DNA from: a virus
Strand: one strand, 5' to 3'
Virus record (IMG/VR): IMGVR_UViG_3300045988_154277
DNA: 64,000 nt
Part shown: positions 1-64,000 of the stretch, piece after piece
Numbering within the stretch: position 1 is the first letter of the stretch
How the letters are laid out: each line of letters starts with the position of its first letter
Program-made: the position numbers and the translations under genes
Notes under the pieces: generated by a model
The model's database searches: none
The model's input: the letters and a program-made list of their open reading frames with translations, nothing else
What the model was told of the DNA's origin: nothing

Positions 1-3
1 AGT

Positions 4-1581
4 GTGCTGATCAGCAAGCCTGACTGCTGTGACTCTGGTGGTTACATCTATCTGTACTCCAGATTCGGTAACTGTACCATCGAAGATATCACAGTACACA
101 GTATCCCGTTGGCGAACCACACTTACGGTTCTGGAAACTTCAATCACAATGGATTCTTCAATATCGCATCGGATAGCAATTATCGTTCGCTTTCCAAAAT
201 TGACGTTCACGATGTGACCATGTATCTCTATCGCGCGAAAATCGATAGTGACTACGGCAGACATCGTCGACTACTAACAGGACAAGCGAACCTGTGGAAT
301 GTTCACGACATCACGATCGAGGAGGCGTCCGATGGGACTCAGTTAGAAAATGCTACAATCAACAAAACTCCCGTTGGGTATTTCTTGGATATCAATACAT
401 TCAATCCAGGATGTATTGTGGAGAACATAACCTGCAATCTTCCGAAATGCAAAGGTTTGCAGTTTTTCAATTACTACATTGGCTACAAGGATAGTGAATA
501 TAGTACGTTCTTTACCCCCAAAAGTCAATGGCACATCCTTCGCAATATTTCATTTATTGGAGTTGGAGAAGGTGAGGATACAACCAACACTTGGGGTAGT
601 ACGGATGCGATTGTATTCACCGCTAACGATGATCAGTCTCGACTCGACAACAAAGTTAACAATGGACTTAATCCAACCTGTAATCAGATGATCGTTCAAA
701 ACATTAATATCAAAGCGTACTACGACACTATTTCCAGTGGTTTTAGTGTTACAGGCGGTATGTTGGATATGATGAACAATCATCTACAGTGTCGAGTTGC
801 TCTAAGAAAGTGTACTGGTAAGATCGGTTCGATCAAAACTTACTCCGTTGGTGGGGCGTTCACCGACAGTGGTGGTGCCAACTTGGTGTATATCGGAACT
901 ATCACTTGCAACCGTAATAACCCAAGTGAACCATACACCGGTCAGCAAGCTATTGAACCATCTTGGAGATCTCAAATCTTGGTTGGCTCTACTAACACCA
1001 AGTTTATTAGAGACAACAACTTTGAAGATCTTGCAGCGAATGACGGGAACTATTATTACAATCAGAACGACCACATGTATCTCTGTACCTCTGATACACT
1101 GGAAGGTAACTTCGTTGCCCGTAATAAACCAGCGAAGGCAGAGACCTGGTCCGTCTACCGTACCGGTGGTCACTCTTGTACACTGCGGTTCCTCTGTGAA
1201 GTCTCAGATATCGCGAACTATCCTCTCCGTATCGGAGATCTCCCGTTCGCAGGTATCAAGAGGACCCTCCAGAAGGGCATCAACAAGTGTACCTTCTACA
1301 TGACAACCTTCGGGTATAACGACAGCACTCAGATCAAAGACAAGATGCGGTTCCGTGCGAAGCTTCCATCCGGTCTTTACGTTGGTTCCAACGGTGAGTG
1401 GTCGGAAGACAACGAGACCGTCTGGAACAACATCGAACTTCATACATCTTACAAATATACCTTCTACATCGAGATGGAAGAAGTAGGAGATGTGGAGTTC
1501 AGCTACCAGTTCTGGTGGTATATGCTCGGCGGTTACACCTATCTCGATCCGTTCCCTGCGATCGAGCTCATCTCTCAGTGA
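4..1581 (+). CDS. Tail fibre/tailspike-like structural protein; the N-terminus is cut by the window edge, so this is a partial gene
   Basis: Long ORF running to the window start. N/T/G-rich beta-rich composition typical of fibre or spike proteins. It sits immediately upstream of a clear fibre gene and is followed by a hairpin. Confidence 0.4.
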   Translation: MLISKPDCCDSGGYIYLYSRFGNCTIEDITVHSIPLANHTYGSGNFNHNGFFNIASDSNYRSLSKIDVHDVTMYLYRAKIDSDYGRHRRLLTGQANLWNVHDITIEEASDGTQLENATINKTPVGYFLDINTFNPGCIVENITCNLPKCKGLQFFNYYIGYKDSEYSTFFTPKSQWHILRNISFIGVGEGEDTTNTWGSTDAIVFTANDDQSRLDNKVNNGLNPTCNQMIVQNINIKAYYDTISSGFSVTGGMLDMMNNHLQCRVALRKCTGKIGSIKTYSVGGAFTDSGGANLVYIGTITCNRNNPSEPYTGQQAIEPSWRSQILVGSTNTKFIRDNNFEDLAANDGNYYYNQNDHMYLCTSDTLEGNFVARNKPAKAETWSVYRTGGHSCTLRFLCEVSDIANYPLRIGDLPFAGIKRTLQKGINKCTFYMTTFGYNDSTQIKDKMRFRAKLPSGLYVGSNGEWSEDNETVWNNIELHTSYKYTFYIEMEEVGDVEFSYQFWWYMLGGYTYLDPFPAIELISQ

Positions 1582-1610
1582 AGAGGAATCATTCGCCTGT
1601 TCGTTCCTCT
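1582..1610 (+). terminator. Stem-loop AGAGGAA...TTCCTCT after the first CDS; candidate terminator
   Basis: Inverted repeat directly after the stop codon at 1581. Confidence 0.35.
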
Positions 1611-1731
1611 CTAATCAAAACTAGAAACAGGTAACGACAAACAGGTTCGTTAACACAACAAGTGATCAAGGAGATCTGATCGTAGTACCATCGTTCTCCT
1701 TGGTCGAACATTAACATAAAGGAATTCACTT

Positions 1732-4700
1732 ATGGGTTCTATTATCAATCCCAACGAGAAACAAACTTGGGCTATTACAGCTCAAGGTATCACCGTTATG
1801 GGCAAGACGAAGTCTTACAACACCTACGAAGAGATGCTTCGTAGCTCCGATCCTGGTCTGATCAACTACGTAACGGATGCTTCTGGGGATCCCACTGTTC
1901 ACAGTGGATTCGCTGTGTATCGGTATTCGAACGGTATCTTCACCAAAATCTACGAAGGTGAAATGATGGATCCGGATCTCGGTATGGTCTTCGAATGGAG
2001 TAAGATCGTCAATGGCCCCACCTCTGCCCCTGCCGATATCGACGCTGCTGTTGAAAAAACACAGCCGATGGAGATCCAGAAAGATGACACCGGGCGGATC
2101 GTTGGTCTCGCGGTCAACGGCATCCTGCTCGCCACGGAAGAGCAGATCACAGAACTGGAAGGCAAGACCGCTGGTGCTCTGCATTTCAAGGGTGTTGTCG
2201 AGAACAAGGAAGCTCTTCCCACGGAAGGCAATGAACAAGGTGATGTCTACGTCGACAAAGAAGGCAAGGAATACGTCTATGTCGATGGGACTGGGTTCGA
2301 AGAGTTCGGTTCGATCACCGATCTGACCAACTACTACACCAAGGATGAGATCACCTCGATCCTGGCAACTTACCTTCCTCTGACCAATGGAGTTTTCTCT
2401 GGTCTGGTCTATATGGAAGAAGCGGCTACATCCAATGCTGCGCAGAACATCGTGGTTCTCGGCTCCAACGCCATCATGAACCGCATCTCGATCGGACAGC
2501 AGGATCCCACCGGGTTCGATGCTGACAAGCTTTACAGCTTCAAGTATTTCGAAGCTGGTCCGCTCGGTATGAAGGGATTCGTGAACTATCTGAAGTCCAA
2601 GGGCGTGGATGATGCGATCACCTCTGCGATCCGTACCAACGGTGTCCAGATCCAGGATACTGGCAAGAAGATCTCCGACATCCCGTTCTACCAGACTTTC
2701 CAGAACGCCAACGACGATGCTCCTCGCAAGACCATCCAGCTGGCGAACCACGATACTATCTCTGGTATCAAGACGGATGGAACGGGTGTGAATATCGCCA
2801 TGGTCAGTAAGTGGGATAAAGTGGATCTCGGATCCGCGAGTATCCAGCTCAACCTGAACAGCTCCGAACGTCCGACGCTCAACGATAAAGATCCGATCGT
2901 GATTCAGTCTGACCTTGCAGACTATGCGAAGTTCGAACCCAACACCTCCGATCCGAATCGTCCTGATCGCAAAGTTCTCACGCTGAAGAACGATGATAAC
3001 ATCTGTGGTTACACCACGGCTGGTGGCTCTGTCAACCTTGTTATGGTGAGCAAATGGGATGTTGCGGATTTCGGATCCACCTCTGTCCACATGAACCTCA
3101 ACAGCAAAGATGCTGTTACGGTCAATGACAAAGATACCGTCCTTACGGATGCCAACTACAGTGAGTTCATCACGATCCCGTCTCTTGAAGGACTGGCGAC
3201 GGAAGAGTCCGTTCAAGCTCAGATCGCTCAGGAAGCGGAAGATCGTCAGAACGCGGACAGCTCCCTGACAGCCGCTATCGGTCTGAAGCAGAATGCCCTT
3301 ACTGTGGATGGTCAGAAACTTGTTCTCACCGACGATGTTCTGGAACTCGGTGCGGATGTTGTTGTGATGCAGAATCCCTGGGATCCGAACCTCCCGGATC
3401 GTCGTCACATCGTTCTGAAGAACCATGACAGTATCGTTGGAACGATGACCACCGGCAACAATGGTACTCTGATCATGATGTCCAAGTGGGACAAAGTTGA
3501 CATCGGTACCACCCAGGCTCAGATGAACCTCAACTCTCCGAATGGTGTAATCCAGGTCAACGACGATGCGGTTGTCGTTACCTCTGCCAATATCAGTGAA
3601 TACGCTCCGGCTACCGATCTGAGTGGTTATTACACCAAAGCAGAAGTGGATGCCAAAGTTGCTGGTGTTCTGTCCTACAAAGGCACCGTTGCCACTGTGG
3701 AAGAACTGGATGCGATCGAAGCTCCTGCTGTCGGTGATGTCTATCACGTCACTGCCGACAAGGGTGAGTACGCGTTTAACGGAACGAAGTGGGAATCTCT
3801 TGGTTCCGAAGTGGATCTCAGCGTTTATGCGAAGACTGCCGATGTCACCACCGCGATCGACGCTGCTAAGACGGAAGTTGCTGCTTCTGTGACGGCAGAA
3901 GAGGAAGCCCGTTCTGTTGCGGATACCGCCCTGGACAACCGTGTCACTGGACTCCAGAGTGATCTGGTTGGTAAAGTCGACAAGGTGGAAGGTAAAAGTC
4001 TCGTTGATGACGCAGAGATCGCTCGTCTCGCTGAAGTCGAGAACTACGACGACACTGACGTTCGCGGACTGATCACCAATGTGACTACAAGTCTCGAAGG
4101 TAAGGTTGACAAGGTTGCCGGTAAAAGCCTGGTCGATGATGCTGAAATTGCACGTCTGGCGACAGTCAACAACTACGATGATACTGTGCTGTCTACGAAG
4201 GTTGCAAGTGCAGAAGGCAATGTGATCTCGATCAGTGATCGTCTCGCCTCTCTGGAAGCGCAGATCGTCTCTCTGAAACAGACCGATGTTGCTGCTGTGA
4301 CCTCTTCTGCGGATCTTGCTCAGGCTGACAAAGATCTGATCATCACGATCGCGGAACCGATCACCGGCACCACGACTGTGGAAGGTAAGAGCATCGAGGT
4401 CAAACAGCTGACCACGAGCAATGCAACCACCGTCTTCAAGACGGAAGGCGATGTCACGATGAAGAACCTCACCACAACCGGTGATCTTCCGAAGGCGACA
4501 GCGAACGCCCAGATTCGTATCGTCAGTGGCGACTATGTTCGTGTCACAGACAGCGCCATCGATCAGACTGGTTACAACGCGATCGAAATCGGTCTTGGAA
4601 CCGGATCTGGTCCGAGTGCCACGAAGTCGATCGTGATCGACAATGTGAAGTTCAACTCTGCACTGACGAACAACGCGATCAGCATCTTCGCTACGGAAGA

Positions 4701-5097
4701 CGGTTCTGTGATCACGATCTCGAACTGCACCTTCACGAAGTGCTCGAACCCGGTTCGTCTGAGCAACGCCACAGGTGGCAAGGTCACCATCAACCTGGTC
4801 AACTGTGAGTTCACCGAATGGGATAGCTCCAACGACTGGGCTGGTCTCCTGATCATGCAGGATTACACCAGTAAGTCTGTGGAGGCGATCCAGGCGAACA
4901 ACCTGTTCGGACCGGATAAGGTCACGATCAACGTGATCAACTGCACGCATGCCGGCGAGAAGATCGTCGCTCCTGCGAACATCGCAGATGTGTGTGGAAC
5001 GAAGAACGCTGCGACGCAGCTCTTCTACATCTGGAGTAACGAAGAAGGATTCGTCACTTATGACGCAGAGCGTTATCCTGTGATTAACATCCAGTAA
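1732..5097 (+). CDS. Large tail fibre / receptor-binding protein with internal tandem repeats and a C-terminal pectin-lyase-like beta-helix
   Basis: The RBS GGAAT lies before the ATG. There are three roughly 55-aa repeats (PNRPDRKVLTLKNDDNI...MVSKWD..D.G....MNLNS) and two roughly 38-aa repeats (GKVDKV.GKSLVDDAEIARLA.V.NYDDT). The C-terminal NxxxS/T-rich segment (NCTFTKCSNPVRLSNATGGKVTINLVNCEFTEW) is typical of a parallel beta-helix. Confidence 0.6.
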   Translation: MGSIINPNEKQTWAITAQGITVMGKTKSYNTYEEMLRSSDPGLINYVTDASGDPTVHSGFAVYRYSNGIFTKIYEGEMMDPDLGMVFEWSKIVNGPTSAPADIDAAVEKTQPMEIQKDDTGRIVGLAVNGILLATEEQITELEGKTAGALHFKGVVENKEALPTEGNEQGDVYVDKEGKEYVYVDGTGFEEFGSITDLTNYYTKDEITSILATYLPLTNGVFSGLVYMEEAATSNAAQNIVVLGSNAIMNRISIGQQDPTGFDADKLYSFKYFEAGPLGMKGFVNYLKSKGVDDAITSAIRTNGVQIQDTGKKISDIPFYQTFQNANDDAPRKTIQLANHDTISGIKTDGTGVNIAMVSKWDKVDLGSASIQLNLNSSERPTLNDKDPIVIQSDLADYAKFEPNTSDPNRPDRKVLTLKNDDNICGYTTAGGSVNLVMVSKWDVADFGSTSVHMNLNSKDAVTVNDKDTVLTDANYSEFITIPSLEGLATEESVQAQIAQEAEDRQNADSSLTAAIGLKQNALTVDGQKLVLTDDVLELGADVVVMQNPWDPNLPDRRHIVLKNHDSIVGTMTTGNNGTLIMMSKWDKVDIGTTQAQMNLNSPNGVIQVNDDAVVVTSANISEYAPATDLSGYYTKAEVDAKVAGVLSYKGTVATVEELDAIEAPAVGDVYHVTADKGEYAFNGTKWESLGSEVDLSVYAKTADVTTAIDAAKTEVAASVTAEEEARSVADTALDNRVTGLQSDLVGKVDKVEGKSLVDDAEIARLAEVENYDDTDVRGLITNVTTSLEGKVDKVAGKSLVDDAEIARLATVNNYDDTVLSTKVASAEGNVISISDRLASLEAQIVSLKQTDVAAVTSSADLAQADKDLIITIAEPITGTTTVEGKSIEVKQLTTSNATTVFKTEGDVTMKNLTTTGDLPKATANAQIRIVSGDYVRVTDSAIDQTGYNAIEIGLGTGSGPSATKSIVIDNVKFNSALTNNAISIFATEDGSVITISNCTFTKCSNPVRLSNATGGKVTINLVNCEFTEWDSSNDWAGLLIMQDYTSKSVEAIQANNLFGPDKVTINVINCTHAGEKIVAPANIADVCGTKNAATQLFYIWSNEEGFVTYDAERYPVINIQ

Positions 5098-5106
5098 CGT
5101 ATCGAT

Positions 5107-5138
5107 AAGAACAGGGAGAGACATCTCTCCCTGTTCTT
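5107..5138 (+). terminator. Rho-independent terminator (AAGAACAGGGAGAG-acat-CTCTCCCTGTTCTT followed by CTCTATTC)
   Basis: Perfect 14-bp stem followed by a T-rich run, directly after the fibre gene stop. Confidence 0.6.
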
Positions 5139-5166
5139 CTCTATTCAACGCTAACCAGGAGGTTCT

Positions 5167-5880
5167 ATGTTTAGCTGGAATATCAGAAAGAACGCACGTC
5201 CGTTCACTTACAAAGAAGATGTCTTCGTGAAGACTTTAATGATAGGGTTCCGAGATCACTGTCCTCGTCACGGAGCATTCTTACTGCAAGTGAACCTGAA
5301 TGATATCGCATTCAAATGGTCCCCTTACATGGAAGAACAACTGGAGTCCCAAGGTGTGCTGGGAAGTTGGGGATTGGGATCACCGAACACAGTCTATTTG
5401 GTACCTTATTCTGGTATCGTACCTCATACAACCGTATACACGATAGGTGATGAGAAAGCGATCATGACTGGTGGTCATCTGTTACAGCCCGATATGGCCA
5501 GTACCATCGTACACGAGATCACACATCGTTGGCAATTCAAAACGGCACCGGTCCGTTATCTATTGAACCGGTTATGTACTTTGATCTGGGAACACATCCC
5601 AGGGTTAAAGGAGTTGACGATCGAGGGAGATGTTGACCGTAATATCAGTGACAACCGGGAGGTCCATCAATTCTTCTCCTCAGTCAACCAAGCTTATGAC
5701 AACTACATCTATTACCAGAGATGCTTACAGCGAAGAGAGATCTACGAAATAGATCCTTCGAAAAGTGAAGAGGATGTCCGGTTATCCCAGGAACAAGAAC
5801 AATATGCGTCAGATCAATATCACCGCAACGAACCGATCTATCAAGATCTGGCGAAACGATTGTTCGATATCGTGAAATAG
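5167..5880 (+). CDS. Short (C-terminal-domain-only) member of the HExxH paralog family; putative zinc-metallopeptidase-like
   Basis: The motif TIVHEITHRWQ parallels TVVHECKHLWD of the four large paralogs. RBS AGGAGG. Confidence 0.45.
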   Translation: MFSWNIRKNARPFTYKEDVFVKTLMIGFRDHCPRHGAFLLQVNLNDIAFKWSPYMEEQLESQGVLGSWGLGSPNTVYLVPYSGIVPHTTVYTIGDEKAIMTGGHLLQPDMASTIVHEITHRWQFKTAPVRYLLNRLCTLIWEHIPGLKELTIEGDVDRNISDNREVHQFFSSVNQAYDNYIYYQRCLQRREIYEIDPSKSEEDVRLSQEQEQYASDQYHRNEPIYQDLAKRLFDIVK

Positions 5881-5930
5881 AACATATCGTGATCGTGTTG
5901 TGGTGTATACACCACAACACGATCACTTCG

Positions 5931-7052
5931 TTATACTTTCTTCAGATCTGGATCGATCTTGATATACCAACAACCTTTCTTGAATGGACTCCCGTCGAAT
6001 TCCGTCATTTGTTGGATCACGATCGTTTTTGTACGATCGTTCGATTTGAAATAAATCCTCGGAGGATCTTGATCTACTTTGTCATACTCCGAAAGACTCA
6101 TGTGGATATGGTTACGGATGATATCGAAATCTGTCACTTCCAGATACCATCTTTTCCAATCATCTTGAACGATCGTTTTATACCCTTTGGCTAAGCCTAA
6201 TCCAAGAGATGTGCACACCTGTACAGACTCTCCATTTTCAGACCATCTGGAGAGGATTTGTTCTTGTGTTAGCGTGCATGTTTTAGGCTTTTCTGGACAT
6301 TCACACTTGTTGCACAGATCTTTCGTGTCAGAGTCGATATGTGCCAATGTCTTAATATCACTGAATGCATGATCCAATAGCCAACAGATCATATCACCGT
6401 GACAGAGGGGTCCATTCTCTGTACCGTCAGCACACCAACATCCAAGTTTCACAGGTCCATCATCGATCGCACTTTTCTTATCTTTTAACTTCACCACTTC
6501 TCGCAACATTTCAACGTTCTTCAAAAGATAATCGGTGAACATGGCGATCACTTTGTAACGATCGTGGTTCGCATCGATCTTGAAGGGATTACCCAAGATT
6601 CCTACATACGAGTGATACGGACGTCCGATGTAGATATCGAACTCTTCCTTATTGACGTGCACGACACGACCAGGATGTGGTTTCACCGTATCTTCTTCGG
6701 TAACGTCCACAACCACAACATTACGTCCACGTTTACGACTCTCAGCGATCATGTGTTGTGTTCCAGGACTCTTACCGTCCCAGAAAGCGATCACATGATC
6801 ACTATTCCGGATCATCTCGATATTGCGGATCATACCAGCTTCGTGACCGAATCGATCCCACTGCGCTTCGTACACTTCACAAGGATGTCCGTTCATTTCA
6901 GCATACACTTCTGCCAACATATCAACACCTCTGGCACCACCACTGACGATGATCGCATCCTTCGGGATATACTGTTTCAGATAGGTATACACGATGTAGT
7001 AGTTGTTCATCGACCTACTACCAACAACGCAAAAACGTGTTAAGTTACTCAT
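5931..7052 (-). CDS. Fusion protein: N-terminal SLOG/DprA-like Rossmann domain (DUF2493-type, GGARGxD) plus C-terminal DUF4326-like Cys/His domain
   Basis: IIVSGGARGVDMLAE matches the DprA/SLOG signature. GNPF...LGCWCADGTENGPLCHGDMI matches the DUF4326 GNPF/CWC..CHGD pattern. RBS AAAGGAG. Confidence 0.5.
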   Translation of the reverse strand: MSNLTRFCVVGSRSMNNYYIVYTYLKQYIPKDAIIVSGGARGVDMLAEVYAEMNGHPCEVYEAQWDRFGHEAGMIRNIEMIRNSDHVIAFWDGKSPGTQHMIAESRKRGRNVVVVDVTEEDTVKPHPGRVVHVNKEEFDIYIGRPYHSYVGILGNPFKIDANHDRYKVIAMFTDYLLKNVEMLREVVKLKDKKSAIDDGPVKLGCWCADGTENGPLCHGDMICWLLDHAFSDIKTLAHIDSDTKDLCNKCECPEKPKTCTLTQEQILSRWSENGESVQVCTSLGLGLAKGYKTIVQDDWKRWYLEVTDFDIIRNHIHMSLSEYDKVDQDPPRIYFKSNDRTKTIVIQQMTEFDGSPFKKGCWYIKIDPDLKKV

Positions 7053-7201
7053 ATGTTCTACTCCTTTCGTAGATCAAGATTTTCTTCTCATAGAAAAGGT
7101 AGAAGTAGTTGAATAGAAAATGTTATGGTAGGTGTGAACTACTCCCACCTGAAAGAGAAGGTTTTCTGGTATATTCTACATAAACGAAAGGAGAAACTAT
7201 C

Positions 7202-7738
7202 ATGGAAGAACGTCCGTTCACTCTGGAAGAATCCGAACTGATGAAACGTCTGGTTACCGCTCTGATGATACATGCACCTTACATCCAACCAAGATCTTTG
7301 TTCTTGTCCTTGGATGAGATGATCTTCGTTTGGAGGAAGCTGGATGGGAACAAACGGATCGAACATCCGATCTGGTTGTCGAAAACGGTGTATGTACGGA
7401 TGCCTGAAGATGATACGAACATCAAGGAACACATCATTCGGATGGTTCCTCATTTGGTCAGACAATTCTACGAGCAGATGGACTACAAAGAACATCAGTT
7501 CACTCACACGATCAATCACATCCTCTACAAGGATCGACTCGGTAAATACCGAGAACAATATAGGAAGTCCATTTCATTTTACAAAACCTTGTTGAATGCG
7601 TACCGTGCGATCAAGGAGTATGCGAAATGCTTCAAAGGAGATCTCCAAACCCAGTATGAGTTAAGGAGAGACCTTACTATGAAGTACGGGAAGGGATTTG
7701 AGTTAGCATTAGAGATCTACGTGCGTTACATGATATAA
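7202..7738 (+). CDS. Hypothetical protein
   Basis: ORF with RBS AAAGGAGAAA, bounded by a terminator. Confidence 0.45.
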   Translation: MEERPFTLEESELMKRLVTALMIHAPYIQPRSLFLSLDEMIFVWRKLDGNKRIEHPIWLSKTVYVRMPEDDTNIKEHIIRMVPHLVRQFYEQMDYKEHQFTHTINHILYKDRLGKYREQYRKSISFYKTLLNAYRAIKEYAKCFKGDLQTQYELRRDLTMKYGKGFELALEIYVRYMI

Positions 7739-7744
7739 CAAGAT

Positions 7745-7777
7745 GGATACTTGGTGAGATCACACTCACCAAGTATC
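7745..7777. terminator. Bidirectional terminator hairpin (GGATACTTGGTGAG-atcac-ACTCACCAAGTATCC) between convergent genes
   Basis: Perfect 14-bp inverted repeat between the stops at 7738 (+) and 7785 (-). Confidence 0.55.
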
Positions 7778-7784
7778 CATATGT

Positions 7785-8222
7785 TCACTTCTTATCAGAT
7801 TCTTCTGATTTGACTCCGTAGATCTTTTCAGCAAGCGTCGCACTCTGCTCGGTAAGATTCGGAGAGGTCAGGATATCTTTCACATATCCATTCGACTGAG
7901 GTCCTGTCTTCATCTTCAGCACGATATCACCTTTGGCTTCTGCCTGAACATGTCCAGACGGTTGTGTTGTATCTTGTGTATCAGTCCGAGAAGATGCGAG
8001 CTGAGAATTAGCGTTAGTTGTAGTGTTGGTTTGTGTCTCTATCGTCACATTCTCTTTCACAACAACATTGGTAACATCCCACTGTCCAAGACGAAATGTT
8101 GGGATATAGCTACTACCATCCCAAGCGATCTCGACTCCAGTTCCACGAGAGTTGGACACAACGTTGTGTCCACACCCTATCACCAGGGTGAGCAATACAC
8201 TCAATAAGAATATTCTGTACAT
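7785..8222 (-). CDS. Lipoprotein (signal peptide plus lipobox LVIGC)
   Basis: N-terminus MYRIFLLSVLLTLVIGCG. RBS AAGGAG. Last gene of the patatin operon. Confidence 0.55.
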   Translation of the reverse strand: MYRIFLLSVLLTLVIGCGHNVVSNSRGTGVEIAWDGSSYIPTFRLGQWDVTNVVVKENVTIETQTNTTTNANSQLASSRTDTQDTTQPSGHVQAEAKGDIVLKMKTGPQSNGYVKDILTSPNLTEQSATLAEKIYGVKSEESDKK

Positions 8223-8225
8223 AGA

Positions 8226-8423
8226 TCACTCCTTGGGATGCTTCTGTTGTTCACGGATCGCATCCGCTTGTTCTTGTGTGAGGTATCCTTTTTCCACTTG
8301 TTCGATCAGCCATTTCTCATCGTTGCTCTGATGGTAGTCGTTCTCCATAGAACAACCGGCTGTCCCGATCATCAGGTAACCAGACGCCAAACAAGCACAG
8401 ACGAATAAGCGTATCGTTCTCAT
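8226..8423 (-). CDS. Small lipoprotein (lipobox GTAGC)
   Basis: N-terminus MRTIRLFVCACLASGYLMIGTAGCS. RBS AAAGGA. Overlaps the patatin gene stop by 4 nt. Confidence 0.5.
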   Translation of the reverse strand: MRTIRLFVCACLASGYLMIGTAGCSMENDYHQSNDEKWLIEQVEKGYLTQEQADAIREQQKHPKE

Positions 8424-9220
8424 TGTAACAATCCTTTCGTAAGTTCATAACAGTAATCTCTCAGTTGGAACTTCGGAGACCAGTTCAGAAGACCCCCTCC
8501 GAATCCATCTTCCGGTTGGATCAGAGTGACGTTCGGTTCATCGAAGTACTTTTGCCGTTCCAACTCTTTGTACTCACGGTTCATCACCCCATCCAACAGT
8601 TCCAGAAGTCCAGTGATCAACCCATCTTCTGTTGTATCGTTGTACACGGTCTTCGGACAGAGGAATACGAAGACGTGATCGTACTGACAGAGATTGTTCT
8701 TGGCTGGAGCTGGGATGTTATCAAGAACACCACCGTCTCCATACAGGATGCTGTCGATCATCACTGGTTTGAACAGGAACGGGATAGAGGTTGCTGCCAG
8801 AGCGGATGCTGGAGTAGCTGGCATATGGATCGACTCCCAGTCGATCATACGAGTCAGAGAGGTCATCACTCGCAAACTTGCCAGTCCAGTCATCTCCTGT
8901 TCCAACAGCTTCTTTACTCCATCATTGTCGATCATGTGTCTTGCACAAGAACACATGGTTGATAATGCTCCAGGAACACAGACGTGGAAGAACTCACTTA
9001 CCTTCCTGGTCTGCATCAGTTCTCTGAACCAAGCACTCTCATGTCCACTGTAATAGAGTGAAGAGAACAGAGTAGAACCGGAGCTGGTATGTGCTTGTCC
9101 TGGGATCATCCCATACTCTTCGAATGCTCGCATCACGCCAGTCAAGCACTCCACACTCATCATCCCACCGCCCTGACCAACCAACAGAACCTGGTTGTTC
9201 ATACTTTCAAAGATATTCAT
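8420..9220 (-). CDS. Patatin-like phospholipase
   Basis: Gly-rich oxyanion box LVGQGGGMMS, a Ser-containing GSTL region, and a catalytic Asp block YGDGGVLDNIP (DGGxxxNxP). I moved the start to M11, which has AGGAGG 6 nt upstream. Confidence 0.6.
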   Translation of the reverse strand: MNIFESMNNQVLLVGQGGGMMSVECLTGVMRAFEEYGMIPGQAHTSSGSTLFSSLYYSGHESAWFRELMQTRKVSEFFHVCVPGALSTMCSCARHMIDNDGVKKLLEQEMTGLASLRVMTSLTRMIDWESIHMPATPASALAATSIPFLFKPVMIDSILYGDGGVLDNIPAPAKNNLCQYDHVFVFLCPKTVYNDTTEDGLITGLLELLDGVMNREYKELERQKYFDEPNVTLIQPEDGFGGGLLNWSPKFQLRDYCYELTKGLLQ

Positions 9221-9279
9221 CTCAAACCTCCTATACATAAGGTTACACACTCATATCATTACAACTAGGAGGTATCAAC

Positions 9280-10146
9280 ATGGCTATTCAAATCTGTAAA
9301 CAATGCTGGGCCAACCCTTGTATCTGTGGAAATCAATTTAAAGATTCCACTACGGATCACATCCTTCTCCTGATGGAAGGATTGACCAAGATCCTGAAAC
9401 AGAGAGATGTTCCAATCGACATCAAAGTGGATGGCAAAGATATCAAAGAGCATCTTCTCAGCAAGAACCGTGGGTTGGGTTATACCAATGGAAGTACCCT
9501 TCTCTCTATCCTGGAGGAACAGAAGTTCCGGATCCCGAAAGTCTATCGAGATTACATCCAGTCGAAGACTTTGGCTTCGGAAGTATACTTCGATTTGAAG
9601 AACTCCTTATCTATCCCCCACAGGACAGCTTTTGCGGTCGTCTTGTACACAACTTCCCTTGTGTATACGGACAATTCTTTGCAGTATTTCTTCTACAACC
9701 TGTTGAACGACTCAACGTGCATCTTCTGCAATCCGAAGATGAAAGAGTTGATCCGCTATACAGATCCACATCCTGAGTTCTGCAAGAACCTCTATACGGC
9801 AACCCACCAGATCCACATCATCGTTCAAGAGAAACTGAAGAAAGAAGTCGACCTCGAATGGCTGATCGCATGGGGGATCTTAACCCGTATCGATACGTTC
9901 TTCAGAGGTGATCTTAACATCAAGTTCCAAGCGATGAAAGAGATCGTTGAGCTGATCGGTGGAGGACATAACTTCACGATCAATGATGTCTTCATGCAAC
10001 CGAAGGATATGGTCGATGTGATGGATCATCTCACCAGGAGAGATTACGAATGGTGTGAGATCGAAGATGATGATACTCTCCGTTACTTCTTCAACAAAGA
10101 GCAGATCAAACAGCCGTTCTTCGGTATGCTACCAGCACATGAATAA
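9280..10146 (+). CDS. Hypothetical protein with an N-terminal Cys cluster (CKQCWANPCIC)
   Basis: ORF with RBS AGGAGG, followed by a bidirectional terminator. Confidence 0.45.
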   Translation: MAIQICKQCWANPCICGNQFKDSTTDHILLLMEGLTKILKQRDVPIDIKVDGKDIKEHLLSKNRGLGYTNGSTLLSILEEQKFRIPKVYRDYIQSKTLASEVYFDLKNSLSIPHRTAFAVVLYTTSLVYTDNSLQYFFYNLLNDSTCIFCNPKMKELIRYTDPHPEFCKNLYTATHQIHIIVQEKLKKEVDLEWLIAWGILTRIDTFFRGDLNIKFQAMKEIVELIGGGHNFTINDVFMQPKDMVDVMDHLTRRDYEWCEIEDDDTLRYFFNKEQIKQPFFGMLPAHE

Positions 10147-10148
10147 AA

Positions 10149-10186
10149 CTATAGATACAGGGATGGTGCCATCCCTGTATCTATAG
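10149..10186. terminator. Bidirectional terminator (CTATAGATACAGGGATGG-tg-CCATCCCTGTATCTATAG)
   Basis: 18-bp perfect inverted repeat between convergent stops at 10146 and 10196. Confidence 0.6.
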
Positions 10187-10195
10187 AACATATGT

Positions 10196-11320
10196 TTACT
10201 CAGCGTCGTCTTTCGGTTCTTCTGAAAGATCCAGTCCAGCAAGCTGATCACCGATCACGTTGCTAAGAGACACCATCCCAGGACGACTGTCAAGGAAAGG
10301 ATCCTTGTGTTGTACCGGTTGTTTCTGCTTTGGAGGACGGTTCTGCTTCTTCTGCTGGGTGGGTTTCTGGGGACGAGACTGATGCTCCTGTTGGACAGGT
10401 TGTACTTCCCCAAGCACCGTATACGACCCACCGTTGTCCAGACCTTCCAGTCGACGAAGCTTCCGTTCTTTTGCACGCTTCTTCCGCTCTTCAGCAGCAG
10501 CGAGGATCTGTTCCGGAGTCTTGTCGGTCTTGGTCTTGTAGAAGTCCTGCAACACTCCGCAGATGTAGGTAAGCTTCTTCGTATCGTTATGAAGGAGCTT
10601 ATCGATATTCCGAAACACAGTTTTGATCGCAACAACCCCTTCTGGAAGCTTGTATGCGGGATCTGGTACGGTACGGAACAGACGGGCAGCTGCCTGCGGC
10701 AACAGGATCCGACCACCATCTCTCGTATGAACGGCTTTGTGACAAACAGAAGCGACGAGTTCATAAAGACGTTCCATGTGTCTGGAACGATCCTTTTCCG
10801 GAAGCTTGTTGAGTACTGATTTGTCACAGCAGAGCTCTTCATGGAACTCGGTTAAGACATCCACCAGAACATCATCATAGAAGCTGTTGCCTCCCTGAAG
10901 ATTACGGTTCATCAAATCACAGAACCAGGCGAAATCATCCTTTTTCATATTGAGCTTACGAAGGGACTCGATCCGTTCTCCTGTGATCTTCTTGCGAAGA
11001 GTAGCAGCACGGCGTTCCGCTCTCTGACTGCGAACTTCTTCTTTCTCATTGCCGGGAAGGAGAGCGAGGATGATCGCCTCTGCGCACTTGGCTTTGGTGG
11101 GAAACCGTTTGTTACTGATGAACTTGTTGGTCTTGGGAACGAACAGTTCCACATGGTAGTTACCACGACCGTTGTATTTGCGATGAGTTTGGATCTCGAT
11201 CCCACGGAACATCACGATCCCTCTCTGCCAGATCACTTCGCCTTTTTCGTTGTACTGGGTTTTGAGGATCTTCTCGTTCTTGACGGCGTCATTCCAATCG
11301 TTGAAAAACTGAGTAAACAT
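10196..11320 (-). CDS. Hypothetical basic protein with a K/R/Q-rich C-terminal tail; possible DNA-binding partner of the upstream tubulin-like gene
   Basis: RBS AAGGA. Low-complexity basic tail (RKKRAKERKLRR...QKPTQQKKQNRPPKQKQ). Its promoter region carries a long palindrome. Confidence 0.4.
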   Translation of the reverse strand: MFTQFFNDWNDAVKNEKILKTQYNEKGEVIWQRGIVMFRGIEIQTHRKYNGRGNYHVELFVPKTNKFISNKRFPTKAKCAEAIILALLPGNEKEEVRSQRAERRAATLRKKITGERIESLRKLNMKKDDFAWFCDLMNRNLQGGNSFYDDVLVDVLTEFHEELCCDKSVLNKLPEKDRSRHMERLYELVASVCHKAVHTRDGGRILLPQAAARLFRTVPDPAYKLPEGVVAIKTVFRNIDKLLHNDTKKLTYICGVLQDFYKTKTDKTPEQILAAAEERKKRAKERKLRRLEGLDNGGSYTVLGEVQPVQQEHQSRPQKPTQQKKQNRPPKQKQPVQHKDPFLDSRPGMVSLSNVIGDQLAGLDLSEEPKDDAE

Positions 11321-11330
11321 GTAAGTGTCC

Positions 11331-11365
11331 TTGACTTGTCAACCTGGGTGATATATCACCCAGGT
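11331..11365. promoter_or_regulatory. Palindromic operator-like element (TTGACTTGTCAA followed by ACCTGGGTGATATATCACCCAGGT) over a sigma70-like promoter for the 10196..11320 gene
   Basis: 12+12-bp perfect palindrome. On the minus strand it reads TTCACA, then a 17-nt spacer, then ATATAT. Confidence 0.45.
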
Positions 11366-11399
11366 GATACTGTTGTGAATTGTTTAGACGTATGGTTGA

Positions 11400-12458
11400 T
11401 CAGATGATCAACCCTGCGGCAGTATCATTGCCAGATCCTGCCAGATCTTTGTTGCTGTGATCCTTCTGGATCGTGTTTTCTTGATAACGTTCTCTGGTTT
11501 CGTTCAGGAAGTTGATAAGCTCCTGAGGAACCGTCTTACCGATCGCCGAGAAGAAACGTTTCTCTTCAGCGATACCGACACAGGTGAATGCGGTGAGTAC
11601 ATCCGGAGTCAAACCGGTATCGTTCACCACCATGCAGGCGTGAAGAACATCTCCAACACCGATCACACTGTCATCTTCTCCTGCCAAGTCTTCAGCCTGA
11701 TCGCTATTGGTAGCGGTGACAGACAAAAGATAAAGTCCTGCAGGGCAGTTCATTGTGGTAGGACGCAGATAGTGCATCTTGTCGTTGTAGTCGATCTCCT
11801 CGATCTCTTTGGAGGTGAGAAGGTCGATCATTTCGATCGTTCTCTGAGCCGCTGTCTTATTGACAGCGAATCGTCCAACACCATGGTTGTTGAAAAGCAT
11901 CAATGGGAAATAATGTCCGTTCTTCTCAGCAGAGGATGCGAACGAACGAATCGTATTGATACTGTTGATGCAATCTCTCTCAGAGGAAGCATCCACAACA
12001 CCAACCAGGACTACACAACGATTGCTGTTGCGAAGGATCCTGTGCGCAAGCAGAGGGGCGATCACAGAACCAGATCCACCTGCCAAACTGAACAGGATGA
12101 ATGTGATGTCAGATGCTTGCTTGAACAGATCCGGATGGGTATCGATATACTTCTGGATCGCATCGAGGTTCTTACCACGGTCTTTCCCGGAGCCAAGCTC
12201 ACCGATCGCATCGAACGGGATCTCCTGTGGGATCCCACTGACGTTGGATGCCGAGGTATCGATCACTCGATAGTCGATCTTCGCATCGAACTGTGGGTTG
12301 CATTTGAGGATCGCTTTGAGGATGTTCTGACCACATCCTCCAGCAGCGATTACCTGAACGGTTGGTTGTTTTACCGTGGGGTTCATCACCTTCTGTTCGT
12401 CCTTGAGATCGGACAGATCAGAGAGGTTCGGAGCAGCATACGAAGGTTTCTGCGCCAT
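11400..12458 (-). CDS. Tubulin/FtsZ-like GTPase (PhuZ/TubZ-like)
   Basis: T1-like loop VIAAGGCGQNILK and T4-like loop SLAGGSGSV (compare with GGGTG[ST]G). Size is about 350 aa. RBS AAGGAG. Confidence 0.5.
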   Translation of the reverse strand: MAQKPSYAAPNLSDLSDLKDEQKVMNPTVKQPTVQVIAAGGCGQNILKAILKCNPQFDAKIDYRVIDTSASNVSGIPQEIPFDAIGELGSGKDRGKNLDAIQKYIDTHPDLFKQASDITFILFSLAGGSGSVIAPLLAHRILRNSNRCVVLVGVVDASSERDCINSINTIRSFASSAEKNGHYFPLMLFNNHGVGRFAVNKTAAQRTIEMIDLLTSKEIEEIDYNDKMHYLRPTTMNCPAGLYLLSVTATNSDQAEDLAGEDDSVIGVGDVLHACMVVNDTGLTPDVLTAFTCVGIAEEKRFFSAIGKTVPQELINFLNETRERYQENTIQKDHSNKDLAGSGNDTAAGLII

Positions 12459-12513
12459 ATCATTCTCCTTATGTTAGTTGACGAGTTGAGACATATCATC
12501 TATACGCGTAGCA

Positions 12514-12541
12514 TAAACATATATTCCAGAGAGGAGCATAC
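12514..12541. terminator. Hairpin TTCCAGAGAGG-agcata-CCTCTCTGGAA downstream of paralog A
   Basis: 11-bp perfect stem. A degenerate CGTATAGAT box follows on the minus strand. Confidence 0.45.
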
Positions 12542-12558
12542 CTCTCTGGAATACAACG

Positions 12559-13926
12559 TTATTTGGATGTTTGTCTCTTATACTCAGCTTCTACAGCTTG
12601 GATGATCTTCTTAGCCCAGGCTCGATCTGCATTTGTGATAACATACTTGTTAGCAGCATTTCTGGCTCTAGATTCTTGCACACGATCTGGGTAAGCAACA
12701 CCACTTTTGTTAGAGTCAAATGGAAGATCATGTTGACTATCCCATAGATGTTTACATTCATGCACGACAGTGTGTATGAACCAATCTTCTTTCGAAGTAT
12801 TATAATTGGATACGAATGCATAAGTCCACCTAGCTATCCACGATAGCAAGTATGTTGCATTTATCCAAAGATTATAACCTTTTAAAGTATTATCGGTGTA
12901 ACACCATCCACCAACTGTCGATATCGTTTCATCTACTGGGTTAGCCCATGCGGATGGCGATACATTTGTTACGACAACAACACCTAGATTCAATGATCCA
13001 CCAAAATAAGACTCCAATCTATTCCTTGTGCCTAAATCAAAAGGGAACATCATGTGGATATGGATCTTTGATCCAGAATAGATCAGGTGTAAGTTTTTCA
13101 AATGATCAGCCAATATGTTTAGTTGATCATACACACGATCTATAACTGTAAACAAAAAGCTTACATACTCTTTGACAGACGTGATATCTTGTATGTTACA
13201 ACCAACACCGTGTAGTATGGGAGCTATGGTTTTACCAAAATCAATTAAGTTTGTAACACATACGGATTCAAACTCGTTACGGTTGTTTTCAGTTAGAGAA
13301 GTAAACCGATCAATATCCTGTCTAAACGATGTCAATATGGATGTGCATTTATCTAAGATATCCAATCTTACATGAAGGTATTCTTGTACCAATTCAGCGT
13401 GTGCTTTTACTCGAGCTCTAGTATACACAAACTCACCGTCTTCATCACTTAACAACCGTTTTAATTGAGCAGTAATATCCTCTATATCGTGAAGTACATC
13501 TCGCTCTGTTATAAATCGAGTCCTTATTGGATTGTCGTGTATTTTACCCAATGTCATTTCTATTTTGTTTAAGTTCTGTTTAAGGTATATTTCCCCATTC
13601 GGATCCGATGTAGAAAACATGGCTGTTAACTTAACTTTGATCAATTGATACGTGCGTATTAACCAAGATAACATTTTCTTGAGAATGTCCTTTAACCACG
13701 CAACGAACTGCTGAATAGCGTTCTTAGCCGCATCCATCAGGTTTTCACAGGCAAACATGTGTTCTATTACGGCTAGGTCTTGATTTGAACACGTTAACAA
13801 CGTAACAGCATTCTCATATGCATCTAATCCAGATTGAATCATATTAAACAACAACGCCTTATCAGCTAGTTGTGTTTTATACTCGTTGTATGCTAAACAA
13901 TCGTGGTATATCGTATCTACGTTCAT
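12559..13926 (-). CDS. HExxH paralog family, large member A (putative zinc-metallopeptidase-like)
   Basis: VVHECKHLWDSQHD and a C-terminal DRAWAKKIIQAVEAEYKRQ stretch, both shared with 21707.., 27944.. and 26192... Conserved N-terminal AYENA...WLKD. I moved the start to the Met that has GGAGA upstream. Confidence 0.55.
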   Translation of the reverse strand: MNVDTIYHDCLAYNEYKTQLADKALLFNMIQSGLDAYENAVTLLTCSNQDLAVIEHMFACENLMDAAKNAIQQFVAWLKDILKKMLSWLIRTYQLIKVKLTAMFSTSDPNGEIYLKQNLNKIEMTLGKIHDNPIRTRFITERDVLHDIEDITAQLKRLLSDEDGEFVYTRARVKAHAELVQEYLHVRLDILDKCTSILTSFRQDIDRFTSLTENNRNEFESVCVTNLIDFGKTIAPILHGVGCNIQDITSVKEYVSFLFTVIDRVYDQLNILADHLKNLHLIYSGSKIHIHMMFPFDLGTRNRLESYFGGSLNLGVVVVTNVSPSAWANPVDETISTVGGWCYTDNTLKGYNLWINATYLLSWIARWTYAFVSNYNTSKEDWFIHTVVHECKHLWDSQHDLPFDSNKSGVAYPDRVQESRARNAANKYVITNADRAWAKKIIQAVEAEYKRQTSK

Positions 13927-13947
13927 GGTGTTCTCCAATCTATAATG

Positions 13948-13982
13948 TGCTATGAGAGAGATCACATATCTCTCTCATAGCA
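13948..13982 (-). promoter_or_regulatory. Hairpin (TGCTATGAGAGAGAT-cac-ATATCTCTCTCATAGCA) between small gene A and large gene A
   Basis: About 15-bp perfect stem inside the cassette, in the same position as the poly-G/C hairpins of cassettes B and D. Confidence 0.4.
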
Positions 13983-13983
13983 T

Positions 13984-14298
13984 TTAGAGTAAACGATCAA
14001 CTACGGATCTCTGGTCTGGCCTCAATTGACTGTAGTTAAAACACCAATAGAGATTTGCATCGTATCTATCTACAAGTACAATTAAATCCCTTGACCAATA
14101 AAAATATTCAACAGAGTGATTCGTAATAATAGAGTCAAAACGAACTGGTGTAGCACATTTGGGTTCTTGTATTGCTGAACTCAGTGTATGATACAACTGC
14201 AGTAACCAAGGCTGTGTTTTTCCAGACAACAGCTCTGTTGATGATCGATATCGGTCATTTGGTGGGTCCTCTGGTGGACAATAATACCAGTTAGTCAT
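13984..14298 (-). CDS. Small partner protein A of the cassette (about 100 aa, C-terminal L.xDQ motif)
   Basis: C-terminus QLRPDQRSVVDRLL resembles CLRDDQVERLEEL, LSPDQQAYVDD and LRKDQLTSDQLDYI of small B, C and D. Confidence 0.45.
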   Translation of the reverse strand: MTNWYYCPPEDPPNDRYRSSTELLSGKTQPWLLQLYHTLSSAIQEPKCATPVRFDSIITNHSVEYFYWSRDLIVLVDRYDANLYWCFNYSQLRPDQRSVVDRLL

Positions 14299-14303
14299 CA
14301 CAT

Positions 14304-14663
14304 TTACTTCTTCTGTGAATTCATCATCGAATCAAGCATCTCGCTGAAGTTGTTACAGACTTCTTTCCATACGAACCCAAGGAACGACTCACCACTTCCA
14401 CTGGATTTCGGTTTCCTGGATCTGGCTTTCTTCTTGGCAGCCAACAGATATATCGCTGGGTCTACTTTAGGAAGCTCGATCTCACTGAACTCCACTTCGT
14501 GACGACAGCAAGGACAGATCCAGACTTGCTTATTGTACGGGTCCATCTCGGTCCCACACTCAGGACACTTCGGTCCGAACTCACGATTACACTTACAGCA
14601 CATGTAGTCTTCGTTGAACAACACGAAGTCACGGCATCCACATTCTGGGCAACGAACATCCAT
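14304..14663 (-). CDS. Multi-CxxC zinc-ribbon protein
   Basis: CPECGC...CCKC...CPECG...CPCCRH. RBS AAGGAGA. Its stop abuts the start of small gene A. Confidence 0.5.
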   Translation of the reverse strand: MDVRCPECGCRDFVLFNEDYMCCKCNREFGPKCPECGTEMDPYNKQVWICPCCRHEVEFSEIELPKVDPAIYLLAAKKKARSRKPKSSGSGESFLGFVWKEVCNNFSEMLDSMMNSQKK

Positions 14664-14786
14664 AATCATTCTCCTTCTTTTAGTTGGTTGTTGCATAGTA
14701 TCTGCTTATCACTACTATTTGAAATATACCGTCCTCTCCTAAGCATGGTATGCCATTCGTACAGTATAACAAGATAGGAGACTATC

Positions 14787-15734
14787 ATGGTCGATTTAAA
14801 CGTATTGAAACCATCCAAGCCTCGTGAACAAGAGGAGAGGATCGAGGATCTGTGTACCTTAGTTTGCACATCCTACGATACTGCCAATATCGAGGACATG
14901 GTTGCATTGGAAGAGGAGCTTTCTACTCTATTTCAATATTTGAAATTGGACACACTAACTCCCCTGGCTTTGGAAGATCTTCATAAAGTCGGTATCCTCA
15001 GTGAAGAAGCGGTGGATATAGTGAAGATCCGAAAGGGTATCGTCAGTTCTGCCAAAAGCGTTGGGAACAGTCTTGCCAAGTTCGCTGCTTGGGTTCATAA
15101 CACTTTGCAGAACAAGACCGTCACAGAGAAGTACATCTTGAAACGATTCGCGAAGTTAGAACAGACATTATCTACCGCTGAAACCTCCCGTGGATACGTG
15201 AAAGATGTTCCCACCTATGACGTTGTACAGAAGCGGCTTGTCGGTATCCTACAGGTCTGTGATTTCATCAAAGAGCTATCCTCTCAACAGGATACCACAG
15301 GTGGTTACAACGATGGAATCTTCGAGAAAGTAGCTTTGGTATCCAATGGAGTGTTGAAGTTGACAGCTCCTTATTCAGAGTCTACTTATCGGAATCTGGA
15401 ATGGTCGAAGCCAACCTTGTCCAGCTATGAAGTTCTCAAGTCTCCTTGGAACAACTCCAATAACTTGCAGAAACTGAGAAACTTGGTAATCGAAGCCAAG
15501 TATGAATCTCTGGAAGATCTTGCAACAGCAGCTAAGGTATTAGCGAAACGATGCAGTAAATTCAGGGAAGAGACTGCTTATGCTGCCCCTGATTACAACG
15601 AAGTAGCGAATACTTACAACGCTGCTTACGTGATCAACAAGATGGTCAAGCAGATCAACCAAGCGATCAACAAAGAGATCAACACTCTTGTGATCTCGTA
15701 TATCACCCACCTTATCAACTATACAACCATTTGA
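14787..15734 (+). CDS. Hypothetical protein
   Basis: ORF with RBS GGAGA, divergent from the zinc-ribbon gene. Confidence 0.45.
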   Translation: MVDLNVLKPSKPREQEERIEDLCTLVCTSYDTANIEDMVALEEELSTLFQYLKLDTLTPLALEDLHKVGILSEEAVDIVKIRKGIVSSAKSVGNSLAKFAAWVHNTLQNKTVTEKYILKRFAKLEQTLSTAETSRGYVKDVPTYDVVQKRLVGILQVCDFIKELSSQQDTTGGYNDGIFEKVALVSNGVLKLTAPYSESTYRNLEWSKPTLSSYEVLKSPWNNSNNLQKLRNLVIEAKYESLEDLATAAKVLAKRCSKFREETAYAAPDYNEVANTYNAAYVINKMVKQINQAINKEINTLVISYITHLINYTTI

Positions 15735-15746
15735 GGTATTACAACT

Positions 15747-16775
15747 ATGGCACTCTCAGCTATCCTGTTCTATACGAACAAGGTTTATCCTAAAGATATC
15801 GTTCTCGACAAAAACACGATCCCGGATGATCCCAATGAACGATTGAAAGACAAAGTCTTCATGTCTGTCGTGTTCACCGTGAAGCACTTCTGTGAATACA
15901 AAGACTTCGTCGTTCCTGAGACAACATTCAAAGATGATTTGAAATGCACCAAAGAACAGATGGAGAAGATCCTGAAGTCGTTGTCAGACAAGTTCAATGT
16001 GACGTTCGACAAACATTGGTTCGGTACAGTACAGGATCTTACGATCTACGTAAAGGACCATCAGGCGAAGAAGTCCGAAGAGTCATTGTTGGATGTTGCA
16101 ATAGTTGTCGGAGGTGCTGTTCTCATCGCAAGTGCTGCGTCCGCATTGTGGAATAAGATCTTTAAGAACGATGATTCCAAGTATTACGTTGATCTTGATG
16201 AATGGGATAAGTTTAAGAAAGAGTATGCTAAGATATGCGATATTATTCTTAAACATGCGAAGGATGATCCTTTCTTCTCAAAAGAACAACACAAAACATA
16301 TACAGTTGATGAAGGCATTGCCATTTACCAGATGATCATCCAACGATTTGAAGCGTTCCTGAAACTTCCGCATAAGAAAGCAGATGAATCACGTGAAGAA
16401 TATCAAAGACGCCTGCTTGACACCATGCGTAGTTTGAAATACGACGATCCCGATACATTCTACAAGAAACTCCCGCAGCGTAAACCACATACTTACATCG
16501 AAGCTCAGTACTTCGATATCGCAAAAGTTGATAAGTGCATCAAAATGCTTGGTACCATTGATGGAATGTATTCTCAAATGGAAAAGCATGAAGAGAGTAT
16601 CTGCGCAGACAACGATGCAAATCGTGTGTGGTTCGATCTGCGTCTTGGAGGAGAACAAGACTTTTCTGAATCATTCGATTCTTATACATTCGGAGCAGAC
16701 TTCAGAAGCAATGTTCCTCGTATCCTGAAATACGTAAAAGAACAACTTGAACAAGCGAAGAAACAATCCAAGTGA
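15747..16775 (+). CDS. Hypothetical protein with one predicted TM helix
   Basis: Hydrophobic segment LLDVAIVVGGAVLIASAASALW. Followed by a terminator. Confidence 0.45.
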   Translation: MALSAILFYTNKVYPKDIVLDKNTIPDDPNERLKDKVFMSVVFTVKHFCEYKDFVVPETTFKDDLKCTKEQMEKILKSLSDKFNVTFDKHWFGTVQDLTIYVKDHQAKKSEESLLDVAIVVGGAVLIASAASALWNKIFKNDDSKYYVDLDEWDKFKKEYAKICDIILKHAKDDPFFSKEQHKTYTVDEGIAIYQMIIQRFEAFLKLPHKKADESREEYQRRLLDTMRSLKYDDPDTFYKKLPQRKPHTYIEAQYFDIAKVDKCIKMLGTIDGMYSQMEKHEESICADNDANRVWFDLRLGGEQDFSESFDSYTFGADFRSNVPRILKYVKEQLEQAKKQSK

Positions 16776-16780
16776 ATATA

Positions 16781-16820
16781 CCAGTAAGGATAGTGAGGAT
16801 GACTCACTATCCTTACTGGT
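16781..16820. terminator. Bidirectional terminator (CCAGTAAGGATAGTGAG-gatg-ACTCACTATCCTTACTGG)
   Basis: 18-bp perfect inverted repeat between convergent genes. Confidence 0.6.
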
Positions 16821-16823
16821 GTC

Positions 16824-17591
16824 TTATTGAGGTTGGATGCTGTTCAACCGATCAGCCAGTCCTTTACCGAAGAGGATAACACACTGTTGATCTTCCATCA
16901 ACTGGTCGTATTCCGTCTTGGTAAGGAGACCGCACGATGTGAACTGCATGTAGATCTGCTTGAACAGATCCAATTGCTGAGTGATGCCAGCAACACCATC
17001 GAGATGTGCTCCAGCAGCGAACACGCTCGGAGGAGAGATCTCACAGAACATGTTGTCCGAGATCGTCTTCTCACATGGAAGGGTAAGGAAGAGTGCACCT
17101 CCAGTGCAGAGGATATAAGGACCGTGGATCCTGGTCCTCTTGCACAATGCAACATCTTTTAGTTTCTTCTGAAGGATGTTGTACATCCCAACCGCGAAGA
17201 ACTCATCGATGTAAGAAGGCGCCCAGATCTCCAAGTAATCGTTGGATGTTACCTGATCCAGCAACAAGATGAACTCGTTCATCATCTCATTACCGATCAT
17301 AGGGTGGCACATGTTCACCGTGTTCAGATAGAACGTCCATTTCACAACGGAAGCATCGTCTTCCTCGACTACCAGCCTTTCGAATGGGAGATTGCGACAT
17401 GTCGTTCTTGGTATATTCTGACCTTCTACTGGTTGATCACAGTTTTGATTCGGAACCATAGCTTCTGCACTATAGGATTCCAAACTCGACTGAGGGAAGA
17501 CTTTGGTATCATCCTGGGCATCCACAACCAGAGTAGCACCAGGAAGTGCAGACAACTTATCTTCCGTACGCTTTACGAAATCAAGCTTCAT
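16824..17591 (-). CDS. Hypothetical protein (last gene of the protease operon)
   Basis: I moved the start to the internal Met, which is preceded by GGAGGTG and overlaps the ClpP stop. Confidence 0.45.
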   Translation of the reverse strand: MKLDFVKRTEDKLSALPGATLVVDAQDDTKVFPQSSLESYSAEAMVPNQNCDQPVEGQNIPRTTCRNLPFERLVVEEDDASVVKWTFYLNTVNMCHPMIGNEMMNEFILLLDQVTSNDYLEIWAPSYIDEFFAVGMYNILQKKLKDVALCKRTRIHGPYILCTGGALFLTLPCEKTISDNMFCEISPPSVFAAGAHLDGVAGITQQLDLFKQIYMQFTSCGLLTKTEYDQLMEDQQCVILFGKGLADRLNSIQPQ

Positions 17592-18219
17592 ACCGCACCT
17601 CCATAACTCTCTGTTTTTCTGATGGAGTATCTTCCATAGCAGCCAACCGTTCATTCACGGTGACACCACTCAGATATACATCTTTCCTGTGGTTTACAAC
17701 ATTCTCAATGTCTTCCACAGTGAGGATCCCTCTGGTGATCCGTGTCAGAAGTCCTGTGAAGTAATTGCAAAGACCCGTTGTCTGGTCTTTCACATCCATC
17801 GATTTACCGAAGTATCCGCCTGATGGCATATGGAACATCAGTGTAGCCATGGGAGAGATCCTCCTCACCTTGCCACCGCACCAGATCACAGCAGCGATAG
17901 ATGCACACATCCCGATCGCATCGGTGATGATCTGTCCTTTGGAGTTCTGGATCGCATGGAAGATGTCGATACCAGTTTCCACCCAACCTCCATTCGAGCA
18001 AAGATAGATCGTCATCTCATCTGTCTCACGAAGGTTCATGATCGTGTGAATCAGTTCCAAATAAGGATCCGGCATGATCACTTCTTGATCCAAGAACACG
18101 GTGTACTTGCAAGAACCGTCTTCCATAGTCTTGCCGCAGATCTTACCGCTCTGTCCTGGTTTCAAAGACAGGAAAGTAGCGATCCTGGCGTTGTTCTCTT
18201 GTGGTTGTTCCATACTCAC
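17581..18219 (-). CDS. ClpP-family (S14) serine protease; possible prohead maturation protease
   Basis: IYLCSNGGWVETG...GMCASIAAVIWCGG...MFHMPSGG aligns with ClpP IYLYINSPGGVITAG...GQAASMGAFLL...MIHQPLGG (Ser and His sites). Confidence 0.75.
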   Translation of the reverse strand: MSMEQPQENNARIATFLSLKPGQSGKICGKTMEDGSCKYTVFLDQEVIMPDPYLELIHTIMNLRETDEMTIYLCSNGGWVETGIDIFHAIQNSKGQIITDAIGMCASIAAVIWCGGKVRRISPMATLMFHMPSGGYFGKSMDVKDQTTGLCNYFTGLLTRITRGILTVEDIENVVNHRKDVYLSGVTVNERLAAMEDTPSEKQRVMEVRYEA

Positions 18220-19007
18220 CTCCCGAACAGCGTGTGGAATACCTGATGGGAATGACCCTGGTCGTCAACAACGGCACCGTTCTTCGCATCCAGGATCCCA
18301 ACTACCGTTCTGGCGATAGAGACCTTATCCACTTCCAGGATATCCAGAAGCTGCTGATCATGGATCGACTCACAACCGAGTGCGTTGGCGATCTCAGGAA
18401 GATGATCTTTCGGATCGAACTCGTAGGAGAGACCCTCCAGACCTTTCACGTAGACTTTGGAAGCCTCCGCATATCCAGGGCAGTCCACGGCATCGATCGT
18501 CACAAGAGCGTTCACTCGTTGTTTGATCACATTGCCTTCCTGACCGATCTTGGCAACCAGAGACCGCAACGAGAACGCTGCGTTCTTCAGAGGATCTTCC
18601 AGACGATCCTTCAGATACGGACCATAAGGTCCAGAGCATTGGATATCACCATAGACCACAACATGTCCCTGTTCAGTAGGTTGTCCAGTCCACACACGAT
18701 GGATCGTGTGAGATTCGTTCTTGGAGTCGATGAGCATCACCCGGGGAAGATCTTTGTCTTCCCAAATCATCGGATGTCCCCACTCTCCAGTGAGCTGTCC
18801 TGCTTTCAGGCGTCTCACGAAAGGAGAGTACGGGTTGGTCAGGGCATCGACCATGCTGGTAACCTCATAGTCTTTGAGGTTACGGGATACTTTACCCAAC
18901 ACCATCAAGGGAATGTCATGGTAAACCCCGTTCTTATCAGGTTTCAGGCTCTTCTGGTTCCCTTCCAGGAGAAGAGCTGAACTGATATCAAAAGCTATCG
19001 TGTTCAT
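18216..19007 (-). CDS. Hypothetical protein upstream of ClpP; possibly prohead/scaffold-associated
   Basis: Overlaps the ClpP start by 4 nt. Has a GEWGHP segment and an SLRSL segment. Confidence 0.35.
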   Translation of the reverse strand: MNTIAFDISSALLLEGNQKSLKPDKNGVYHDIPLMVLGKVSRNLKDYEVTSMVDALTNPYSPFVRRLKAGQLTGEWGHPMIWEDKDLPRVMLIDSKNESHTIHRVWTGQPTEQGHVVVYGDIQCSGPYGPYLKDRLEDPLKNAAFSLRSLVAKIGQEGNVIKQRVNALVTIDAVDCPGYAEASKVYVKGLEGLSYEFDPKDHLPEIANALGCESIHDQQLLDILEVDKVSIARTVVGILDAKNGAVVDDQGHSHQVFHTLFGR

Positions 19008-19026
19008 ATGTATTCCTTATTAGAAG

Positions 19027-19713
19027 TTAATTGCGAAGCAGATCTTCGATATCGCTCGAAGTGTCGTTGTTCGGGTTGACGATCATGCCGTTGATCGCAT
19101 CTTGCAGATAGCCACCGATCAGTTTGGCTGTGGTACTCATCGTTGCATGAGCGGAGTCATTCAACTTCAAGAACCTCGGTGGATTGATCATATCCGTTTT
19201 CCTGTAGAACTTACGGACATCCTCTCGATCTCTGGCAAGGTGAGAGAAGATCATCTCGAAGGTTGCATGATTCACATTCATCTTGGACTTGGTGATCTCT
19301 TTCACGATATCGAAGATGAACGCACAGGTGTTGTAATCGATGAACTTCGGGATCTTCCCGTTCTGGATATACTCATTGAAAAGTACATAAGCAAGGTAAG
19401 AGTTCCTCACCACTTCACGGTGGTTCAAGAACACATCTCCTTGCTTGAACAGACATCTCAGATAGTCGATCCCTCCGATAGTAACGAACTGCACATCAGA
19501 AGGAGACATACTGATCATCGCAGGAAGGAAGATACTGTGATCTCCCACATCTTTAATGGTGAATTCGAAGATAGCCAGAGCATCTGTGGTATCTCCAATC
19601 TTCAACAACCCATATCGTTCATAGGACTTGGGAACGTAAGCGAGCATCTCGTGTCCTGTGAACAGGACACGATCATCCTTGTATTCCAAATAGTCATTAA
19701 AGTTAAACATCAT
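19027..19713 (-). CDS. Hypothetical protein
   Basis: ORF inside the co-directional operon. Confidence 0.4.
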   Translation of the reverse strand: MMFNFNDYLEYKDDRVLFTGHEMLAYVPKSYERYGLLKIGDTTDALAIFEFTIKDVGDHSIFLPAMISMSPSDVQFVTIGGIDYLRCLFKQGDVFLNHREVVRNSYLAYVLFNEYIQNGKIPKFIDYNTCAFIFDIVKEITKSKMNVNHATFEMIFSHLARDREDVRKFYRKTDMINPPRFLKLNDSAHATMSTTAKLIGGYLQDAINGMIVNPNNDTSSDIEDLLRN

Positions 19714-19721
19714 CTAACTCC

Positions 19722-21578
19722 TTATTGCACGGTATGCCACACGATGGAGTTGTGCCACGGGCTACTTCCAGAGTGTGCTGTATTCGATTCATAGAGGTGG
19801 TTAGACTCTGTACCTATGTACCAACGAGACTTCGAAGTATCGTAAGCGACGATCGTTTCCAGTTGTGCTGGATAGATGCTGTTCGCCAGTTTCCACATAC
19901 GAGATGTACCAGATGTCGTAACATCCACTAGTGTGTAGTTCCCGGTACGGAGAGGATCGATGTTCTCCACATGGATCGTACTTGCATTGATGCGGGTGAC
20001 GATCGGGAGCTGTTCTTCTGGTTCCACAGGTTCTTCCGGTGTGGGTGGTGTATCTTCACCACCTGGTTCTTCCTCCTCTACCGGTAATCGAGCTACCGTA
20101 AGATCGTACAAGAGATAAGAAGGAAGTCTCCTAACATCTGTGTACTCCATCGAAAATGGATTGTACTTATCGGTGTACGAAGTATTGTGTTTCCGGATCG
20201 CAAGGTTCGGAGCCACTAGATCATACAAATTATCACGATGCATCAATCGAAGTTCTTGTTGTACAGGGAATGTCACAAGTTCGTTCGAGTCGTACTGGAT
20301 CCTGACATAGTCGACAACTTCTCTGGTATACCGGTTGATCAAAAGACCACCTGTTTGACAAGGGAACGTCAATTTGTCCGGATAGAGAACCATAAGAGGT
20401 TCGATGAAGCTGTGAACCAGAGGTTCTTCACTATGCAAGATCGCTACAAAAGGAACCGTTTTATCCGCATATTTTTGGATCGCAAGTTCCTCTTCTGTTG
20501 TCCCAGTGAAATGATCTGGATCGTTGAATAAGTTGTGGATCGTAGCTTCCACATTGACACGAACCATTGTGGTGTTCTTCAAGGTCTTCTGGAACTTCTG
20601 GAGGTTCGCTGCCAAGATCACCTCAAGGAGTTGACGATCCAGTTCTATTTCAACACGATATCGTGTTCCTTCTGAGAAGATCTTGACGTGGTCTGTGGAT
20701 GACTCGAACATCCGTCCACCGATGCACACCATCGGGTATCCAGACGTTGTTCCTTCCGGAAGCAAAAAAGAGATCTTGATGATAGAGTGTTGGTAGACTT
20801 GGATCGTCCCTTGAAATTTCACAGGATCATCGTCTTTTACGACAGTATCCTGGATCGATAATTTCTCATCGACACTTGTGATCTCAACTGGTTCACAGTC
20901 TGACAATTTGACGATCGTAAGATCACCGAGATCACTGTAATCCACAAGGAGGATGTTCTTGTTCAGGTCTTCTACTTTCGATGCTAGCTGTGCGCCTTGA
21001 TAAGCGAACAGAACGTCTTCGTATACTTCTGGATAACAAGCGATCCCATTGACGAACGGGATCGTATTCTGGAACTTCACCACTTCTCCTGGGATCGCTT
21101 TGCTGAATACAAGATCTGGAAGATTCCATTTTAAACGATTGTTGTTACGGACTCCCGGAGAGCGGTGAGATCCATAACCGACATCGATCCCGAAGTTGTT
21201 CTCCACACTGTAGATGTTCAACTGTGTTGTGATATTCGTAGTAAATGGAGTCGGGATCAGTGTTTTAACACCATCTTGGATGGTCAGCATCCTGTAAGGA
21301 ACCATGGTAGCAACACGATATCGATCCAATGTAGTAAGGTCCAACTTCGTCAGATACTCTTCCATCTGAGTCCAGTCGGTTACTCCATTCGCAGAGACTG
21401 GTTGTTCTGCATAGAGTTGCATCAGATCAATATACTTCATAACACCATCATCGTCCTCTAAACAAAGGACGAGATCCTGTGTTCCTTGGTAGGATAGTGC
21501 ATCCGAGAGTGTGATAGCAGAGGTATCATAGCAAGAGCTATGTCGATCTGCGTGACGTATGATACCCTTAATAAGCAT
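19722..21578 (-). CDS. Large hypothetical virion-associated protein (acidic Pro/Glu-rich stretch); portal-like by position only
   Basis: Roughly 620 aa, first gene of the operon that ends with ClpP. GAGAGGTG RBS before the internal ATG. Confidence 0.3.
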   Translation of the reverse strand: MLIKGIIRHADRHSSCYDTSAITLSDALSYQGTQDLVLCLEDDDGVMKYIDLMQLYAEQPVSANGVTDWTQMEEYLTKLDLTTLDRYRVATMVPYRMLTIQDGVKTLIPTPFTTNITTQLNIYSVENNFGIDVGYGSHRSPGVRNNNRLKWNLPDLVFSKAIPGEVVKFQNTIPFVNGIACYPEVYEDVLFAYQGAQLASKVEDLNKNILLVDYSDLGDLTIVKLSDCEPVEITSVDEKLSIQDTVVKDDDPVKFQGTIQVYQHSIIKISFLLPEGTTSGYPMVCIGGRMFESSTDHVKIFSEGTRYRVEIELDRQLLEVILAANLQKFQKTLKNTTMVRVNVEATIHNLFNDPDHFTGTTEEELAIQKYADKTVPFVAILHSEEPLVHSFIEPLMVLYPDKLTFPCQTGGLLINRYTREVVDYVRIQYDSNELVTFPVQQELRLMHRDNLYDLVAPNLAIRKHNTSYTDKYNPFSMEYTDVRRLPSYLLYDLTVARLPVEEEEPGGEDTPPTPEEPVEPEEQLPIVTRINASTIHVENIDPLRTGNYTLVDVTTSGTSRMWKLANSIYPAQLETIVAYDTSKSRWYIGTESNHLYESNTAHSGSSPWHNSIVWHTVQ

Positions 21579-21662
21579 GGGCAACACCTCTCGTTAAAGG
21601 TTGACTTTTAAGCATAGCATGACCCGATCAAGTGTGCTAGAACACAAAAGAATAAGCTTAAA

Positions 21663-21700
21663 AAGCGATCTAGATGTGAGATAACACTCACATCTAGATC
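21663..21700 (-). terminator. Conserved cassette terminator (ATCTAGATGTGAG-ataac-ACTCACATCTAGAT plus T-run)
   Basis: 13-bp perfect stem and then CGCTTTTTAAG on the minus strand. Same ATCTAGATGT stem motif as at 26135 and 27905. Confidence 0.55.
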
Positions 21701-21706
21701 AGATCA

Positions 21707-23068
21707 TTACTTGTTCTTCTGTCTCTTATACTCAGCTTCTACAGCTTGGATGATCTTCTTAGCCCAGGCTCGATCAGAGTCTGTGATTTCAAACGTACGT
21801 GCTGCGTCATTGGCAACATGTTCGTGTTCTTGTTCATCGTAATCTTTGGTCATATCAATCGTAGTACCCATCTGCGAATCGTACAAATGACGACACTCGT
21901 GTACAACAACGAATAGAAATTGGTCTACTTTAGAAGAAGTACCAACAGTGACTGCATTAAAGATACGATCAAACCACGACAAGATCACCTTCACATTGAC
22001 ATAGAAGTCAACCGTATTGGTACCTGTACCAACCATACACCATCCCATCATAGCGGTAGGTTTGTCATCAAGTGGATTAGGCCACAAAGCTGGATTCGTA
22101 TTCGTCACAACCATATTTCGAATCCTGAATGCCATCCCATAATGTTCACCAAGTCTCTTCACGAAATCTTGGTCCATAGGAAAGGTCATGTTGATACTGT
22201 ATCCGTCTTTCGTATAAGCTTTATGAAGATCTTGCAGATACTTCGATGCGAATTCACACACTGTATCCAATGCACTTATGGTAATGGTCAGGAACTTAAC
22301 GAATCCTTTTACGATATTGGAAGGCTGAGCCTCTTCATCCACATCTGCACGAACAAACAGATTGTAATGATTGGATACAACTTTATCAATCTTCTCAACC
22401 AACGTCTCCATGTCGGTTGTGTCAGTAACTTGTTTCTTGAATTCGTCAAGTGCTCTAATGTACTGACCGATCGATCCTGATATTTGATTCAAATCATTAC
22501 CAAGTGCTGTTGCATGTTTGTAGATCTCTCTTCTACGATAAGTGATACCACCATCTTTCTCCACTAAGCCAGCTTTAAACATATCATCCAGTTGTCGGTT
22601 AAAGTCTTCCAAATTGGAGAAATCTGTGTTGTCACTCAATTCGATTCGAAGATCAGAAAGCTTATTTATGACAGTCATCCAAGCTTGATACACTTTGTCG
22701 ATATCATACTTCCATTTCATAGGCTGGTCCAAACCAGGAGAGAAGTGTGTCTTGATGGAAGCTTTGATATCTCGAAGGACTCGAAATAGCTTACCGACAA
22801 AAGCAATGATCCTGTCTTTCAGCCATTTGAAGAATTGACTAACTCCTTCTTTCGCTTGTTGGAAGATCCCTTCTTCACCTATTAGCATCTGGAAGTGTTC
22901 GGTATAACCGTATTTGCGTTCATATTGGTTCACGATGGTGGCATTTTCATAAGCCACGATACCAGAGATGATCTCTTTGTAGAGATCATTGAGTTCGTGA
23001 AACCGTTGGATATGTTTTATAGCTTGTTCTTGTGCAAGCATCTCATCGAAAAAAGAAATGTTGTACAT
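21707..23068 (-). CDS. HExxH paralog family, large member B
   Basis: VVHECRHLYDSQ and C-terminal DRAWAKKIIQAVEAEYKRQKNK. RBS GAGGA. Confidence 0.55.
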   Translation of the reverse strand: MYNISFFDEMLAQEQAIKHIQRFHELNDLYKEIISGIVAYENATIVNQYERKYGYTEHFQMLIGEEGIFQQAKEGVSQFFKWLKDRIIAFVGKLFRVLRDIKASIKTHFSPGLDQPMKWKYDIDKVYQAWMTVINKLSDLRIELSDNTDFSNLEDFNRQLDDMFKAGLVEKDGGITYRRREIYKHATALGNDLNQISGSIGQYIRALDEFKKQVTDTTDMETLVEKIDKVVSNHYNLFVRADVDEEAQPSNIVKGFVKFLTITISALDTVCEFASKYLQDLHKAYTKDGYSINMTFPMDQDFVKRLGEHYGMAFRIRNMVVTNTNPALWPNPLDDKPTAMMGWCMVGTGTNTVDFYVNVKVILSWFDRIFNAVTVGTSSKVDQFLFVVVHECRHLYDSQMGTTIDMTKDYDEQEHEHVANDAARTFEITDSDRAWAKKIIQAVEAEYKRQKNK

Positions 23069-23095
23069 AATTGTCCTCTGTGTTATAGTTATGCG

Positions 23096-23134
23096 AGAGG
23101 GGAGTTGTTACCCCCCCCCGCAGTGTGTCACACT
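23096..23134 (-). promoter_or_regulatory. Hairpin GGGGAG...CCCCCCCCC (C9 tract) plus palindrome AGTGTG-t-CACACT, between small B and large B
   Basis: Homopolymer C9 at 23111-23119. Confidence 0.4.
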
Positions 23135-23403
23135 AGTTCCTCTAACCGTTCGACCTGATCATCCCGTAAGCACTCTCTTGGAAATGGAGTTCCGAGATTA
23201 GACTCCATAACCAATTTAGCACCACGGATGGGAAGAGTGGAGTGTGTAACCCAATAGATGTTGTCTCTACTGATCACGCACATGTGATCATCTTCCCACA
23301 TACGATCAAGTTTGTTTTGAAGAGCTATTTTGGAAAGCAGACTGTTGTTACGAATCTGCTCGTATTGTTGACGCTTCAGTGTATTCACATCGCTGATGAT
23401 CAT
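23128..23403 (-). CDS. Small partner protein B
   Basis: Start moved to Met after AAGGAGG. C-terminal motif LGTPFPRECLRDDQVERLEELV is homologous to small D. Confidence 0.45.
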   Translation of the reverse strand: MIISDVNTLKRQQYEQIRNNSLLSKIALQNKLDRMWEDDHMCVISRDNIYWVTHSTLPIRGAKLVMESNLGTPFPRECLRDDQVERLEELV

Positions 23404-23456
23404 ACCAACCTCCTTGTTTATTTTGATGCAGAAGGAGCATATGATACTCAAAGGTT

Positions 23457-23489
23457 TAGATGCTGGAGAGGTCGTAACTCTCCAGCATC
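23457..23489 (-). terminator. Hairpin GATGCTGGAGAG-gtcgtaac-CTCTCCAGCATC after the 56-aa gene
   Basis: 12-bp perfect stem. Confidence 0.4.
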
Positions 23490-23498
23490 TAGGTCACA

Positions 23499-23669
23499 CT
23501 ACACTACCAATTGGTAGGTGTCGTAACCCGTTCGGATAACGCGCTTCACAGCGACATACCCATCGGGTGTTTTCACCCTGAGTCCGTCAACCGGAAGCTT
23601 ACCCAGAGCGATCAACCGAAGTTGACGTTCTCTCTGGACGTCCTTAGACTGTTTGTTAATAACAACCAT
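23499..23669 (-). CDS. Small 56-aa protein (not in the ORF track); paralog of the 39496..39678 gene
   Basis: AGGAGGA lies 6 nt upstream. The sequence MVVINKQSKDV...GKLPVDGLRVKTPDGYVAVKRVI resembles MAVINSRPKDY...GRLPASSLRVRTHDGRYVQVAKVV. Confidence 0.4.
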   Translation of the reverse strand: MVVINKQSKDVQRERQLRLIALGKLPVDGLRVKTPDGYVAVKRVIRTGYDTYQLVV

Positions 23670-23755
23670 GACACGATCCTCCTGTTTATGTGTTGCTTAC
23701 AATACGACCCCTCCTAGTGTGAAACTAGAGGCCAATCAAAATCTTTGAGTGAACC

Positions 23756-23794
23756 CAGGTAGGGTAGGATACGTTATGTATCCTACCCTACCTG
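23756..23794 (-). terminator. Hairpin CAGGTAGGGTAGGATAC-gtta-GTATCCTACCCTACCTG
   Basis: 17-bp perfect stem immediately after the 76-aa gene stop. Confidence 0.55.
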
Positions 23795-23798
23795 TCTA

Positions 23799-24029
23799 TC
23801 AGTTCTTACACCACTTGGGATCGATAACTTCTTCGATCTCATGCAGTGTTGCTGCAATTGCCCGATCACACCGTCTCCAAGTGTAACCGTACTTCTTCAC
23901 CTGCATACGCTTCAGTCTCCAGTGTGCAACACGTCTGTTTAGTTTCTGGATCATGATGCGTTTCATGATCCCAGCGATGATGTTGTCAGTACTGTTGGCG
24001 ATACGTTCGCTCTGTAACTTAGTAACCAT
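23799..24029 (-). CDS. Small basic hypothetical protein (76 aa)
   Basis: ORF downstream of a TATATAT box. First gene of the transcription unit feeding cassette B. Confidence 0.4.
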   Translation of the reverse strand: MVTKLQSERIANSTDNIIAGIMKRIMIQKLNRRVAHWRLKRMQVKKYGYTWRRCDRAIAATLHEIEEVIDPKWCKN

Positions 24030-24074
24030 GATGAACCCCCTTATGATTTGTTATCTTCCTGGTGCTTTCATAAG

Positions 24075-24100
24075 AGTTATATATATTCGAAATATTTTGA
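24075..24100 (-). promoter_or_regulatory. Variant of the recurring TATATAT box (TTATATATATTCGAAATATTTTGAACTACAC)
   Basis: Shares the TATATAT core and the GAACTACAC segment with the copies at 47459 and 61830. Confidence 0.35.
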
Positions 24101-24108
24101 ACTACACT

Positions 24109-24138
24109 ACTCTAGAGGGATACATGTATCCCTCTAGA
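24109..24138 (-). terminator. Hairpin CTCTAGAGGGATAC-at-GTATCCCTCTAGAG
   Basis: 14-bp palindrome directly after the 24161 gene stop. Confidence 0.55.
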
Positions 24139-24160
24139 GTAGGTATGGTGTTATCAACTG

Positions 24161-25273
24161 TTATTGACCGAATATAGGATAAAACCGTCTGTAGTTGGTG
24201 TGAATAGCTTCCAGATAGTATCCTCTTTTTACAGGGATAAAGATGGTTTGATCTGTTACACCACCATCTTTCCCAGCACGTCTCCCATCGGATGTTGTAT
24301 GGGTTGCAAGAAGTTGTGATTTAGATGCGTCTTTATAGATATGAACAGTAGTTACGCGTGTGGGTTCAGCATTGGAGTTAACCCACCGTACATAGAACCA
24401 TCCGTCAGACGGAGTGGTGTATGTGTAAGTCGCAACGTATGCGTTCTCTCCTAAATTGATGCTACGCTCGTATTCGGGCATACCTAACGCACCGCCCTCT
24501 ATAATGCTGTTGATGGTATTAAGCGCATCCTGGATCTTCTGGTCCATCTGTTTGGTATAATCGGTGATCAACTTCAATACATCCTGAACATTGACATATC
24601 CAGCCATGGGAGCTTGATTGAACACCTGGATGTAAAGAGCCATCGTCACACAAGGTGCGACAACCTCATTTGAGAATCCGAATGCATCTGTGCTGTATCT
24701 GCCGTATGCAGCATCTTTTATAAGGTCGCCTCCTTTAGCATTATTTGGCAGTATACTTGTGTCCAACATCGGTTCATCGGCACTGCTGGTGTTGGCTAGT
24801 GATTGACAATCGTTTCCATATCCAGATAAGTGTGGGTATTGGTTTGCTGGATAGTACACATCGTATCGCATTGCCAATGTTAAATCAGGTAACCCGCTCA
24901 AGTAGGTTTTGTTGTGTACATTGACAGCTTGGTTGGATTCGTATCCTCTGATATATCTCGTAACCTTAGGAAGACGGATGTCACTTCCTTCGATCACAAA
25001 CATACCGGATTGTCCTGTGGAGGCCAACTCCGCTTCATATTGTGCATTTGTCCCAGTACGGATGTAGTTTTTCGAACCATACTCCACTGCTTTCTGGTAG
25101 AACTCTGGGTAGAGTGTTTGACATCCTCGGATCCACTCTCCGGTATTCAGCGGGTATGCACCTGGAGGTGTTTCTCTGGACATGGAGTAGAACACTTCGA
25201 ATATATTCTTGGCACCAGAGATCTCTTTCTTCAGATCATCGGTCATCGGAATATTACGTCTCTTAAACGACAT
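24161..25273 (-). CDS. Hypothetical protein (start moved to MSFKRRN)
   Basis: AAAGGA RBS before the internal Met. The longer ORF would run into a perfect palindrome. Confidence 0.45.
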   Translation of the reverse strand: MSFKRRNIPMTDDLKKEISGAKNIFEVFYSMSRETPPGAYPLNTGEWIRGCQTLYPEFYQKAVEYGSKNYIRTGTNAQYEAELASTGQSGMFVIEGSDIRLPKVTRYIRGYESNQAVNVHNKTYLSGLPDLTLAMRYDVYYPANQYPHLSGYGNDCQSLANTSSADEPMLDTSILPNNAKGGDLIKDAAYGRYSTDAFGFSNEVVAPCVTMALYIQVFNQAPMAGYVNVQDVLKLITDYTKQMDQKIQDALNTINSIIEGGALGMPEYERSINLGENAYVATYTYTTPSDGWFYVRWVNSNAEPTRVTTVHIYKDASKSQLLATHTTSDGRRAGKDGGVTDQTIFIPVKRGYYLEAIHTNYRRFYPIFGQ

Positions 25274-25300
25274 AGTGATATCCTTTCGGTTATGTAAAGG

Positions 25301-25335
25301 TTTGTTTACGATGGTATGATACCATCGTAAACAAA
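25301..25335. promoter_or_regulatory. 35-bp perfect palindrome (TTTGTTTACGATGGTAT-g-ATACCATCGTAAACAAA) between divergent genes
   Basis: 16+16 bp perfect inverted repeat centred between the starts at 25273 and 25365. Confidence 0.45.
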
Positions 25336-25364
25336 GCATCTACTATAGAGGAAGGAGTCTTCAT

Positions 25365-26135
25365 ATGCCATTCCATAGACGTAAGTTGGAGATCAATGAT
25401 GAGTTCCGAGCATCGATCCAGAAGTTGATCGATGATGCAACTGCCGCATTAAATACCAAAGTGGACGAAGCCCTGAAACAGATCGATGAGAAGATCAGTG
25501 GTGGTGTAGTTGGATTCCCGAACTACGCTGCTGCATCCCAGATCTCCGATCCAACAACACTGAGAACAGCAACCAGCAACGGTTACCTGATGATCCAGAA
25601 CGGATGGGGTAACAACTACGGGATGGGTCCTTGTCGATTGACCATCGGATCGAATACCTTCATCATCGGTTATAACCATAACGAAGGAAAGCACTATTCT
25701 CAAGGAAGTACAGCAGGTATGTTCCCCGTGAAACAAGGAGAGTCTTGGAAGCTGGATACACGTGGCTCTTCTTACCGTGTGGTATACTGGGTACCTTGCT
25801 ATACCACAGGAACAGGAGGCTCCGGTGGGAGCGATCCATCTACTGGATCTGGTGGTCTTAGTTTCCCAGACTACTCTCTTGGTTCAGACATCATGAACGA
25901 TTACATCTCCGGTTGGACAGCACGAGTGGATGGTTGGGTATACGTTCGTATCAACCGCAGTGGGTACATCGTCTGTATCAACGGTGCTGAGGTAACTCGC
26001 GGTTCCGAGTCTAACTCTGAAATGTGTTGTTTCGTGCCAATCAAAGCAGGTCAGACTGTAACGATCCGGAAGTTCTCGGACAACAGTATCGTAGCTACCA
26101 CCAAAGAACCGATGATATTCTATCCATTATTGTAA
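25365..26135 (+). CDS. Hypothetical structural protein with a Gly-rich linker (fibre-like)
   Basis: RBS GGAGG. Contains TGTGGSGGSDPSTGSGG. Confidence 0.4.
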   Translation: MPFHRRKLEINDEFRASIQKLIDDATAALNTKVDEALKQIDEKISGGVVGFPNYAAASQISDPTTLRTATSNGYLMIQNGWGNNYGMGPCRLTIGSNTFIIGYNHNEGKHYSQGSTAGMFPVKQGESWKLDTRGSSYRVVYWVPCYTTGTGGSGGSDPSTGSGGLSFPDYSLGSDIMNDYISGWTARVDGWVYVRINRSGYIVCINGAEVTRGSESNSEMCCFVPIKAGQTVTIRKFSDNSIVATTKEPMIFYPLL

Positions 26136-26175
26136 ATAGGATCTAGATGTAGGAGAATGATCTCCTACATCTAGT
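26135..26175 (-). terminator. Conserved cassette terminator (ATCTAGATGTAGGAGA-atg-ATCTCCTACATCTAG)
   Basis: Same stem motif as at 21663 and 27905. Confidence 0.5.
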
Positions 26176-26191
26176 TGATATAACGCTTATT

Positions 26192-27544
26192 TCACTGTGC
26201 CTGACGACGTACTTCAGTATCCAACCGTTGTAAGACCATTCTAGCGAATGCAATATCAGCAGGAGTTGACTTGTAGTTATCAGCTGCATATCGAGCACGC
26301 GACTCATAGGTACGATCAGCATATTCGTGCGAACCCGTCTCGACTTTAAATGTACCACCTATCCTGTTTTGAATATCAAACAAATGTCGACATTCGTGAA
26401 CGATAGTTTTAATGAGCGATTCTTCTTTAGAACCACGTAATCTACTCCATCGAGATATACTGGACATCAGAAAGTTGTAATTGCACCAAATATTCGGTAT
26501 TGGTACATCTTCGAACATCCACCCTGTGATAGAACTCTTTACTCCAGTTATTGGATCTGGCCAAGTTCTCGAGTCCCTGTTAGTGACTATCAACTGATTA
26601 ACTTTGAACACACCACCATAGTACTCTCCAAGACGGCGACATAAATCGTGACTTATAGGAAATGAAAGATGTATATCGATCTCATTGCACATATACGCAT
26701 GTCGTAAGTTAACTAAGTATCCTTCCAACGTACTAACGTTGATACTTGTATACTTTATCTTAAGTAAGAGTAGTTTCAACAAAGTGTTGCACACGATAAT
26801 CTTTTCATCGAGTGTAGTGACTTTAATGGTATCGTTAGCGCTCATATAGTTGTGTTGAAGTGTCTCACACATAGAACGAATCAAACGATCAACACGATGT
26901 GTTATACTAGGATCGTTTGCATTGAGTTGGTTTATAGTATCTGTCAATGACAGTATCTCTGGAAGATGCTGATTCAACATAGTGATCGACTGACATATCA
27001 CCTCAGCATGTGACTTCAACCTAGTTGCGGTAACTGCATTTCCACGAACAATCGTATTTAGAAGATGTCCAAGATCTGATGATTGTGATATTAACAATCG
27101 TTCTGTTAGTTCAACCTGCTCTGGTCTATTGACCCAGAAATCAATAGGATCTTGTAGAATAACAAACAACTTTTGTTCTATTGTGGATATGTCATAGCCC
27201 AATTTGATCAAACGATCGAGATCGTCAACATGAAGGATAGTCATAATCTTTGATTTAATCTTAGTGATTAAATTCAACACAAATGCAACTATCTTTCTAA
27301 TTGTATCTTTCAACCAAGTTATGAAATTTTCAATAACCTGCCTGGCATCATCAATTAGACTCTCGTCTCCGATTAGATCATGAAAATCCCTGGTGACACC
27401 ATGCTGTTCATAAAACCTTACAACAACTGTAGCATTGTGATATGCGTTGAAAGCGATATCTTGTTTCTGAATTATGTCGTCCAAACATTGTAGTTCGATA
27501 TAGTCGTGAACAGCATCGTAGCAATCAAATACATCAATATTCAT
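26192..27544 (-). CDS. HExxH paralog family, large member C (the most divergent of the four)
   Basis: IVHECRHLFDIQ and C-terminal ADIAFARMVLQRLDTEVRRQ. ATGA overlap with small C. Confidence 0.55.
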   Translation of the reverse strand: MNIDVFDCYDAVHDYIELQCLDDIIQKQDIAFNAYHNATVVVRFYEQHGVTRDFHDLIGDESLIDDARQVIENFITWLKDTIRKIVAFVLNLITKIKSKIMTILHVDDLDRLIKLGYDISTIEQKLFVILQDPIDFWVNRPEQVELTERLLISQSSDLGHLLNTIVRGNAVTATRLKSHAEVICQSITMLNQHLPEILSLTDTINQLNANDPSITHRVDRLIRSMCETLQHNYMSANDTIKVTTLDEKIIVCNTLLKLLLLKIKYTSINVSTLEGYLVNLRHAYMCNEIDIHLSFPISHDLCRRLGEYYGGVFKVNQLIVTNRDSRTWPDPITGVKSSITGWMFEDVPIPNIWCNYNFLMSSISRWSRLRGSKEESLIKTIVHECRHLFDIQNRIGGTFKVETGSHEYADRTYESRARYAADNYKSTPADIAFARMVLQRLDTEVRRQAQ

Positions 27545-27870
27545 TTTAAATCCTCTAGCGATTCCAGTAACTCAGCATACATATCTCGTATAGACTTTCC
27601 GTTCCTATCATCAACATATGCTTGTTGGTCAGGGCTGAGTTTCCATTTTACAAAACAATGACAACCGCTAAGGTACTCATTAAATGCCGAACATCCAACC
27701 ATATCGATCCAAACAAAACCTTGGTGCGTGTACATATAACCATAATAACACACTGATTTGAACCTCTCTTGAGCTTCTTGAGGTGTTTCATATGCCGCGA
27801 TATCCATCAAACGTTTCTTAGCATCATCATGGTGCTTTTGCATCTCTCTTGTAACTTGTTCCGTACACAT
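27541..27870 (-). CDS. Small partner protein C
   Basis: Start moved to Met after AAAGGAGAAA. C-terminal WKLSPDQQAYVDD motif. Confidence 0.45.
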   Translation of the reverse strand: MCTEQVTREMQKHHDDAKKRLMDIAAYETPQEAQERFKSVCYYGYMYTHQGFVWIDMVGCSAFNEYLSGCHCFVKWKLSPDQQAYVDDRNGKSIRDMYAELLESLEDLK

Positions 27871-27904
27871 GTGAGTTTCTCCTTTCACTATCATATCATA
27901 AAAT

Positions 27905-27942
27905 CTAGATGTAGGCGTGTGCTCTCCTACATCTAGATAGAT
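27905..27942 (-). terminator. Conserved cassette terminator (TCTAGATGTAGG-cgtgtgctc-TCCTACATCTAGAT plus TTTTAT)
   Basis: Stem plus T-run on the minus strand, between large D and small C. Confidence 0.55.
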
Positions 27943-27943
27943 C

Positions 27944-29419
27944 TTATTTCTGCTTCTGTCTCTTGATTTCTGCTTCTACCTGGTCAAGGATCTTCTTCGC
28001 CCAAGCACGGTCACGATCAGTGATCTCGAACTTGGTAGCAGCTTCCTGAGCTCTTCGTTCATGTTGGTATTTGCGATATTTGAAGAACGAGTCTCCTTCT
28101 CGCATCACATCGAACTCTTTCCCATACTGCATATCCCAGAGATGTTTGCACTCATGAACGACAGTACCGATGAACGCATCGTATTTGTTGATGCGATTGT
28201 CATTCAAGAACGCACCACTGAATCTTGCGATCCAAGATGTCATGAACCGTGCACTCACCCAAAGTTCCGTTGGGAATGACACACCAGATCCATTGCCTGG
28301 ATAACACCATCCCATCAACCCAGGAGTTTCAGTAGCGATGTTCCAGGTGGTCGGACTCATATTCGTCACGATAAGCTTCGTCACTTTGATCGGAGCTCCA
28401 TAGAAATCAGAAAGTCTCTTGATCATCGCCTGATCGAACGGGAACTCCATATGGATCGACACTTCACCTTTGTTGTACGCAGAATGCAGCTCTTTCAAAA
28501 TAGATACCCCTTTACGAATGCATCTATTGAAGAACTGACTGTAAGAAGTTGCGAATGCAATACAAGCACTTGCCTGGATCCGGAGTACTGCGATAAAACT
28601 GCTTTCATCTGATACATTAACGTGTTCATATATTTTGGTTTTGTTTGTATCAAGCAACAGGCTCCGTGCTCCAGGGAATCGTCTTATGAAATCCGCGATC
28701 TTATCTCTGGTACGTGTAAGATCATCGTGTTCATTCAACGACTTTTGGAGGGTATCGATCATCTTACCCATCGTGTTCATCATCGTAACATAACTGTTGT
28801 TGATTATGTACTCAAACTTCTGAGCATATTCACAGAACTTCATACGAGGATAAGAGGTTTCCTTCTTACATTCTTCAATCCCACCACACAGTGTATTGTA
28901 CGCTTGATTTAAAAAGTCGTTTAAAACAGAAACCATCTCACCGATGGTGGTAGCTTGTCTGACGTCGTTACCGATCTGGTTTTCTTTGGTTGCCATCTCG
29001 AACACAGAACGGAAGAACCCAGCTACTCTAATGATCTCATAAGGACTCTTAGTTGCGATCATCTTGTTGATATGAATAAGCGACCACACCATCGATGTTA
29101 AGATATCTACGATACTACTTATGATGTTGAAGATGAGGCTAGCCAGTTGGATCAACTTCTTCTTCAACCAACTAATGATGCTACCAAGTACTTCTTTGGC
29201 GGAGTCGAAAAGGCCTTCCTCTCCGATCAGCAGTTTGAAATGTTCTGTGTATCCGTACTTGTCCTGATACTGTTCCACCACGGTAGCGTTATGGATCGCC
29301 ATCAGTCCGTTGGTTACTTCCATACCCAAACGTTCCGTCTCCATCAGGTTACGATCCAGTTCGTTCAGTTTCAACTGATACTGGTAATCCTCTAAGAATG
29401 TAATATCTTCCACGGTCAT
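27944..29419 (-). CDS. HExxH paralog family, large member D
   Basis: VVHECKHLWDMQYG and C-terminal DRAWAKKILDQVEAEIKRQKQK. Confidence 0.55.
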   Translation of the reverse strand: MTVEDITFLEDYQYQLKLNELDRNLMETERLGMEVTNGLMAIHNATVVEQYQDKYGYTEHFKLLIGEEGLFDSAKEVLGSIISWLKKKLIQLASLIFNIISSIVDILTSMVWSLIHINKMIATKSPYEIIRVAGFFRSVFEMATKENQIGNDVRQATTIGEMVSVLNDFLNQAYNTLCGGIEECKKETSYPRMKFCEYAQKFEYIINNSYVTMMNTMGKMIDTLQKSLNEHDDLTRTRDKIADFIRRFPGARSLLLDTNKTKIYEHVNVSDESSFIAVLRIQASACIAFATSYSQFFNRCIRKGVSILKELHSAYNKGEVSIHMEFPFDQAMIKRLSDFYGAPIKVTKLIVTNMSPTTWNIATETPGLMGWCYPGNGSGVSFPTELWVSARFMTSWIARFSGAFLNDNRINKYDAFIGTVVHECKHLWDMQYGKEFDVMREGDSFFKYRKYQHERRAQEAATKFEITDRDRAWAKKILDQVEAEIKRQKQK

Positions 29420-29457
29420 TCTCCTTGTTATAAGACCTTATGTGACAAAAAAGAAAA

Positions 29458-29481
29458 GGGGAGAGGTGTTACCCCCCCCCC
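29458..29481 (-). promoter_or_regulatory. Hairpin GGGGAGAGG...CCCCCCCCCC (C10 tract) followed on the minus strand by TTTTCTTTTTT; an attenuator- or terminator-like element between small D and large D
   Basis: Homopolymer C10 at 29472-29481. The minus strand reads GCGGGGGGGGGGTAACACCTCTCCCCTTTTCTTTTTT. Confidence 0.45.
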
Positions 29482-29492
29482 GCATATTATCT

Positions 29493-29765
29493 TCAGCTGA
29501 GGTGCTGAAGGATGTAGTCCAACTGATCGGAAGTCAGTTGGTCTTTACGGAGATACTCCGTGTTAGAGATCGGTTCTGGATTGCCCAGAGGACAGATGTA
29601 TTGGACAATCCGGATGTATTCTCCTTCATCATGGAAGAACGATCCAGATGTCGCGTATGTTGCGATCAGATGATCTGCTCTTGCTCGAGCATCCTCGATC
29701 TTCAATCGATCTGCCGCTCTCCGATACGCGATGCGTTTCATCAGCTCAATTACTGCATTACTCAT
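29493..29765 (-). CDS. Small partner protein D
   Basis: Start moved to ATG after AAGGAG. The C-terminus is homologous to small B. Confidence 0.45.
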   Translation of the reverse strand: MSNAVIELMKRIAYRRAADRLKIEDARARADHLIATYATSGSFFHDEGEYIRIVQYICPLGNPEPISNTEYLRKDQLTSDQLDYILQHLS

Positions 29766-29800
29766 GTCGTTATCTCCTTGGTTCGTTTCTAGTTTCACTT

Positions 29801-29830
29801 AGTTATATATAAGCCAAAATACTTTCAAAT
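29801..29830 (-). promoter_or_regulatory. TATATAT box (GGCTTATATATAACTAAGTGAAAC on the minus strand) upstream of cassette D/C
   Basis: Member of the recurring hairpin-plus-TATATAT unit. Confidence 0.35.
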
Positions 29831-29832
29831 AC

Positions 29833-29869
29833 ACTAGCTACAGCAGGGATGTTGCTCCTGCTGTAGCTA
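29833..29869 (-). terminator. Hairpin CTAGCTACAGCAGG-gatgttg-CTCCTGCTGTAGCTAG
   Basis: 14-bp perfect stem after the 29876 gene stop. Confidence 0.55.
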
Positions 29870-29875
29870 GTTAAA

Positions 29876-31630
29876 TCAGGGTTCTGCTATGACCATCACA
29901 GGCACACCGTAAAGCAGTTCGAAGGAGCTGTCGTCGATTTGTTTCCAGAACTCAACCACGAGAGTACTATTGACGTACTGATCCAGGTTGGCGTTCAGAT
30001 ACAGAGGATCGGCGAACTTCTCCACCTCTCTAGGTTGTGTCAGGATAGCGATACCAGAAACTGGTGCACGCACGGTGAAGTGTGTTGGGATCGGAGGAGC
30101 GGACTCCTGACCGATCTTCGGCGGTCTGCTGTTGAAATAGAAGTTCTCCAGGAACACTTCGGTCGCTGTTTGAGACATCGTCGTCTTAAACAGTTCACTT
30201 GGGATCCTGTAGGTGTTCACCACAGTACCGTCCGTTGAGGTGATCGGACCGTAGTAGATCACCGGAGCGATATGTGGAGGCGTGTTGTCCCCATACGTAG
30301 GTTCTTCTGTTTGGCTGTAGTCGTCCTTCAGGAGGAACCACGGATACGTATCGTTCGGATTTCTCAACTCGATCGACACCTTCTGACTGTAAGGCTCTTG
30401 CACTCCACTGTCTGGTGTCTGAGTGGTTTCGATCAGCAGTTCTTGACGGGTACCGAACGCGTTCGGTACGAACTCACCGTAGATCGGTTCACCAGCAGGT
30501 GTCTTCCCGGTGATCGTCTTGACCGATGCGATCTTAGAGAGGATCGAGAATCCTTTCCGGTTCTCTTTGTAACCGAAGAGTTCCAACTTCCAGTTGCTCA
30601 GATCACTCTGCCATACCGGGATCACAGAGATCTTGGAGAGTGAATACTTAGTGGTATTCACGATTCGAACTGTCTTATTGCAAGCCAGGAACCGAACACC
30701 TTCCCCTTCTGCGATCGTAGCAGGAGTATCGTCGGAAATATAGTACTTCGCAGTGAGAGTGAACTCTGCACCGGCATATTCCGTAGAGACATCCTCTAAT
30801 CCATACAAGAACCCAGATACCCCGTCGATACTCACGATCTGAGTAGTACCATCAGCGTAAGTGATCTGCGGATAGAGTGCAAGCTCTTCTTTGTTCTGAT
30901 GAGTATAGAGGATGATATCTCCATCCAGCATCTGGTTCGCCACGATGTCGAATGCGACGATCGGGTTGGAACCATCGGTCAGCTCGTTCAAGATCAGAGC
31001 TTGTTTGGTGATCAGCTGTACCACAGCGATCAAGATGCCGGAAGCGTCGTAGATGTGGAGAGCGATCTGCTCTCCATCTTTGAATGTAGCATAACTGTAG
31101 CAATTCACACACTTGCGAACACCAGGAACCGCTGTTTCTACAACGGGAACTCTGGTACCCGTGGGTTTGTTCGTGGTGTCGAAGTTCTGACTGACCACAG
31201 TGGTTGTACCATCTGCGTTGGTGCGGATCAGTTCATACTGCGCACCGTGATGTCCAAAGAACGCAAGCTTGTTGTCGATCACCAGTCTGGTGAGACGGAT
31301 GATCGTTCCGGTACTGTCCGTGATCGCTACCGTTGCATAATACAACATGTAGATGTCGTTCCCGTAAGAGAGAACACGATCCGGTTGTCCATCCTCGGTC
31401 ATCACGATCGCTGTTGGAACCATCGTCACTTTGTACGTGGTGGGATCCACTGCGGTAACGGTATAGAGCTGATTGTGAAGACCCTTCGTATCGTCGACGA
31501 TCTGCGAACACACTTCCGGTATGATCTTACCGGAAGCGGATGCGTCGGTTCCGTCGATATCCGGATCATAGATCCGGCTCAACGGATAGACACGAGGTTG
31601 GTCTTCCCCGTAGACTGAAATAGTAGCCAT
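29876..31630 (-). CDS. Virion structural protein (tail/baseplate-like)
   Basis: Large T/G/N-rich beta-type protein in an operon with 31652.. and 34635... Confidence 0.45.
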   Translation of the reverse strand: MATISVYGEDQPRVYPLSRIYDPDIDGTDASASGKIIPEVCSQIVDDTKGLHNQLYTVTAVDPTTYKVTMVPTAIVMTEDGQPDRVLSYGNDIYMLYYATVAITDSTGTIIRLTRLVIDNKLAFFGHHGAQYELIRTNADGTTTVVSQNFDTTNKPTGTRVPVVETAVPGVRKCVNCYSYATFKDGEQIALHIYDASGILIAVVQLITKQALILNELTDGSNPIVAFDIVANQMLDGDIILYTHQNKEELALYPQITYADGTTQIVSIDGVSGFLYGLEDVSTEYAGAEFTLTAKYYISDDTPATIAEGEGVRFLACNKTVRIVNTTKYSLSKISVIPVWQSDLSNWKLELFGYKENRKGFSILSKIASVKTITGKTPAGEPIYGEFVPNAFGTRQELLIETTQTPDSGVQEPYSQKVSIELRNPNDTYPWFLLKDDYSQTEEPTYGDNTPPHIAPVIYYGPITSTDGTVVNTYRIPSELFKTTMSQTATEVFLENFYFNSRPPKIGQESAPPIPTHFTVRAPVSGIAILTQPREVEKFADPLYLNANLDQYVNSTLVVEFWKQIDDSSFELLYGVPVMVIAEP

Positions 31631-31651
31631 ATGTCATCCTCACTTGGTATA

Positions 31652-34630
31652 TTACGGTTGATCGACACGGATATCTCTGTTCGGATCTTCCGGCAACAGA
31701 GCGCGTTTCAACTGCTCCAGAGTACGGTAGAACTCTGGGGTCCCCGAGTCGTAAAGTCTATACGATGGCAGGATATCGATGAACGTCAGATCGAGCATAC
31801 CCGACTCCAGAACAGGAGGTTGATCTATTCCAAGATCCCCTGTCTCCCAAGTGAGGTTGGATGGATCTGCCAACCCATCGGTTGGATCCACTGCGTAGTA
31901 GAACACTCCAGTGACGGATTTCAACGAAGATACGATCTCCCAGTGACCTTGTTCCTGGTGGTACCAGATGAACAGGTTGGAGAATGCATTATACCACCTT
32001 CTCTCTTGTCCTTTAGCACTCTTGTCGACAGGACGATATGTCTGGTTGACCTTCTTCGTTCCTGCTCCTCCGACGATCAGGTTACCAGTTACTCCAGCCA
32101 GAGCACTATCCTGGTCTTCTGCAGTCAGATATCCAGCAACCTGATCTCTCATCCGAGCTAAATCAGCGTCATACACCAAGGTGAAATCCCCATTCAACAC
32201 ATCGTTCATGATCTCGTTGACCAGAACCGAATAGATGTGATGACTATGTGGGATCACGACGAAACTATCATCCACAGGATGCAGCCCTCTGAAATATTCC
32301 AAGATCGCGATGCATCGTTCCGTATCGAGGTCATCTCCGTACTGCTGCATCATGTCGTTGACGCTTTCCGGAAGCATCCCTCTGGTGTACCAGATCGCTC
32401 CGTTGCGCACACTGTTTGGGAGTTTCAGAAGTCCGTATTCATATTGCAGATCACGGATCGCCAATCCATCACAAGTGAGCATCGCCAGCTCTTGATACCA
32501 ATACAAGAGCACGTTCAACGTATCGATGTAGTGAACTTTAACGAATCCATTCTCCTCTGTAAAACAGGGATCTGTTGTCACGTAGATCGTGAGGTTGTTA
32601 TCCTCTGTTCCAGAGTTCAAGTATTCACTGTTATTCACCTGGATCGTTTGCGATGCGATATTCCCAAGCATACTCTTATTGACAGCATGAACGTAGTCAA
32701 CGTCACGAACCAACTCACGTCCATTCAGATACACGATCGGATGAACCGTGTGGACCAACGGGATCTGGATCTGAGATCCATCACTCCACTGAGTAGCGTT
32801 CACCATCAACATACCGGAGCCGATACTGTGACCGTACAGCTCACCTAATTTAAAGGTACGATTGTAAGCAGTGGTCATCAGTCGTTTCGAACAGATCAGG
32901 AAGGTTCTTCCGAACTGATCCTCTCCGAACGAGATCGTCGATGTACCGTCTTCATTTTCAGTGATCGAGTAGTACGTCGACGTTAAACTCTCCGGATCGA
33001 TTTGTTCGTAGGTCTGATCTACTGAATACTGATCGGCGAAATAGTTGCTCTTCGGTTCATCGTCATCACGTTCTCTGACACGGAACACTACGACATCACC
33101 AGTGACGGTCAAGGTATTGTTCCCCTCCATCGGAGACAAATATTCCGCATAGAACTTCGAATTCTCAAAGAGTTCCACCACGATCTCTGTATTCAGTGGT
33201 AAAGGAACACTCTTATCGATACTGATGACGACATACTGTCCGTGCTTGTTCACGTTGTAGAGTGTGTCGTCCAGATGTTTTCCATCGACAAACACATGTG
33301 CTCCAATATATCGAAGTGGGATCATCGCCAGTGGAAGATCCACGGTGAACACATGGGTGGTGTTCGGTCCGATGGTTGTTCTGGTAACACGTTTGCACAG
33401 CAGAGACATCGTGTTGTAGAATCCAAGAGCTTGGATGTACCCTGTTAAGGAGTTCACTCCACTGAACAGTGGGTTCTTGAACATCAGGTCCACATATTTG
33501 CTGGATTCCAGATGATCTGCCCTCCAGAAGGGAAGGGATGAGTCTCCTCTTCCCACCAGGAAGTTAAGGATCTCCTCATCGGACAGCTGATACAACATGA
33601 ACAGATAGTTCGCTTCTCGGATCAGCTTCAATCCTTTGTTGTGACGTCTTGCGATCACTCGGATCTCGATCTCCGTGGTATCCAATGCATTCATGTATGC
33701 ATTCAGGAGGATCTCGCTGATCGCGAAATCGTTGTGTGTCAACTGGATGATCGCATCGGTTGTGTTGAACCGATGGAGGAACAGCCCCTTCAGATGAGAG
33801 TTCGCAGTCGATGTATTTAGAGGACGGACGAACATATCACAAGTGTTATGTGTGATCAGATAGTTCTCCGGGTTATCCTCTTTTGGGATATGCATGATGT
33901 AGTTGAATCTCGCGTACTTCTTACTGCGGTAGAGGTAGTTCTGACCAACCACAGACAAGTTCACTGTGAAATCACTGACGATGTCGGGATCCGTGATCAG
34001 CTCGATGTAGTCTCCGATCTGGATATCGTTCATCGAAGCAACCTGGCTTTCACGTCCGTTGATGAACACGATATTCGCCAGACGAGCCATATCCCAAGCT
34101 TGGTTCCTGCTCTCCAGGTTGTTAGGACGGAGACAATCCGTCGATAAGTTCGTCAGAGGTTCTCCGTCACTATCCACATAAACAGAGACGAAGATCTTCT
34201 TAAAGTTGTATCTTGCACCGAGTATCGTCCTGGCCATCTTCGCTTCGATCGCCATGATGAAGGAACTACGGCACGGATAGTTGGTAATGTAGATCCCACG
34301 TCTCCACAACCACTCCCCGTTCGTACCGGTCACTCTGAAATCAAATGGGTTGGTATCCAGCCACTCGTCCAAAGGTACCCAGTCTGGAACGTTGATATTG
34401 AGGTTCCCCATACAGCATTTGGGAACCTCATATACGTAATAAGAGTCGGTATAGGGGAGTAAAAGAGAGACCGGTCCAAGATCGACCGATCCCATCCGTG
34501 GTATCGCACTGATACACCGTGCTATAAAGTTCTGACGATACTCTGTTGTCGGCATGTTCCAAATGTGATCCAGACAGTACTTGTTCAGATATTTGGACAT
34601 CACCGTAGAAGTATCAATCGTAATGGACAT
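31652..34630 (-). CDS. Large virion structural protein (baseplate/tail-like, 992 aa)
   Basis: Long ORF, tightly coupled (4-nt gap) to the upstream gene. Confidence 0.45.
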   Translation of the reverse strand: MSITIDTSTVMSKYLNKYCLDHIWNMPTTEYRQNFIARCISAIPRMGSVDLGPVSLLLPYTDSYYVYEVPKCCMGNLNINVPDWVPLDEWLDTNPFDFRVTGTNGEWLWRRGIYITNYPCRSSFIMAIEAKMARTILGARYNFKKIFVSVYVDSDGEPLTNLSTDCLRPNNLESRNQAWDMARLANIVFINGRESQVASMNDIQIGDYIELITDPDIVSDFTVNLSVVGQNYLYRSKKYARFNYIMHIPKEDNPENYLITHNTCDMFVRPLNTSTANSHLKGLFLHRFNTTDAIIQLTHNDFAISEILLNAYMNALDTTEIEIRVIARRHNKGLKLIREANYLFMLYQLSDEEILNFLVGRGDSSLPFWRADHLESSKYVDLMFKNPLFSGVNSLTGYIQALGFYNTMSLLCKRVTRTTIGPNTTHVFTVDLPLAMIPLRYIGAHVFVDGKHLDDTLYNVNKHGQYVVISIDKSVPLPLNTEIVVELFENSKFYAEYLSPMEGNNTLTVTGDVVVFRVRERDDDEPKSNYFADQYSVDQTYEQIDPESLTSTYYSITENEDGTSTISFGEDQFGRTFLICSKRLMTTAYNRTFKLGELYGHSIGSGMLMVNATQWSDGSQIQIPLVHTVHPIVYLNGRELVRDVDYVHAVNKSMLGNIASQTIQVNNSEYLNSGTEDNNLTIYVTTDPCFTEENGFVKVHYIDTLNVLLYWYQELAMLTCDGLAIRDLQYEYGLLKLPNSVRNGAIWYTRGMLPESVNDMMQQYGDDLDTERCIAILEYFRGLHPVDDSFVVIPHSHHIYSVLVNEIMNDVLNGDFTLVYDADLARMRDQVAGYLTAEDQDSALAGVTGNLIVGGAGTKKVNQTYRPVDKSAKGQERRWYNAFSNLFIWYHQEQGHWEIVSSLKSVTGVFYYAVDPTDGLADPSNLTWETGDLGIDQPPVLESGMLDLTFIDILPSYRLYDSGTPEFYRTLEQLKRALLPEDPNRDIRVDQP

Positions 34631-34634
34631 GTTG

Positions 34635-35663
34635 TCACCGTTTAACCTTATTGATCACAGCTCCTGTTCCCATGATGTCATTGGCGAACTGGAGGATCTT
34701 GCCTTTGGTGTTACGTAATTTGATCACATTCGACATCGTCGGGATTTTCGCCCCGGATGCCACTCTCAACAACTGGTAAACCCAGTATGGGGGATACTCC
34801 AACGCGATCGCCATCGTGATGCTGTCTGCTGCACTGGAGGAGAGGAACCGATAGAGCTGAGTTTTCGTCAGCTTCCGCATCCGGTGAGGACCTCTCTGTT
34901 GTAGAGCAGTGCAAATCACTTCTGGTGTCCAGAGTTTATTCGGATGATGGTTAAGATCTTCCACACTCTTGATCCTGGATTGAATATCGTTCATGGTTCC
35001 AAGGAACCCACAACGATTCAACAGAGCAGGATAGAGGTTGGGACCTTCTCCCCCGAGAAGCTGTGCATAATACGCAGCGAACAGAGTCTGAACGAACATC
35101 GATTCATTGTAGTCCAACCCATAGATACGACCCAACTCTACACCGATCGTCGTAGCATACGATTCGATCACGAACGATGCCAGTTTCGGGGAGAGCCAAG
35201 GGTCATGATCCTCATATCCAGTAACCAGTGCAGCACGCACAAACAGACTCGCCAACATGGTCGAATCTGTAATATTGTACTGGACATTGTATGGGTCTAC
35301 TTTTGTCGATATGGAGGTCAAGTTCACCCAACATTTCTGAAACCGTGCCGGTACAGAAAGGTTGCGAACCGACTTCCCGTCGACTACGATGTCTTGGATC
35401 GTTAAGACTTCAGGTATATCGTCCACTACCCCACTTAAGTTGTAGCAGAGGAAGCTTTGAAGCTTATCCGATTCAACAAGATCCTGATAGATCTTGGAGA
35501 TCGGAGTGCTAGAGAAGATCCGTGTCTGCGCAACGTGGGATAACTGATCGGGTGTCAGCACAGTGTCCGCTGTGTCCTTAATAAGAAACGCTACGGCTTG
35601 CTGTAACGGGACTTGCCCGATCCTATCTGCGACGATCGAGACGTCAAAAAGAGATAATTTCAT
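34635..35663 (-). CDS. Virion structural protein
   Basis: First gene of the minus-strand structural operon. Confidence 0.4.
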   Translation of the reverse strand: MKLSLFDVSIVADRIGQVPLQQAVAFLIKDTADTVLTPDQLSHVAQTRIFSSTPISKIYQDLVESDKLQSFLCYNLSGVVDDIPEVLTIQDIVVDGKSVRNLSVPARFQKCWVNLTSISTKVDPYNVQYNITDSTMLASLFVRAALVTGYEDHDPWLSPKLASFVIESYATTIGVELGRIYGLDYNESMFVQTLFAAYYAQLLGGEGPNLYPALLNRCGFLGTMNDIQSRIKSVEDLNHHPNKLWTPEVICTALQQRGPHRMRKLTKTQLYRFLSSSAADSITMAIALEYPPYWVYQLLRVASGAKIPTMSNVIKLRNTKGKILQFANDIMGTGAVINKVKR

Positions 35664-35741
35664 ATCTTTAACCTCGTGTTGTCTAAGATGATTCTAAAGT
35701 CATAGGATCGTCGGCGACAACAAGTAACTGGAGAAATCTTT

Positions 35742-37868
35742 ATGGCGACGACTATTAAGCCATTCCCACATTATCAGATCAATGTGAAAGATAACTCCAT
35801 CTACAACGTGGAGTACACGACCATCCTCCCGGTGCATCGTCCGATCTGGATCATGCGCGCTCAGGAAGGACCGGTTGGGGATCCCGTGTGGTGTCCGACG
35901 TATACATTCGCTGCGGCTACTTTCGGTGAACAGACCTTCACCAATACCAATAAGAAGTACTACAGCAAACAGGCGAAAGTCCTGGTGGATACGCTGACCT
36001 ACAACGGTGCCTTCATCTGTCGTGCCGCCGATGAAACTGCTCTAAACTCAGTGGTGATCATCGAAGCTTGGGTTCGTCAGGTGAATGGAACCGAAGAAGA
36101 CGGAATCCTCCAGTACCTTTACGATGATGATGGACATCGACAAGTCGATGATGATGGCAACTACAAGCCGAAGAAAGACGGTGCTGGCAACAATGTGTAT
36201 GAACCTGGTCTCGAGATCAAGTACACACAGCGTTCCGCTCTGCTCTCTTCGGAAGAAGTTAGCGGTTTCGACTTCAGCTCTCTGCAGATGCGTCCAGAGG
36301 AGGATGGCGGCAAGAACTGGTCGGTTTACCCGATCATGGTCTTCGAAGCCCTCTATCCCGGCGAATACGGCAACGACCTCTGCTTCTCCCTGTTCTACAA
36401 GAACTCTGAGAACCTGGCTGGAGATGTCAACTTCTACAAGACGTTGTTCTACACTTTCGCTCCGGCTCGGAGAGATTACAACAGCACCACGGTTACTCCT
36501 CATTACGACATCTATAACACCACTCAGAACAGCTTCGCTGCGAACCCAGAGACGCTGAACCCCGATACTGGTGCTGAGATGTCGATGCAGGCGGTGTGCA
36601 ATAAAGCCTACGATGAAGATACGCATCAGCTTCCGTACACCATCTACACCTATGAAGAGAACCTGAACAAGATCGGTAACCTTATCGCTCAGTTTGAAAC
36701 GGAAGGGTCTCTTGGACTTACCAAACCTGATAATGTTTCGAATAGCGCTTTCGGCTACATGGTCAATGTGATCTCCTGCCGCAACCTCGGTGGAACGCCG
36801 TATGATCACGTCCGTCTGATCACCATCGACGAGACCGATGAAACTGTCGTTCAGCTTGCTGAAGACAGCTACATCTACCTGGCTGGTGGTTACGATGGCA
36901 GCGACATCGGCGATGAGATGGTTCAGAAGTGCATCCAGCAGTTCTGTGCTAAAAAACTCAATCCGAAGATCGTGGACAAGTTCCGCTATCCATTCACTCA
37001 CATGTACGATGTGGGTTACAACTTCGACACCAAGTACGCGATGCTCGATTTCCTCGATGTTCGCGACGACGTGATGATCGAACTGAGCACCCAGGTGCTC
37101 ATGGCGGATGGTACAGGTCGTACGATCCAGATGAACGACCAGATGACCGATGAGTCCAACGGCGAAGCTCTGCGTAGCCGTGCTCTGCTCATGCGGGAAT
37201 CGGTTCTCAAAGGCACCGACTGCTGCCGTTGTGCGATCTATGCGCATACCGGGTTCCTTGCGGATGGTGTCTACAGTGAACCCATGCCGTTCACTTACTG
37301 GAGTGCGATGAAGCACGCTATGTATGGCAACCTGCCGTATATGAACACGACCGAACCACGTGGTTGGCCTCAGAGCTACAACGAGTACTTCAAAGTCTCG
37401 TCTGTCAACTGGATCAACTACGATCCGGAAGGTCAGTCTCGTGTTTGGGACACTGGTATCAACTATGTCCAGTGGGCAGACATGTCTCGCATCTTCTATC
37501 CTGCTCTTCGCACCGTGTACCGTGCGGAAACCTCGGTGCTCGTCGATCAGTGGTTCGTCGATGCGGTGGTCTACACCAAGCATGTGGTTCGTAAAGCCTG
37601 GGGTAAGTTCAGCGGACGCAACGACAAAGTTGCTGTGCTGCAGCAAGGGATCAAGGAGTACCTTGATACCGAGCTCTCTTACCTGTACAACGGCAAGTAC
37701 GATTTCGAAGTCTCGGTCTATCAGACCGCCGAAGAACAGCGTATCGGATATATCCAGCACGTCCTGATCCGACTCACCAGTCCTGCCACCATGCGTGTGC
37801 TCGACGTTGATATCGAGGTCAACCGTGAAGGTTACAATCCGGAAGAAACAACTGCTGAAGCAGCGTAA
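35742..37868 (+). CDS. Major virion structural protein (tail-sheath-like or capsid-like, 708 aa)
   Basis: Size and composition. Paired with a 342-aa gene and then a terminator. RBS GGAGAAA. Confidence 0.35.
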   Translation: MATTIKPFPHYQINVKDNSIYNVEYTTILPVHRPIWIMRAQEGPVGDPVWCPTYTFAAATFGEQTFTNTNKKYYSKQAKVLVDTLTYNGAFICRAADETALNSVVIIEAWVRQVNGTEEDGILQYLYDDDGHRQVDDDGNYKPKKDGAGNNVYEPGLEIKYTQRSALLSSEEVSGFDFSSLQMRPEEDGGKNWSVYPIMVFEALYPGEYGNDLCFSLFYKNSENLAGDVNFYKTLFYTFAPARRDYNSTTVTPHYDIYNTTQNSFAANPETLNPDTGAEMSMQAVCNKAYDEDTHQLPYTIYTYEENLNKIGNLIAQFETEGSLGLTKPDNVSNSAFGYMVNVISCRNLGGTPYDHVRLITIDETDETVVQLAEDSYIYLAGGYDGSDIGDEMVQKCIQQFCAKKLNPKIVDKFRYPFTHMYDVGYNFDTKYAMLDFLDVRDDVMIELSTQVLMADGTGRTIQMNDQMTDESNGEALRSRALLMRESVLKGTDCCRCAIYAHTGFLADGVYSEPMPFTYWSAMKHAMYGNLPYMNTTEPRGWPQSYNEYFKVSSVNWINYDPEGQSRVWDTGINYVQWADMSRIFYPALRTVYRAETSVLVDQWFVDAVVYTKHVVRKAWGKFSGRNDKVAVLQQGIKEYLDTELSYLYNGKYDFEVSVYQTAEEQRIGYIQHVLIRLTSPATMRVLDVDIEVNREGYNPEETTAEAA

Positions 37869-37878
37869 GAGGTGAACT

Positions 37879-38907
37879 ATGGCTTCTAAGAATCAAGAAA
37901 ACCTCGGTCGGTTCTTCTACGAACCGGAACAAGCTGCTCAGATCACCGGTGTCCAGCAGGGTACCTCTCTTCCGATGACCTCGGATGAGAAAGGCATGTC
38001 CTCGGGTCTCCAGCTCGGATCCGGTTCCAACATGCCGCTGTTGGACGTCGCTACGCCGTGTACGTTTACCCCTGTCGTCCTGGTGGTGACTTCGCTCCCT
38101 GCCATGTACGTCGTGGATGGTAAGCCGACCCGCATGGCGTGGGTTCTGAAAGACCTCATCGAAAGTCACGCGAAATCTGTTACTGGCATCGACTTCGGTT
38201 ATACGCTCGGTACACAGGAAGGTCCTGTCGGTCACGACAGCCAGAACTTCCTTGTCCCTGCGAAAACCACTCGTGGTCAGGTCAGTCCTTCGTTCACCTT
38301 CGATGAACTGAGTGGCAACCTTGTCTGGAACACGTTCAAGAAGTGGATCTGGGACATCCAGCATCCCGATACGAACGCGAGTATGGCCAACGTGGTCTTC
38401 CCTGGCGCTTACACGATGTCCGCTTATGCGCTCTCGTTCATGGCGATCCAGTTCGACCCAACCATGCGTCCGGATCACATCATCGACGCCGCCCACTACG
38501 CCAACGTCTGGCCGACGGGCACTGGTGATATCGGATTCCAGCGTGTGATCGGAACGGTTCAGCACCCGGAACGTACGATCCCGATGACGGCTATCGTTCA
38601 ACACAATGATTACATCAAGACCATTGCGATGACGATCGCTGAGCAGTTGGCGCTACACAAGCACAACTACAACATCGCGCCCCCGTACAAATCGAGGGTG
38701 GACAAACCGCTCGAAGGCATGGGTCTCGGTGTGGAACACGAAGAGCGTATGGGTTGGGCGAAGCAGGATGGTATCTCTTCGTTCGATACTCGTCCCTCCA
38801 GTGGCACCACCACCTCGACATCTCATGCGGTTCACCCGGATCAGATGCAGTATCCGGATGGTGTGTCCAACTTCCAGCGTTCCGACAGGAACTGGGACCA
38901 GAACTAA
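37879..38907 (+). CDS. Virion structural protein (tube-like partner?)
   Basis: Starts 10 nt after the previous gene. Followed by a terminator. Confidence 0.35.
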   Translation: MASKNQENLGRFFYEPEQAAQITGVQQGTSLPMTSDEKGMSSGLQLGSGSNMPLLDVATPCTFTPVVLVVTSLPAMYVVDGKPTRMAWVLKDLIESHAKSVTGIDFGYTLGTQEGPVGHDSQNFLVPAKTTRGQVSPSFTFDELSGNLVWNTFKKWIWDIQHPDTNASMANVVFPGAYTMSAYALSFMAIQFDPTMRPDHIIDAAHYANVWPTGTGDIGFQRVIGTVQHPERTIPMTAIVQHNDYIKTIAMTIAEQLALHKHNYNIAPPYKSRVDKPLEGMGLGVEHEERMGWAKQDGISSFDTRPSSGTTTSTSHAVHPDQMQYPDGVSNFQRSDRNWDQN

Positions 38908-38920
38908 TCGTTCTATCGAT

Positions 38921-38953
38921 ATCTACCAAGGAAGTGTATTCTCCCTTGGTAGA
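38921..38953 (+). terminator. Terminator ATCTACCAAGG-aagtgtattctc-CCTTGGTAGAT plus ATTTTAC
   Basis: 11-bp stem plus T-rich tail after the stop at 38907. Confidence 0.55.
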
Positions 38954-39096
38954 TATTTTACTTATATCGATCGCATACGATGCCCGGATTGAACACATAC
39001 ATGAATGATCCATCCGTTAATGCTGTTTGATCATTTCTCATGATTTTATCCCTGCTATAGCAGGGATGTGTTTAAACGAGATGACAAAAAAGAAGA

Positions 39097-39123
39097 AGGT
39101 GTGCCCCGTAGAGCACACCTTAC
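39097..39123 (-). terminator. Terminator (minus strand: AAGGTGTGC-tctacggg-GCACACCTT plus CTTCTTTTTTGTC)
   Basis: Stem plus T-run directly after the stop at 39134. Confidence 0.6.
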
Positions 39124-39133
39124 TATCCTCTGC

Positions 39134-39361
39134 TTATCGAAGCAGAACTTTTACACGATCTGCAATCACACACATCGTGTCAGTGATCACAGTCGTGAGT
39201 AACGCTGTCGCTTTTGGCATGAACAGCCAGATACCCCAGGTACAGAACCACAAAGCGTTTTCTGTTGTGTAGGCTTTGAAGAGTCCGAACAGTGGGATGT
39301 ATCCGTAGAAGAAGACGGAGAGTGCGATGACGACGACAGTGTCAGTTGTTTTGGTGTTCAT
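39134..39361 (-). CDS. Small two-TM membrane protein; holin-like candidate
   Basis: 75 aa with two hydrophobic helices (VVVIALSVFFYGYIPLFGLF and WFCTWGIWLF...ALLTTVI). RBS AAGGAAGGAG. Confidence 0.4.
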   Translation of the reverse strand: MNTKTTDTVVVIALSVFFYGYIPLFGLFKAYTTENALWFCTWGIWLFMPKATALLTTVITDTMCVIADRVKVLLR

Positions 39362-39495
39362 AATAGAACTCCTTCCTTTTAATTGTTTACGATTACAAAC
39401 ATTATTTGAATAAAGCACGAGTGACATAGCCTATGGCTAGAAGAGTGTTCGCATCACTCAACTAGCAAACAAATTGATTTGGTTAACAGCTCAGT

Positions 39496-39678
39496 TTACT
39501 GAGCTACAGGGATGATGTCGTAAACACCATTCCCAAGGTCAACAACCTTCGCTACTTGAACGTAGCGTCCGTCGTGTGTTCTCACACGAAGACTGGATGC
39601 AGGAAGTCGACCTGTGATGACTTGGCGCAGAAGCCTTGCCATTGTGTAGTCTTTTGGACGTGAGTTAATCACAGCCAT
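39496..39678 (-). CDS. Small 60-aa protein; paralog of the 23499..23669 gene
   Basis: RBS GGAGGTG. Sequence similarity is listed under the 23499 entry. Confidence 0.45.
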   Translation of the reverse strand: MAVINSRPKDYTMARLLRQVITGRLPASSLRVRTHDGRYVQVAKVVDLGNGVYDIIPVAQ

Positions 39679-39822
39679 AAGTACACCTCCAAGGTTAAGA
39701 CAGTGGCATTGGTTAACGGTAAGGTGAGATTACGATACATCACCAATGAACAACAGAAGCTGATGTAATCACCACTTAACTACATCACAAACAGGAGGCG
39801 AGTCACTCGTCGCTCTATTCGC

Positions 39823-39847
39823 TTAAGTAATATATACGTGAAAAACG
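39823..39847 (-). promoter_or_regulatory. Recurring TATATAT box (TTAAGTAATATATACGTGAAAAACG)
   Basis: 25-mer shared with the 47459 and 61830 copies. Adjacent to the hairpin at 39864-39899. Confidence 0.45.
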
Positions 39848-39863
39848 TTTCACTTACACTTTT

Positions 39864-39899
39864 AAATAAAGCGATACAGGAGTTGAGGGTTGCCCCTCA
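39864..39899 (-). terminator. Hairpin ATACAGGAGTTGAGGG-ttgc-CCCTCAACTCCTGTAT
   Basis: 16-bp perfect stem after the stop at 39920. Confidence 0.55.
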
Positions 39900-39919
39900 A
39901 CTCCTGTATCTTAATTACG

Positions 39920-42796
39920 TTAGAATGATGGTGGCGGTGGTGTTTCGTCGAAGTTCATGTCCTGAGGTTCTTGTGGTGTACCACCTTCCTCCGGAGCACT
40001 ACCTTGTCCTCCTCCACCTTGATCCACTTGGTCGAATGCCTGATCCAAGTCAGATGCTTGTTCCTCAGGATTCATAGTTCCACCTTCTTCTGGAGCTCCA
40101 CCCGTGGGTTGTTCTCCACCGAACTCATCGGTAGTTCCTCCCATATCGGATCCTCCACCCATATCACCGTACGGGTTATCACCTTGTTCTTCCAGGTGTT
40201 TCCTGGCTTCATCTACGACATATTTCTTGAAGTTATCGAACTTAAGCTTCTGGTTCGTAACGTAGTCGTAGAGATCGAATGCGTTCTTGATGTTGATATC
40301 CTTCGGGAATGGGATATCGAACGAACTCTGGAATCCAACTTGCTTGATGTAATCACGAATCATATCCGATTTAACGGTTTCTCGGAAGAGGGTGAACATC
40401 TCTTTCGCATCCTGATCCATGATCTGATTTTCATTGAAGATCATCTGCAGAACACGATCGATCGCATCCGCATACGAAGTGATCTCTTCGTACTGGGCTT
40501 TGTCGACCACGATCTGAGGAGCAGGCAAGGAAATCTTGATGTTCTTGATCACCGTCTGAAGTTGTTTCTTGATGGAGTCTTTGTTCAGCTCCACTTCCTG
40601 CTTCGACTTCGGAGGTTTCGGATCGGATCCTTCTGCTTCATTGGAAGCTTTCATATCCTTACGGCTCTTGGAAGAGGTCTTCAGGATCTCTTCGATCCTC
40701 TTCTGCAGTGGGGAGGAGTACTTGAGATATGTACGGATCAGCTTGTTTCCGAACTTGGTCGTCGTCTTCTGTTCTCCCTTGATCTTGTTGTTGTACATCA
40801 AGTTCGTAGTAGCAACAGAACGAGAGTATTCCTGTTCCCCTGTTTGGTTAAGAGCAGCATGAGGAACTTCCAACCCGGTGATGATCCAGTTGCTCAGCTG
40901 TTCCAGGAACGCCGTATCAGGAGAGATCGCATTCGCAGATTTCCTATCGGTTGTGATGTTGAGGTTCTCACGAAGTCCTTTCATGTTCTTCGGGAGCAAC
41001 GTAAGTGATCTCTGGAGGAGATCTCGTTGTACCGTCAACGGTTCGTTATCGAACCGCAACATCTTCTTCTCGATGAACGCATCTCGCACCATAGCGAGAT
41101 ACTGTGTGACGTTGGCGTTCTTCTCATCCACATCCACTTCGATGACTTTGTTGTCGATCGCATTCTCTGTGGCAGCCATGATACCGGAGATCAGAAGAAC
41201 CGTTCTCAAGGAGAGAAGTGTACTCAGATCCTCGATACGCGATTTACCAGTTCCATCGATGTGGTAATCATAAGCCATGTACACCATCATGGAAGCTGGG
41301 ACGAATACCAACCCTACTCTCTTACGATCCAAGAGATAACGGAAAAGACAGAGTGTCGTCGCTTCATGCTCTTCGATCGTAGCCCCTGAGAAACCATATT
41401 CTTCCAGTTTGTTGTTGAGCAGGTTCCTCATCGTAAGACCGAACATCATGGCAGTCGCTTTGAAGCGTTGATCGTCGTTGATGCCAGCTGCATATTTGTA
41501 CGCTGCTGGTTGACCGAATGTCGCCTGCATCGCACCTTCTGTCAACTTACGAGGACCGTTGTAGGTAGAACGATCGTAGACATGATCGGTCAATGGAGTA
41601 CCCCACTGGTTCACCAGAATGAAGTAACCGATGTGCTTATCGGGTGCACCAGGGATCGTCACTGGGATCACAGAGGAGTAAGGAAGATCAATCACGGTTG
41701 GATGGTGTTTCTCTTCCAAAGACTCTTCTGTATCGAGAAGATAAGTTGGATTAGCAGCATCCATCAAGAAATGTTCCAGAACTTTCTTCTCCATGTTCTT
41801 CGCAGCACCGTCGTAACGACTCTTCGTATTCAACTTCGTCGCATCGTACGTGATCACAACGGACTTCTTCGCTTCGGAGAACAGCTCCTTGATCGCTTTC
41901 TTGGTCTCTCTTGTGGTTGCAACTACCTCTGGATCTGTGAAGACCTCGTAAGACTTATCACTCAGTCTCCAATTTTCGAACATCTGATCGATATCTGCAT
42001 CGATCTTGTTGAGAAGATCATCATAGTGCTGTTTCTTACGACCCTCTGTTGGACGGATCGTTGGAATAAGCAACTCCATAGATGCGTCTTTGGCGTCGTA
42101 CATCATCGGTGGATCGTTATCATATTCCAGACGTTCACTTCCCATCGTGAAGTTGCCAGGGATCATCTGTTGATTCATCTGAGGATGATTGACATTCTTG
42201 ATGATCTCTTTGACATCGTGACCTGCTTTGATCTCATCGATATCCACCGCCGCATTCAGTGTATCGATATTCACCTGAGGTACTATGAGGATCGGAGAAG
42301 CGCCATCTTGGAAGATGGCTTTCTTCATCCAAGTCTTCATACGAGGAGCCAACTCAAACGTACCGTTGAAGAACTCAGTCAACTCAGAGGAGATCTTATC
42401 TTCGATATCCTGACCGAGATCGGTCTTCTCCAATAAGATCTGAATGCTGTTCGTCTGAAGATCGGTGGGACTGATCACAGAACTCACCCAGATATCGGCA
42501 GCGTCTTTCAGCTCAGGAGCCAACACCCCGAAACTTTGAGCAGTCCGAGACCAATTACCAGCCTGCTGAGAGATACCCAACAGCTGGTCAAGGAATTCAG
42601 AAGTGGAAGGAAGTTGTTCCGTATGGGAACCGTCGGGTGAGTAGATACCAGGAAGGTACCGCATCTCGGTTGGGGTATGAAGAGAGAGTTCGACATCCTG
42701 ATGTTGATCCTGTTCCGGGTTGTCTTCCGGGAACGAAACACCGAGGATTTTGCCTAACCTCTTCAGCCCTCTTGTAAAACTATTGTCTGTAGGCAT
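39920..42796 (-). CDS. Very large virion protein (958 aa) with an acidic Gly-rich C-terminus; portal-like or head-associated candidate
   Basis: Size and the acidic, disordered C-terminal tail (GGGSDMGG...EEGG...). Confidence 0.3.
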   Translation of the reverse strand: MPTDNSFTRGLKRLGKILGVSFPEDNPEQDQHQDVELSLHTPTEMRYLPGIYSPDGSHTEQLPSTSEFLDQLLGISQQAGNWSRTAQSFGVLAPELKDAADIWVSSVISPTDLQTNSIQILLEKTDLGQDIEDKISSELTEFFNGTFELAPRMKTWMKKAIFQDGASPILIVPQVNIDTLNAAVDIDEIKAGHDVKEIIKNVNHPQMNQQMIPGNFTMGSERLEYDNDPPMMYDAKDASMELLIPTIRPTEGRKKQHYDDLLNKIDADIDQMFENWRLSDKSYEVFTDPEVVATTRETKKAIKELFSEAKKSVVITYDATKLNTKSRYDGAAKNMEKKVLEHFLMDAANPTYLLDTEESLEEKHHPTVIDLPYSSVIPVTIPGAPDKHIGYFILVNQWGTPLTDHVYDRSTYNGPRKLTEGAMQATFGQPAAYKYAAGINDDQRFKATAMMFGLTMRNLLNNKLEEYGFSGATIEEHEATTLCLFRYLLDRKRVGLVFVPASMMVYMAYDYHIDGTGKSRIEDLSTLLSLRTVLLISGIMAATENAIDNKVIEVDVDEKNANVTQYLAMVRDAFIEKKMLRFDNEPLTVQRDLLQRSLTLLPKNMKGLRENLNITTDRKSANAISPDTAFLEQLSNWIITGLEVPHAALNQTGEQEYSRSVATTNLMYNNKIKGEQKTTTKFGNKLIRTYLKYSSPLQKRIEEILKTSSKSRKDMKASNEAEGSDPKPPKSKQEVELNKDSIKKQLQTVIKNIKISLPAPQIVVDKAQYEEITSYADAIDRVLQMIFNENQIMDQDAKEMFTLFRETVKSDMIRDYIKQVGFQSSFDIPFPKDINIKNAFDLYDYVTNQKLKFDNFKKYVVDEARKHLEEQGDNPYGDMGGGSDMGGTTDEFGGEQPTGGAPEEGGTMNPEEQASDLDQAFDQVDQGGGGQGSAPEEGGTPQEPQDMNFDETPPPPSF

Positions 42797-42829
42797 CCTA
42801 TGCTCAAACCTTTAAATTAGGAGGTTCAA

Positions 42830-45661
42830 TTGGTTCAGTTAGAATTATACATCAGGGAACCGATCAACTTCTTGAGGACTCTTACACTGAAGAACAGTCA
42901 CTTCGCTGATCTGATTTGGAAGAACGATGTACAACCTGAGTATCAGGATCGATTACCCACTGAGTTGAACCCGTATTACCGGCATATTCGTGGGGAATAT
43001 ATCCTTGCCAATGATACAACGGAAGTGTTCGGAGTTCAGATCCCGAATCATCGGATCTATCGACGTCTCGATGAGATGATTTACATCCAATCTCTCGATA
43101 CGCAACAGCAAGTTCCTTTTACCAAAGAGACGCTTGCTAAGCATCCGAAGACAGCTTCGTTGTATAGGATACCGAATTCCTATTACACAAAACTGTGCGA
43201 GAGCTACCCTCAATATAGCGACTTAATCAAGTCCATCGTGTATCCCATCCAAGAGGAAGTCTGGTGTCCAAGACACCAGCGTATGGAGACGATTGAAACA
43301 GCAGATAACTACACGATCTTCGGATATGATGAAGATATGTTCCAAGAGAACGAACGTACCTCAATCTACACGGCGCTTAAGACAACCCTTGAAATGGTTC
43401 GTGTCCGTTGGGATGTGAAGGAGTTCGACTACGAAGACATGTTCCCGATCGTACATCAGGGGATCTTGTGGCATCTTCTATATCTGACGATCTTCGGACA
43501 GAGGATCCTCAACGTCCGTACCTCCAAGGTACATGAGTTCCATATCTGGAGCTATCTCAATAGCAAGGGTATCGGTGATTACAGAGATGTTCTTTCTTTG
43601 AACCAGGCTCTGTTCTTGTACCGTAACATCAACTATCTGTTGAAGAACAAAGGAACTCAGAAGAACTTCAGTATCCTGATCGGTGCACTTCTCAGACCGA
43701 TGAATGTTTCTCTGTACAGCAAGTCTATCGTGCAGGATGTTACCAGAGGTACTTCTTCTGTTGTCACATCCGGTACAAGTGATGTTGATACGGTCGTTAA
43801 ACCGAAGACGGTTGTCTTGGATCACAACACGTTGAGCGCTTCGTTTTCGAACACTTGTAAACCGTATCCTCAGATCTTGTCGAATGTTGCTGGAGATGAT
43901 GCGATCATCGAACAGGCGGAATGTCTTGTGGATAACACCAGACATCGCGAGTATGGTAAAGCGGTTGATATCGTACAGAGGATCCTGAACCAGTACAAAA
44001 TGGGAGATGGATACACTCGGGTAGAGGAGATGAACACCGGTACGATCGAGGCAACATCGATCACGTACGATAAAGAACAGGAATCCTATCTGGAATACCA
44101 AGATGAGAACTTGTTTGAAGTATCTACTGACAAACAAGACCGTCGATTCGCTGTTACTCCTCACACTTTCTTAGATACGAAAGCTCACGAGATCGACAGA
44201 AACATCACGTCTACTCTGTATAACCAAGTGTATGCGAAGTTCGTTCAAGAGTCGATCTTGTACCGTGCATCCGAGAAAGACCTGAACTTCAGTATCATCA
44301 TAACTCCACCGGATACCAAAGTACCGCTTGCACTGGATGCAGATCAAGTGGTCGCTCTGTTGCTGTACTGTGCGTGTCGGGAAGTTGGGATCACTTTGGA
44401 GAAACCCCCTGTTGCTGCAGAAGTCATGTGGCCGTATAAGAAGGAGTTCCCGGAGATCCCTGAGATCTTCCACTATCAAGGGCACAAGAGACATACGAAA
44501 TCTTACCTCACGGATTACGGGTTTACCGATATGGTACCCTACCCCCTACCGCTCATCTCAGCGGACGATATGGCAGAAAAGATCCACAGCCAGGCGATCA
44601 ACTTTTTGCACAACTTCATCGAAGTGCATCGATCTGCATCATCGATCCACATGGAGATCTTGTTGAAGGTCTACCAGCAGAGATGCGTGAAAGGTTGGAT
44701 CCCGTTGAGTCTGATCAATAACATCCCATACACACAGTTCTTCCGTGTCGTAGATGGATTAGCAGATGTGATCGAACAGTACGACGCCAGTGTTGGTCCA
44801 GAACTGGAATATTCAAGGTTCTTCGATGCCTTAATGGAACAGTTCTATCCTGTGGATACTCCTCTTCTCCTGGAGAGTGAGACTGCTCTGAACGAGAAGT
44901 ATCGCAGAGTGAAACAGTTCTTCGTTGAGATGTGTTCGTACAACATCACGTTCTTCGATCACATCGAAGGGATGACGAACGTATCTCATACATTCTGGCA
45001 CAGTACGTTCGATGTACAGAAGAATATCCAGATCGCACGATTCGAATACATGTGGCATGAGTACTCCATGAAGTGGATGATCCATCATGTGTTCCAAGTC
45101 CCAACGGAACTACTGTTCCGTATGGATGTCCACGGACCTTACGAATACATCTATCGATACGTGTGGGAACTGTGTGATTTCACAGATATCAAACTGGAAC
45201 ATGTCATCCGAACTTACTTCACTTTGTGTGAACGAGATCTGGACATCTCCGGTAAGCTACAACCCAGATGGGAACGTCGCGATAACACGATCACCGATAC
45301 GATCCGAGTAGATCTCGGTGATGATCCGAATATGTACGATCATTACGATCTCACTCAAGAAGAACAAAGTCACTACATGGCTTGTCGTCAAGAGGATCGT
45401 GCGGATGGAAAACGTGTGAAGATATACACTCCATATCCTCAGCATGATCCGAATGATGGTGTGATCATTACCCATTTCAGCATGGGTGTTGAATCCTGGT
45501 CTCCATCGGGAAGTGTAACACCTGTATATCAGAACAACAATGTGGTTGAAGTAATCGAGGAGAAATCTCAATCGTGGAATGAGATCCCAGATTACAAGTT
45601 GATCACAGAGAATGAAACAACAACCTTTGAAAAGATTAACCATAACTACGTAGGAGTTTAA
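42830..45661 (+). CDS. Large hypothetical virion-associated protein (943 aa); TTG start
   Basis: AGGAGG lies 5 nt before TTG. Long ORF. Confidence 0.45.
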   Translation: MVQLELYIREPINFLRTLTLKNSHFADLIWKNDVQPEYQDRLPTELNPYYRHIRGEYILANDTTEVFGVQIPNHRIYRRLDEMIYIQSLDTQQQVPFTKETLAKHPKTASLYRIPNSYYTKLCESYPQYSDLIKSIVYPIQEEVWCPRHQRMETIETADNYTIFGYDEDMFQENERTSIYTALKTTLEMVRVRWDVKEFDYEDMFPIVHQGILWHLLYLTIFGQRILNVRTSKVHEFHIWSYLNSKGIGDYRDVLSLNQALFLYRNINYLLKNKGTQKNFSILIGALLRPMNVSLYSKSIVQDVTRGTSSVVTSGTSDVDTVVKPKTVVLDHNTLSASFSNTCKPYPQILSNVAGDDAIIEQAECLVDNTRHREYGKAVDIVQRILNQYKMGDGYTRVEEMNTGTIEATSITYDKEQESYLEYQDENLFEVSTDKQDRRFAVTPHTFLDTKAHEIDRNITSTLYNQVYAKFVQESILYRASEKDLNFSIIITPPDTKVPLALDADQVVALLLYCACREVGITLEKPPVAAEVMWPYKKEFPEIPEIFHYQGHKRHTKSYLTDYGFTDMVPYPLPLISADDMAEKIHSQAINFLHNFIEVHRSASSIHMEILLKVYQQRCVKGWIPLSLINNIPYTQFFRVVDGLADVIEQYDASVGPELEYSRFFDALMEQFYPVDTPLLLESETALNEKYRRVKQFFVEMCSYNITFFDHIEGMTNVSHTFWHSTFDVQKNIQIARFEYMWHEYSMKWMIHHVFQVPTELLFRMDVHGPYEYIYRYVWELCDFTDIKLEHVIRTYFTLCERDLDISGKLQPRWERRDNTITDTIRVDLGDDPNMYDHYDLTQEEQSHYMACRQEDRADGKRVKIYTPYPQHDPNDGVIITHFSMGVESWSPSGSVTPVYQNNNVVEVIEEKSQSWNEIPDYKLITENETTTFEKINHNYVGV

Positions 45662-45667
45662 TCGATC

Positions 45668-46501
45668 ATGGCAGATACTGTTTTCAAATCTGCGGGTTCC
45701 GTAACAACGATCATCGGAGCCATGAACCAGTTCCAAGCTTTCGCTGACTTGGACTTCGTGGAAGACCTCAGAACCACGTTGAACACCAAGTACAACATCC
45801 TGGCGGAACGTCGTCCGTCTACGGTACCGATGCTTCGTTACTTCGGGATCGGTGTTCGTGGATATCAGAACACGGATGGCAACCAAGGTGCTCTTCCGTT
45901 CAGCCCTAAAGCTACGGATATGGATCTGTACACTCCGATCCCGTTCCGGTGTGTCCCTGCAACCAACGATCTGACTCAAACCGAACGTCAGAAATATCGC
46001 ATGCGTGTTCGTGCCACCTATAACGGTGTCGAATACATCTGTTACTATCTCAAAACGATCACCTGGGACCCTTCCCATATTGAGCTGGTCCAGAAAGATA
46101 CAGATGATGTTGAGACCCCATACGCTCTGGATCCATCCAACCTGAACCCGGAACCTCCAACATTCGAGACTGGTGGTTCTATCGACACGAACCTGAACCG
46201 TGTGATCGTTCGTGCGACTGGTGTCTGTGAAGTCACTGGTTCGGAAGTGATGGAAGCCGTGAATGTCATCTACGGTGCGAATCTGATGTATGCACGTATC
46301 AGTGAGTTCGGGTTCTACACTGGATGTGAAGTCGGTGTGGATGCGGATGAACAGCCTGTGGATGGATCCGGTGTCAATACCGAAGCAACCTATGTTCAAC
46401 TGTGCAAGAAACGCTGCACACTCGGTACCGATCTGAGTGATCCTGGTTCCTATATGAGACCTTACATCTCGTTTGAATCGAGCTGCTGTCTCGAGATCTA
46501 A
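45668..46501 (+). CDS. Hypothetical protein
   Basis: Starts 7 nt after the previous stop. Followed by a terminator. Confidence 0.45.
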   Translation: MADTVFKSAGSVTTIIGAMNQFQAFADLDFVEDLRTTLNTKYNILAERRPSTVPMLRYFGIGVRGYQNTDGNQGALPFSPKATDMDLYTPIPFRCVPATNDLTQTERQKYRMRVRATYNGVEYICYYLKTITWDPSHIELVQKDTDDVETPYALDPSNLNPEPPTFETGGSIDTNLNRVIVRATGVCEVTGSEVMEAVNVIYGANLMYARISEFGFYTGCEVGVDADEQPVDGSGVNTEATYVQLCKKRCTLGTDLSDPGSYMRPYISFESSCCLEI

Positions 46502-46519
46502 TCGAAGACAAAAGAAGAA

Positions 46520-46557
46520 CTACTAGAGAAGAGAGTAACATCTCTTCTCTAGTAGTA
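46520..46557. terminator. Bidirectional terminator ACTACTAGAGAAGAGA-gtaaca-TCTCTTCTCTAGTAGT
   Basis: 16-bp perfect stem between convergent genes. Confidence 0.6.
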
Positions 46558-46561
46558 TCAT

Positions 46562-46807
46562 CTATCGGATCAGGGAACATATCGTATCTTCGGTGTAGCA
46601 TGTGGATGATCCATTCACATAGATCTCTGTGACCTCATCCACCGAGTCACAGTTCAGAGTTACTTGTTGACGACCGTCATCGGTCGTGATATCGATCTCT
46701 GGGAACTCCACAGGGACGATGTGTCCGTATTCCTCTGTGTCTTTTCCTTTGATCTTGACCGATCTTACACCGTGTTTTGCTAAGAGTTCCAATAAGAATA
46801 CATTCAC
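46562..46807 (-). CDS. Small hypothetical protein (GTG start)
   Basis: AAGGAGG lies 6 nt before the GTG. Confidence 0.35.
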   Translation of the reverse strand: MNVFLLELLAKHGVRSVKIKGKDTEEYGHIVPVEFPEIDITTDDGRQQVTLNCDSVDEVTEIYVNGSSTCYTEDTICSLIR

Positions 46808-46902
46808 GGGAACCTCCTTCAGTTAGTGTTGCGTTACCATACCATACTTTCCTATTATCTGTTATCATTTTGTGAAGAACCGACCGTCTCTGTTACATTG
46901 CA

Positions 46903-47097
46903 CTACAGCGGCACGACAGTTACGTCACCAAGGAGATCCTGTTTTGTAACGGGAGTCTTGGCTAATGTATCCATCGACAACTTGTTCTCAGACATAGCTT
47001 TTGCTATACCTTTAAGAAACACAGTGGTTTGCGGTTTCTGAACGAGAGTTGGAATTGGAAGGGTGATTCCATTTCTAACGATAGTTCTTGTATACAT
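46903..47097 (-). CDS. Small 64-aa protein, tandem paralog 1
   Basis: RBS AAAGGAGGTG. About 50% identical to the 47204..47395 product (for example TPVTKQDLLGD against TPVTAQDLLVN). Confidence 0.5.
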   Translation of the reverse strand: MYTRTIVRNGITLPIPTLVQKPQTTVFLKGIAKAMSENKLSMDTLAKTPVTKQDLLGDVTVVPL

Positions 47098-47203
47098 ACG
47101 GCACCTCCTTTCACCGTCGTTACCTTAGACGGGGTGAAGTTCAACGTAGTGGTATAACAAGACGATCGGCTCTTCTCAAAATCCTGACAGAGTGTATCAC
47201 AGC

Positions 47204-47395
47204 TCAACCGAGTGGTGTGACAATGGCATTCACCAAGAGGTCCTGTGCTGTGACAGGAGTCCTAGCCAATTGATCCATCGTCGTCCGATTTTCTTTTAGA
47301 AGAGTTGCTGTCTTCTTCAAGAATGGTGTGACACGTGATTTCTGAGTAATCAGAGTGGGTACACGCACACGGGTCGAATTTGTATAGTGATTCAT
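47204..47395 (-). CDS. Small 63-aa protein, tandem paralog 2
   Basis: RBS AAAGGAGGTCC. The upstream region is duplicated too. Confidence 0.5.
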   Translation of the reverse strand: MNHYTNSTRVRVPTLITQKSRVTPFLKKTATLLKENRTTMDQLARTPVTAQDLLVNAIVTPLG

Positions 47396-47458
47396 GTTGG
47401 ACCTCCTTTCTCCACCGTTACCTTAGGTGGTGTTGTGTTTAGTGGTTAAGTTGTGATC

Positions 47459-47512
47459 CTCTGTCAGGTACTCATTAAGTAATATATACGTGAAAAACGA
47501 TGAACTACACTG
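47459..47512 (-). promoter_or_regulatory. 54-bp element identical to 61830-61883 (CTCTGTCAGGTACTCATTAAGTAATATATACGTGAAAAACGATGAACTACACTG); candidate late promoter
   Basis: Exact 54-mer repeat. Minus-strand reading: TTTTTCACGTATATATTACTTAATGAG. Confidence 0.45.
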
Positions 47513-47543
47513 AGGGTGCTGACTACGCACCCTCAGTGTAGTT
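47503..47543 (-). terminator. Hairpin AACTACACTGAGGGTGC-tgactac-GCACCCTCAGTGTAGTT (17-bp stem)
   Basis: Covaries with the 61874-61912 hairpin. Confidence 0.5.
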
Positions 47544-47566
47544 GTGTTATTATACAAAAAAGATAG

Positions 47567-47600
47567 TGATAACAGAGATGTCCGGACATCTCTGTTATCA
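47567..47600 (-). terminator. Rho-independent terminator TGATAACAGAGATGTCC-GGACATCTCTGTTATCA with an A/T run
   Basis: Perfect palindrome flanked by AAAAAAGA on the plus strand (a T-run on the minus strand) after the stop at 47615. Confidence 0.6.
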
Positions 47601-47614
47601 CTTAGTGTGTAAGG

Positions 47615-49315
47615 TTACACCATCATCTTCACCGGCATCAGCCTGATCCAGTCATCGGAGGTGCGCACTGCGATGTAGGAGATCAGAACATTCGAACACG
47701 GCTGGAAGAAGATCGTGAACGTACGAGGATCATTCTGCTTGGACTTCACCATGAAGTACTCACAGTGAGAGGACGGTTTTTCCGGACCACCAAGATCCTG
47801 GGGTTCACAGTTGAACCTGAAGTTCGGCAGTAACATACCGTTGAACGGAAGCGTGGTATACACGACGTTCCTGTTCTTCATACGGACAACCGTATATCTG
47901 AGCAACAGGTCGATCATGTTGGTATAGATCTGCATCGCCTCCAGTGCCTGCGGAGTCTTCTCACCATCGTTGTCGGTATGGAGAGACATCTCACGATATC
48001 TTGCGATATCGCGGATCGGGTGCCCATCCACCAAGACATTGCCATAAACAGCGATGTAGTCGTTCAGACCCTCCGGTGTATTGGGATCGCTCAGCTGGAT
48101 ATCGAGGATCGACTTCAAGATCGTGGAACGAGCCACTGTGTTCAGACGATCACGGAACCCAGCCTGGGACCGAAGTTTGTCGACTTTGGCATCCACCGTC
48201 TCTTCCAAGTCCAGATAGGACAGCAGTTCCCTCAGTGAGTTGATCTTGAACGAACTGTCGGACGGATCCACCGTATTGTCATACAAAGCACCATACATGG
48301 CTGCCATGTTGAACTCCAGGATGAAGATCCCTTCCAACCTGTTCTTGAGATTGGCTTTCAGTTCGCCGAGGATGGCTTCCATGTTGCGGATATATGCACA
48401 CTTGGAGTTCGCCGGAGATGCTTTCGCCATCTCTTTCAGCTTCTTGATCACCGCTTCCGATTCTGCTCTGGGAACCTCATAGGCTTGCAACTGGTTGTAG
48501 TTGACCGATATGTACCTCTCTCTGGAGAGACAGTCCCGCATCCCATGGATCGCCGTCTCGACGGCTTCCTTCGGAGATACGAATCCACGATCCGTATCGA
48601 TCGTAGCCATATCGATCTCCTCTTCCGTAGCGGCATCCTTGTACTGGACGATCGTACCATCACCCCAACCGAGGTGAACATCCGTACCCGCACGACCACT
48701 TTCCGTATTGGTGACCAAGACCGGGGGATTGTAGAGTTCGGGAAGGTCCATCTTCTTCGTCCAGGTCTTCAGATCGGTACCTTCCGAAGACGGCTGCGGC
48801 TGTTGTACAGGCTGCTGAGGCGGAGTGACGATCTGTGTGTTCACCGGAGCTGCTTGCGGGGCAGTCGGAGGCGTCACCACACCATTCGGGTTCGCATAGA
48901 ACCCACCCTGATGAGGAACCGGAGCTTGAACCTGCCCAGTGAACAGAGAGGTTGTCTGATATCCGTTGTTCGCCAACATCGGGTTGTACATCTGAGGTTG
49001 TACCACAACGCCGTTGGTATACTGCGGCTGGTACATCGCCTGACGCTGAACCTGAGCGAACCTGGCAAGCATCTGCTGGATGAGATTCGACAGATACTGC
49101 TGGATCTGTTGATCCGTCGGTTCCGTTCCAAGGGGGAACTTGTTGAAGATAAGGTTGACGAACTCACCGAAGTGCTGGTTGAACTCGTTCACCAGATACG
49201 GCTGGACGTTGGGCAGGATCTGCCCATTGGCGACGAAGGTCTGCAGCATGTTGTTGAACAGAGCATTCACCCTGTTCGAGAACATCGCTGTCGGCGTGTA
49301 GCTAATATTAGCCAT
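47615..49315 (-). CDS. Hypothetical Gln/Pro-rich protein (start moved to MANISY)
   Basis: AGGAGAAAACATT before the internal ATG. Q/P-rich low-complexity middle segment. Confidence 0.45.
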   Translation of the reverse strand: MANISYTPTAMFSNRVNALFNNMLQTFVANGQILPNVQPYLVNEFNQHFGEFVNLIFNKFPLGTEPTDQQIQQYLSNLIQQMLARFAQVQRQAMYQPQYTNGVVVQPQMYNPMLANNGYQTTSLFTGQVQAPVPHQGGFYANPNGVVTPPTAPQAAPVNTQIVTPPQQPVQQPQPSSEGTDLKTWTKKMDLPELYNPPVLVTNTESGRAGTDVHLGWGDGTIVQYKDAATEEEIDMATIDTDRGFVSPKEAVETAIHGMRDCLSRERYISVNYNQLQAYEVPRAESEAVIKKLKEMAKASPANSKCAYIRNMEAILGELKANLKNRLEGIFILEFNMAAMYGALYDNTVDPSDSSFKINSLRELLSYLDLEETVDAKVDKLRSQAGFRDRLNTVARSTILKSILDIQLSDPNTPEGLNDYIAVYGNVLVDGHPIRDIARYREMSLHTDNDGEKTPQALEAMQIYTNMIDLLLRYTVVRMKNRNVVYTTLPFNGMLLPNFRFNCEPQDLGGPEKPSSHCEYFMVKSKQNDPRTFTIFFQPCSNVLISYIAVRTSDDWIRLMPVKMMV

Positions 49316-49856
49316 AATGTTTTCTCCTATGCATAGATTACTTAAGTGACCAGTTGGACGACTGACCACGGGTCATTAGTCGAATACGTGCGAGATTTCT
49401 TTATACCAGGACGGTATGATAAAGAAACCTGTCTCCATGTCGACTTGGATCATTGGGTTGATCTCACCGGATACAACTGGTGCGGATGGCCTAATGTTGT
49501 TGTTATCATAGCGTTTGCTCGTTAGACAAACTATTCTCTACGTTTCCGTAGATGTTCGGACTATCTTTCAATCCTTATGACTAAGGACAACCGGTCTTTG
49601 GAACACACTTGTGTTCTACTCAGCGTTTCAGCATGATAGTCTCTGATCCTTCTTCCTGGTAACAGGAAGCTTGGAAGCTGATATCCCATTATTACTTCAT
49701 AAGAAGTCTGATCCTTAGCACCATGTGGATACATGGCTTTTATTTCAGCATAGATCATATCAATCATTCTTTCTGCTTTCGCGACTATCACGTTCATCCT
49801 TACGGATCCCGTTGTAGTTGATTGATCTCTTAGGGTATCCCAGCCGTTAACACGGT

Positions 49857-51347
49857 TTATGCAGCCACAGTGTTACCACTATAGCGCCCCCATACACACC
49901 AGTCATGTGTGAGAGGTAGAGCCAAGATACTTTCAACCACCAACTGAGACGGGTGTGCCTTGAGGAGTGCGACAGGCATATTCCGTCCACCTGTTGTCGA
50001 TTTGGTTTCTGTATTCTCCAGTGAGCGAAATCTCTTCGTGAGTACAGTCAGAAGACTATTGTCGTTGCAAATCGTTGGATTCGCACGGAACACGGAGTTC
50101 GCCATCATCCAGCTCTCTCCTTGAGAAGCTGTGGTGACGAATCGTTTCACCGTATCCGGTGTCAATCCTTCGTTCTTCGCATTGATCACTCCGAAAAGCT
50201 TCGTATTGATTGACGACACCAATGGTGCCATCAACTGACTCAACGAACCGATCTTCTTAGAGAACAAGTTCGTCGGTTCGTAACTGACGATCCACCGATC
50301 GATGTTGTAGAACACCTCTCGGAGAAGTTCGTAGATGCCGTTGACTTGGATGCCGATCGTAGCCAACTGATACTGTGCCGGTGGGTCCAGCAAAGTCGCA
50401 GTGGTCTCAAGATGCTTCTCTGCATTGTCGTAGAGCAGCTGAGCATTCGTAGTACTCGGATAGGTGTATTTGCCTAGCACGGTCTTGTAATAGACCGGGT
50501 GGGTCGCTATCAAATCACGTAATCCGAATCTCGTATACTCAGTGAGACACATCAGGTAAGATGCGATCACCCTTCTCTTGAAGAGATCGTCAAGACAGGA
50601 GTTGTGAACCTTAAGGTAGATATCTTCTCTGATCTCGATGTGAGAGTACTCGTTCGACTCTTCCATCTTCGGTACCAAGGAGATCTCTCCAGGCTGAAAC
50701 CCATAATACTGCATCGTCTTATCGAACGATAGTTCGACCAGATGATACAGGATGATTGGGGTAACACCAGCCTTCTTCCCGCGTCCTCTCTTTCCTTGAT
50801 GGATCTTCACTGTGGGTACGATCTCACGACATACTCTGCCGTCAGTCGTTGTGAAGACGAACTGCTCTGATCTTCTGAAAGTCAATGGTGCACGCATGAC
50901 TTTAATGATCAGACCATCTTGGATACGATGAAGACCGCCGCGCTCTACGATGGCGAACATCGGGAAATATTGCGTGTCGGATAGGATCACCGCTCCATGA
51001 TCCAGATAAGGGATACTGATGTGCAGTGGGTATTGCACATTTTCGAACTCGAAGATGAACTTCAACTGTTCGAATGAACTCTTCTGGATTTGGATCTTCT
51101 TCTTCAGGATCGTGTTGTTACGGATATACTCGATACGCTCGTCAGGAGTTAACCGTTGATACCCAATATAACGTAATCGACCTTTGAAAAGCTTTACTGA
51201 TTCTTGGAACATCACATCGAGATAATCAGGTATCTTCTTAATACTGTTCTCTCTGAAGTGAAGGAGGAAGTCGTCGTTGAAATCCGGGAGCAGATCACTT
51301 GCTCCGATCAGGACATTCCTCAGTACTGGATTGAAATGTTCATCCAC
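49857..51347 (-). CDS. Hypothetical protein (496 aa)
   Basis: ORF co-directional with the 51376.. gene. Confidence 0.45.
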   Translation of the reverse strand: MDEHFNPVLRNVLIGASDLLPDFNDDFLLHFRENSIKKIPDYLDVMFQESVKLFKGRLRYIGYQRLTPDERIEYIRNNTILKKKIQIQKSSFEQLKFIFEFENVQYPLHISIPYLDHGAVILSDTQYFPMFAIVERGGLHRIQDGLIIKVMRAPLTFRRSEQFVFTTTDGRVCREIVPTVKIHQGKRGRGKKAGVTPIILYHLVELSFDKTMQYYGFQPGEISLVPKMEESNEYSHIEIREDIYLKVHNSCLDDLFKRRVIASYLMCLTEYTRFGLRDLIATHPVYYKTVLGKYTYPSTTNAQLLYDNAEKHLETTATLLDPPAQYQLATIGIQVNGIYELLREVFYNIDRWIVSYEPTNLFSKKIGSLSQLMAPLVSSINTKLFGVINAKNEGLTPDTVKRFVTTASQGESWMMANSVFRANPTICNDNSLLTVLTKRFRSLENTETKSTTGGRNMPVALLKAHPSQLVVESILALPLTHDWCVWGRYSGNTVAA

Positions 51348-51375
51348 TTATGCACTCCTCTCTTATGTGTTGTTG

Positions 51376-52560
51376 CTACTTTGCCCCAGTCTTCATTTTG
51401 ACATAAGCTTCCAACAACTTCACGATGCCCCCGATCACTACGGGGACAGAAGCTGCTACTGCTACATGCCACAACTTGATCTGGGACTCCGCTACCTTAT
51501 TGTCTGATATCGTGACGTTGTTGTCCGATATCTTAGACTTCGTTTCAGTCTCTTTGCGTCTGGCGTTGATATCGCCAAGATCCGCTTGCGTCTTATGGTC
51601 TCCGATGATCGTGTTATATTGATCTCGATATCGATCACGTTCTGCAGTTGTCTGCTCTAGCGTGATCTTCAACTTATCACGCTCTACCTTAAGACCCTCG
51701 ATCGTCACTTTATTACGATCTTCGATTTCAGCGGTTACTTGTTTCTCTCGGTTCTTGAGATCTTGTTCTGTGATCTTACGATACTCACGCTTAAATCGTT
51801 GTGCTTCTCTTCTTGATGTTGCGATGGCTAGATTCAGATTGGAATGTAGTTCGATCACATCGACTGGTTCCTTCGGATCTAACATCGCTTCCAACGATTC
51901 TGTATACGTCATCACTTCACCACCTAACGTCATAGTGGTATAGATCGCACATTGATTGGTGATATCGAGTTGATGAGTGATCGGGATCTCAAAGATCTCA
52001 TCGAACATCACACCATACATCACATCTGTGTTCAGTTTCCGGAACGGATCGTTCACTACGAATTGAACCGTAGGACGATCCTCACGGGTTGCACTGATCT
52101 CACTTTCCGCATTGTTCAGCAGTTGGGCGTAGTTCATGCTGCTATACGGGTGGCTCACAAGATCCGCTCGATCACGGAGACAGATCACCACATTCAGTTC
52201 CTGGATGTAGACTTGGAACTCATTGATCAACAGATTCATCGGGATCGAGATCACGTAGCCTTTCATCAAGACCTGAGTACCATCGTCTTTGATGGATTTA
52301 CCAACAACAGAACGGACGGTGATCGTCACCTGCTGACGTCCGAAGAAGTGCATGTTGCCAGAACACTCCGGAGGCAGGTCAGTTCTCTTCCCACTGAAAT
52401 CAATCACACAGAGATTGGTCGTGCTCGTATTCGAATACGAGATCTCCGTGTAATAGTGGGTTCTAGTCGAAGTTAGCGAGCCCAACGCATCCGCTTGTTC
52501 GACCTTGTAGGGGTTGTCGTTGTACATGGATGATATCCTTTGGTTGATTTGATTGAACAT
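51376..52560 (-). CDS. Hypothetical coiled-coil protein with a C-terminal TM anchor (start approximate)
   Basis: C-terminal VAVAASVPVVIGGIVKLL. The longest ORF runs into the TATATAT box, so the true start is probably an internal Met. Confidence 0.4.
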   Translation of the reverse strand: MFNQINQRISSMYNDNPYKVEQADALGSLTSTRTHYYTEISYSNTSTTNLCVIDFSGKRTDLPPECSGNMHFFGRQQVTITVRSVVGKSIKDDGTQVLMKGYVISIPMNLLINEFQVYIQELNVVICLRDRADLVSHPYSSMNYAQLLNNAESEISATREDRPTVQFVVNDPFRKLNTDVMYGVMFDEIFEIPITHQLDITNQCAIYTTMTLGGEVMTYTESLEAMLDPKEPVDVIELHSNLNLAIATSRREAQRFKREYRKITEQDLKNREKQVTAEIEDRNKVTIEGLKVERDKLKITLEQTTAERDRYRDQYNTIIGDHKTQADLGDINARRKETETKSKISDNNVTISDNKVAESQIKLWHVAVAASVPVVIGGIVKLLEAYVKMKTGAK

Positions 52561-52569
52561 ACTTTCTAG

Positions 52570-52588
52570 TAGTAATATATACGTGAAA
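52570..52588 (-). promoter_or_regulatory. TATATAT box copy (AGTAATATATACGTGAAAG)
   Basis: Same core as at 39823, 47459 and 61830, immediately 5' of the 51376.. gene. Confidence 0.4.
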
Positions 52589-52657
52589 GTTGGTTCAGCG
52601 AATATCAACCGAACGAAGGACCCATGTATTCCATTGTCTTGAAGATTAGAAATATAT

Positions 52658-52693
52658 TGATCACTACGTGTAGTTAACTACACGTAGTGATCA
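52658..52693 (-). terminator. Hairpin TGATCACTACGTGTAGT-ta-ACTACACGTAGTGATCA
   Basis: 17-bp perfect palindrome after the stop at 52699. Confidence 0.55.
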
Positions 52694-52698
52694 TCACG

Positions 52699-54456
52699 TT
52701 AACGTAAGACCCATCTGGCTTCATCGATCGCTTTGGTGATATCCGAGTCGAATCGCCATTTGGTTCCAGTGTTGTCACCGAACGATTTCCCGTTGTTGAA
52801 GATCTGTTCGGCAGCTCTAGAGAGTTTCCGATAAGAGCTCCTACCGGAATTATACGAGTTCGAAGATCCATTCTTCGAGAAGACGACTTCTCCTACATCC
52901 TTCAATGCATCCAACTGTCGATAGGTCTCATCATCCAAGACTTCCTTAGCGATACGATCTCCGACATTCGTCAGTTTGTTGAAGAGTTTAGAGTCAGTTG
53001 CTTCATTCATCAACTTTGATACATTATCCACGATGGATCGATCAACACCCAATGCTTCTGCAACATCCCCAACGGTGGATTTCACAGCCTTACAACCGTA
53101 GGATGCGCCTTTGGACAAGATGCCACCAACATTGATCCCAAGGTCATCGATGAGATCCGTGTAATTGCTGAGGTTGTACGGGTTGTTGATCACATTCTCA
53201 GCCATACTGATGATGTCGGATGAGAAGATCCCTTTGTCCTTGGAGAAGTTATCCAAGAGTTTACCGAAGGTGGATACATCTCCGGCATTCTTGGCAACAT
53301 CCAGACCTTTGGTGATGATACCATCGACCAAAGAACTAGTATCAGAGAGGTTGATACCTCCAACACTTTCCAGGACATCACCACCGACACTTTTCGCGAA
53401 GCTGGTAGCAGCACTGGTGATGTTGCTGAGATCGAAAGACCCATTGTTCGATATCGCATCGACAACAGAGCCACCGACACTATCGAGAACTTTATCCGTG
53501 ATACCTTCAAACGTACCACCGGTGATGTCACTGAAGATACTGCTAGCAGTTGTCTCACCGAGGATCGAAGTCATCGAGTTAGAACCGAGCTGCATCCCGT
53601 TGATGCTGGATGCTAGAGTGGAAGTCAGACCAGAGCTTCCACTTAAAGCACCGGTGATCAAACTGGCAGTACCCGATCCACCGAGAAGACCTCCCGTGTA
53701 TCCAGATACCACATTACCAACCAGATCACTTCCGATCGAAGAGAGACTCGGCGTCTCACCTTGGATGATCCCCAACCCAGCATCGGCTACGGTACCAACA
53801 ACAGAAGATGCGATCGTTGGAGGAACCACACCCCCTGTCATAGCAGAGACATACATCCCAGCACCGGATACAGCAAGGTCTCCTAACCCACTGTTCAGAA
53901 GACCTTCTGCACCGCTAGCCAGAGATGATAAATCCCCACTCAGAAGACCGCTAGCTCCACTTGTCAGAGAAGAGAGACCACCTCCCATAGCAGAGCTCAA
54001 TCCACCAGTCAAGGAGGAGAGCCCACTACCACCCAACGCAGATGCTAAACCTCCACCCAGAAGGTCTTTACCTTCGTTGAATAACCCTTGTGTCAATGAG
54101 TTAGCTGTGAGTTCTCCGGTTAAACCACCCAGCAGATCAGAAGACAACGGGTTCGTCACTGCACTTGGCATGATCGATGTCAAGGCAGGTGCAGTGAACC
54201 CAGTTACAAACATATCCTGTGCATGAGACATCATGTCCGTGGCGTAGCTCTGCATCGCAGACAGGTCCAAGTTCGCGATGTCGAGAGCGATCCCACCACG
54301 GACGGTATCGAGAAGACCACGTACATTCGTCGCAGCTTGTAACTGCGACATCATGTTGTTGGCACTCTCGTTGATGATGTCCATTGGATTAAACGGAGCG
54401 ATCTTAAACAACCCACTAAGGTCGAGCGGACTGACTCCGGTTAAATCTGTCAACAT
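52699..54456 (-). CDS. Gly/Ser/Leu-rich low-complexity virion protein (tape-measure- or ejection-protein-like)
   Basis: Repetitive GGLSS/SGLxG segments. RBS AAGGAGAG overlapping the stop of the giant upstream gene. Confidence 0.45.
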   Translation of the reverse strand: MLTDLTGVSPLDLSGLFKIAPFNPMDIINESANNMMSQLQAATNVRGLLDTVRGGIALDIANLDLSAMQSYATDMMSHAQDMFVTGFTAPALTSIMPSAVTNPLSSDLLGGLTGELTANSLTQGLFNEGKDLLGGGLASALGGSGLSSLTGGLSSAMGGGLSSLTSGASGLLSGDLSSLASGAEGLLNSGLGDLAVSGAGMYVSAMTGGVVPPTIASSVVGTVADAGLGIIQGETPSLSSIGSDLVGNVVSGYTGGLLGGSGTASLITGALSGSSGLTSTLASSINGMQLGSNSMTSILGETTASSIFSDITGGTFEGITDKVLDSVGGSVVDAISNNGSFDLSNITSAATSFAKSVGGDVLESVGGINLSDTSSLVDGIITKGLDVAKNAGDVSTFGKLLDNFSKDKGIFSSDIISMAENVINNPYNLSNYTDLIDDLGINVGGILSKGASYGCKAVKSTVGDVAEALGVDRSIVDNVSKLMNEATDSKLFNKLTNVGDRIAKEVLDDETYRQLDALKDVGEVVFSKNGSSNSYNSGRSSYRKLSRAAEQIFNNGKSFGDNTGTKWRFDSDITKAIDEARWVLR

Positions 54457-54469
54457 AATCAGACTCTCC

Positions 54470-57400
54470 TTAGAGGTTGGTATCGAGCATCATCGATTGA
54501 AGGAGTTTACTTCCCACTACAGATGCTCGAGTACGACTATTCGGATCGATCGTATCCAGATCAGCTTCTCCGTTCTCTTCCAACATCCTGCGGAACTCGC
54601 TATACCCGTGGATGTTACCACCACGGATGTTCACCAATTCCTGCATCGTCTTGCTGAGTCCACGAGCAGCGAGGATCTGGATCTCCGGGTTCGTGATGGA
54701 ACAAGCGCGACTGTCACCAGTAACTTGCCCAGTCAACCCATCGATCGTCCGATCATTATCCGGAACTGAAATCTTCTCATCCAAGAACTGTTGTTGTCTT
54801 CGGATGGGGAGTTTCACGAACATATACTTGTTGTCGGTCAGATACTTACGACCAGTTGCACGGTCATACATCCAAACACGTTGGAAGAGATCCAACCCGA
54901 TCATATCACAAGCTTTCAGAAGATCTTCGTTCTGCAAGTTCACGATCATGTTGGGAGCGACGATGTGGAGCTGCCACTTGCCTTCCTTCATGTAGTTCAT
55001 GAACTGATCAAACTCTTTGTCATTCATCTGTCCTATGATCTGACGATACCGTTTGGAGTTCAGTCCGGACGGTTCCATCGTATCACAGAGCTTACAGATG
55101 TAGTCCAAGATCTCCTTCTTTTTCTGAGCGATCTTGGATGATGCGGTTGATGCTTCCATAGAAGAACCTAATTGTTCTGTTGACGATTGAGACTCCGAAT
55201 CAAAAGAAGTACATTCCAATGATTCGACAGCTGGTCCGAACTGTTTTACCATACTTGGATCAAACTTAGTTTCCCAAGTCACAGTGATCTTCTGTTTCGA
55301 AGTGTACTTCAATGGTTCATCATCCACATATCGACACTCACGTTTCGTATCTCCACCACCAAACGTTTTTAACTTAGACTTTACATCATCAGTCAGTTTG
55401 ATAGAGTAAAGATACCCAGTGGATTCACCATGTGTTTCTTTAAACGTCTTTGCGTTGTGATACACAGTGATGTGTTTTGGAATTGTATTAAGTTTGGAGA
55501 CGTCTTGTTTCCAAACATCATAACTCCAATGAATAGAACGATAACCGTGGTTCTCTTCTCCATACAAATCTTGTTTGTTTATGATGAAGATAGAAGCGAT
55601 CCCTTTCAGAGGAGAAAGGAAGATTGACTTCTTATATTGAGAAGCTCGTCCATAACCTTTCAGTTCTGTCAGATCGTTTGGAGATCCATGATAGAGTTCA
55701 TCACCCCATGTTTTCATCTGAGCAGAAGTTAGCTTTTCAGCTGACATCTTCAGCACATCAGTCTTCAAGACCATCAAGTACATCTTCTCTCTAGTTTCTA
55801 CAATCTTGAATCCCATAGACTCATACAGATGACACACCTTCTGGTTCGTCTTGTACGCACAGATGTAGATCTCAGTTGTGATTGGGTTGTGTTTCAGCAC
55901 ATATTGAATCGTAGCAGATACACTCTGCTTACCATAGCCCTTTCCCTGATACTTGGGGAAGATACCGAGATTAAACAAATCCACGGTGTTGTCTTTATAG
56001 AACATCACACCGATCGATCCGATCACCTCTGATCCATGCATCAACAAGAAGAACTGACGTCCTTTCTTCAGATCAGCTTTGACATCACTCGGAGTCCATT
56101 TCTTATAGTCATCTGGATCGTCGTCAATCAGATCAGCTGTATCTGTCACATACTTGACTTCTACCTGATTGGATAGATCCAGTTCCTTCAAAGTAATGGA
56201 ACTAGCTGGTAACGTCAGAGATTCAAGACTTATAGGTAACACTTCCATAGACACATGGACAACATCGCCTTCCAATTCCAGACTGGCTAAAGACTTAGAC
56301 ATCCTTTTTGGTTTCGGGGCTTTCCCTCCAGTCAGTTTTGGATTATGAACGTATTGTACATCCACATTGGTGTAAGTATTTGGTTGTATCCCATTAATAC
56401 TCAAATGATTTGGATCACCAGTGTATCTTAGGATAGTCTTCTTGTCTGATACTGTTTCCGAAAGAAAGTCTTGTGTACAGCGGTTTGTTGGAACTTTGTA
56501 AACATCGACCGACACAGTCTGCGTTGGCTTACAACGATATCTCCAATTAGGTTTTCCAATATCGTTGTATTCAACGATGATCAGAGAGTTGTGAAGATTG
56601 ACCTGTTTTGGTATAATGTTAAACAGAACAGTTCCACGTTTCATATTCCAAGTTGCAGTTTTAGCACCAAGCGCAACAGCATAATTGCTATCTGCACACA
56701 CTAGAATTCTATTCCCTACCTTAGGAAGATCCGTTCCACCTGCTGGAATACCAACGTAAACAGGTTTCCCCTTAACGTCAACCACTTCAACTTCGCCAGC
56801 CTGGACATTAGCTGCCTTTTCCTCTGACACCACGCAATCCTCAGGGATATCCAACGACTCAAAACCACGGAAGAACGCTTTCACGTTCTCACGTTCTTTC
56901 TTATCAACGATCTGATCGAACTGGTCTCCGGACCACTGCATGATATCCTCCATACGGGTTGAGAGGTTCGCTTCCTTGCCGGTATCAAGAACCAGACTGA
57001 TGATTTCACAATCTGTATCCTGACCGATACGGTGCACACGGTCAGATGCCTGCTGATACTCGATCGATCTCCAAGGTTTGTTCAGGAAAATCACTGTGTT
57101 GGCAGCCGTCAAGGTTGCTCCAGTACTCAACATCTTCAAAGATGCGATCAATGGATTCAACGACTGATCCTCTTGGAACCGTTTTACCGTGTTAGTCAGT
57201 TCAGAAGCTGTTTTACCGTATACAGCAAGTGGAGAATACCCTTCCTTCTGGAAGTAGTTATAAGCCAACTCGATCGTATCCACATAAGACGTGAATACAA
57301 CAGTCTTCTTCATGGCATCATCCACATACTGCTTCAGATCAGCAGCTTGCATCATCTCAGAGGTCATCTGCATACGGAGATGTGTCAATAAGGTACCGAT

Positions 57401-59623
57401 CACCTCTCCTTTGATCTTGAGAGGAAGGTACTTCACAACAGACTTCGACCAGATGAACTTCTTCTTGAGATCATCAGGAAGAGCAGGGATCAGAACGTCG
57501 CGTTCATACTGATTCGCCCAAACGATATCAGCGTTACCACGAGCATCAACGATATTCGAGTTGCGCAACTCGTCGATGATGTTCATATACCGTTGGAACT
57601 CAGGTTGATCACCGATACCAGGTTCATTCTGCAACCATTCGATCGCGTCTTCGAATGCTGTGATATACGCTGTGAGATTCTGTTGATAATAATCCTGTCG
57701 TTCTTTGACGAAGGTAATGATCTGTTTCTCCACTTGGGATACCGTATACTTCCATCCTGTTGACATACGGACAGAGACCGTTGTTTCTTTCTTCTCAGGA
57801 AGTGACAAGATATCCTTCGTAACACGAGTGATCATACGAGTGAGTCTTGCATTTAAGACGTCGTTTGCGATCGCCGTGTTGAAACCGAATGTCGCTTTGA
57901 AGATCGCACATGCTTCATCATCGAAGTAAGGATCCAAAACAGACATGATCGGGATGAGTTCGACTCCTGCGCACTTGATGGGCGTGCCACTGAGCAAGAG
58001 TAGATCTGCATTCTGATTGTATCTGGCAAGATCCAACAACAACTGTGTACGAAGAGACGAAGTTCTCAGGAAGTTATGAGACTCATCTACGATTACACCG
58101 AGGTTGTTGAGTTTGTTCTTGATCAAGAACTCTTTCACTTCTTCGATCCTCTCATAGTTCACGATGATCCATCGGGAGGATGTAGTGAGAGGACCTTTGG
58201 TATACCCAGCAACCCACACCTTCTGTTTTTGGTTGAAGAACTTAATCAGATGTGTGTTCCAAGTCTCCAACATCGTGTTCTTCGGACAGATGATAACGAC
58301 ATGTTCTTTCTTCAGAGCTGTCATCAACCCTAGAGCTGTGATCGTCTTACCAAGTCCTTGTTCGAAGGACAACAGATAACCTCTCAGGTGGTTCGTCGTC
58401 TTATTGGTTACATAGTTCTTGATGAACTCGATCTGATGCTCATAGAACTTGGCGTTGATCTCTCTATTGAGAACAGTCAGATCTGCGAATTCTGTCGGTT
58501 GAACAGCAGTACCTACCCAAGTATGACTTTTGATCGTATCGGTTAAGCTAACAGGGAATTGAAACTTATCCAAAAGATAGATGAGTTCCGGTATGAAGAA
58601 CTTATGGATACTGATCGTTCTCTTCTGAGCGAAGAAGAACCGGATACCGATCACCTTGAACAGGTGTTCCAGTTTCGTAGTTTTATACTCTTTGCGGAGT
58701 TTGTTGAAGAACTGGATCACCGGAAAGTTCCGTATCGTGTAATACATCCCCTCTTCCACAACAGGATCGAACAACCCTTCTGAAGATATCACAATAGCTT
58801 CAGTAGATGTGGTTTCCTCTCCGACCTGCGAAGTCACACTCATCTTAAGCTTAGGCGGATCCGGGATCGGCTCGCTGCTCTGAACATAGAGTTTAGATGG
58901 GATCCACATCAAGCAAGCTTCCAACACTTGAGTATATCTCGGACCATAAGACCAACGTTTGTCTTTGTTCTTCAGCCACCAGTCTTTCGCGGTATCACCC
59001 ATCTCGATACCAACAGCAGCCCAGTCAGCTACCATTTCACCGAGAGCCATCAGGATCGCAGGATGCCCTCCCTTATCCTTATATGCATCCTTCAGTTTTT
59101 CATCTGAGATCACCCACTGTTCTTTCTCAGGATCCGGACGATGCATATAGTTCTCAGGGTGATGGTCGTTGAGTTGGTGGTGCTTAGGCCATTCAATCTC
59201 TTCATAGACTCGCTTTGCTTCTGGAGAGATCTCATAGAGATCCTTATACTTATAAAGCGGAGCATTCAGTGCGAAAGACGCAACATGTTCGTTCCCTTGA
59301 AGCTTATCGTAATCATGCTGTTGGACTTTGGCGATGAACCGATCGAAATATCCTCCGAACTGGAAGAACTCGCGAAGGTAGTTCGCGCAGATCTTCACAT
59401 TCTCAACGTGGTTCTTCGTCCTTTGAATATGGTAACGTAAGATCCACTGAGCCAATTCAGCATCCGACAGAACAGTGTTGTTCTTCGTGATACAGGACTC
59501 GATGATCTTTAATACAGTTCTGTTAGGATCACACTCGATCAGTACTTGACCGCCTTTTTTAGACAGGTTGTTATAGTACATCGTATCGAATGGGACCTGT
59601 TTGAAATTGAGTTGGTCACTCAT
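54470..59623 (-). CDS. Giant multidomain protein (1717 aa): SNF2-family helicase plus GNAT acetyltransferase plus uncharacterised N- and C-terminal regions
   Basis: Helicase motifs LLSFEQGLGKTITALG (I), VIVDESHNF (II, DExH), LLLSGTPI (III) and QASDRVHRIGQ (VI). GNAT motif A IFPKYQGKGYGKQ and motif B HLYESMGFKIV. RBS AAGGAGG. Confidence 0.75.
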   Translation of the reverse strand: MSDQLNFKQVPFDTMYYNNLSKKGGQVLIECDPNRTVLKIIESCITKNNTVLSDAELAQWILRYHIQRTKNHVENVKICANYLREFFQFGGYFDRFIAKVQQHDYDKLQGNEHVASFALNAPLYKYKDLYEISPEAKRVYEEIEWPKHHQLNDHHPENYMHRPDPEKEQWVISDEKLKDAYKDKGGHPAILMALGEMVADWAAVGIEMGDTAKDWWLKNKDKRWSYGPRYTQVLEACLMWIPSKLYVQSSEPIPDPPKLKMSVTSQVGEETTSTEAIVISSEGLFDPVVEEGMYYTIRNFPVIQFFNKLRKEYKTTKLEHLFKVIGIRFFFAQKRTISIHKFFIPELIYLLDKFQFPVSLTDTIKSHTWVGTAVQPTEFADLTVLNREINAKFYEHQIEFIKNYVTNKTTNHLRGYLLSFEQGLGKTITALGLMTALKKEHVVIICPKNTMLETWNTHLIKFFNQKQKVWVAGYTKGPLTTSSRWIIVNYERIEEVKEFLIKNKLNNLGVIVDESHNFLRTSSLRTQLLLDLARYNQNADLLLLSGTPIKCAGVELIPIMSVLDPYFDDEACAIFKATFGFNTAIANDVLNARLTRMITRVTKDILSLPEKKETTVSVRMSTGWKYTVSQVEKQIITFVKERQDYYQQNLTAYITAFEDAIEWLQNEPGIGDQPEFQRYMNIIDELRNSNIVDARGNADIVWANQYERDVLIPALPDDLKKKFIWSKSVVKYLPLKIKGEVIGTLLTHLRMQMTSEMMQAADLKQYVDDAMKKTVVFTSYVDTIELAYNYFQKEGYSPLAVYGKTASELTNTVKRFQEDQSLNPLIASLKMLSTGATLTAANTVIFLNKPWRSIEYQQASDRVHRIGQDTDCEIISLVLDTGKEANLSTRMEDIMQWSGDQFDQIVDKKERENVKAFFRGFESLDIPEDCVVSEEKAANVQAGEVEVVDVKGKPVYVGIPAGGTDLPKVGNRILVCADSNYAVALGAKTATWNMKRGTVLFNIIPKQVNLHNSLIIVEYNDIGKPNWRYRCKPTQTVSVDVYKVPTNRCTQDFLSETVSDKKTILRYTGDPNHLSINGIQPNTYTNVDVQYVHNPKLTGGKAPKPKRMSKSLASLELEGDVVHVSMEVLPISLESLTLPASSITLKELDLSNQVEVKYVTDTADLIDDDPDDYKKWTPSDVKADLKKGRQFFLLMHGSEVIGSIGVMFYKDNTVDLFNLGIFPKYQGKGYGKQSVSATIQYVLKHNPITTEIYICAYKTNQKVCHLYESMGFKIVETREKMYLMVLKTDVLKMSAEKLTSAQMKTWGDELYHGSPNDLTELKGYGRASQYKKSIFLSPLKGIASIFIINKQDLYGEENHGYRSIHWSYDVWKQDVSKLNTIPKHITVYHNAKTFKETHGESTGYLYSIKLTDDVKSKLKTFGGGDTKRECRYVDDEPLKYTSKQKITVTWETKFDPSMVKQFGPAVESLECTSFDSESQSSTEQLGSSMEASTASSKIAQKKKEILDYICKLCDTMEPSGLNSKRYRQIIGQMNDKEFDQFMNYMKEGKWQLHIVAPNMIVNLQNEDLLKACDMIGLDLFQRVWMYDRATGRKYLTDNKYMFVKLPIRRQQQFLDEKISVPDNDRTIDGLTGQVTGDSRACSITNPEIQILAARGLSKTMQELVNIRGGNIHGYSEFRRMLEENGEADLDTIDPNSRTRASVVGSKLLQSMMLDTNL

Positions 59624-59680
59624 CAGTAACCTCCTTGGTTCGACATATCTATTGTGAATTGCATAGCATGCCTGAACATC

Positions 59681-59717
59681 AAGAAATCTAACTGAGGTAG
59701 AGAGCTACTCTACCTCA
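59681..59717 (-). terminator. Hairpin CTAACTGAGGTAGAG-agctact-CTCTACCTCAGTTAG
   Basis: 15-bp stem after the stop at 59735. A degenerate TTCACAATAGATAT box follows on the minus strand. Confidence 0.5.
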
Positions 59718-59734
59718 GTTAGGGTCGATATATC

Positions 59735-60520
59735 TTACATATTGTTCAGTGTACTGCAGATCGCTCTTACAGTACTGATCTCCTGGCGCACTACAAGATC
59801 AGAGAAGTTCAACCAGCATACAGCACATTTACGAATATCTCGTACCGTGCTATCGTTCGATGTGCGAAGCTTCGTATTGTATTCATTTACAACACGATTA
59901 CCAGCATCATCAAGTTTCCAACTGATATCATCCATCTGCAGAACGATAGACTGCATCCGTTTCACGGCTTGTTCAGAACTCCATTTGGAAGATTTGAACT
60001 TGACGACGGGACGAGCCACTCGCGGATCGAAGGTCAAATCATCGTTCTTGTCCAGATAGAAGTTCTTCTGACCGTTCAGAATGGTACGGATCGTTGCAAG
60101 CAATTTCACCATAGAAGTATGCTTCAACGGATCGATACCGACGAAGCCTTGGGTCACTTTCGTAGTAGCCAAAACGAGAGCTTGGATATCCTCGTACTTG
60201 TAGGGATCGGTTTCTTTCTCGGCAAGACGTTTAGGATCCAAGCTGTTCAGCCAATCATAGTAACCTTCGAATGTTTGATTGATTCCATTTTGCCAATTCT
60301 GTTTCTGCTGAGCTCTTCGACGTTCAGCACGCTCTTTCTGTTTCTTGCGGAACCACTCGATAAGATTGGAGATGATACCCTCTTCCGAGATGTAGAGAGA
60401 CTCGGTTCCGATGAATAACTCATCTGGAATACGATCCGATGTGACCGTTTGCATACGTACGTCGAACGATGGATCATTCGTGGTTTTGTTCAGGATATCA
60501 CCCAGGTGAAGATCGATCAT
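59735..60520 (-). CDS. Hypothetical protein (start moved to MIDLHLG)
   Basis: AAGGAG 6 nt before the internal ATG. Confidence 0.45.
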   Translation of the reverse strand: MIDLHLGDILNKTTNDPSFDVRMQTVTSDRIPDELFIGTESLYISEEGIISNLIEWFRKKQKERAERRRAQQKQNWQNGINQTFEGYYDWLNSLDPKRLAEKETDPYKYEDIQALVLATTKVTQGFVGIDPLKHTSMVKLLATIRTILNGQKNFYLDKNDDLTFDPRVARPVVKFKSSKWSSEQAVKRMQSIVLQMDDISWKLDDAGNRVVNEYNTKLRTSNDSTVRDIRKCAVCWLNFSDLVVRQEISTVRAICSTLNNM

Positions 60521-60677
60521 AGTAAACTCCTTGATGTTGATAGTTACATAGGATGCTCTGTGCATCAAACGTTCTTCAAACAAAAAGAAAACATCAATAC
60601 CATCGAATACAGGAGGAGTCTCCAGCTCCTCCTGGGTTGCGTTGTTGATGTTCAGCTATAAACTAAGATAGGTTAGG

Positions 60678-60833
60678 TTACGCTACCTTAAATTCACAGT
60701 TGTAGGTACGACCAGTTAGCCAGACCTCGTATTGGATCTTGCGAACCGCCAATTGTGATGCGACAAAGGCATCGTAACCTTGATCCAAGTAATGTTGGTT
60801 CAAGGTATAATACCGTTGTGCAAATTCGGACAT
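60678..60833 (-). CDS. Small 51-aa hypothetical protein
   Basis: Perfect RBS AAAGGAGGTGAG before MSEFAQRYY. Confidence 0.4.
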   Translation of the reverse strand: MSEFAQRYYTLNQHYLDQGYDAFVASQLAVRKIQYEVWLTGRTYNCEFKVA

Positions 60834-60941
60834 AAACTCACCTCCTTTCAAAGTTAGTAGTTTGGAAACATGTTGACAATGCAACATAGCGACCTGTGTG
60901 GGTGTAGGGATGTTCGCGCATCCCTACACCCACACACCTAT

Positions 60942-61478
60942 TTACGCATCCACGTGAAGCTTATATTCCCTACACACTCGATATAATTCCCAGATGTCCT
61001 GATCGTCCAGATGTTCGAACTCCGCATGGAGACATTTCGTCTTAACGGAGGTTATCTCATCTCTCTTGTTCGATCTCAGGAACCAGAATAACATGATCCC
61101 AGTCAAATTACTGGTCAATGCTCTCTCGTATTTCTTGAGAGCGATGTCCTGGTAGAAGAGATCGCGTGTTGGGAAGGACGATGTGATATCATCCTTCTCA
61201 TCATAGAACGGGATGTTGATCGATCCAAGGAGATGCGATTCATCATCCCCGTGAGTTAAATAGGATACCACATACGGGTACACTTCCTCATCAGGACGAT
61301 ATTCGATAATGATCTCATCAACTTTGGGTTTGTCACACTCCGGGCACTTGCTGTATTTGTCAGCTATGTGTTCCCGAATGACCTTCTCCAATCTGTCACG
61401 AGAGGTGATTCCCGGCATCAAAATGTTGTTGACATCTCCAGTGGGTGCTCCATAGAACGTTCTGTAAATAGCGTGCAT
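60942..61478 (-). CDS. Hypothetical protein
   Basis: ORF with a CPECDKP zinc-knuckle-like pair. Confidence 0.4.
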   Translation of the reverse strand: MHAIYRTFYGAPTGDVNNILMPGITSRDRLEKVIREHIADKYSKCPECDKPKVDEIIIEYRPDEEVYPYVVSYLTHGDDESHLLGSINIPFYDEKDDITSSFPTRDLFYQDIALKKYERALTSNLTGIMLFWFLRSNKRDEITSVKTKCLHAEFEHLDDQDIWELYRVCREYKLHVDA

Positions 61479-61829
61479 TTTCTTTTCCTTTTTAGTTATT
61501 GATTATACATGTTGTGAGTACCTGCAGAGTTACATATCCGGACTAGACGTTAGTAATCAACGCCTTTGGAAGGTTGTCCCAAGTGCTTTGGGGCATTCCA
61601 AACTCCTGAACAAAGAACTGCTCAGTGCGTTTGAGATCTCTCCCAAGAAGCAAGTAGACGCTCCGCATATGGACGACTGCAGGATGCAATCCCCATTTCG
61701 AATTAGCCATTGCCATTCGACACCACCGTCCTTTCTGATCTCTTCTTTGAACTACGTGATCAACGTAGGTTCTTGCGATGCTGGTTACATCGCAAGGGTC
61801 GTGGATGAAGTTGTGTAGGAACGATATGT

Positions 61830-61883
61830 CTCTGTCAGGTACTCATTAAGTAATATATACGTGAAAAACGATGAACTACACTG
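61830..61883 (-). promoter_or_regulatory. Second copy of the identical 54-bp TATATAT-box element
   Basis: Exact match to 47459-47512. Confidence 0.45.
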
Positions 61884-61912
61884 GGTAGGATCATCTCCTA
61901 CCCAGTGTAGTT
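61874..61912 (-). terminator. Hairpin AACTACACTGGGTAGGA-tcatc-TCCTACCCAGTGTAGTT
   Basis: 17-bp stem. The outer 10 bp are identical to the 47503 hairpin and the inner 7 bp carry compensatory changes. Confidence 0.5.
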
Positions 61913-61916
61913 GTTA

Positions 61917-62237
61917 TCATAACAGTCCGTGAGACTTGACGGTATTCGCTCTTGCGAATGAGAATGGAACACTCATATCTAGATTCGGGATAACTGTCGT
62001 GCTCGCTCTGGACGGTACTTGTTTAACCAGTCCATCATCTCCGCATATAAACGAAGATGGGTTCGCAAGGAAAGTCTTCAGGTCGATCCTGTTACCAGAG
62101 TGATCCGTAATCACATTTTCGGATACAGAACGAACACGAAGACCATTGGTATCTTCAATAGGAGCTTTCTGTGACTCATTGTACACTTCGGCTCTTACAA
62201 CCACGTCGTCTTCATTGACATATACTGCGATACGCAT
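61917..62237 (-). CDS. Hypothetical protein (106 aa)
   Basis: RBS AAGGAGG, coupled to the upstream gene. Confidence 0.45.
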   Translation of the reverse strand: MRIAVYVNEDDVVVRAEVYNESQKAPIEDTNGLRVRSVSENVITDHSGNRIDLKTFLANPSSFICGDDGLVKQVPSRASTTVIPNLDMSVPFSFARANTVKSHGLL

Positions 62238-62247
62238 AGTTGCCTCC

Positions 62248-63963
62248 TTAGACCAACAGGTCGACTTGCTGCAGAACGAATCGATCGTTCAACAGACTGT
62301 TGGTTCCAGTTTGACTCTTCAGGGTCAATGTGAAGTCGGTGATCGTTCTCATGGAACTCTTCGCACTGACCTGTCTGTTCTGCTGAGTCAGAGAACACGA
62401 GATCGCACAGAGATCCTGGATATAATACATCACGATCGGTTCAACACGATCCTGCAATTCGATCACCTGGTTGGAAGACTCCTCGATCACCTGGTTCTTA
62501 TACCGGTCGAAGACCTTCACTTTGATACCTCTGATTTGAGAGATATCGATGTCGTTGTTGTTGATCGTGTGGTTGACCACCATACCCGCTCCATCGATGA
62601 ACGGATCTTCGGGCATACCTCTATCCACAACCCAGGTGTTGTCGGTTGTAATGGCAGCATCTCCATCTCCATTCTTGTAAGACACATTCTCGATGTCCAC
62701 CACATTGACTGTACCAACCCAGGTAGTGTAACGATCGCCCAACACCGATACCGTATTGGTGACAGCAGAGTTCGCTTGAGATGCGATCCACTGTGTACCA
62801 TCCGGGAGAACTGTCTCCGTTTCCGTATTGGGGTGTTTCACACCACCACTGTCGATCACATCCCACACGGTAGCACTACCTGTCTTATCGTAGAACGTAA
62901 GCTGAACATCACCAGGTGTTTTGCCATTGATCGACATCTGCAGGATGAACCCGTGATTGATATCGGTACTGTCATACACGATACGGAACTTCGGAACGAT
63001 CCGAGTATCGAAGTGAGACAACCCATTGTCCTCATATGTGGTTCCATGGACCGACACGTTCGACAACGAGATCTTACCAGAGATCATGTTGTACGTCAAT
63101 GCGAAGTCTGCGTTGTAATCGTAAGTTGGGACTTCCAACCGGAAATACCCAGTACCCACATTGACGATGGGGTTCATCTCGGTCCACGGACCGTGCGATA
63201 CTGCTGCGATATCCACCCAGTTATCGTCACTGTACTGGATCGCGTTGTACGAGAAGTTGGTGATCTCGTAAGTGAACGACACCTGCTTGTAGTGGCGTAC
63301 CGCTTCTTCCACGATCGTCAACCGGTTTTCGATCTCTGTGATGATCGGCTGAGCCGGAAGGTTCTCTGTTGTGATGAATTGACCGCTTCCCAACAACTGG
63401 ATCACATCGATCAGCTCGTCACGCAGACTGTAGAAGTCGTTGGCTGTGATCTCTCCTCCGAACGCACGGTAGTCCACTTGGATCGTACCAACGATCGGTG
63501 TTGTGAGCACGATATACTCATACACGCCACTCTTGTGAGAAGAGACTCTCGTTTTCCCGTGATTCACACCACGAACGATATAGTCTCTACCTTCCACAAG
63601 ATCAGTTCCGTTGTAGGTGAGAACAAGATCGTGTTTGTAGAAGGATCCGTTCGCAGGTCTGATCACGTACTTGTTGTTCGGAACGTTGACCTGATGCTCT
63701 TCGTTGAAGATATGGTTGTTCTCATTCAGACCGGTATAGTCCTCATCCAGGATCTGGAGTGTTGCCAGAGTGTCGCTGGTTACATCGACCACTGGGTCTT
63801 TGACATACTTCAAATACTGAAGATCTTTCAGCATCGCAAGCATCAGACCTGGTGTTGGTGTGGGACCGACACTGGTGTCCGGGTAATCGGTCAAGTACCG
63901 ATAGAACCCTTGGTATTCCACACTGATTTGGAACTCTTGTCCGGTCAGAACGGATCCTGTCAT
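62248..63963 (-). CDS. Virion structural protein (fibre/baseplate-like); the start may lie at or near the window edge
   Basis: Beta-rich T/N/G/V composition. Long ORF. Confidence 0.45.
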   Translation of the reverse strand: MTGSVLTGQEFQISVEYQGFYRYLTDYPDTSVGPTPTPGLMLAMLKDLQYLKYVKDPVVDVTSDTLATLQILDEDYTGLNENNHIFNEEHQVNVPNNKYVIRPANGSFYKHDLVLTYNGTDLVEGRDYIVRGVNHGKTRVSSHKSGVYEYIVLTTPIVGTIQVDYRAFGGEITANDFYSLRDELIDVIQLLGSGQFITTENLPAQPIITEIENRLTIVEEAVRHYKQVSFTYEITNFSYNAIQYSDDNWVDIAAVSHGPWTEMNPIVNVGTGYFRLEVPTYDYNADFALTYNMISGKISLSNVSVHGTTYEDNGLSHFDTRIVPKFRIVYDSTDINHGFILQMSINGKTPGDVQLTFYDKTGSATVWDVIDSGGVKHPNTETETVLPDGTQWIASQANSAVTNTVSVLGDRYTTWVGTVNVVDIENVSYKNGDGDAAITTDNTWVVDRGMPEDPFIDGAGMVVNHTINNNDIDISQIRGIKVKVFDRYKNQVIEESSNQVIELQDRVEPIVMYYIQDLCAISCSLTQQNRQVSAKSSMRTITDFTLTLKSQTGTNSLLNDRFVLQQVDLLV

Positions 63964-64000
63964 CAGGATCCCACGAACAAGGTTCGCTTGGAAGGTAGAA

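Follow-up and report, generated by a model that had tools for sequence, protein, structure and literature searches.

The cassette and its flanking signals

The stretch of viral DNA analysed here (64,000 nucleotides in length, hereafter the window) carries a compact cassette of three minus-strand genes, read in the order patatin-like lipase (a predicted lipid acyl hydrolase of 266 aa, positions 8420–9220), small lipoprotein (65 aa, 8226–8423) and a second lipoprotein (145 aa, 7785–8222), the product of what we call the third gene. The start of the small-lipoprotein gene overlaps the patatin stop codon in the tetranucleotide ATGA (8420–8423, minus strand), and the third reading frame begins 3 nt past the small-lipoprotein stop. 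A preliminary description of the locus had named these three genes, the 4-nt overlap, and the GGG box and DGG aspartate block of the patatin; all were recovered here, and the operon structure and coupling that it proposed turned out to be conserved in related loci. Comparisons with homologs place all three genes under purifying selection (dN/dS 0.05–0.23), with ranges of 0.08–0.23 for the patatin, 0.10–0.15 for the small lipoprotein and 0.05–0.14 for the short form of the third gene. The cassette is a real, self-contained accessory unit.

Upstream, a 59-bp divergent intergenic region (9221–9279) separates the cassette from a plus-strand gene (9280–10146) and holds the presumed promoter. A minus-strand Shine-Dalgarno sequence, AGGAGG (9227–9232), precedes the patatin start at ATG 9220, which we prefer to the upstream GTG at 9250 because the N-termini of homologs align at the ATG. 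A scan for sigma-70 promoters gave no excess over shuffled sequence, and k-mer enrichment over 55 upstream regions returned Shine-Dalgarno words only, with GATATGT and TATGCT weakly raised.

Downstream, where the cassette and the gene at 7202–7738 converge, lies a perfect 16-bp inverted repeat with a 6-nt loop (7743–7780; −30.4 kcal/mol, z = −5.5, with 0 of 200 shuffles equally stable). The preliminary description had placed a bidirectional terminator here. The hairpin itself stands, and it is likely to act as a bidirectional stop of transcription, a role that we assign with some reserve since its T-run is weak. An equivalent hairpin follows the cassette in eight related loci (L004, L006, L007, L017, L018, L177, L178 and L179), its position kept while the stem sequences differ between clades.

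Source phage and host

The source is an uncultured, PhuZ-encoding jumbo phage of about 280 kb from the human gut, and proteins identical to those of the window occur on contigs of 276–282 kb. In agreement with the phage origin assumed earlier, PHROG and Pfam scans of the window found the PhuZ tubulin together with tail sheath, head protease and virion proteins of the phiKZ type; no chimallin was identified in these 64 kb, and no tRNA genes were found there. Beside the cassette in the non-recoded clades stand PhuZ, in conserved synteny, and a SLOG/DUF4326 gene. Among the 44 ORFs of the window, Pfam and PHROG scans detected neither an endolysin nor a recognisable spanin, and no holin, endolysin or canonical spanin adjoins the cassette in the window or in loci L001–L008, L017–L022 and L177–L181. 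The “holin-like” ORF at 39134–39427 has no family match.

Shine-Dalgarno use is strong in all clades, which argues against a Bacteroidota host; in view of these signals and of PMC10879173, the host may be a monoderm. A genome scan seeded with the patatin pattern returned only bacterial patatins of about 20–30% identity, mostly from Bacteroidota, and no phage contig in named genomes, and so gives no clue to the host. Every reading that calls upon an outer membrane is conditional on the host having one.

The patatin-like lipase

The Pfam patatin family (PF01734) matches the window protein at 26.8 bits, below the gathering cut-off of 27.7, over residues 140–171 only, that is, over the aspartate block alone; most of its homologs carry a precomputed PF01734 match. 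The AlphaFold2 model is of high quality (pLDDT 89.1, pTM 0.89) and has the patatin alpha/beta fold: in Foldseek the best match is PlpD (E 1.3e-14, TM 0.75/0.79), followed by CapV, CapE, patatin, VipD, iPLA2, ExoU and cPLA2, and the top 31 PDB matches are all patatin-fold lipases. Structural matches among viruses come nearly all from giant eukaryotic viruses. The preliminary description had accepted the lack of a lipase fold as grounds for its own dismissal; with a confident patatin fold and a conserved Ser-Asp dyad, it survives that test.

The catalytic elements can be followed along the chain. The glycine loop, G-Q-G-G-G-M-M, contains G17–G19 (the GGG box, 9164–9172, minus strand) and is devoid of the basic residue of the consensus G-G-x-[K/R]-G. 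The nucleophile motif is T-S-S-G-S (9074–9088, minus strand; Ser47 codon 9080–9082), a motif that the preliminary description did not mention, and the aspartate block is DGGVLDNIP with Asp162 (8711–8737, minus strand). In a profile alignment Ser47 falls on the nucleophile of PlpD and VipD, and D162-G-G on their aspartate block, so that the catalytic aspartate lies in the expected D-G-[A/G] context. Across 30 homologs, with identities as low as 42%, seven residues never vary: G17, G19, S47, G48, D162, G163 and G164. The model places Ser47 at a strand-turn-helix elbow; its flanks in the homologs read [T/S/A]-S-S-G-[S/G], deviating from the usual G-x-S-x-G. The window protein therefore has an intact Ser47–Asp162 dyad on a patatin fold, from which we infer lipase activity.

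The window protein has no signal peptide and no transmembrane segment (its 19-residue hydropathy maximum is 1.44), and the 30 aligned homologs begin straight at the first strand and the glycine loop. This absence of an export signal had escaped the preliminary description. Lacking such a signal, the enzyme is expected to accumulate in the cytoplasm, and enzyme and lipoproteins are predicted to lie on opposite sides of the membrane.

For the three cassette proteins, searches of the PHROGs, NCBIfam and PADLOC libraries were unrewarding, the PADLOC models giving no match at E up to 0.1. An NCBIfam match of the patatin to VpdC was set aside, as it covers the shared DGG block only.

The small lipoprotein

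The 65-aa protein has a predicted signal peptide (residues 1–23) ending in the lipobox T-A-G-C24 (Cys24 codon 8352–8354, minus strand), leaving a mature part of 42 residues, Cys24–Glu65, with the helical motif WLIEQVEKGYLTQEQADAIRE. The mature part is 78–100% identical between loci whose patatins are 60–90% identical, while the signal peptide is only 22–42% identical; the mature part is at least as conserved as the lipase. A drifting signal peptide joined to a conserved mature part is what one expects of a leader that is cleaved off and a domain competent for binding. The same holds for both lipoproteins of the cassette: signal peptides drift (22–42% identity) and mature parts stay conserved.

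That the two proteins are lipoproteins, as had been claimed, agrees with a lipobox cysteine that is invariant in both families, and envelope anchoring is accordingly predicted. Both window proteins (Cys24 and Cys17) carry a PS51257-type signal, by which lipidation is predicted only; three small-lipoprotein homologs with proline at −3 fail the strict rule. With the lipobox defined by a basic n-region, a hydrophobic core and [A/G/S]-C at positions 15–35, only 5 of the window's 182 ATG-initiated ORFs with 50 aa or more satisfy the PROSITE-type rule. Larger genes enclose three of the five; the remaining two are the adjacent cassette pair, an arrangement that exceeds chance.

The helical motif resembles the repeats of true Pfam DUF2680 members, below threshold only. 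The window protein has no match to DUF2680 (PF10925) at E up to 0.1, and a homolog (P0166) reaches 14.9 bits where the cut-off is 25; a DUF2680 or SHOCT-like assignment of the small lipoprotein falls short of the Pfam cut-off.

The third gene and its family

The 145-aa protein begins with a signal peptide and the lipobox V-I-G-C17 (Cys17 codon 8172–8174, minus strand), after which comes Gly, not Asp. It continues with an invariant C-G-H and a beta-rich domain bearing the conserved motif GPQxNGYVKDILTS. Family members mostly have 226–311 aa, a long form found for example at L006:6003–6911, and in 25 of the 36 examined a lipobox cysteine is combined with a C-terminal transmembrane helix; the usual members are thus predicted, from sequence, to be tethered at both ends. 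The window copy is a short form in which that helix has been lost, with no hydrophobic segment after its signal peptide, and short forms comprise the window clade and a few others among the same 36. The preliminary description had not seen that the 145-aa protein belongs, in truncated form, to a family whose members are normally doubly anchored. An AlphaFold2 model built from the 36-sequence alignment (pLDDT 56, pTM 0.27) has four long strands and is too poor for a fold search.

The family varies in its company as well. The third gene accompanies the lipase and the small lipoprotein in the loci of the window clade and in L004, L006 and L018; it is convergent, on the opposite strand, in L005, is separated from a patatin gene by about 6 kb in L180, and is absent beside the cassette in L008 and L019–L022. 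L007 keeps the C-terminal half alone, its lipoprotein half gone. A topology like that of the unimolecular spanins can evidently lose either anchor and persist.

Linkage, recoding and distribution

The lipase and small-lipoprotein genes are adjacent, with start/stop overlap or near-abutment (a 2-nt gap in L178), in all ten distinct related loci for which the gene after the patatin was read. This coupling persists over patatin identities from 90% down to 46% and over both genetic codes, a sister clade reading TAG as Gln. The linkage of the cassette genes dissolves at larger distances (L180, L181), and the genomic position of the cassette varies between clades.

In the recoded clade the patatin contains 3–7 in-frame TAG codons (6–7 in L008 and L019–L022, 3 in L005) and the small lipoprotein 1–2; the cassette is flanked by heavily recoded ORFs of 624 aa and 513–514 aa that look tail-fibre-like by eye. 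Every real gene of the recoded loci examined has in-frame TAG, so that TAG-free control genes are lacking and TAG density gives no timing contrast.

In 50,697 deposited phage genomes, DNA and protein searches turned up neither the locus nor a match to the lipase, even with E relaxed to 5, or to the long-form third protein. Only uncultured PhuZ-encoding jumbo phages of the gut have the cassette, which is a clean marker of that phage clade whatever its function. Patatin-type lipases are almost absent from tailed phages as known; here is one that is conserved, selected and coupled to a lipoprotein in a prevalent uncultured clade of human-gut jumbo phages.

Comparison with known systems

The closest structural relative, the passenger domain of the Pseudomonas aeruginosa type Vd lipase PlpD (PDB 5fya/5fqu), has the compact patatin fold in common with the window lipase (TM 0.75–0.79), and its profile match is significant (E 5.9e-10) at an identity of just 20–22%. 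PlpD and the RssA/NTE-type patatins (PF01734) share with the window lipase the glycine-rich loop, the Ser-Asp dyad and the D-G-G block. The window protein departs from PlpD in its elbow, T-S-S-G-S, and in lacking secretion and translocator domains; its gene, unlike those of the PlpD and RssA types, is carried by a phage and coupled to that of a lipoprotein.

The patatin fold is also common to the CBASS effectors CapV and CapE and to ExoU and VipD (TM 0.6–0.72), proteins that illustrate how a patatin lipase may stay inactive until a specific activator is met. The matched CapV and CapE chains have about 293–344 aa, against 266 aa for the window lipase. We rejected a CBASS-type effector, as there is no PADLOC match and no cyclase or nucleotide-sensing partner, and the neighbours are phage genes.

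The mycobacteriophage protein LysB is a lipolytic enzyme that acts in lysis. As is envisaged here, it is a phage ester hydrolase attacking a lipid layer of the host envelope (see PMC8309991). It differs in having a cutinase-type alpha/beta hydrolase fold and the mycolyl-arabinogalactan link as its target, and in sitting in a lysis cassette beside LysA and a holin.

Closest in layout is the putative patatin lytic cassette of Wolbachia phage WO, in which a patatin is joined by a small membrane protein and by another that ends in a C-terminal transmembrane segment, and which is proposed to replace or assist the canonical lysis proteins (PMC9203015). It adjoins the tail module of a temperate phage whose host is reportedly without detectable peptidoglycan (PMC9203015). 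Both cassettes, each putative, thus combine a patatin with two further proteins, one small and membrane-associated, the other C-terminally anchored in phage WO; the window cassette has no detected sequence relationship to the phage collection.

The spanins offer two comparisons. In its majority form the third protein has the lipobox, beta-rich middle and C-terminal transmembrane helix of unimolecular spanins (T1 gp11 type); the window copy differs in lacking the helix and an adjacent holin or endolysin, and the long form has no similarity to deposited phage proteins. A unimolecular spanin was accordingly rejected for the window third gene, which has the lipobox and neither the C-terminal helix nor a location in a lysis cassette. 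In two-component spanins (lambda Rz/Rz1; phiKZ gp141/gp141.1, PMC12894885) a small lipoprotein gene likewise overlaps the end of the preceding gene, but the gene overlapped in the window encodes a soluble lipase, not an i-spanin. A canonical o-spanin/i-spanin pair was rejected on the same ground, the upstream product being a soluble patatin-fold enzyme without a transmembrane segment.

Proposed function and competing explanations

The roles put forward in the preliminary description (lysis assistance, envelope remodelling at entry or exit, superinfection exclusion or a toxic effector) stay candidates. Most likely, the cassette attacks or remodels the host envelope. How it would do so is less certain, and the reading that we favour, tentatively, is a late envelope-disruption or exit module in which the lipase is kept from its partner across a membrane. 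The signal-less lipase would build up in the cytoplasm, separated from its partner by the cytoplasmic membrane; upon a breach of that membrane at the end of infection, it would reach the outer face of that membrane or the periplasm, where the small lipoprotein would target or activate it. Hydrolysis of membrane phospholipids would then help the envelope to collapse, and the third protein might be an envelope tether or destabiliser. The late timing, the lipidation, the interaction of lipase and lipoprotein, and any lysis role are all things that we infer.

In favour of a late module we count the patatin fold with its conserved dyad and without an export signal, the conserved coupling of lipase and small lipoprotein with the third gene often accompanying the pair, the conserved mature part of the small lipoprotein behind its drifting signal peptide, the majority topology of the third protein, which matches the unimolecular spanins, and, by analogy, the precedents of phage WO and LysB. 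The recoded cassette, moreover, lies among TAG-rich, structural-looking genes, and recoded stops are reportedly over-represented in structural and lysis genes (PMC10879173). Against it, no lysis genes adjoin the cassette in the window or the related loci, the non-recoded neighbours being PhuZ and SLOG/DUF4326; linkage is lost in L180 and L181; and the third protein can do without its transmembrane helix, since purifying selection maintains the short forms, L007 has the C-terminal half alone, and no third gene stands beside the cassette in L008 and L019–L022. phiKZ lyses with a standard cassette of holin, endolysin and two-component spanin (PMC12894885), so the lipase is not needed in cultured relatives. 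An active cytoplasmic lipase would also be hazardous unless regulated. That the cassette is a two-compartment phospholipase, with the lipase and an activating or targeting exported lipoprotein made in stoichiometric amounts and destructive only after the breach, we hold to be doubtful. A membrane-gated lipase pair, if real, would amount to a new way of disrupting the envelope, or of one phage excluding another; it would extend the list of known terminal lysis steps (spanins, disruptin, LysB) by a lipase-based one, and would supply a compact candidate antibacterial enzyme/activator pair.

Superinfection exclusion by an effector/immunity pair is unlikely in our estimation. The lipase would be delivered by the virion at entry to the outer membrane-facing side of the cytoplasmic membrane's host envelope, or would attack membranes that accompany an incoming phage, and the lipoproteins exported by the infected cell would neutralise the incoming lipase or obstruct the receptor or the injection step. 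The T6SS Tle lipases with their periplasmic Tli lipoproteins, T4 gp5 lysozyme with Spackle, and T5 Llp are comparable cases. A signal-less enzyme coupled to a small exported protein has, by analogy, the layout of periplasm-acting toxin/immunity pairs, and the very high conservation of the small-lipoprotein mature part fits a tight binding interface. The cassette is also autonomous: a divergent region upstream and a terminator hairpin belong to it, and its location varies by clade; in the recoded clade it stands beside tail-fibre-like genes, where genes for receptor-blocking lipoproteins often sit. In the non-recoded clades, however, it is not near tail genes, the lipase has no recognisable fusion to a structural protein, the virion-protein PHROG matches of the window lie elsewhere, and PADLOC gave a null result.

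We consider it distinctly improbable that the cassette serves remodelling of membranes within the cytoplasm, with the lipase acting on the inner face of the cytoplasmic membrane, on internal vesicles (e.g., the early-infection lipid vesicle of its own or of a superinfecting phage) or in fatty-acid release, and with the lipoproteins separate and merely co-expressed. The predicted cytoplasmic location of the lipase, the PhuZ and phiKZ-type proteins of the phage and the conserved PhuZ synteny in the non-recoded clades speak for it, as does the finding that the injected DNA of nucleus-forming phages sits in a lipid vesicle, at which host Juk systems aim phospholipase effectors (PMC13282480). The lipase may, by extension, destroy the entry vesicles of superinfecting nucleus-forming phages. 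No homolog of it exists in the deposited phage genomes, though, cultured nucleus-forming phages included, and it is therefore not part of their shared machinery. In-frame TAG codons in the recoded clade speak against synthesis at the immediate-early stage, the window yielded no identifiable chimallin, and the conserved coupling to a lipoprotein would be left unexplained.

The probability is low that the two lipoproteins are spanin equivalents, namely a small outer-membrane lipoprotein and a unimolecular-spanin-like protein, next to which the lipase is an unrelated neighbour. The lipobox and C-terminal helix of the third-protein majority form, the small lipoprotein directly upstream of it and the absence of Asp after both lipobox cysteines would suit such a pair. 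Its difficulties are that the window third protein is under purifying selection without the helix, that the lipoprotein half is gone in L007 and the whole gene is missing beside the cassette in L008 and L019–L022, and that the invariable coupling joins lipase and small lipoprotein, not the two lipoproteins. The upstream gene encodes a soluble enzyme, whereas i-spanins are type-II membrane proteins with a coiled coil (PMC12894885), and the host is possibly monoderm (PMC10879173).

Equally hard to credit is a patatin-fold protein that is no phospholipase in vivo and is instead an esterase or acyltransferase on another acyl substrate (lipoproteins, lipid A, teichoic-acid lipid anchors or signalling lipids) or a non-catalytic scaffold: the deviant nucleophile elbow, the glycine loop without its usual basic residue and the Pfam score under the curated cut-off, over the aspartate block only, would allow it, but Ser47, Gly48 and Asp162-Gly-Gly do not vary over 30 sequences, down to 42% identity, and the modelled Ser47 lies at a strand-turn-helix elbow. 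Patatin-fold enzymes have a broad acyl-ester specificity, which counts for such a substrate, while cPLA2 has a comparable elbow, G-L-S-G-S, which counts against it.

Organisation and conservation of the cassette

The minus-strand cassette opens with the lipase gene (8420–9220, 266 aa), whose ATG at 9220 lies 6 nt downstream of an AGGAGG (9227–9232), followed by the gene of a small lipoprotein (8226–8423, 65 aa), the ATG of which overlaps the lipase stop as ATGA, and by a third gene (7785–8222, 145 aa) starting 3 nt past the small-lipoprotein stop. A longer lipase form starting at GTG 9250 is not supported, because 30 homologs align from an MNIF/MDIF start. Directly after the stop codon of the third gene, and before the convergent gene at 7202–7738, is a hairpin with a perfect 16-bp stem (7743–7780; −30.4 kcal/mol, z = −5.5, none of 200 shuffles being equally stable). 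As its T-run is weak, we only infer that it acts as a transcription stop. Eight related loci have an equivalent hairpin 3' of the cassette, with stem sequences that vary from clade to clade. On its upstream side the cassette is 59 bp away from a divergent gene. The preliminary description thus had the three-gene unit and its coordinates correct. Perfect palindromic hairpins probably mark transcription-unit ends at 10149–10186 (18-bp stem) as well as at 7743–7780, and similar ones lie by other gene boundaries, e.g., 5100–5160 and 12460–12560.

The small lipoprotein gene is directly 3' of the lipase gene in 10/10 distinct related loci in which the downstream gene was read, with a start/stop overlap of 4–23 nt or, in L178, a 2-nt gap. 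This set comprises the close clade (including L179, with GTGA) and L178; L006 and L007, at about 60% lipase identity; and, more distantly, L004 and L018 (48–50%) and a recoded sister clade, in which TAG is read as Gln (L005, L008 and L019–L022; 46–47%). The third gene is full-length, in a two-anchor form, in L004, L006 and L018, reduced to its C-terminal half in L007, on the opposite strand in L005, and absent beside the cassette in L008 and L019–L022. In L180 a distant patatin gene, not followed by a small lipoprotein, is ~6 kb away from it, and in L181 there is no patatin gene within 6 kb of it. Given the patchiness of the third gene and the constancy of the lipase–lipoprotein junction, the conserved core is lipase plus small lipoprotein, with the third protein a frequent but dispensable companion. 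The cassette is a self-contained unit, found in differing neighborhoods from clade to clade. By dN/dS against loci at 60–90% identity (lipase 0.08–0.23, small lipoprotein 0.10–0.15, short third gene 0.05–0.14), all three genes are maintained as proteins.

The 48–50% clade has a further, fourth small gene overlapping the lipoprotein-TM gene at its end (L004:6816–6929; L018:5206–5379, an ORF of 57 aa as listed). Its product in L004 is a 37-residue single-TM peptide, MRNDYSEHQVEAFIKTLIVGGVLGFALAVLCQMFGWL, and these peptides could be holin-like or otherwise membrane-active.

A patatin-fold lipase

The Pfam Patatin score of 26.8 bits is just under the cut-off of 27.7 and the match covers the Asp block only, so the sequence evidence alone is marginal. 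The AlphaFold model (30 homologs), however, has a pLDDT of 89.1 and a pTM of 0.89, and its PDB structure matches at E up to 0.001 are patatin-fold lipases in 31 of 31 cases: PlpD is the best (E 1.3e-14, TM 0.75/0.79), followed by CapV and CapE, potato patatin, VipD, iPLA2-beta, ExoU and cPLA2. The lipase-family profile matches PlpD at 5.9e-10, and the alignment places Ser47 on the PlpD/VipD nucleophile and Asp162 on their D-G-G block. The model places the glycine loop after strand 7–15, Ser47 between strand 39–45 and helix 48–56 in a classic nucleophile elbow, and Asp162 at the end of strand 158–162; G17, G19, S47, G48, D162, G163 and G164 are invariant in homologs down to 42% identity. Model and PDB matches together settle the predicted fold of the 266-aa protein as that of a patatin lipase, bearing out the patatin-like enzyme proposed earlier.

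The elbow is off consensus, [T/S/A]-S-S-G-[S/G] versus G-x-S-x-G, resembling the G-L-S-G-S of cPLA2, and the glycine loop lacks the usual basic residue. The lipase has neither a signal peptide nor a hydrophobic segment (19-residue hydropathy maximum 1.44), and its aligned homologs open directly with the first strand; on these grounds it is predicted to be cytoplasmic. Only 54 clusters, of 159–274 aa each and all from metagenomes, make up this small family. Bacterial relatives found by a pattern-seeded genome scan are only ~20–30% identical, and the patatin folds among predicted viral structures belong almost entirely to giant eukaryotic viruses, nudiviruses and ascoviruses.

The two lipoproteins

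Lipoboxes are found at Cys24 of the small lipoprotein and Cys17 of the third protein, both passing a PROSITE-type rule that only five of the window's 182 ATG-ORFs (minimum 50 aa) pass; the other three lie inside larger genes. Across ten lineages the cysteine of the small lipoprotein and its preceding [G/S] are invariant; with Pro at −3, three lineages do not satisfy the strict rule. Identity is only 22–42% in the signal peptide but 78–100% in the mature part where the lipase is at 60–90%, the hallmark of a leader that is cleaved off and a mature domain under constraint. The mature motif, WLIEQVEKGYLTQEQADAIRE, recurs in DUF2680 repeat proteins, a mainly Bacillota family; an exhaustive HMMER search gave ~22 similar small lipoproteins together with proteins carrying Pfam DUF2680 repeats. 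The small lipoprotein itself is below the DUF2680 family threshold, and no function follows from the resemblance.

A profile search with the third protein found 67 relatives, and 25 of the 36 examined (226–311 aa) have a lipobox Cys, a beta-rich domain, a low-complexity linker and a C-terminal TM helix. The long forms share an invariant C-[G/S]-H at the lipobox Cys, and the family motif in the beta-rich domain is GPQxNEGY-K-[D/E]-V-L-T-S. Short forms of 145–164 aa, without the TM helix, occur in the window's clade and a few others, so the window gene is a clean C-terminal truncation of a usually double-anchored protein. Its AlphaFold model is poor (pLDDT 56), with four long strands and two short helices.

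Phage of origin and host

The window derives from an uncultured human-gut jumbo phage of ~279–282 kb, kin to the nucleus-forming group. Contigs of 276–282 kb from many samples carry proteins identical to all three cassette products, and one locus with an identical lipase lies on a 279-kb human-gut metagenome contig. The PhuZ-type tubulin (11400–12458, minus strand; PHROG 1e-33) is 25–30% identical to PhuZ of Klebsiella, Serratia and Erwinia jumbo phages, and the window also encodes a phiKZ-type tail sheath, a head maturation protease, virion proteins and an RNA-polymerase beta piece; chimallin was not identified within these 64 kb. Searches of 50,697 deposited phage genomes with the cassette gave no match at the DNA or the protein level. 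The enzyme family, the lipoproteins and spanin-like topologies are all of known kinds; what is new is that a prevalent clade of uncultured jumbo phages from the gut conserves them in combination, an arrangement unmatched in deposited phage genomes.

Most window genes, like most genes of each related clade, have a strong Shine–Dalgarno sequence in front of them, which speaks against Bacteroidota as the host. The hosts given for recoded gut phages are Bacteroidota or Bacillota (PMC10879173). Taken with Shine–Dalgarno use and the DUF2680 motif, this host range makes a Bacillota host plausible, possibly one without an outer membrane. Outer-membrane or spanin readings hold only if the host has a suitable envelope.

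Genomic context and possible role

In non-recoded clades the cassette adjoins PhuZ and a gene (5931–7052, minus strand, 373 aa) fusing a SLOG/YspA-like domain (PF10686, DprA-like) to DUF4326, the latter in all such relatives. Its neighbors in the recoded clade are heavily recoded and, judged by eye, look structural (a 624-aa ORF and 513–514-aa tail-fibre-like ORFs). In-frame TAGs number 6–7 per lipase gene in L008 and L019–L022 (three in L005), 1–2 per small lipoprotein gene and 30–32 in the 624-aa gene; every real gene of these loci carries them, leaving no contrast set. Published work reports an excess of recoded stops in structural and lysis genes and a dependence of recoded genes on the phage suppressor tRNA (PMC10879173). 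Both points argue against immediate-early expression of the cassette, although the other genes in the recoded loci are recoded as well.

The lipase and its lipoproteins come from coupled genes, yet prediction puts them on opposite sides of the cytoplasmic membrane. Our top-ranked explanation, still tentative, is a late envelope-disruption module in which the signal-less lipase would meet its lipoprotein partner only once the membrane is breached. Ranked second, and somewhat doubtful, is superinfection exclusion of an effector/immunity style; third, and unlikely, is lipase action on internal membranes, e.g., entry vesicles. No endolysin, holin or canonical spanin is found beside the cassette, and a scan of 44 window ORFs detected no endolysin-like family. 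The phiKZ genome encodes holin, endolysin and i/o-spanins in a standard cassette, together with a cytoplasmic regulator (PMC12894885). The ORF described earlier as holin-like (39134–39427, minus strand, 97 aa) does have a hydrophobic stretch; it has no Pfam match, and neither an endolysin nor a spanin was seen in its vicinity. It is improbable that the lipoproteins are plain spanin equivalents to which the lipase is unrelated, or that the lipase has a non-phospholipase activity.

Other features of the window

One 1717-aa ORF (54470–59623, minus strand) unusually fuses a SNF2-type helicase, an acetyltransferase-like segment and a C-terminal RNA polymerase beta-subunit piece (phrog_62, phrog_1249, phrog_3233). 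Two stop-free ORFs are exactly opposed, at 1726–5148 (minus, 1140 aa) and 1732–5097 (plus, 1121 aa), the plus-strand one matching phrog_31410 and being the ORF that is called in related contigs. The gene of a ClpP-like ATP-dependent protease homolog lies immediately before that of the phiKZ-type head maturation protease and overlaps it (17581–18219 and 18216–19007, both minus). Finally, the neighboring ~64-aa genes at 46903–47097 and 47204–47395 (minus strand) are preceded by a near-identical motif, CCTAAGGTAACG..GGTG.AAAGGAGGT, which suggests tandem paralogs with a common regulatory or structured leader.

Follow-up and report, generated by a model that had tools for sequence, protein, structure and literature searches.

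A PhuZ-type tubulin gene, an intergenic RNA hairpin and an orphan basic protein gene in an uncultivated phiKZ-like jumbo phage

The window analysed here is a stretch of 64,000 nucleotides of viral DNA (IMG/VR record IMGVR_UViG_3300045988_154277). It contains two neighboring ORFs of 352 and 374 aa, separated by a gap of 79 nt (Table 1). Both lie on the minus strand, which puts the 374-aa gene downstream of the 352-aa gene, as a previous sequence-only reading had described. An ORF encoding an HExxH motif, placed directly upstream by the same reading, is present at 12559-13965. The 352-aa ORF is preceded by a strong AAGGAG ribosome-binding site 6 nt upstream of its ATG, and the 374-aa gene is the final member of the minus-strand cluster. 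The product of the 374-aa gene is referred to as protein X.

Table 1. Features of the tubulin locus, with positions in the window
Feature	Position	Strand	Basis
PhuZ-type phage tubulin gene, 352 aa, pI 5.1	11400..12458	-	Pfam, PHROG, PDB phmmer, AF2, Foldseek
N-terminal extension of PhuZ, ~32 residues, conserved AP(T/S)LxxL motif	12363..12458	-	alignments A4, A7
T1 loop AGGCGQN, residues 38-45	12324..12347	-	A7 alignment
T4 signature AGGSGS, residues 126-131	12066..12083	-	minus-strand DNA GCA GGT GGA TCT GGT TCT
T7 loop EIDYNDK, residues 221-227, catalytic D223 and D226	11778..11798	-	alignment to PhuZ201
C-terminal tail of PhuZ, residues 331-352, end G349-L-I-I	11403..11468	-	A7 alignment
24-bp perfect palindrome, ACCTGGGTGATA followed by TATCACCCAGGT (12+12)	11342..11365	.	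as RNA, 10-bp stem and 4-nt loop
Orphan basic protein X gene, 374 aa, pI 9.4, net charge +16	10196..11320	-	homologue and profile searches, AF2
Best-conserved N-terminal domain of X: helix, five-strand beta meander, helix; motif ELFVPxTNKFI	11051..11320	-	alignments, AF2
Basic helix and K/Q/P-rich disordered linker of X, residues ~270-340, pI 10.2	10301..10513	-	composition; pLDDT <50 at 298-353
Conserved C-terminal peptide of X, RPGMVSLxNVIGDQLxGL, then acidic end	10226..10285	-	alignments A3, A5
Terminator-like hairpin between the HExxH gene 3' end and PhuZ	12520..12555	-	terminator scan, hairpin search
Strong 17-18-bp hairpin with T-run, ending the minus-strand cluster and a convergent plus-strand gene	10149..10186	.	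terminator-like site in scan

The 352-aa product matched the Pfam Tubulin family (PF00091, E 8.9e-8) with a score of 33.1 bits, just over the cut-off of 33, and PHROG 4733, 'tubulin PhuZ', with an E value of 1.1e-33. A phmmer search of the PDB returned Goslar PhuZ (9pm9, 1.9e-8) and PhuZ201 (3r4v, 2.2e-7), with FtsZ at ~1e-2. AF2 modeling (pLDDT 83.1, pTM 0.81) predicted the two-domain GTPase fold of tubulin and FtsZ. A Foldseek search of the PDB with this model gave 650 matches with E<=1e-3, of which the best 50 were all members of the tubulin superfamily. Ranks 1-4 were PhuZ or phiKZ TubZ (Goslar, 201phi2-1, phiKZ), ahead of TubZ, CetZ and FtsZ; ranks 5-6 were TubZ of phage c-st, and FtsZ and CetZ structures matched at probability 1.0. 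By sequence and by AF2 fold matches, the product is nearer to PhuZ than to TubZ, CetZ or FtsZ. The PHROG match, the PDB sequence matches and the structural ranking bear out the PhuZ-type assignment made from the letters of the DNA. That reading had also named an alternative, in which the glycine-rich loop is a P-loop of another NTPase class; the fold search gave PhuZ, TubZ, CetZ and FtsZ, and no P-loop NTPase.

The fold, the T1 and T4 loops and the T7 aspartates are shared with PhuZ of the Chimalliviridae (201phi2-1 gp59, 3R4V; phiKZ gp39 'TubZ', 3ZBQ; Goslar, 9PM9), to which the product shows 17-20% identity over structural alignments. Identity to PhuZ of Erwinia, Serratia and Klebsiella phages is ~30% (tblastn). 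An alignment of the clade with five PhuZ sequences from cultured phages (PhuZ201, a phiKZ-like phage, RAY, Eowyn and FLC9; A7) confirmed that the GGxGxN and AGGSGS loops previously noticed are the tubulin T1 and T4 loops. In T1, G40 and G41 are invariant and G43 and N45 nearly so; in T4, G127, S129, G130 and S131 are invariant. D223 and D226 of the T7 loop, aligned to L-D187-V-H-D190 of PhuZ201, correspond to its D187 and D190, and both are invariant. The N-terminal extension is absent from PhuZ of cultured phages (A4, A7) and has a pLDDT of <50. A search for the acidic C-terminal tail of PhuZ had been suggested as a check; an extended tail is there and its G-L-I-I end is conserved, a terminal glycine with three hydrophobic residues being common to all five cultured-phage proteins, but the acidic knuckle is weak (2 acidic residues, versus 6 in PhuZ201), in a tail of low pLDDT. 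The product shares the tail end with Chimalliviridae PhuZ, and differs from it in the much weaker knuckle, the conserved N-terminal extension and the conserved orphan gene directly downstream.

Examination of the remainder of the window revealed a homolog of the phiKZ gp123 nvRNAP, PHROG matches to RNAP beta, tail sheath and structural proteins, and the Pfam families Peptidase_S80, phiKZ gp28 and phiKZ gp29. This jumbo-phage context with nvRNAP genes is common to the Chimalliviridae, and related contigs are 264-282 kb in length, those of 279-282 kb carrying the identical PhuZ. The tubulin is encoded by a phiKZ-like (Chimalliviridae-type) jumbo phage with a genome of about 264-282 kb. A phmmer search of the 64-kb window with RAY gp222 did not reveal chimallin, and neither did PDB searches of five larger ORFs (394-618 aa, leaving out the 585- and 571-aa ORFs). 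A Q/P-rich 566-aa protein (47615-49315) was considered as a divergent chimallin, and a profile of its family gave no support. As chimallin was not found in the window, a nucleus-forming lifestyle is only presumed here. We conclude that the 352-aa ORF is a genuine but unremarkable tubulin gene of the PhuZ type, carried by an uncultivated phiKZ-like jumbo phage.

The intergenic region between PhuZ and the 374-aa gene had been read as a promoter overlapped by a palindromic operator or centromere. The 12+12 palindrome is indeed perfect, but with the start assigned to it, 11331, the interval includes a second, small repeat (TTGAC..GTCAA) that is distinct from it. The 24-mer occurs once in the window and in none of 100 shuffles, and as RNA its centroid fold has an energy of -17.6 kcal/mol (z -2.34). 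It lies 21 nt from the ATG of the 374-aa gene, a distance that includes an AAGGA ribosome-binding site. A consensus scan of 11300-11400 found no sigma-70-like site, and the proposed promoter was not borne out. There are no tandem repeats near the palindrome, and matches to its half-site are scattered in coding DNA. No Rfam family was found at the palindrome; the sole match, FinP-like and sub-threshold, fell on the hairpin that ends the cluster. A shared phage promoter motif, GATATGTC, was also considered upstream of PhuZ, and was not enriched (8 matches versus 7.3 expected).

Perfect hairpins of at least 10 bp occur 28 times in the window, and 23 of these lie within the 5.2 kb of intergenic DNA (8%); shuffles give 0.8. 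Five further intergenic hairpins are likewise loop-less palindromes, and a stable hairpin is found right after the stop codon at nearly every gene end. In four related loci (L001, L002, L004, L005), a hairpin is present 29-37 nt past the PhuZ stop codon, with unrelated stems and loops of 3-6 nt. It is absent between PhuZ and X in the more distant L008, L011 and L018, which keep the gene pair. An operator or centromere is not supported for an element that is one of 23 intergenic hairpins, whose stem differs completely in orthologous loci, and which is accompanied by neither a promoter-like site nor a repeat array. The palindrome is the DNA image of an intergenic RNA stem-loop. Its position just after a stop codon is common to the intergenic stem-loops and terminators of phiKZ-like phages. 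Unlike the terminators, it is followed by UGACAAGUC, with no U-run, was not listed by the terminator scan, and is among the shortest (12-nt arms). The lack of a U-tract, the short arms and the proximity of the next start codon make it more likely a leaky or stabilizing element than a full stop.

Protein X belongs to a family with 13 close homologs, and 43 representatives were recovered by profile search. It has no match in Pfam, NCBIfam, the PDB or BFVD, and none in PHROG beyond a weak one to PHROG 5700 (E 3e-4), listed for the C-terminal peptide. The AF2 model has a pLDDT of 74 and a pTM of 0.52. The K/R/Q-rich tail noted previously is real as a basic region, but the protein does not end in it: its final 34 residues have an acidic composition (pI 4.05). 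In the C-terminal peptide, R346-S351 and L360 are invariant in alignment A3, and the family-wide form S-[LIV]-G-D-x-F-G-D-x-L-D is recognizable across alignment A5. Whether this peptide mimics the PhuZ tail or is a beta-clamp-binding motif was considered by inspection of the alignments, and both were rejected, since the spacing and the Q vary among family members. The two neighboring proteins are oppositely charged.

In 9 of 12 informative loci, X follows PhuZ directly on the same strand, with gaps of 29-79 nt (the window, L001, L002/L003, L004, L005, L008, L011, L018 and L019); X identity among these falls to ~20%. It occurs without adjacent PhuZ in L006, L020 and L009; in the first two, X is in its usual place, and an oppositely oriented RNAP-like gene occupies the PhuZ slot. 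Conversely, PhuZ has no X beside it in 11 other IMG/VR lineages (of the 12 loci compared, the one with X was the window's own relative) or in five cultured phages. A tblastn search of cultured phages with X and three distant family members returned nothing, as did hmmsearch for X around PhuZ of RAY, Eowyn and FLC9. Comparison of X with RAY gp211 by hhalign gave a probability of 0.1%, and no homology was found between the divergent gene upstream and RAY gp209. Searches with three single distant X proteins or with the whole A5 alignment yielded no further usable loci.

Tubulin-family GTPases next to a basic protein are known from the TubZ-TubR-tubC systems, with or without TubY, of Bacillus plasmids and Clostridium phage c-st. 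On this model, favored by the sequence-only reading, the tubulin would move phage DNA, X would be a TubR- or TubY-like adaptor or autoregulator, and the palindrome would serve as centromere or operator. The good fold matches to c-st TubZ, the perfect and unique palindrome, and a Lys/Arg-rich region in X superficially like the lysine cluster of TubY (PMC7762940) are consistent with such a module. TubY also has a MerR-like HTH (PMC7762940), and the C-terminal tail of TubZ-type tubulins is a potential cofactor site (PMC3678025). X, however, contains no HTH or other recognizable DNA-binding domain and no MerR match, its basic tail being the only similarity to the HTH, coiled coil and Lys cluster of TubY. 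No gene for a small winged-helix, centromere-binding TubR is found beside the tubulin gene; the partner gene is 374 codons long and lies downstream, unlike tubR, which lies upstream. In place of an iterated tubC-like array there is a single, non-conserved palindrome. We therefore consider a TubZRC-like module highly improbable, and the reading of X as a TubR-like autoregulator is not supported; X represents a lineage-specific orphan family without TubR- or TubY-like features. Hardly more probable is that the tubulin homolog is a TubZ, CetZ or FtsZ-like protein serving a purpose different from PhuZ's, for instance interfering with host division. The probability-1.0 matches to FtsZ and CetZ, a Pfam score barely at the gathering cut-off and the failure to find chimallin in the window would fit this role, against which stand best sequence and fold matches that are all PhuZ, the conserved PhuZ-specific tail end and the phiKZ-like genome context.

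A more serious alternative concerns X itself, which may be a conserved, lineage-specific protein functionally unrelated to PhuZ and its neighbor only through the collinearity of this genome block; a factor that binds nucleic acids, resides inside the virion or acts in host takeover would be an example. Synteny across loci extends over the entire block (S80 protease, ClpP-like, ..., PhuZ, X, ..., patatin, DUF4326), X persists where the RNAP-like gene holds the PhuZ slot, and X evolves much faster than its neighbor (63% versus 90% identity in L002, and 37% versus 82% in L008). Since X occurs without adjacent PhuZ, and PhuZ without adjacent X, in some loci, their adjacency may reflect conserved gene order rather than function. 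Counter to this, the close same-strand adjacency survives to very low X identity in three-quarters of the informative loci, and the lack of a hairpin in the gap of three distant loci implies a single transcript. We rate independence of X from PhuZ as slightly better than an even chance, and regard X as a candidate PhuZ-associated factor.

Taken together, we put the probability at roughly 80% that the locus comprises a PhuZ-type tubulin, a palindrome that is an RNA hairpin, and an orphan gene X in the same cluster. The analysis documents the fold and motifs of the tubulin, where it falls among families, the order of the genes, the statistics of the hairpins and the divergence of the hairpin sequence among relatives; polymerization, a cellular role, co-transcription and any PhuZ-X contact are inferred. 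By analogy with characterized PhuZ proteins, GTP would be bound through the T1 and T4 loops, and subunits would polymerize head to tail, D223 and D226 of one subunit completing the GTPase site of the next, with the C-terminal tail clamping onto the neighboring subunit. The phage's replication compartment may then be positioned or rotated by dynamic filaments, which would also bring capsids to it. The stem-loop that ends the PhuZ message would most likely act as a partial terminator, attenuator or 3'-end stabilizer, and read-through past it would supply the 374-aa gene. The accessory role that we would tentatively favor for X, at odds well short of even, is that of a basic factor binding the acidic PhuZ polymer, or linking the polymer to cargo through its C-terminal peptide; otherwise its role would be independent of PhuZ. 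A bolder version, which we hold to be rather less likely still, makes X the first dedicated PhuZ-associated factor: a basic, MAP-like, co-transcribed protein, which would attach to the acidic filament by its folded N-terminal domain and K/Q/P-rich linker and dock it to cargo (shell, capsid or membrane) by its C-terminal peptide, or which would regulate polymerization. A 2026 review of jumbo phage biology does not mention a PhuZ accessory protein (PMC13282480).

The 352-aa protein comes from a recurrent phage and was deposited only as a 'hypothetical protein' (DAG42739.1), an entry that can now be annotated as PhuZ. The spindles formed by PhuZ have been well studied as a component of the phage-nucleus lifestyle. 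Another PhuZ is not news in itself, because metagenomic surveys have already catalogued >1,000 genomes encoding chimallin and PhuZ, and some of the clades are enriched in the human mouth (PMC12625630). The perfect intergenic palindromes of phiKZ-like genomes should be taken for generic RNA hairpins rather than operators. The N-terminal extension and degraded acidic knuckle in this clade bear on the universality of the tail-knuckle mechanism of assembly. The fast-evolving orphan X, which accompanies PhuZ across deep divergence, provides a concrete candidate for a PhuZ cofactor. If the bolder reading of X holds, it would define a PhuZ subfamily, marked by the AP(T/S)LxxL extension, that acts as a two-component cytoskeleton.

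Both ORFs assigned by the sequence-only reading, for a tubulin/FtsZ-like GTPase (352 aa) and a basic protein (374 aa, here called X), were confirmed on the minus strand, separated by a gap of 79 nt. The 352-aa product contains the T1- and T4-like loops AGGCGQN (residues 38-45) and AGGSGS (residues 126-131), as described in that reading. The Pfam Tubulin profile barely reached its gathering score (33.1 vs 33 bits, E = 9e-8), while PHROG 4733 (tubulin PhuZ) matched at E = 1.1e-33. A phmmer search of PDB sequences returned PhuZ of Goslar (9PM9, 1.9e-8) and 201phi2-1 (3R4V, 2.2e-7) and phiKZ gp39 (1.5e-4), with FtsZ ranking below these PhuZ proteins at about 1e-2. Foldseek comparison of an AlphaFold2 model (30 homologues, pLDDT 83, pTM 0.81) with the PDB gave Goslar PhuZ (3e-19), PhuZ201 (8e-17) and phiKZ TubZ (8e-16), followed by phage c-st TubZ, CetZ and FtsZ. 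Because sequence and fold both match this family, the alternative that the glycine-rich loop is a P-loop of another NTPase class fails. The proposed PhuZ-like identity is correct: the gene encodes a genuine PhuZ, a kind of protein already known.

In an alignment with the PhuZ proteins of 201phi2-1, RAY, Eowyn, FLC9 and a phiKZ-like phage, no variation was seen in the T1 glycines, in GGSGS of T4 or at either T7 aspartate; D223 and D226 correspond to D187 and D190 of PhuZ201 in the PDB phmmer alignment. A C-terminal acidic tail had been suggested as a check: the end of the tail, G349-L-I-I, keeps the Gly and three hydrophobic residues common to every PhuZ compared, but the acidic knuckle, shown to be critical for polymerisation (PMC3678025), is only weakly acidic, with 2 acidic residues versus 6 in PhuZ201. 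A further feature of the clade is an N-terminal extension of ~32 residues, in which the motif AP(T/S)LxxL is conserved and which is absent from cultured-phage PhuZ proteins; the closest of these are about 30% identical to the PhuZ of the window. The extension and the weak knuckle are two clade-specific traits.

Features of the window and of related loci (L numbers), with hairpin stem arms
Feature	Locus	Coordinates	Strand	Stem arm
PhuZ-type tubulin ORF, 352 aa	window	11400..12458	minus	
X ORF, 374 aa	window	10196..11320	minus	
Palindrome between PhuZ and X	window	11342-11365		CACCTGGGTGA
Hairpin at equivalent position	L004			CACCTGGAGA
Hairpin at equivalent position	L005			ATCTTGG
Hairpin at equivalent position	L002			ATCGGAG
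Hairpin at equivalent position	L001			ACGGAGGTGT
Exact copy of palindrome half-site	window	60495-60507	minus	
Small inverted repeat	window	11388-11408		
Sub-threshold FinP match	window	10145-10198		
HExxH paralogues (four)	window	12559-13926, 21707-23068, 26192-27544, 27944-29419	minus	
Exact copies of CGTATATATTAC (four)	window	39827-39838, 47479-47490, 52572-52583, 61850-61861	minus	
Gene replacing PhuZ upstream of X, about 550-563 aa	L006	3129-4820	opposite to X	
Gene replacing PhuZ upstream of X, about 550-563 aa	L020	2087-3736	opposite to X	
Homologue of phiKZ non-virion RNAP subunit gp123	window	49857-51212		
Q/P-rich protein, 566 aa	window	47615-49315	minus	
Patatin-like phospholipase candidate	window	8420-9250	minus	
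CxxC protein, 130 aa	window	14304-14696	minus	

The source of the window is a phiKZ-like jumbo phage. Besides the gp123 homologue, PHROG matches include a tail sheath, a head maturation protease, the beta subunit of RNAP and several virion proteins, and among the Pfam matches are Peptidase_S80 and the phiKZ families gp28 (vertex protein) and gp29. Contigs as long as about 282 kb carry an identical PhuZ; the NCBI title of the cluster member DAG42739.1 is only 'MAG TPA: hypothetical protein [Bacteriophage sp.]'. Metagenomic phages of 200-324 kb encoding PhuZ and chimallin, the phage nuclear shell protein, have already been surveyed (PMC12625630). Chimallin was not found within the 64-kb window, so a nucleus-forming lifestyle is no more than an inference. 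The 566-aa protein was tried as a divergent chimallin because the RAY chimallin N-terminus is also Q/P-rich; its residues 1-190 are Q/P-rich and it is highly conserved, recurring at 99% identity on many ~280-kb contigs. No support for this identity was found. Phage records, Pfam and the PDB gave no matches to it, profile searches included. The patatin-like candidate scored 27.1 bits against the Pfam cut-off of 27.7, and its orthologues in related loci do receive the Patatin call. The 130-aa protein has several CxxC pairs (CPECGC...CCKC...CPECG...CPCC), is zinc-ribbon-like in appearance, and opens the minus-strand cluster whose last two genes are PhuZ and X.

X is basic overall (pI 9.4, net +16). 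The K/R/Q-rich tail attributed to it is partly right: residues ~270-340 comprise a helix rich in Lys and Arg plus a K/Q/P-rich stretch, but the final 34 residues are acidic. Its 13 close homologues all come from metagenomes, and 43 full-length relatives were recovered when 1.8 billion representatives were searched with a profile. Searches of Pfam, PHROG and NCBIfam gave only a weak PHROG match to a 37-residue profile, and sequence and profile searches of PDB and Foldseek against BFVD gave none. The model (pLDDT 74, pTM 0.52) begins with an N-terminal region made of a helix, a meander of five strands and a second helix, the part of X that is conserved best (motif ELFVPxTNKFI). A helical domain extends to about residue 291 and is followed by a K/Q/P-rich linker that is disordered; a short conserved C-terminal peptide, RPGMVSLxNVIGDQLxGL (family-wide S-[LIV]-G-D-x-F-G-D-x-L-D), precedes the acidic residues. 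X diverges much faster than PhuZ (63% vs 90% identity in L002).

X and the adjacent palindrome had been likened to a TubR/centromere or autoregulated arrangement. The perfect palindrome is present (ACCTGGGTGATA/TATCACCCAGGT), occurs nowhere else in the window and did not arise in any of 100 shuffles. X contains no HTH, and is therefore neither TubR-like nor TubY-like (TubY features from PMC7762940). A consensus scan of 11300-11400 revealed no sigma-70-like site, contrary to the promoter proposed to overlap the palindrome, and neither a tandem array nor a half-site cluster surrounds it. Four orthologous loci have a hairpin at the equivalent position, separated by 29-37 nt from the PhuZ stop codon and by 20-28 nt from the ATG that follows, with unrelated stem sequences and loops of 3-6 nt. 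Retention of structure with free sequence marks an RNA element, not a site recognised by a conserved protein. On these grounds the TubR/centromere/operator reading was rejected.

The palindrome is instead a generic intergenic RNA hairpin. A long perfect stem-loop occupies nearly every intergenic gap downstream of a gene end in the window: of 28 perfect hairpins counted at a minimum stem length of 10 bp, 23 are intergenic, mostly directly 3' of stop codons, in 5.2 kb (8%) of the sequence, versus 0.8 hairpins in mononucleotide shuffles. The palindrome is one of the shortest, and one of six loop-less examples among the intergenic hairpins. As RNA it pairs over 10 bp around a loop of 4 nt (centroid -17.6 kcal/mol, z -2.3), 21 nt from the X ATG including an AAGGA ribosome-binding site; it has no 3' U-tract and no Rfam family. 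It probably attenuates or incompletely terminates transcription, or stabilises the 3' end. No significant hairpin was present in the PhuZ-X gap (29-41 nt) of distant L008, L011 and L018, where the gene pair is kept. The 13-nt half-site copy ACCTGGGTGATAT lies in the coding region of a 276-aa gene (59735-60565), is non-palindromic there and probably arose by chance. The PhuZ stop codon falls within the small inverted repeat, GGTTGATCA TC TGATCAACC. The FinP match (29.3 bits, gathering score 45) falls on a strong bidirectional terminator hairpin past X and almost certainly reflects hairpin shape alone.

The four HExxH paralogues (about 450-490 aa, motif VVHEC(K/R)HL(W/Y/F)D) share 26-45% identity, and three are followed 3' by related hairpins (ATCTAGATGT(A/G)GGAGA...). 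No homologues were detected in six related loci (L001, L002, L004, L005, L008, L011), and L004 retains just the final 30 nt and the hairpin; together with the paralogy, this suggests a cassette that duplicates and varies by indels. The CGTATATATTAC copies, three embedded in TTTTTCACGTATATATTACTTAA, are all intergenic, on the coding strand and just past a long hairpin, with none near PhuZ or X. We take them to resemble the AT-rich phiKZ early-promoter consensus.

In the window and in L001, L002/L003, L004, L005, L008, L011, L018 and L019, PhuZ is the gene directly upstream of X and shares its strand. X identity drops to about 20% among these loci, so the pairing is genuine and, inside this one lineage, ancient; in several members both genes are probably on a single transcript. 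The whole block is collinear and the pairing is not obligate, since X occurs without adjacent PhuZ in L009, L006 and L020. The latter two have an oppositely oriented RNAP-like gene in the slot (faint RNA_pol_Rpb1_2 match in L006) and short X proteins (about 312-318 aa), and may represent a branch that lacks PhuZ, as Erwinia phage Asesino does. No X was found near PhuZ in RAY, Eowyn or FLC9 by hmmsearch, among the annotated PhuZ neighbours of 201phi2-1 and OMKO1, or beside PhuZ in 11 other IMG/VR lineages, and a tblastn search of about 50,000 phage records, using X plus three distant relatives from its family, returned nothing. That X is a PhuZ-associated factor appears rather unlikely, at about one chance in four or five. 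X is an orphan, and its recurrent pairing with PhuZ is the sole lead that is somewhat novel. A 2026 review (PMC13282480) makes no mention of a PhuZ accessory protein, and X, if confirmed as a PhuZ partner, would therefore be new.

Follow-up and report, generated by a model that had tools for sequence, protein, structure and literature searches.

The window analyzed here, 64,000 nt from an uncultured, phiKZ-like giant phage, contains a gene pair in four diverged copies (A-D), each encoding a small partner (~90-110 aa) and a large protein (~450-490 aa). We read the large proteins, with a probability of roughly 0.45, as lineage-specific internal head (ejection) proteins of the phiKZ type that bear a C-terminal gluzincin-like metallopeptidase domain. 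The four large genes are true paralogs that sit in the head module, and between near-identical phages their cassettes have been exchanged or lost and evolve fast. The large proteins conserve a motif that appears to be of the cleavage type and, by modeling, end in a zincin fold with conserved catalytic residues.

Organization of the cassettes

An earlier sequence-only reading had described the same layout four times on the minus strand, with the small gene followed by the large gene. All eight ORFs lie as described, each having a plausible ATG start and ribosome-binding site; cassettes C and D are in tandem, and A adjoins the tubulin-like gene, a PhuZ tubulin at 11400-12458. Features of the locus are as follows.

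12520..12555, minus strand: 3' hairpin after A; different stem sequence TTCCAGAGAGG
12559..13926, minus strand: large paralog A, 455 aa; ACE 59-61, HECKH 389-393 (DNA 12748-12762), Glu418
13984..14298, minus strand: small partner sA, 104 aa; C-terminal end CFNYSQLRPDQRSVVDRLL
18216..19007, minus strand: S80 (phiKZ gp175-type) prohead protease, between cassettes A and B
21666..21701, minus strand: terminator-like hairpin 3' of B; its stem varies on the shared ATCTAGATGT-stem, with compensatory changes in each arm
21707..23068, minus strand: large paralog B, 453 aa; GEE 64-66 (DNA 22871-22879), active site HECRH 390-394 (DNA 21887-21901), Glu416 (DNA 21821-21823)
23096..23122, minus strand: G9 hairpin between sB and B, without T-run; 88% identical to the sD-D element
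23128..23403, minus strand: small partner sB, 91 aa; carries FPRECLRDDQVERLEELV
26141..26176, minus strand: 3' terminator-like hairpin after C; shared ATCTAGATGTAGG stem
26192..27544, minus strand: large paralog C, 450 aa; GDE 59-61, HECRH 383-387 (DNA 26384-26398), Glu414
27541..27870, minus strand: small partner sC, 109 aa; carries CFVKWKLSPDQQAYVDD
27903..27938, minus strand: 3' terminator-like hairpin after D; shared ATCTAGATGTAGG stem, both arms exact
27944..29419, minus strand: large paralog D, 491 aa; GEE 66-68, HECKH 422-426 (DNA 28142-28156), Glu454
29457..29483, minus strand: G10 hairpin, then T-run, between sD and D
29493..29765, minus strand: small partner sD, 90 aa; carries EYLRKDQLTSDQLDYILQHLS
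29801..29840, minus strand: conserved ~35-nt AT-rich element, core TATATATAACT, 36 nt upstream of sD

Arranged around the S80 prohead protease, a ClpP-like gene and PHROG 'virion structural' genes, the cassettes share a strand with the head module. The start of C overlaps the sC stop codon, and D contains a hydrophobic helix (residues 89-115).

Paralogy and variation between sister phages

Pairwise BLASTP among A-D gave E values of 1e-42 to 1e-68, with identities of 26-31% across entire proteins and of 35-45% when the C-terminal domains are compared. Homology, for which pairwise alignment had been proposed as a check, extends beyond short motifs to the full length. The predicted architecture of conserved N-terminus, variable middle and conserved C-terminus was evident among A-D and among 61 orthologs of D, and HEC[KR]HL.D.Q is present in all four large proteins. 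The N-terminal consensus given earlier fits B and D well and the DRAWAKKIIQAVEAEYKRQ tail fits B, D and A well, but C is much more diverged. Profile searching recovered 92 representatives at 50% identity, every one of them from an uncultured phage; no homolog of the large proteins was found in any cultured phiKZ-like phage. Of the types, D has the widest distribution (66 clusters at 90% identity), and B-type large proteins form 2 clusters. A single phage clade harbors no fewer than six types of partner and at least six of large protein. No curated Pfam or PHROG family matches A-D, none of the four window proteins reaching the thresholds of either collection in the profile search. The ORF at 5167-5880, previously taken for a truncated fifth copy, is a separate HExxH protein: it lies on the plus strand, its full-length hhalign probability is 4%, and only a 21-residue active-site helix aligns with the large proteins, at 58%.

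Copy-number variation, which the sequence-only reading had suggested seeking in related phages, is present between sister phages, where genomes without B and C have empty slots. A sister phage lacking B keeps full-length sB at 88% identity. In slot A, amino-acid identity is 35% and dS is saturated (2.6), whereas the flanks are 95-100% identical with dS of 0.15-0.25. The dN/dS of D was 0.20, and 0.31 in the middle region, compared with 0.01-0.08 for neighbors with similar dS. The earlier call of a lineage-specific, diversifying effector family is supported by the varying copy number, the swap of a whole cassette within near-identical flanks and the raised dN/dS.

Zincin domain and N-terminal motif

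Across 51 divergent members with a mean column identity of ~19%, no columns are invariant except Met1, H-E-x-x-H and one downstream Glu. In the four window proteins this Glu lies 22-28 residues past the second His; as third ligand, it is placed on the next helix, as in gluzincins. The modeled C-terminal domain, obtained for B with a pLDDT of 88.8, matches zincin folds, and together with the invariant residues upholds the zincin-like motif noted earlier. Sub-threshold Pfam matches on the HExxH helix were to DUF6782 (15/51 members) and DUF3920 (12/51), and C gave a weak Pfam match to MPTase-PolyVal (E 0.17). We infer a gluzincin-like metallopeptidase domain that would be catalytically active.

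The best-conserved non-catalytic feature of the large proteins is [G/S/A]-x-E near residue 61-68, found in all four window proteins. At the aligned site, 47 of 51 members have Glu, and 46 of 51 have Gly, Ser or Ala two residues earlier. Prohead proteases of the phiKZ type have this triplet as their cleavage motif. S-x-E has been described as consistent with the phiKZ protease motif (PMC5694885); SPN3US gp245 cleaves after A-x-E, and gp93 is cleaved at SLE-13. The S80 prohead protease would be the processing enzyme for the conserved site, although conservation of a three-residue motif can have causes other than cleavage.

Of the 51 members, 8 matched PF12699 (phiKZ_IP), the best match having an E of 9.7e-5 and every one staying under the Pfam cut-off of 27 bits. 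These matches always fell on the N-terminal [G/S/A]-x-E segment and in the same register, with residues 58-102 of P0074 aligned to profile positions 82-126, 48-88 of P0088 to 89-129 and 48-90 of P0077 to 89-131. Comparison by hhalign with two PF12699 alignments was not significant (probability 2.6% and 0.4%). When the full-length model was searched against viral structures, Foldseek returned mainly virion or internal head proteins of phiKZ-like phages (pTD1, AR9, 201phi2-1, PhiPA3, Noxifer and RAY) with E of 2e-4 to 0.1; TM-scores were low (0.13-0.36), and long helices can match without common descent. PF12699 proteins form a protease-processed paralog family of 2-7 copies (PMC5694885), of which phiKZ gp93, gp95 and gp97 are injected and gp162 stays in the head. 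The S80 surroundings, the cleavage motif of this protease in the N-terminal block and the weak match to phiKZ internal head proteins went unmentioned in the sequence-only reading.

Small partners and transcription signals

The small proteins show no demonstrable homology by BLASTP or by hhalign of sub-family profiles; common to them are size, position and the short motif F-x4-L-x-x-[D/S/K]-Q. This motif was kept in 10 of 10 modules, a count that includes modules adjoining distant relatives. The label 'aromatic-rich' suits sA (15% F/W/Y) and sC (13%) but not sD (9%) or sB (5.5%). In leave-one-out HMM trials, the omitted small protein ranked first against 420 decoy ORFs in 7 of 9. Distant relatives also have partner modules directly upstream, whether single, double or triple; for two distant members, P0105 and P0118, no recognizable partner was found upstream. 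Since sB-type partners form 19 clusters, many more than B-type large proteins do, pairing is not obligate. Partner-large protein fusions were sought and none was found.

Three large genes had been said to end in the same stem-loop. Its ATCTAGATGTAGG stem is exact after C and D, but B has a variant, ATCTAGATGTGAG, with both arms altered and the stem preserved, and A has a different hairpin. The G10 hairpin between sD and D looks like an intrinsic terminator. The AT-rich element, judged by its motif (PMC7598289), is a putative early promoter of the type used by the virion RNA polymerase and occurs just upstream of sD and of the gene run that ends with sB. Together with the hairpins separating sB from B and sD from D, it suggests that a pair may not be one late operon.

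Proposed mechanism and alternatives

For A-D, packaging into the virion, cleavage, ejection, catalysis, targets and partner role are predicted as follows. Each large protein would be made with an N-terminal targeting segment of ~60-68 aa and then built into the prohead, and the S80 protease of the same locus would cut it after [G/S/A]-x-E. The trimmed protein would be ejected along with the DNA when the next cell is infected, whereupon its zincin domain would cleave host proteins, probably defense or envelope-associated. The helical, fast-evolving middle region may confer target or partner specificity. The small upstream F-x4-L-x-x-D-Q protein would be the cognate binding partner, most likely inhibiting the peptidase or chaperoning it inside the producing cell.

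It is possible, though we think it somewhat unlikely, that the large proteins are instead non-virion metallopeptidases for host takeover or anti-defense, made and acting in the infected cell. The N-terminal block would then serve localization or oligomerization rather than capsid targeting, and the small partner would be a regulator, adaptor or specificity factor. The zincin domain, variable copy number and fast evolution fit equally well, the putative early-promoter element ahead of sD and of the run ending with sB agrees, and Iyer et al. 2021 considered that variable-copy jumbo-phage SprT-like/ArdC-like metallopeptidases probably target different host proteins (PMC7824862). However, the genes are embedded, on the same strand, in a head and prohead-protease module, a protease-type triplet is their top conserved non-catalytic feature, sub-threshold PF12699 and Foldseek matches point to virion proteins, and terminator-like hairpins stand between the promoter-proximal small genes and the large genes. 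Packaged zincins might also be weapons injected in inter-phage conflict, the small proteins being early cognate inhibitors that also shield the infected cell from zincins of related superinfecting phages, akin to toxin-immunity systems that include orphan immunity genes. Retention of sB in the phage that lost B, the excess of sB-type partners over B-type large genes, the multiplicity of both protein types in one clade, and a putative early promoter upstream of partner genes with terminator-like hairpins before large genes all favor this proposal. We nevertheless regard it as improbable: binding or inhibition of the large protein by its partner is hypothetical, fusions of the two were not found, the partner-first order reverses that of typical toxin-immunity pairs, and the promoter is assigned by sequence motif only. 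The polymorphic-toxin architecture raised earlier does not fit: the catalytic C-terminus is constant, the middle variable and the partner gene upstream.

Paralogous morphogenetic proteases, also suggested before, would process head or inner-body proteins during assembly as housekeeping enzymes beside the S80 protease. Zincins adjoining a prohead protease would suit such a role, which Iyer et al. 2021 suggested for a conserved zincin of phiKZ-like phages (PMC7824862). It is highly improbable here because the genes are dispensable and exchanged between near-identical phages, the B and C slots being empty in sister phages otherwise 95-100% identical and the slot A allele being 35% identical. Neither four copies with hypervariable middles nor dN/dS 3-30 times that of structural neighbors is expected of core assembly enzymes, and cultured phiKZ-like phages yielded no homolog. 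Least probable is that A-D are structural internal head proteins whose HExxH-Glu site is metal-binding only or vestigial, without catalysis. Canonical PF12699 proteins, abundant inner-body or ejection proteins without known enzymatic activity, offer a precedent, but the catalytic Glu, both His and the third-ligand Glu are invariant across the 51 sequences, a pattern typical of active-site selection.

Comparison with known systems

As candidate phiKZ-type internal head proteins, A-D resemble the PF12699 phiKZ_IP family (phiKZ gp92-97 and gp162/163; SPN3US gp53/gp54 'paralog family A'). Both occur in jumbo phiKZ-like phages, are of similar size (about 370-550 aa), comprise several paralogs, some of them in tandem, in numbers that differ from phage to phage (2 to 7), and have as their top N-terminal feature an [S/A/G]-x-E protease site with a helix after it; sub-threshold, register-consistent profile matches and Foldseek neighbors tie them further. 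Canonical PF12699 members differ: they lack an HExxH zincin domain, and no small partner has been described upstream of them. Since the window proteins score below the Pfam cut-off and comparing profiles with each other gave nothing significant, homology is unproven, and it may extend over no more than a targeting or cleavage module of ~45 residues.

MPTase-PolyVal (PF18818), ArdC and jumbo-phage SprT-like proteins (PMC7824862) are likewise compact zincins in mobile-element proteins, delivered into or acting in a recipient cell, with copy number varying between close relatives. None of these families matches A-D significantly in sequence, their N-terminal and middle architecture is different, and the third ligand of SprT/WLM is a downstream His rather than a Glu on the next helix. 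Bacterial polymorphic toxins and effector-immunity or effector-chaperone pairs (e.g. the VgrG2b metallopeptidase effector) also set a diversifying effector beside a small cognate gene and include orphan partner genes; in A-D, however, the catalytic domain is conserved, the middle varies, the partner lies upstream and there is no secretion-system context. The T4 internal proteins (IPI-III, Alt) have no sequence relationship to A-D, a capsid-targeting sequence of only about 10 residues and payloads that are not zincins, but they follow the logic proposed here for A-D, in which the prohead protease trims off a conserved targeting peptide at the N-terminus and a variable payload is ejected with the DNA (PMC5694885).

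Genomic setting

The window derives from an uncultured phiKZ-like jumbo phage of the nucleus-forming type. It encodes a PhuZ tubulin, a phiKZ-type tail sheath, an S80 prohead protease and several proteins assigned by PHROG to virion structural families. The same nine query proteins are present at 100% identity on a 278-kb metagenome scaffold (ENA ERZ28568400, BRIT16-1 scaffold_10). No cultured phage is close, and the nearest cultured match to PhuZ is roughly 30% identical. Megablast with the locus gave no nucleotide match among cultured phages, and tblastn against 50,697 records of cultured phages found none for large protein B, two distant members of its family, or the ORF at 5167-5880. A sequence-only reading of the window had proposed four two-gene cassettes, and all eight ORFs were confirmed on the minus strand.

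Cassette genes and head-module landmarks
11400-12458, PhuZ tubulin
12559-13926, minus strand, large protein A (455 aa)
13984-14298, minus strand, small partner sA
18216-19007, minus strand, S80 (phiKZ gp175-type) prohead protease, adjoined by a ClpP-like gene
21707-23068, minus strand, large protein B (453 aa)
23128-23403, minus strand, small partner sB
26192-27544, minus strand, large protein C (450 aa)
27541-27870, minus strand, small partner sC
27944-29419, minus strand, large protein D (491 aa)
29493-29765, minus strand, small partner sD

Several neighboring genes deserve mention. The ClpP-like serine protease gene (17581-18219, minus strand) lies directly downstream of the S80 protease gene and overlaps it, which gives the head module two proteases. 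Almost gapless upstream of sA is a gene for a 130-aa Cys-rich protein with weak zinc-ribbon matches (14304-14696, minus strand). A 276-aa protein (8420-9250, minus strand) is 99.6% conserved between sister phages, and its ortholog in the sister-phage locus L004 (14726-15526) has a weak precomputed match to patatin (phospholipase). Two ORFs, each longer than 1,100 aa, cover nearly the same stretch on opposite strands (1726-5148, minus; 1732-5097, plus); because PHROG 31410 is matched by the plus-strand ORF, its minus-strand counterpart is probably spurious.

The large proteins form an unannotated family

The four large proteins are homologous along their length (BLASTP E values of 1e-42 to 1e-68), and a family HMM run on the window recovered exactly four copies. 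The proposed architecture of constant ends around a variable middle also held: across the paralogs and 61 orthologs of D, conservation was high at residues ~41-100 and again from ~300 through the C-terminus, with low conservation in between (~101-300). An exhaustive profile search expanded the family to 92 representatives at 50% identity. A-D matched nothing in Pfam or PHROG above threshold, none of the nine query proteins had a PHROG match, and PHROG scans of distant members and their neighbors in other loci returned function-unknown families only. A PDB sequence profile search with the full-length family profile yielded only coiled-coil noise. A family of this extent lacks a curated Pfam or PHROG match, an annotation gap.

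An IMG/VR profile scan with a narrower family alignment found only two loci, on jumbo-phage contigs of 197 kb and 361 kb. At both (L007, 7971-9291; L006, 7992-8432) the copies are frameshifted or fragmentary, perhaps as pseudogenes or through assembly errors. L007 additionally encodes a relative consisting of the N-terminal part only (10994-12082).

A supposed truncated fifth copy (5167-5880, plus strand, HEITH) is not one. Full-length hhalign gave a probability of 4%, and only the 21-residue active-site helix aligned (58%). The ORF encodes a separate 237-aa HExxH protein (TIVHEITHRWQ), 76% conserved in a sister phage and with a weak match to DUF6782. Conjecturally, it may be the "conserved uncharacterised zincin of phiKZ-like phages" of Iyer et al. 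2021.

C-terminal domain

The HExxH zincin motif noted earlier is present as HEC[KR]H in A, B, C and D, and its H, E and H are invariant among 51 aligned divergent members. At a mean column identity of ~19%, the only invariant columns of this alignment are Met1, H-E-x-x-H and one downstream Glu. In A-D this Glu lies 22-28 residues past the second His, a gluzincin signature; gluzincins place the Glu that serves as third metal ligand on the next helix, ~18-30 or more residues after the second His. Modeled alone (pLDDT 88.8), the C-terminal domain has a small sheet followed by helices, with HExxH in helix 95-114 and the candidate ligand Glu in a predicted helix at 129-140. The predicted order of mixed beta-sheet, active-site helix and Glu helix is that of the zincin fold. 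By this model the fold class is clearly zincin, with no close solved relative. Collectively, motif, candidate Glu ligand and modeled fold place the domain in the zincin superfamily as a gluzincin-type member with predicted peptidase activity.

Profile searches were less specific. Weak Pfam matches, to DUF6782 in 15 of the 51 members and DUF3920 in 12, all fell on the HExxH helix, and PDB sequence profiles compared with the C-terminal profile gave marginal zincin matches only (E 0.3-0.6). The families suggested earlier as relatives, SprT, WLM, M48, ImmA-IrrE and DUF45, produced no significant profile match.

N-terminal module and phiKZ internal head proteins

The most conserved non-catalytic position is a Glu near residue 61-68, within L-[IV]-[G/S/A]-x-E-[G/S]-[LI]. 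At the aligned site, 47 of the 51 members have Glu, and 46 have Gly, Ser or Ala at the second position before it; an amphipathic helix (F..WLK) comes after the motif. The corresponding sites in A, B, C and D are ACE-61, GEE-66, GDE-61 and GEE-68. Prohead proteases of the phiKZ type cut after such a motif: SPN3US gp245 cleaves after A-x-E, gp93 is cut at SLE-13, and S-x-E is described as consistent with the phiKZ protease motif (PMC5694885). When bona fide phiKZ internal head proteins were aligned, S-x-E was their only invariant N-terminal feature.

Eight of the 51 members matched phiKZ_IP (PF12699), the Pfam family of phiKZ internal head proteins, always over the same ~45-residue N-terminal segment and in the same register; the best score was 20 bits (E 9.7e-5), and no relative reached the curated Pfam threshold of 27 bits. 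A-D themselves had no PF12699 match. Alignment by hhalign to two PF12699 alignments was not significant (probabilities of 2.6% and 0.4%), with the top alignment of both runs setting the L-I-G-x-E segment beside the phiKZ cleavage region. A phmmer comparison with phiKZ gp89-97 found nothing. Foldseek of a full-length model (pLDDT 71) against viral structures returned mostly phiKZ-like virion or internal head proteins, at E values of 2e-4 to 0.1 and TM-scores of 0.36 or less. Because the PF12699 matches are sub-threshold, the hhalign results not significant and the TM-scores low, homology to phiKZ internal head proteins is suggested at most.

Small partners

The small proteins resemble one another in size (86-121 aa), in position and in having a common C-terminal motif. 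The motif, originally described as L-x-x-D-Q, is better written F-x4-L-x-x-[D/S/K]-Q-x3-[L/V]. BLASTP detected no significant similarity among them, the sole alignment being sA with sC (E 0.13), and hhalign among partner sub-family profiles (43 database clusters) reached 11% at most, also not significant; our claim is therefore limited to a shared motif and a conserved position. A PDB sequence profile search with the partner profile returned nothing, and no protein fusing partner to large protein was found. The module also lies directly upstream of distant family members: as a single copy in L008 and in the swapped A cassette of L004, as a double copy in L014 and as a triple tandem fusion in L007. 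In leave-one-out HMM trials, the omitted module ranked top among 420 decoy ORFs in seven of nine. We regard the module as genuine, though highly divergent.

Pairing of small and large genes is not obligate. Two distant large-family members have no partner module, a sister phage without B retains sB at 88% identity, and sB-type clusters number 19 versus two for B-type large proteins.

Non-coding elements and transcription signals

The stem-loop ATCTAGATGTAGG, thought to end three of the four large genes, follows C and D; after B the stem is changed on both arms and still paired, and the hairpin of A is unrelated. A G-rich hairpin between small and large gene is common to the B and D cassettes, and A and B have 81% identity over their 3'-most 102 nt. 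That non-coding elements are held in common shows duplication or exchange of entire cassettes.

A conserved AT-rich element of ~35 nt, AGTGTAGTTCAtcGTTTTTCACGTATATATTACTTAA, with the core TATATAT[AT]ACT, has six copies in the window versus 0.8 expected.

Copies of the AT-rich element
24075-24085, minus strand
29801-29811, minus strand
39826-39836, minus strand
47478-47488, minus strand
52571-52581, minus strand
61849-61859, minus strand

It resembles early, virion-RNA-polymerase promoters of jumbo phages (PMC7598289) and is likely this phage's early promoter consensus. A sigma-70 promoter scan gave 24 matches, fewer than the 40 expected by chance, as anticipated of a phage relying on RNA polymerases of its own. 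One copy of the element lies 36 nt upstream of sD and another heads a run of small genes whose last member is sB. In both the sD-D and the sB-B pair, a G-rich, terminator-like hairpin stands between the two genes. Going by these motifs, expression of the small genes may precede that of the large ones.

Cassette exchange among sister phages

Genes flanking the cassettes are 95-100% identical in sister phages (PhuZ, 99.7%; S80 protease, 100%). At the position of the A cassette in L004, the large gene is only 35% identical and has a different partner type. Here dS is saturated (2.6), versus 0.15-0.25 in the flanks, indicating replacement by recombination. The B and C positions are empty in other sister genomes. 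D is the widespread type (66 clusters at 90% identity); between the window and the sister-phage locus L002 its dN/dS is 0.20, rising to 0.31 in the middle region, versus 0.01-0.08 for neighbors with similar dS. Judged from these comparisons, cassette swap and loss with raised dN/dS mark accessory genes driven by conflict rather than core assembly enzymes. Swapping between near-identical gut phages marks the A-D genes as likely host-range or counter-defence determinants.

Other differences were evident. In L004, the empty B position is occupied by a different Cys-rich ORF of 130/143 aa (1667-2098). Next to the C cassette is a rearrangement (window 24161-26135 versus L002 11518-12648), where window genes of 392 aa (minus strand) and 256 aa (plus strand) both match one 376-aa reverse-strand gene of L002, which lacks C and sC. 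A fast-evolving 342-aa gene of unknown function (15747-16775, plus strand), preceded by a similar-sized gene of 315 aa, shows 79% identity and a dN/dS of 0.17 against sister phages; its neighbors are 94-99% identical.

Discussion

Our preferred reading, at a probability of roughly 45%, is that A-D serve this lineage as internal head or ejection proteins: targeted, protease-trimmed and ejected zincins with an inhibitor or chaperone partner. The N-terminal module would target A-D to the prohead, where the S80 protease would trim them at [G/S/A]-x-E. Once ejected together with DNA, the proteins would cleave host targets through their zincin domain, with target choice made by the variable middle region. 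The role of the small partner would be that of cognate inhibitor or chaperone. Parts of this scheme have precedent: gp93, gp95 and gp97, internal head proteins of phiKZ, are injected along with DNA; the virion RNA polymerase that N4 ejects has an HExxH domain (PMC13434306); and host proteins are the predicted targets of jumbo-phage metallopeptidases whose copy number varies (PMC7824862).

The predicted protease could also work outside the virion: A-D as cytoplasmic, non-virion anti-defence proteases is the strongest competitor, if on balance an unlikely one. A more doubtful proposal keeps capsid delivery and turns the system against other phages: early cognate inhibitors, the L-x-x-D-Q proteins, would switch off the phage's own effector and protect against zincins of related superinfecting phages, possibly with the Asp or Gln of the partner motif blocking zinc. 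It would explain orphan partners and the circulation of at least six matched types in one phage clade, and, if true, would represent a virus-versus-virus counterpart of polymorphic toxin-immunity systems inside a capsid. That A-D are housekeeping morphogenetic proteases is improbable, a role at odds with the comparative signature of accessory genes. Still less probable, beside the invariant H-E-x-x-H and Glu, is that they are non-catalytic structural proteins.

Zincins, multi-copy internal head proteins and capsid-targeting propeptides are each already known. Full-text literature searching found no account of a system in which a zincin is attached to a phiKZ_IP-like N-terminal module, a small partner is conserved and cassettes are exchanged. 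phiKZ-like phages deliver numerous internal head proteins by injection, and a 2024 preprint on the early infection vesicle counts the roles of injected paralogs as an open question. As internal head proteins, A-D may join the targeting and cleavage module of phiKZ head proteins to a recognizable enzyme. The HExxH Glu would then offer a concrete, mutable activity for testing what an ejected head protein does, with specificity to be sought in the variable middle region and the partner gene.

Polymorphic toxin logic, one model raised for the cassettes, does not fit. Such systems have a constant N-terminal delivery region, a variable C-terminal toxin domain and an immunity gene immediately downstream. 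Their catalytic C-terminus varies, whereas in A-D the catalytic C-terminus is the most conserved region, the middle is variable, and the small partner gene lies upstream.
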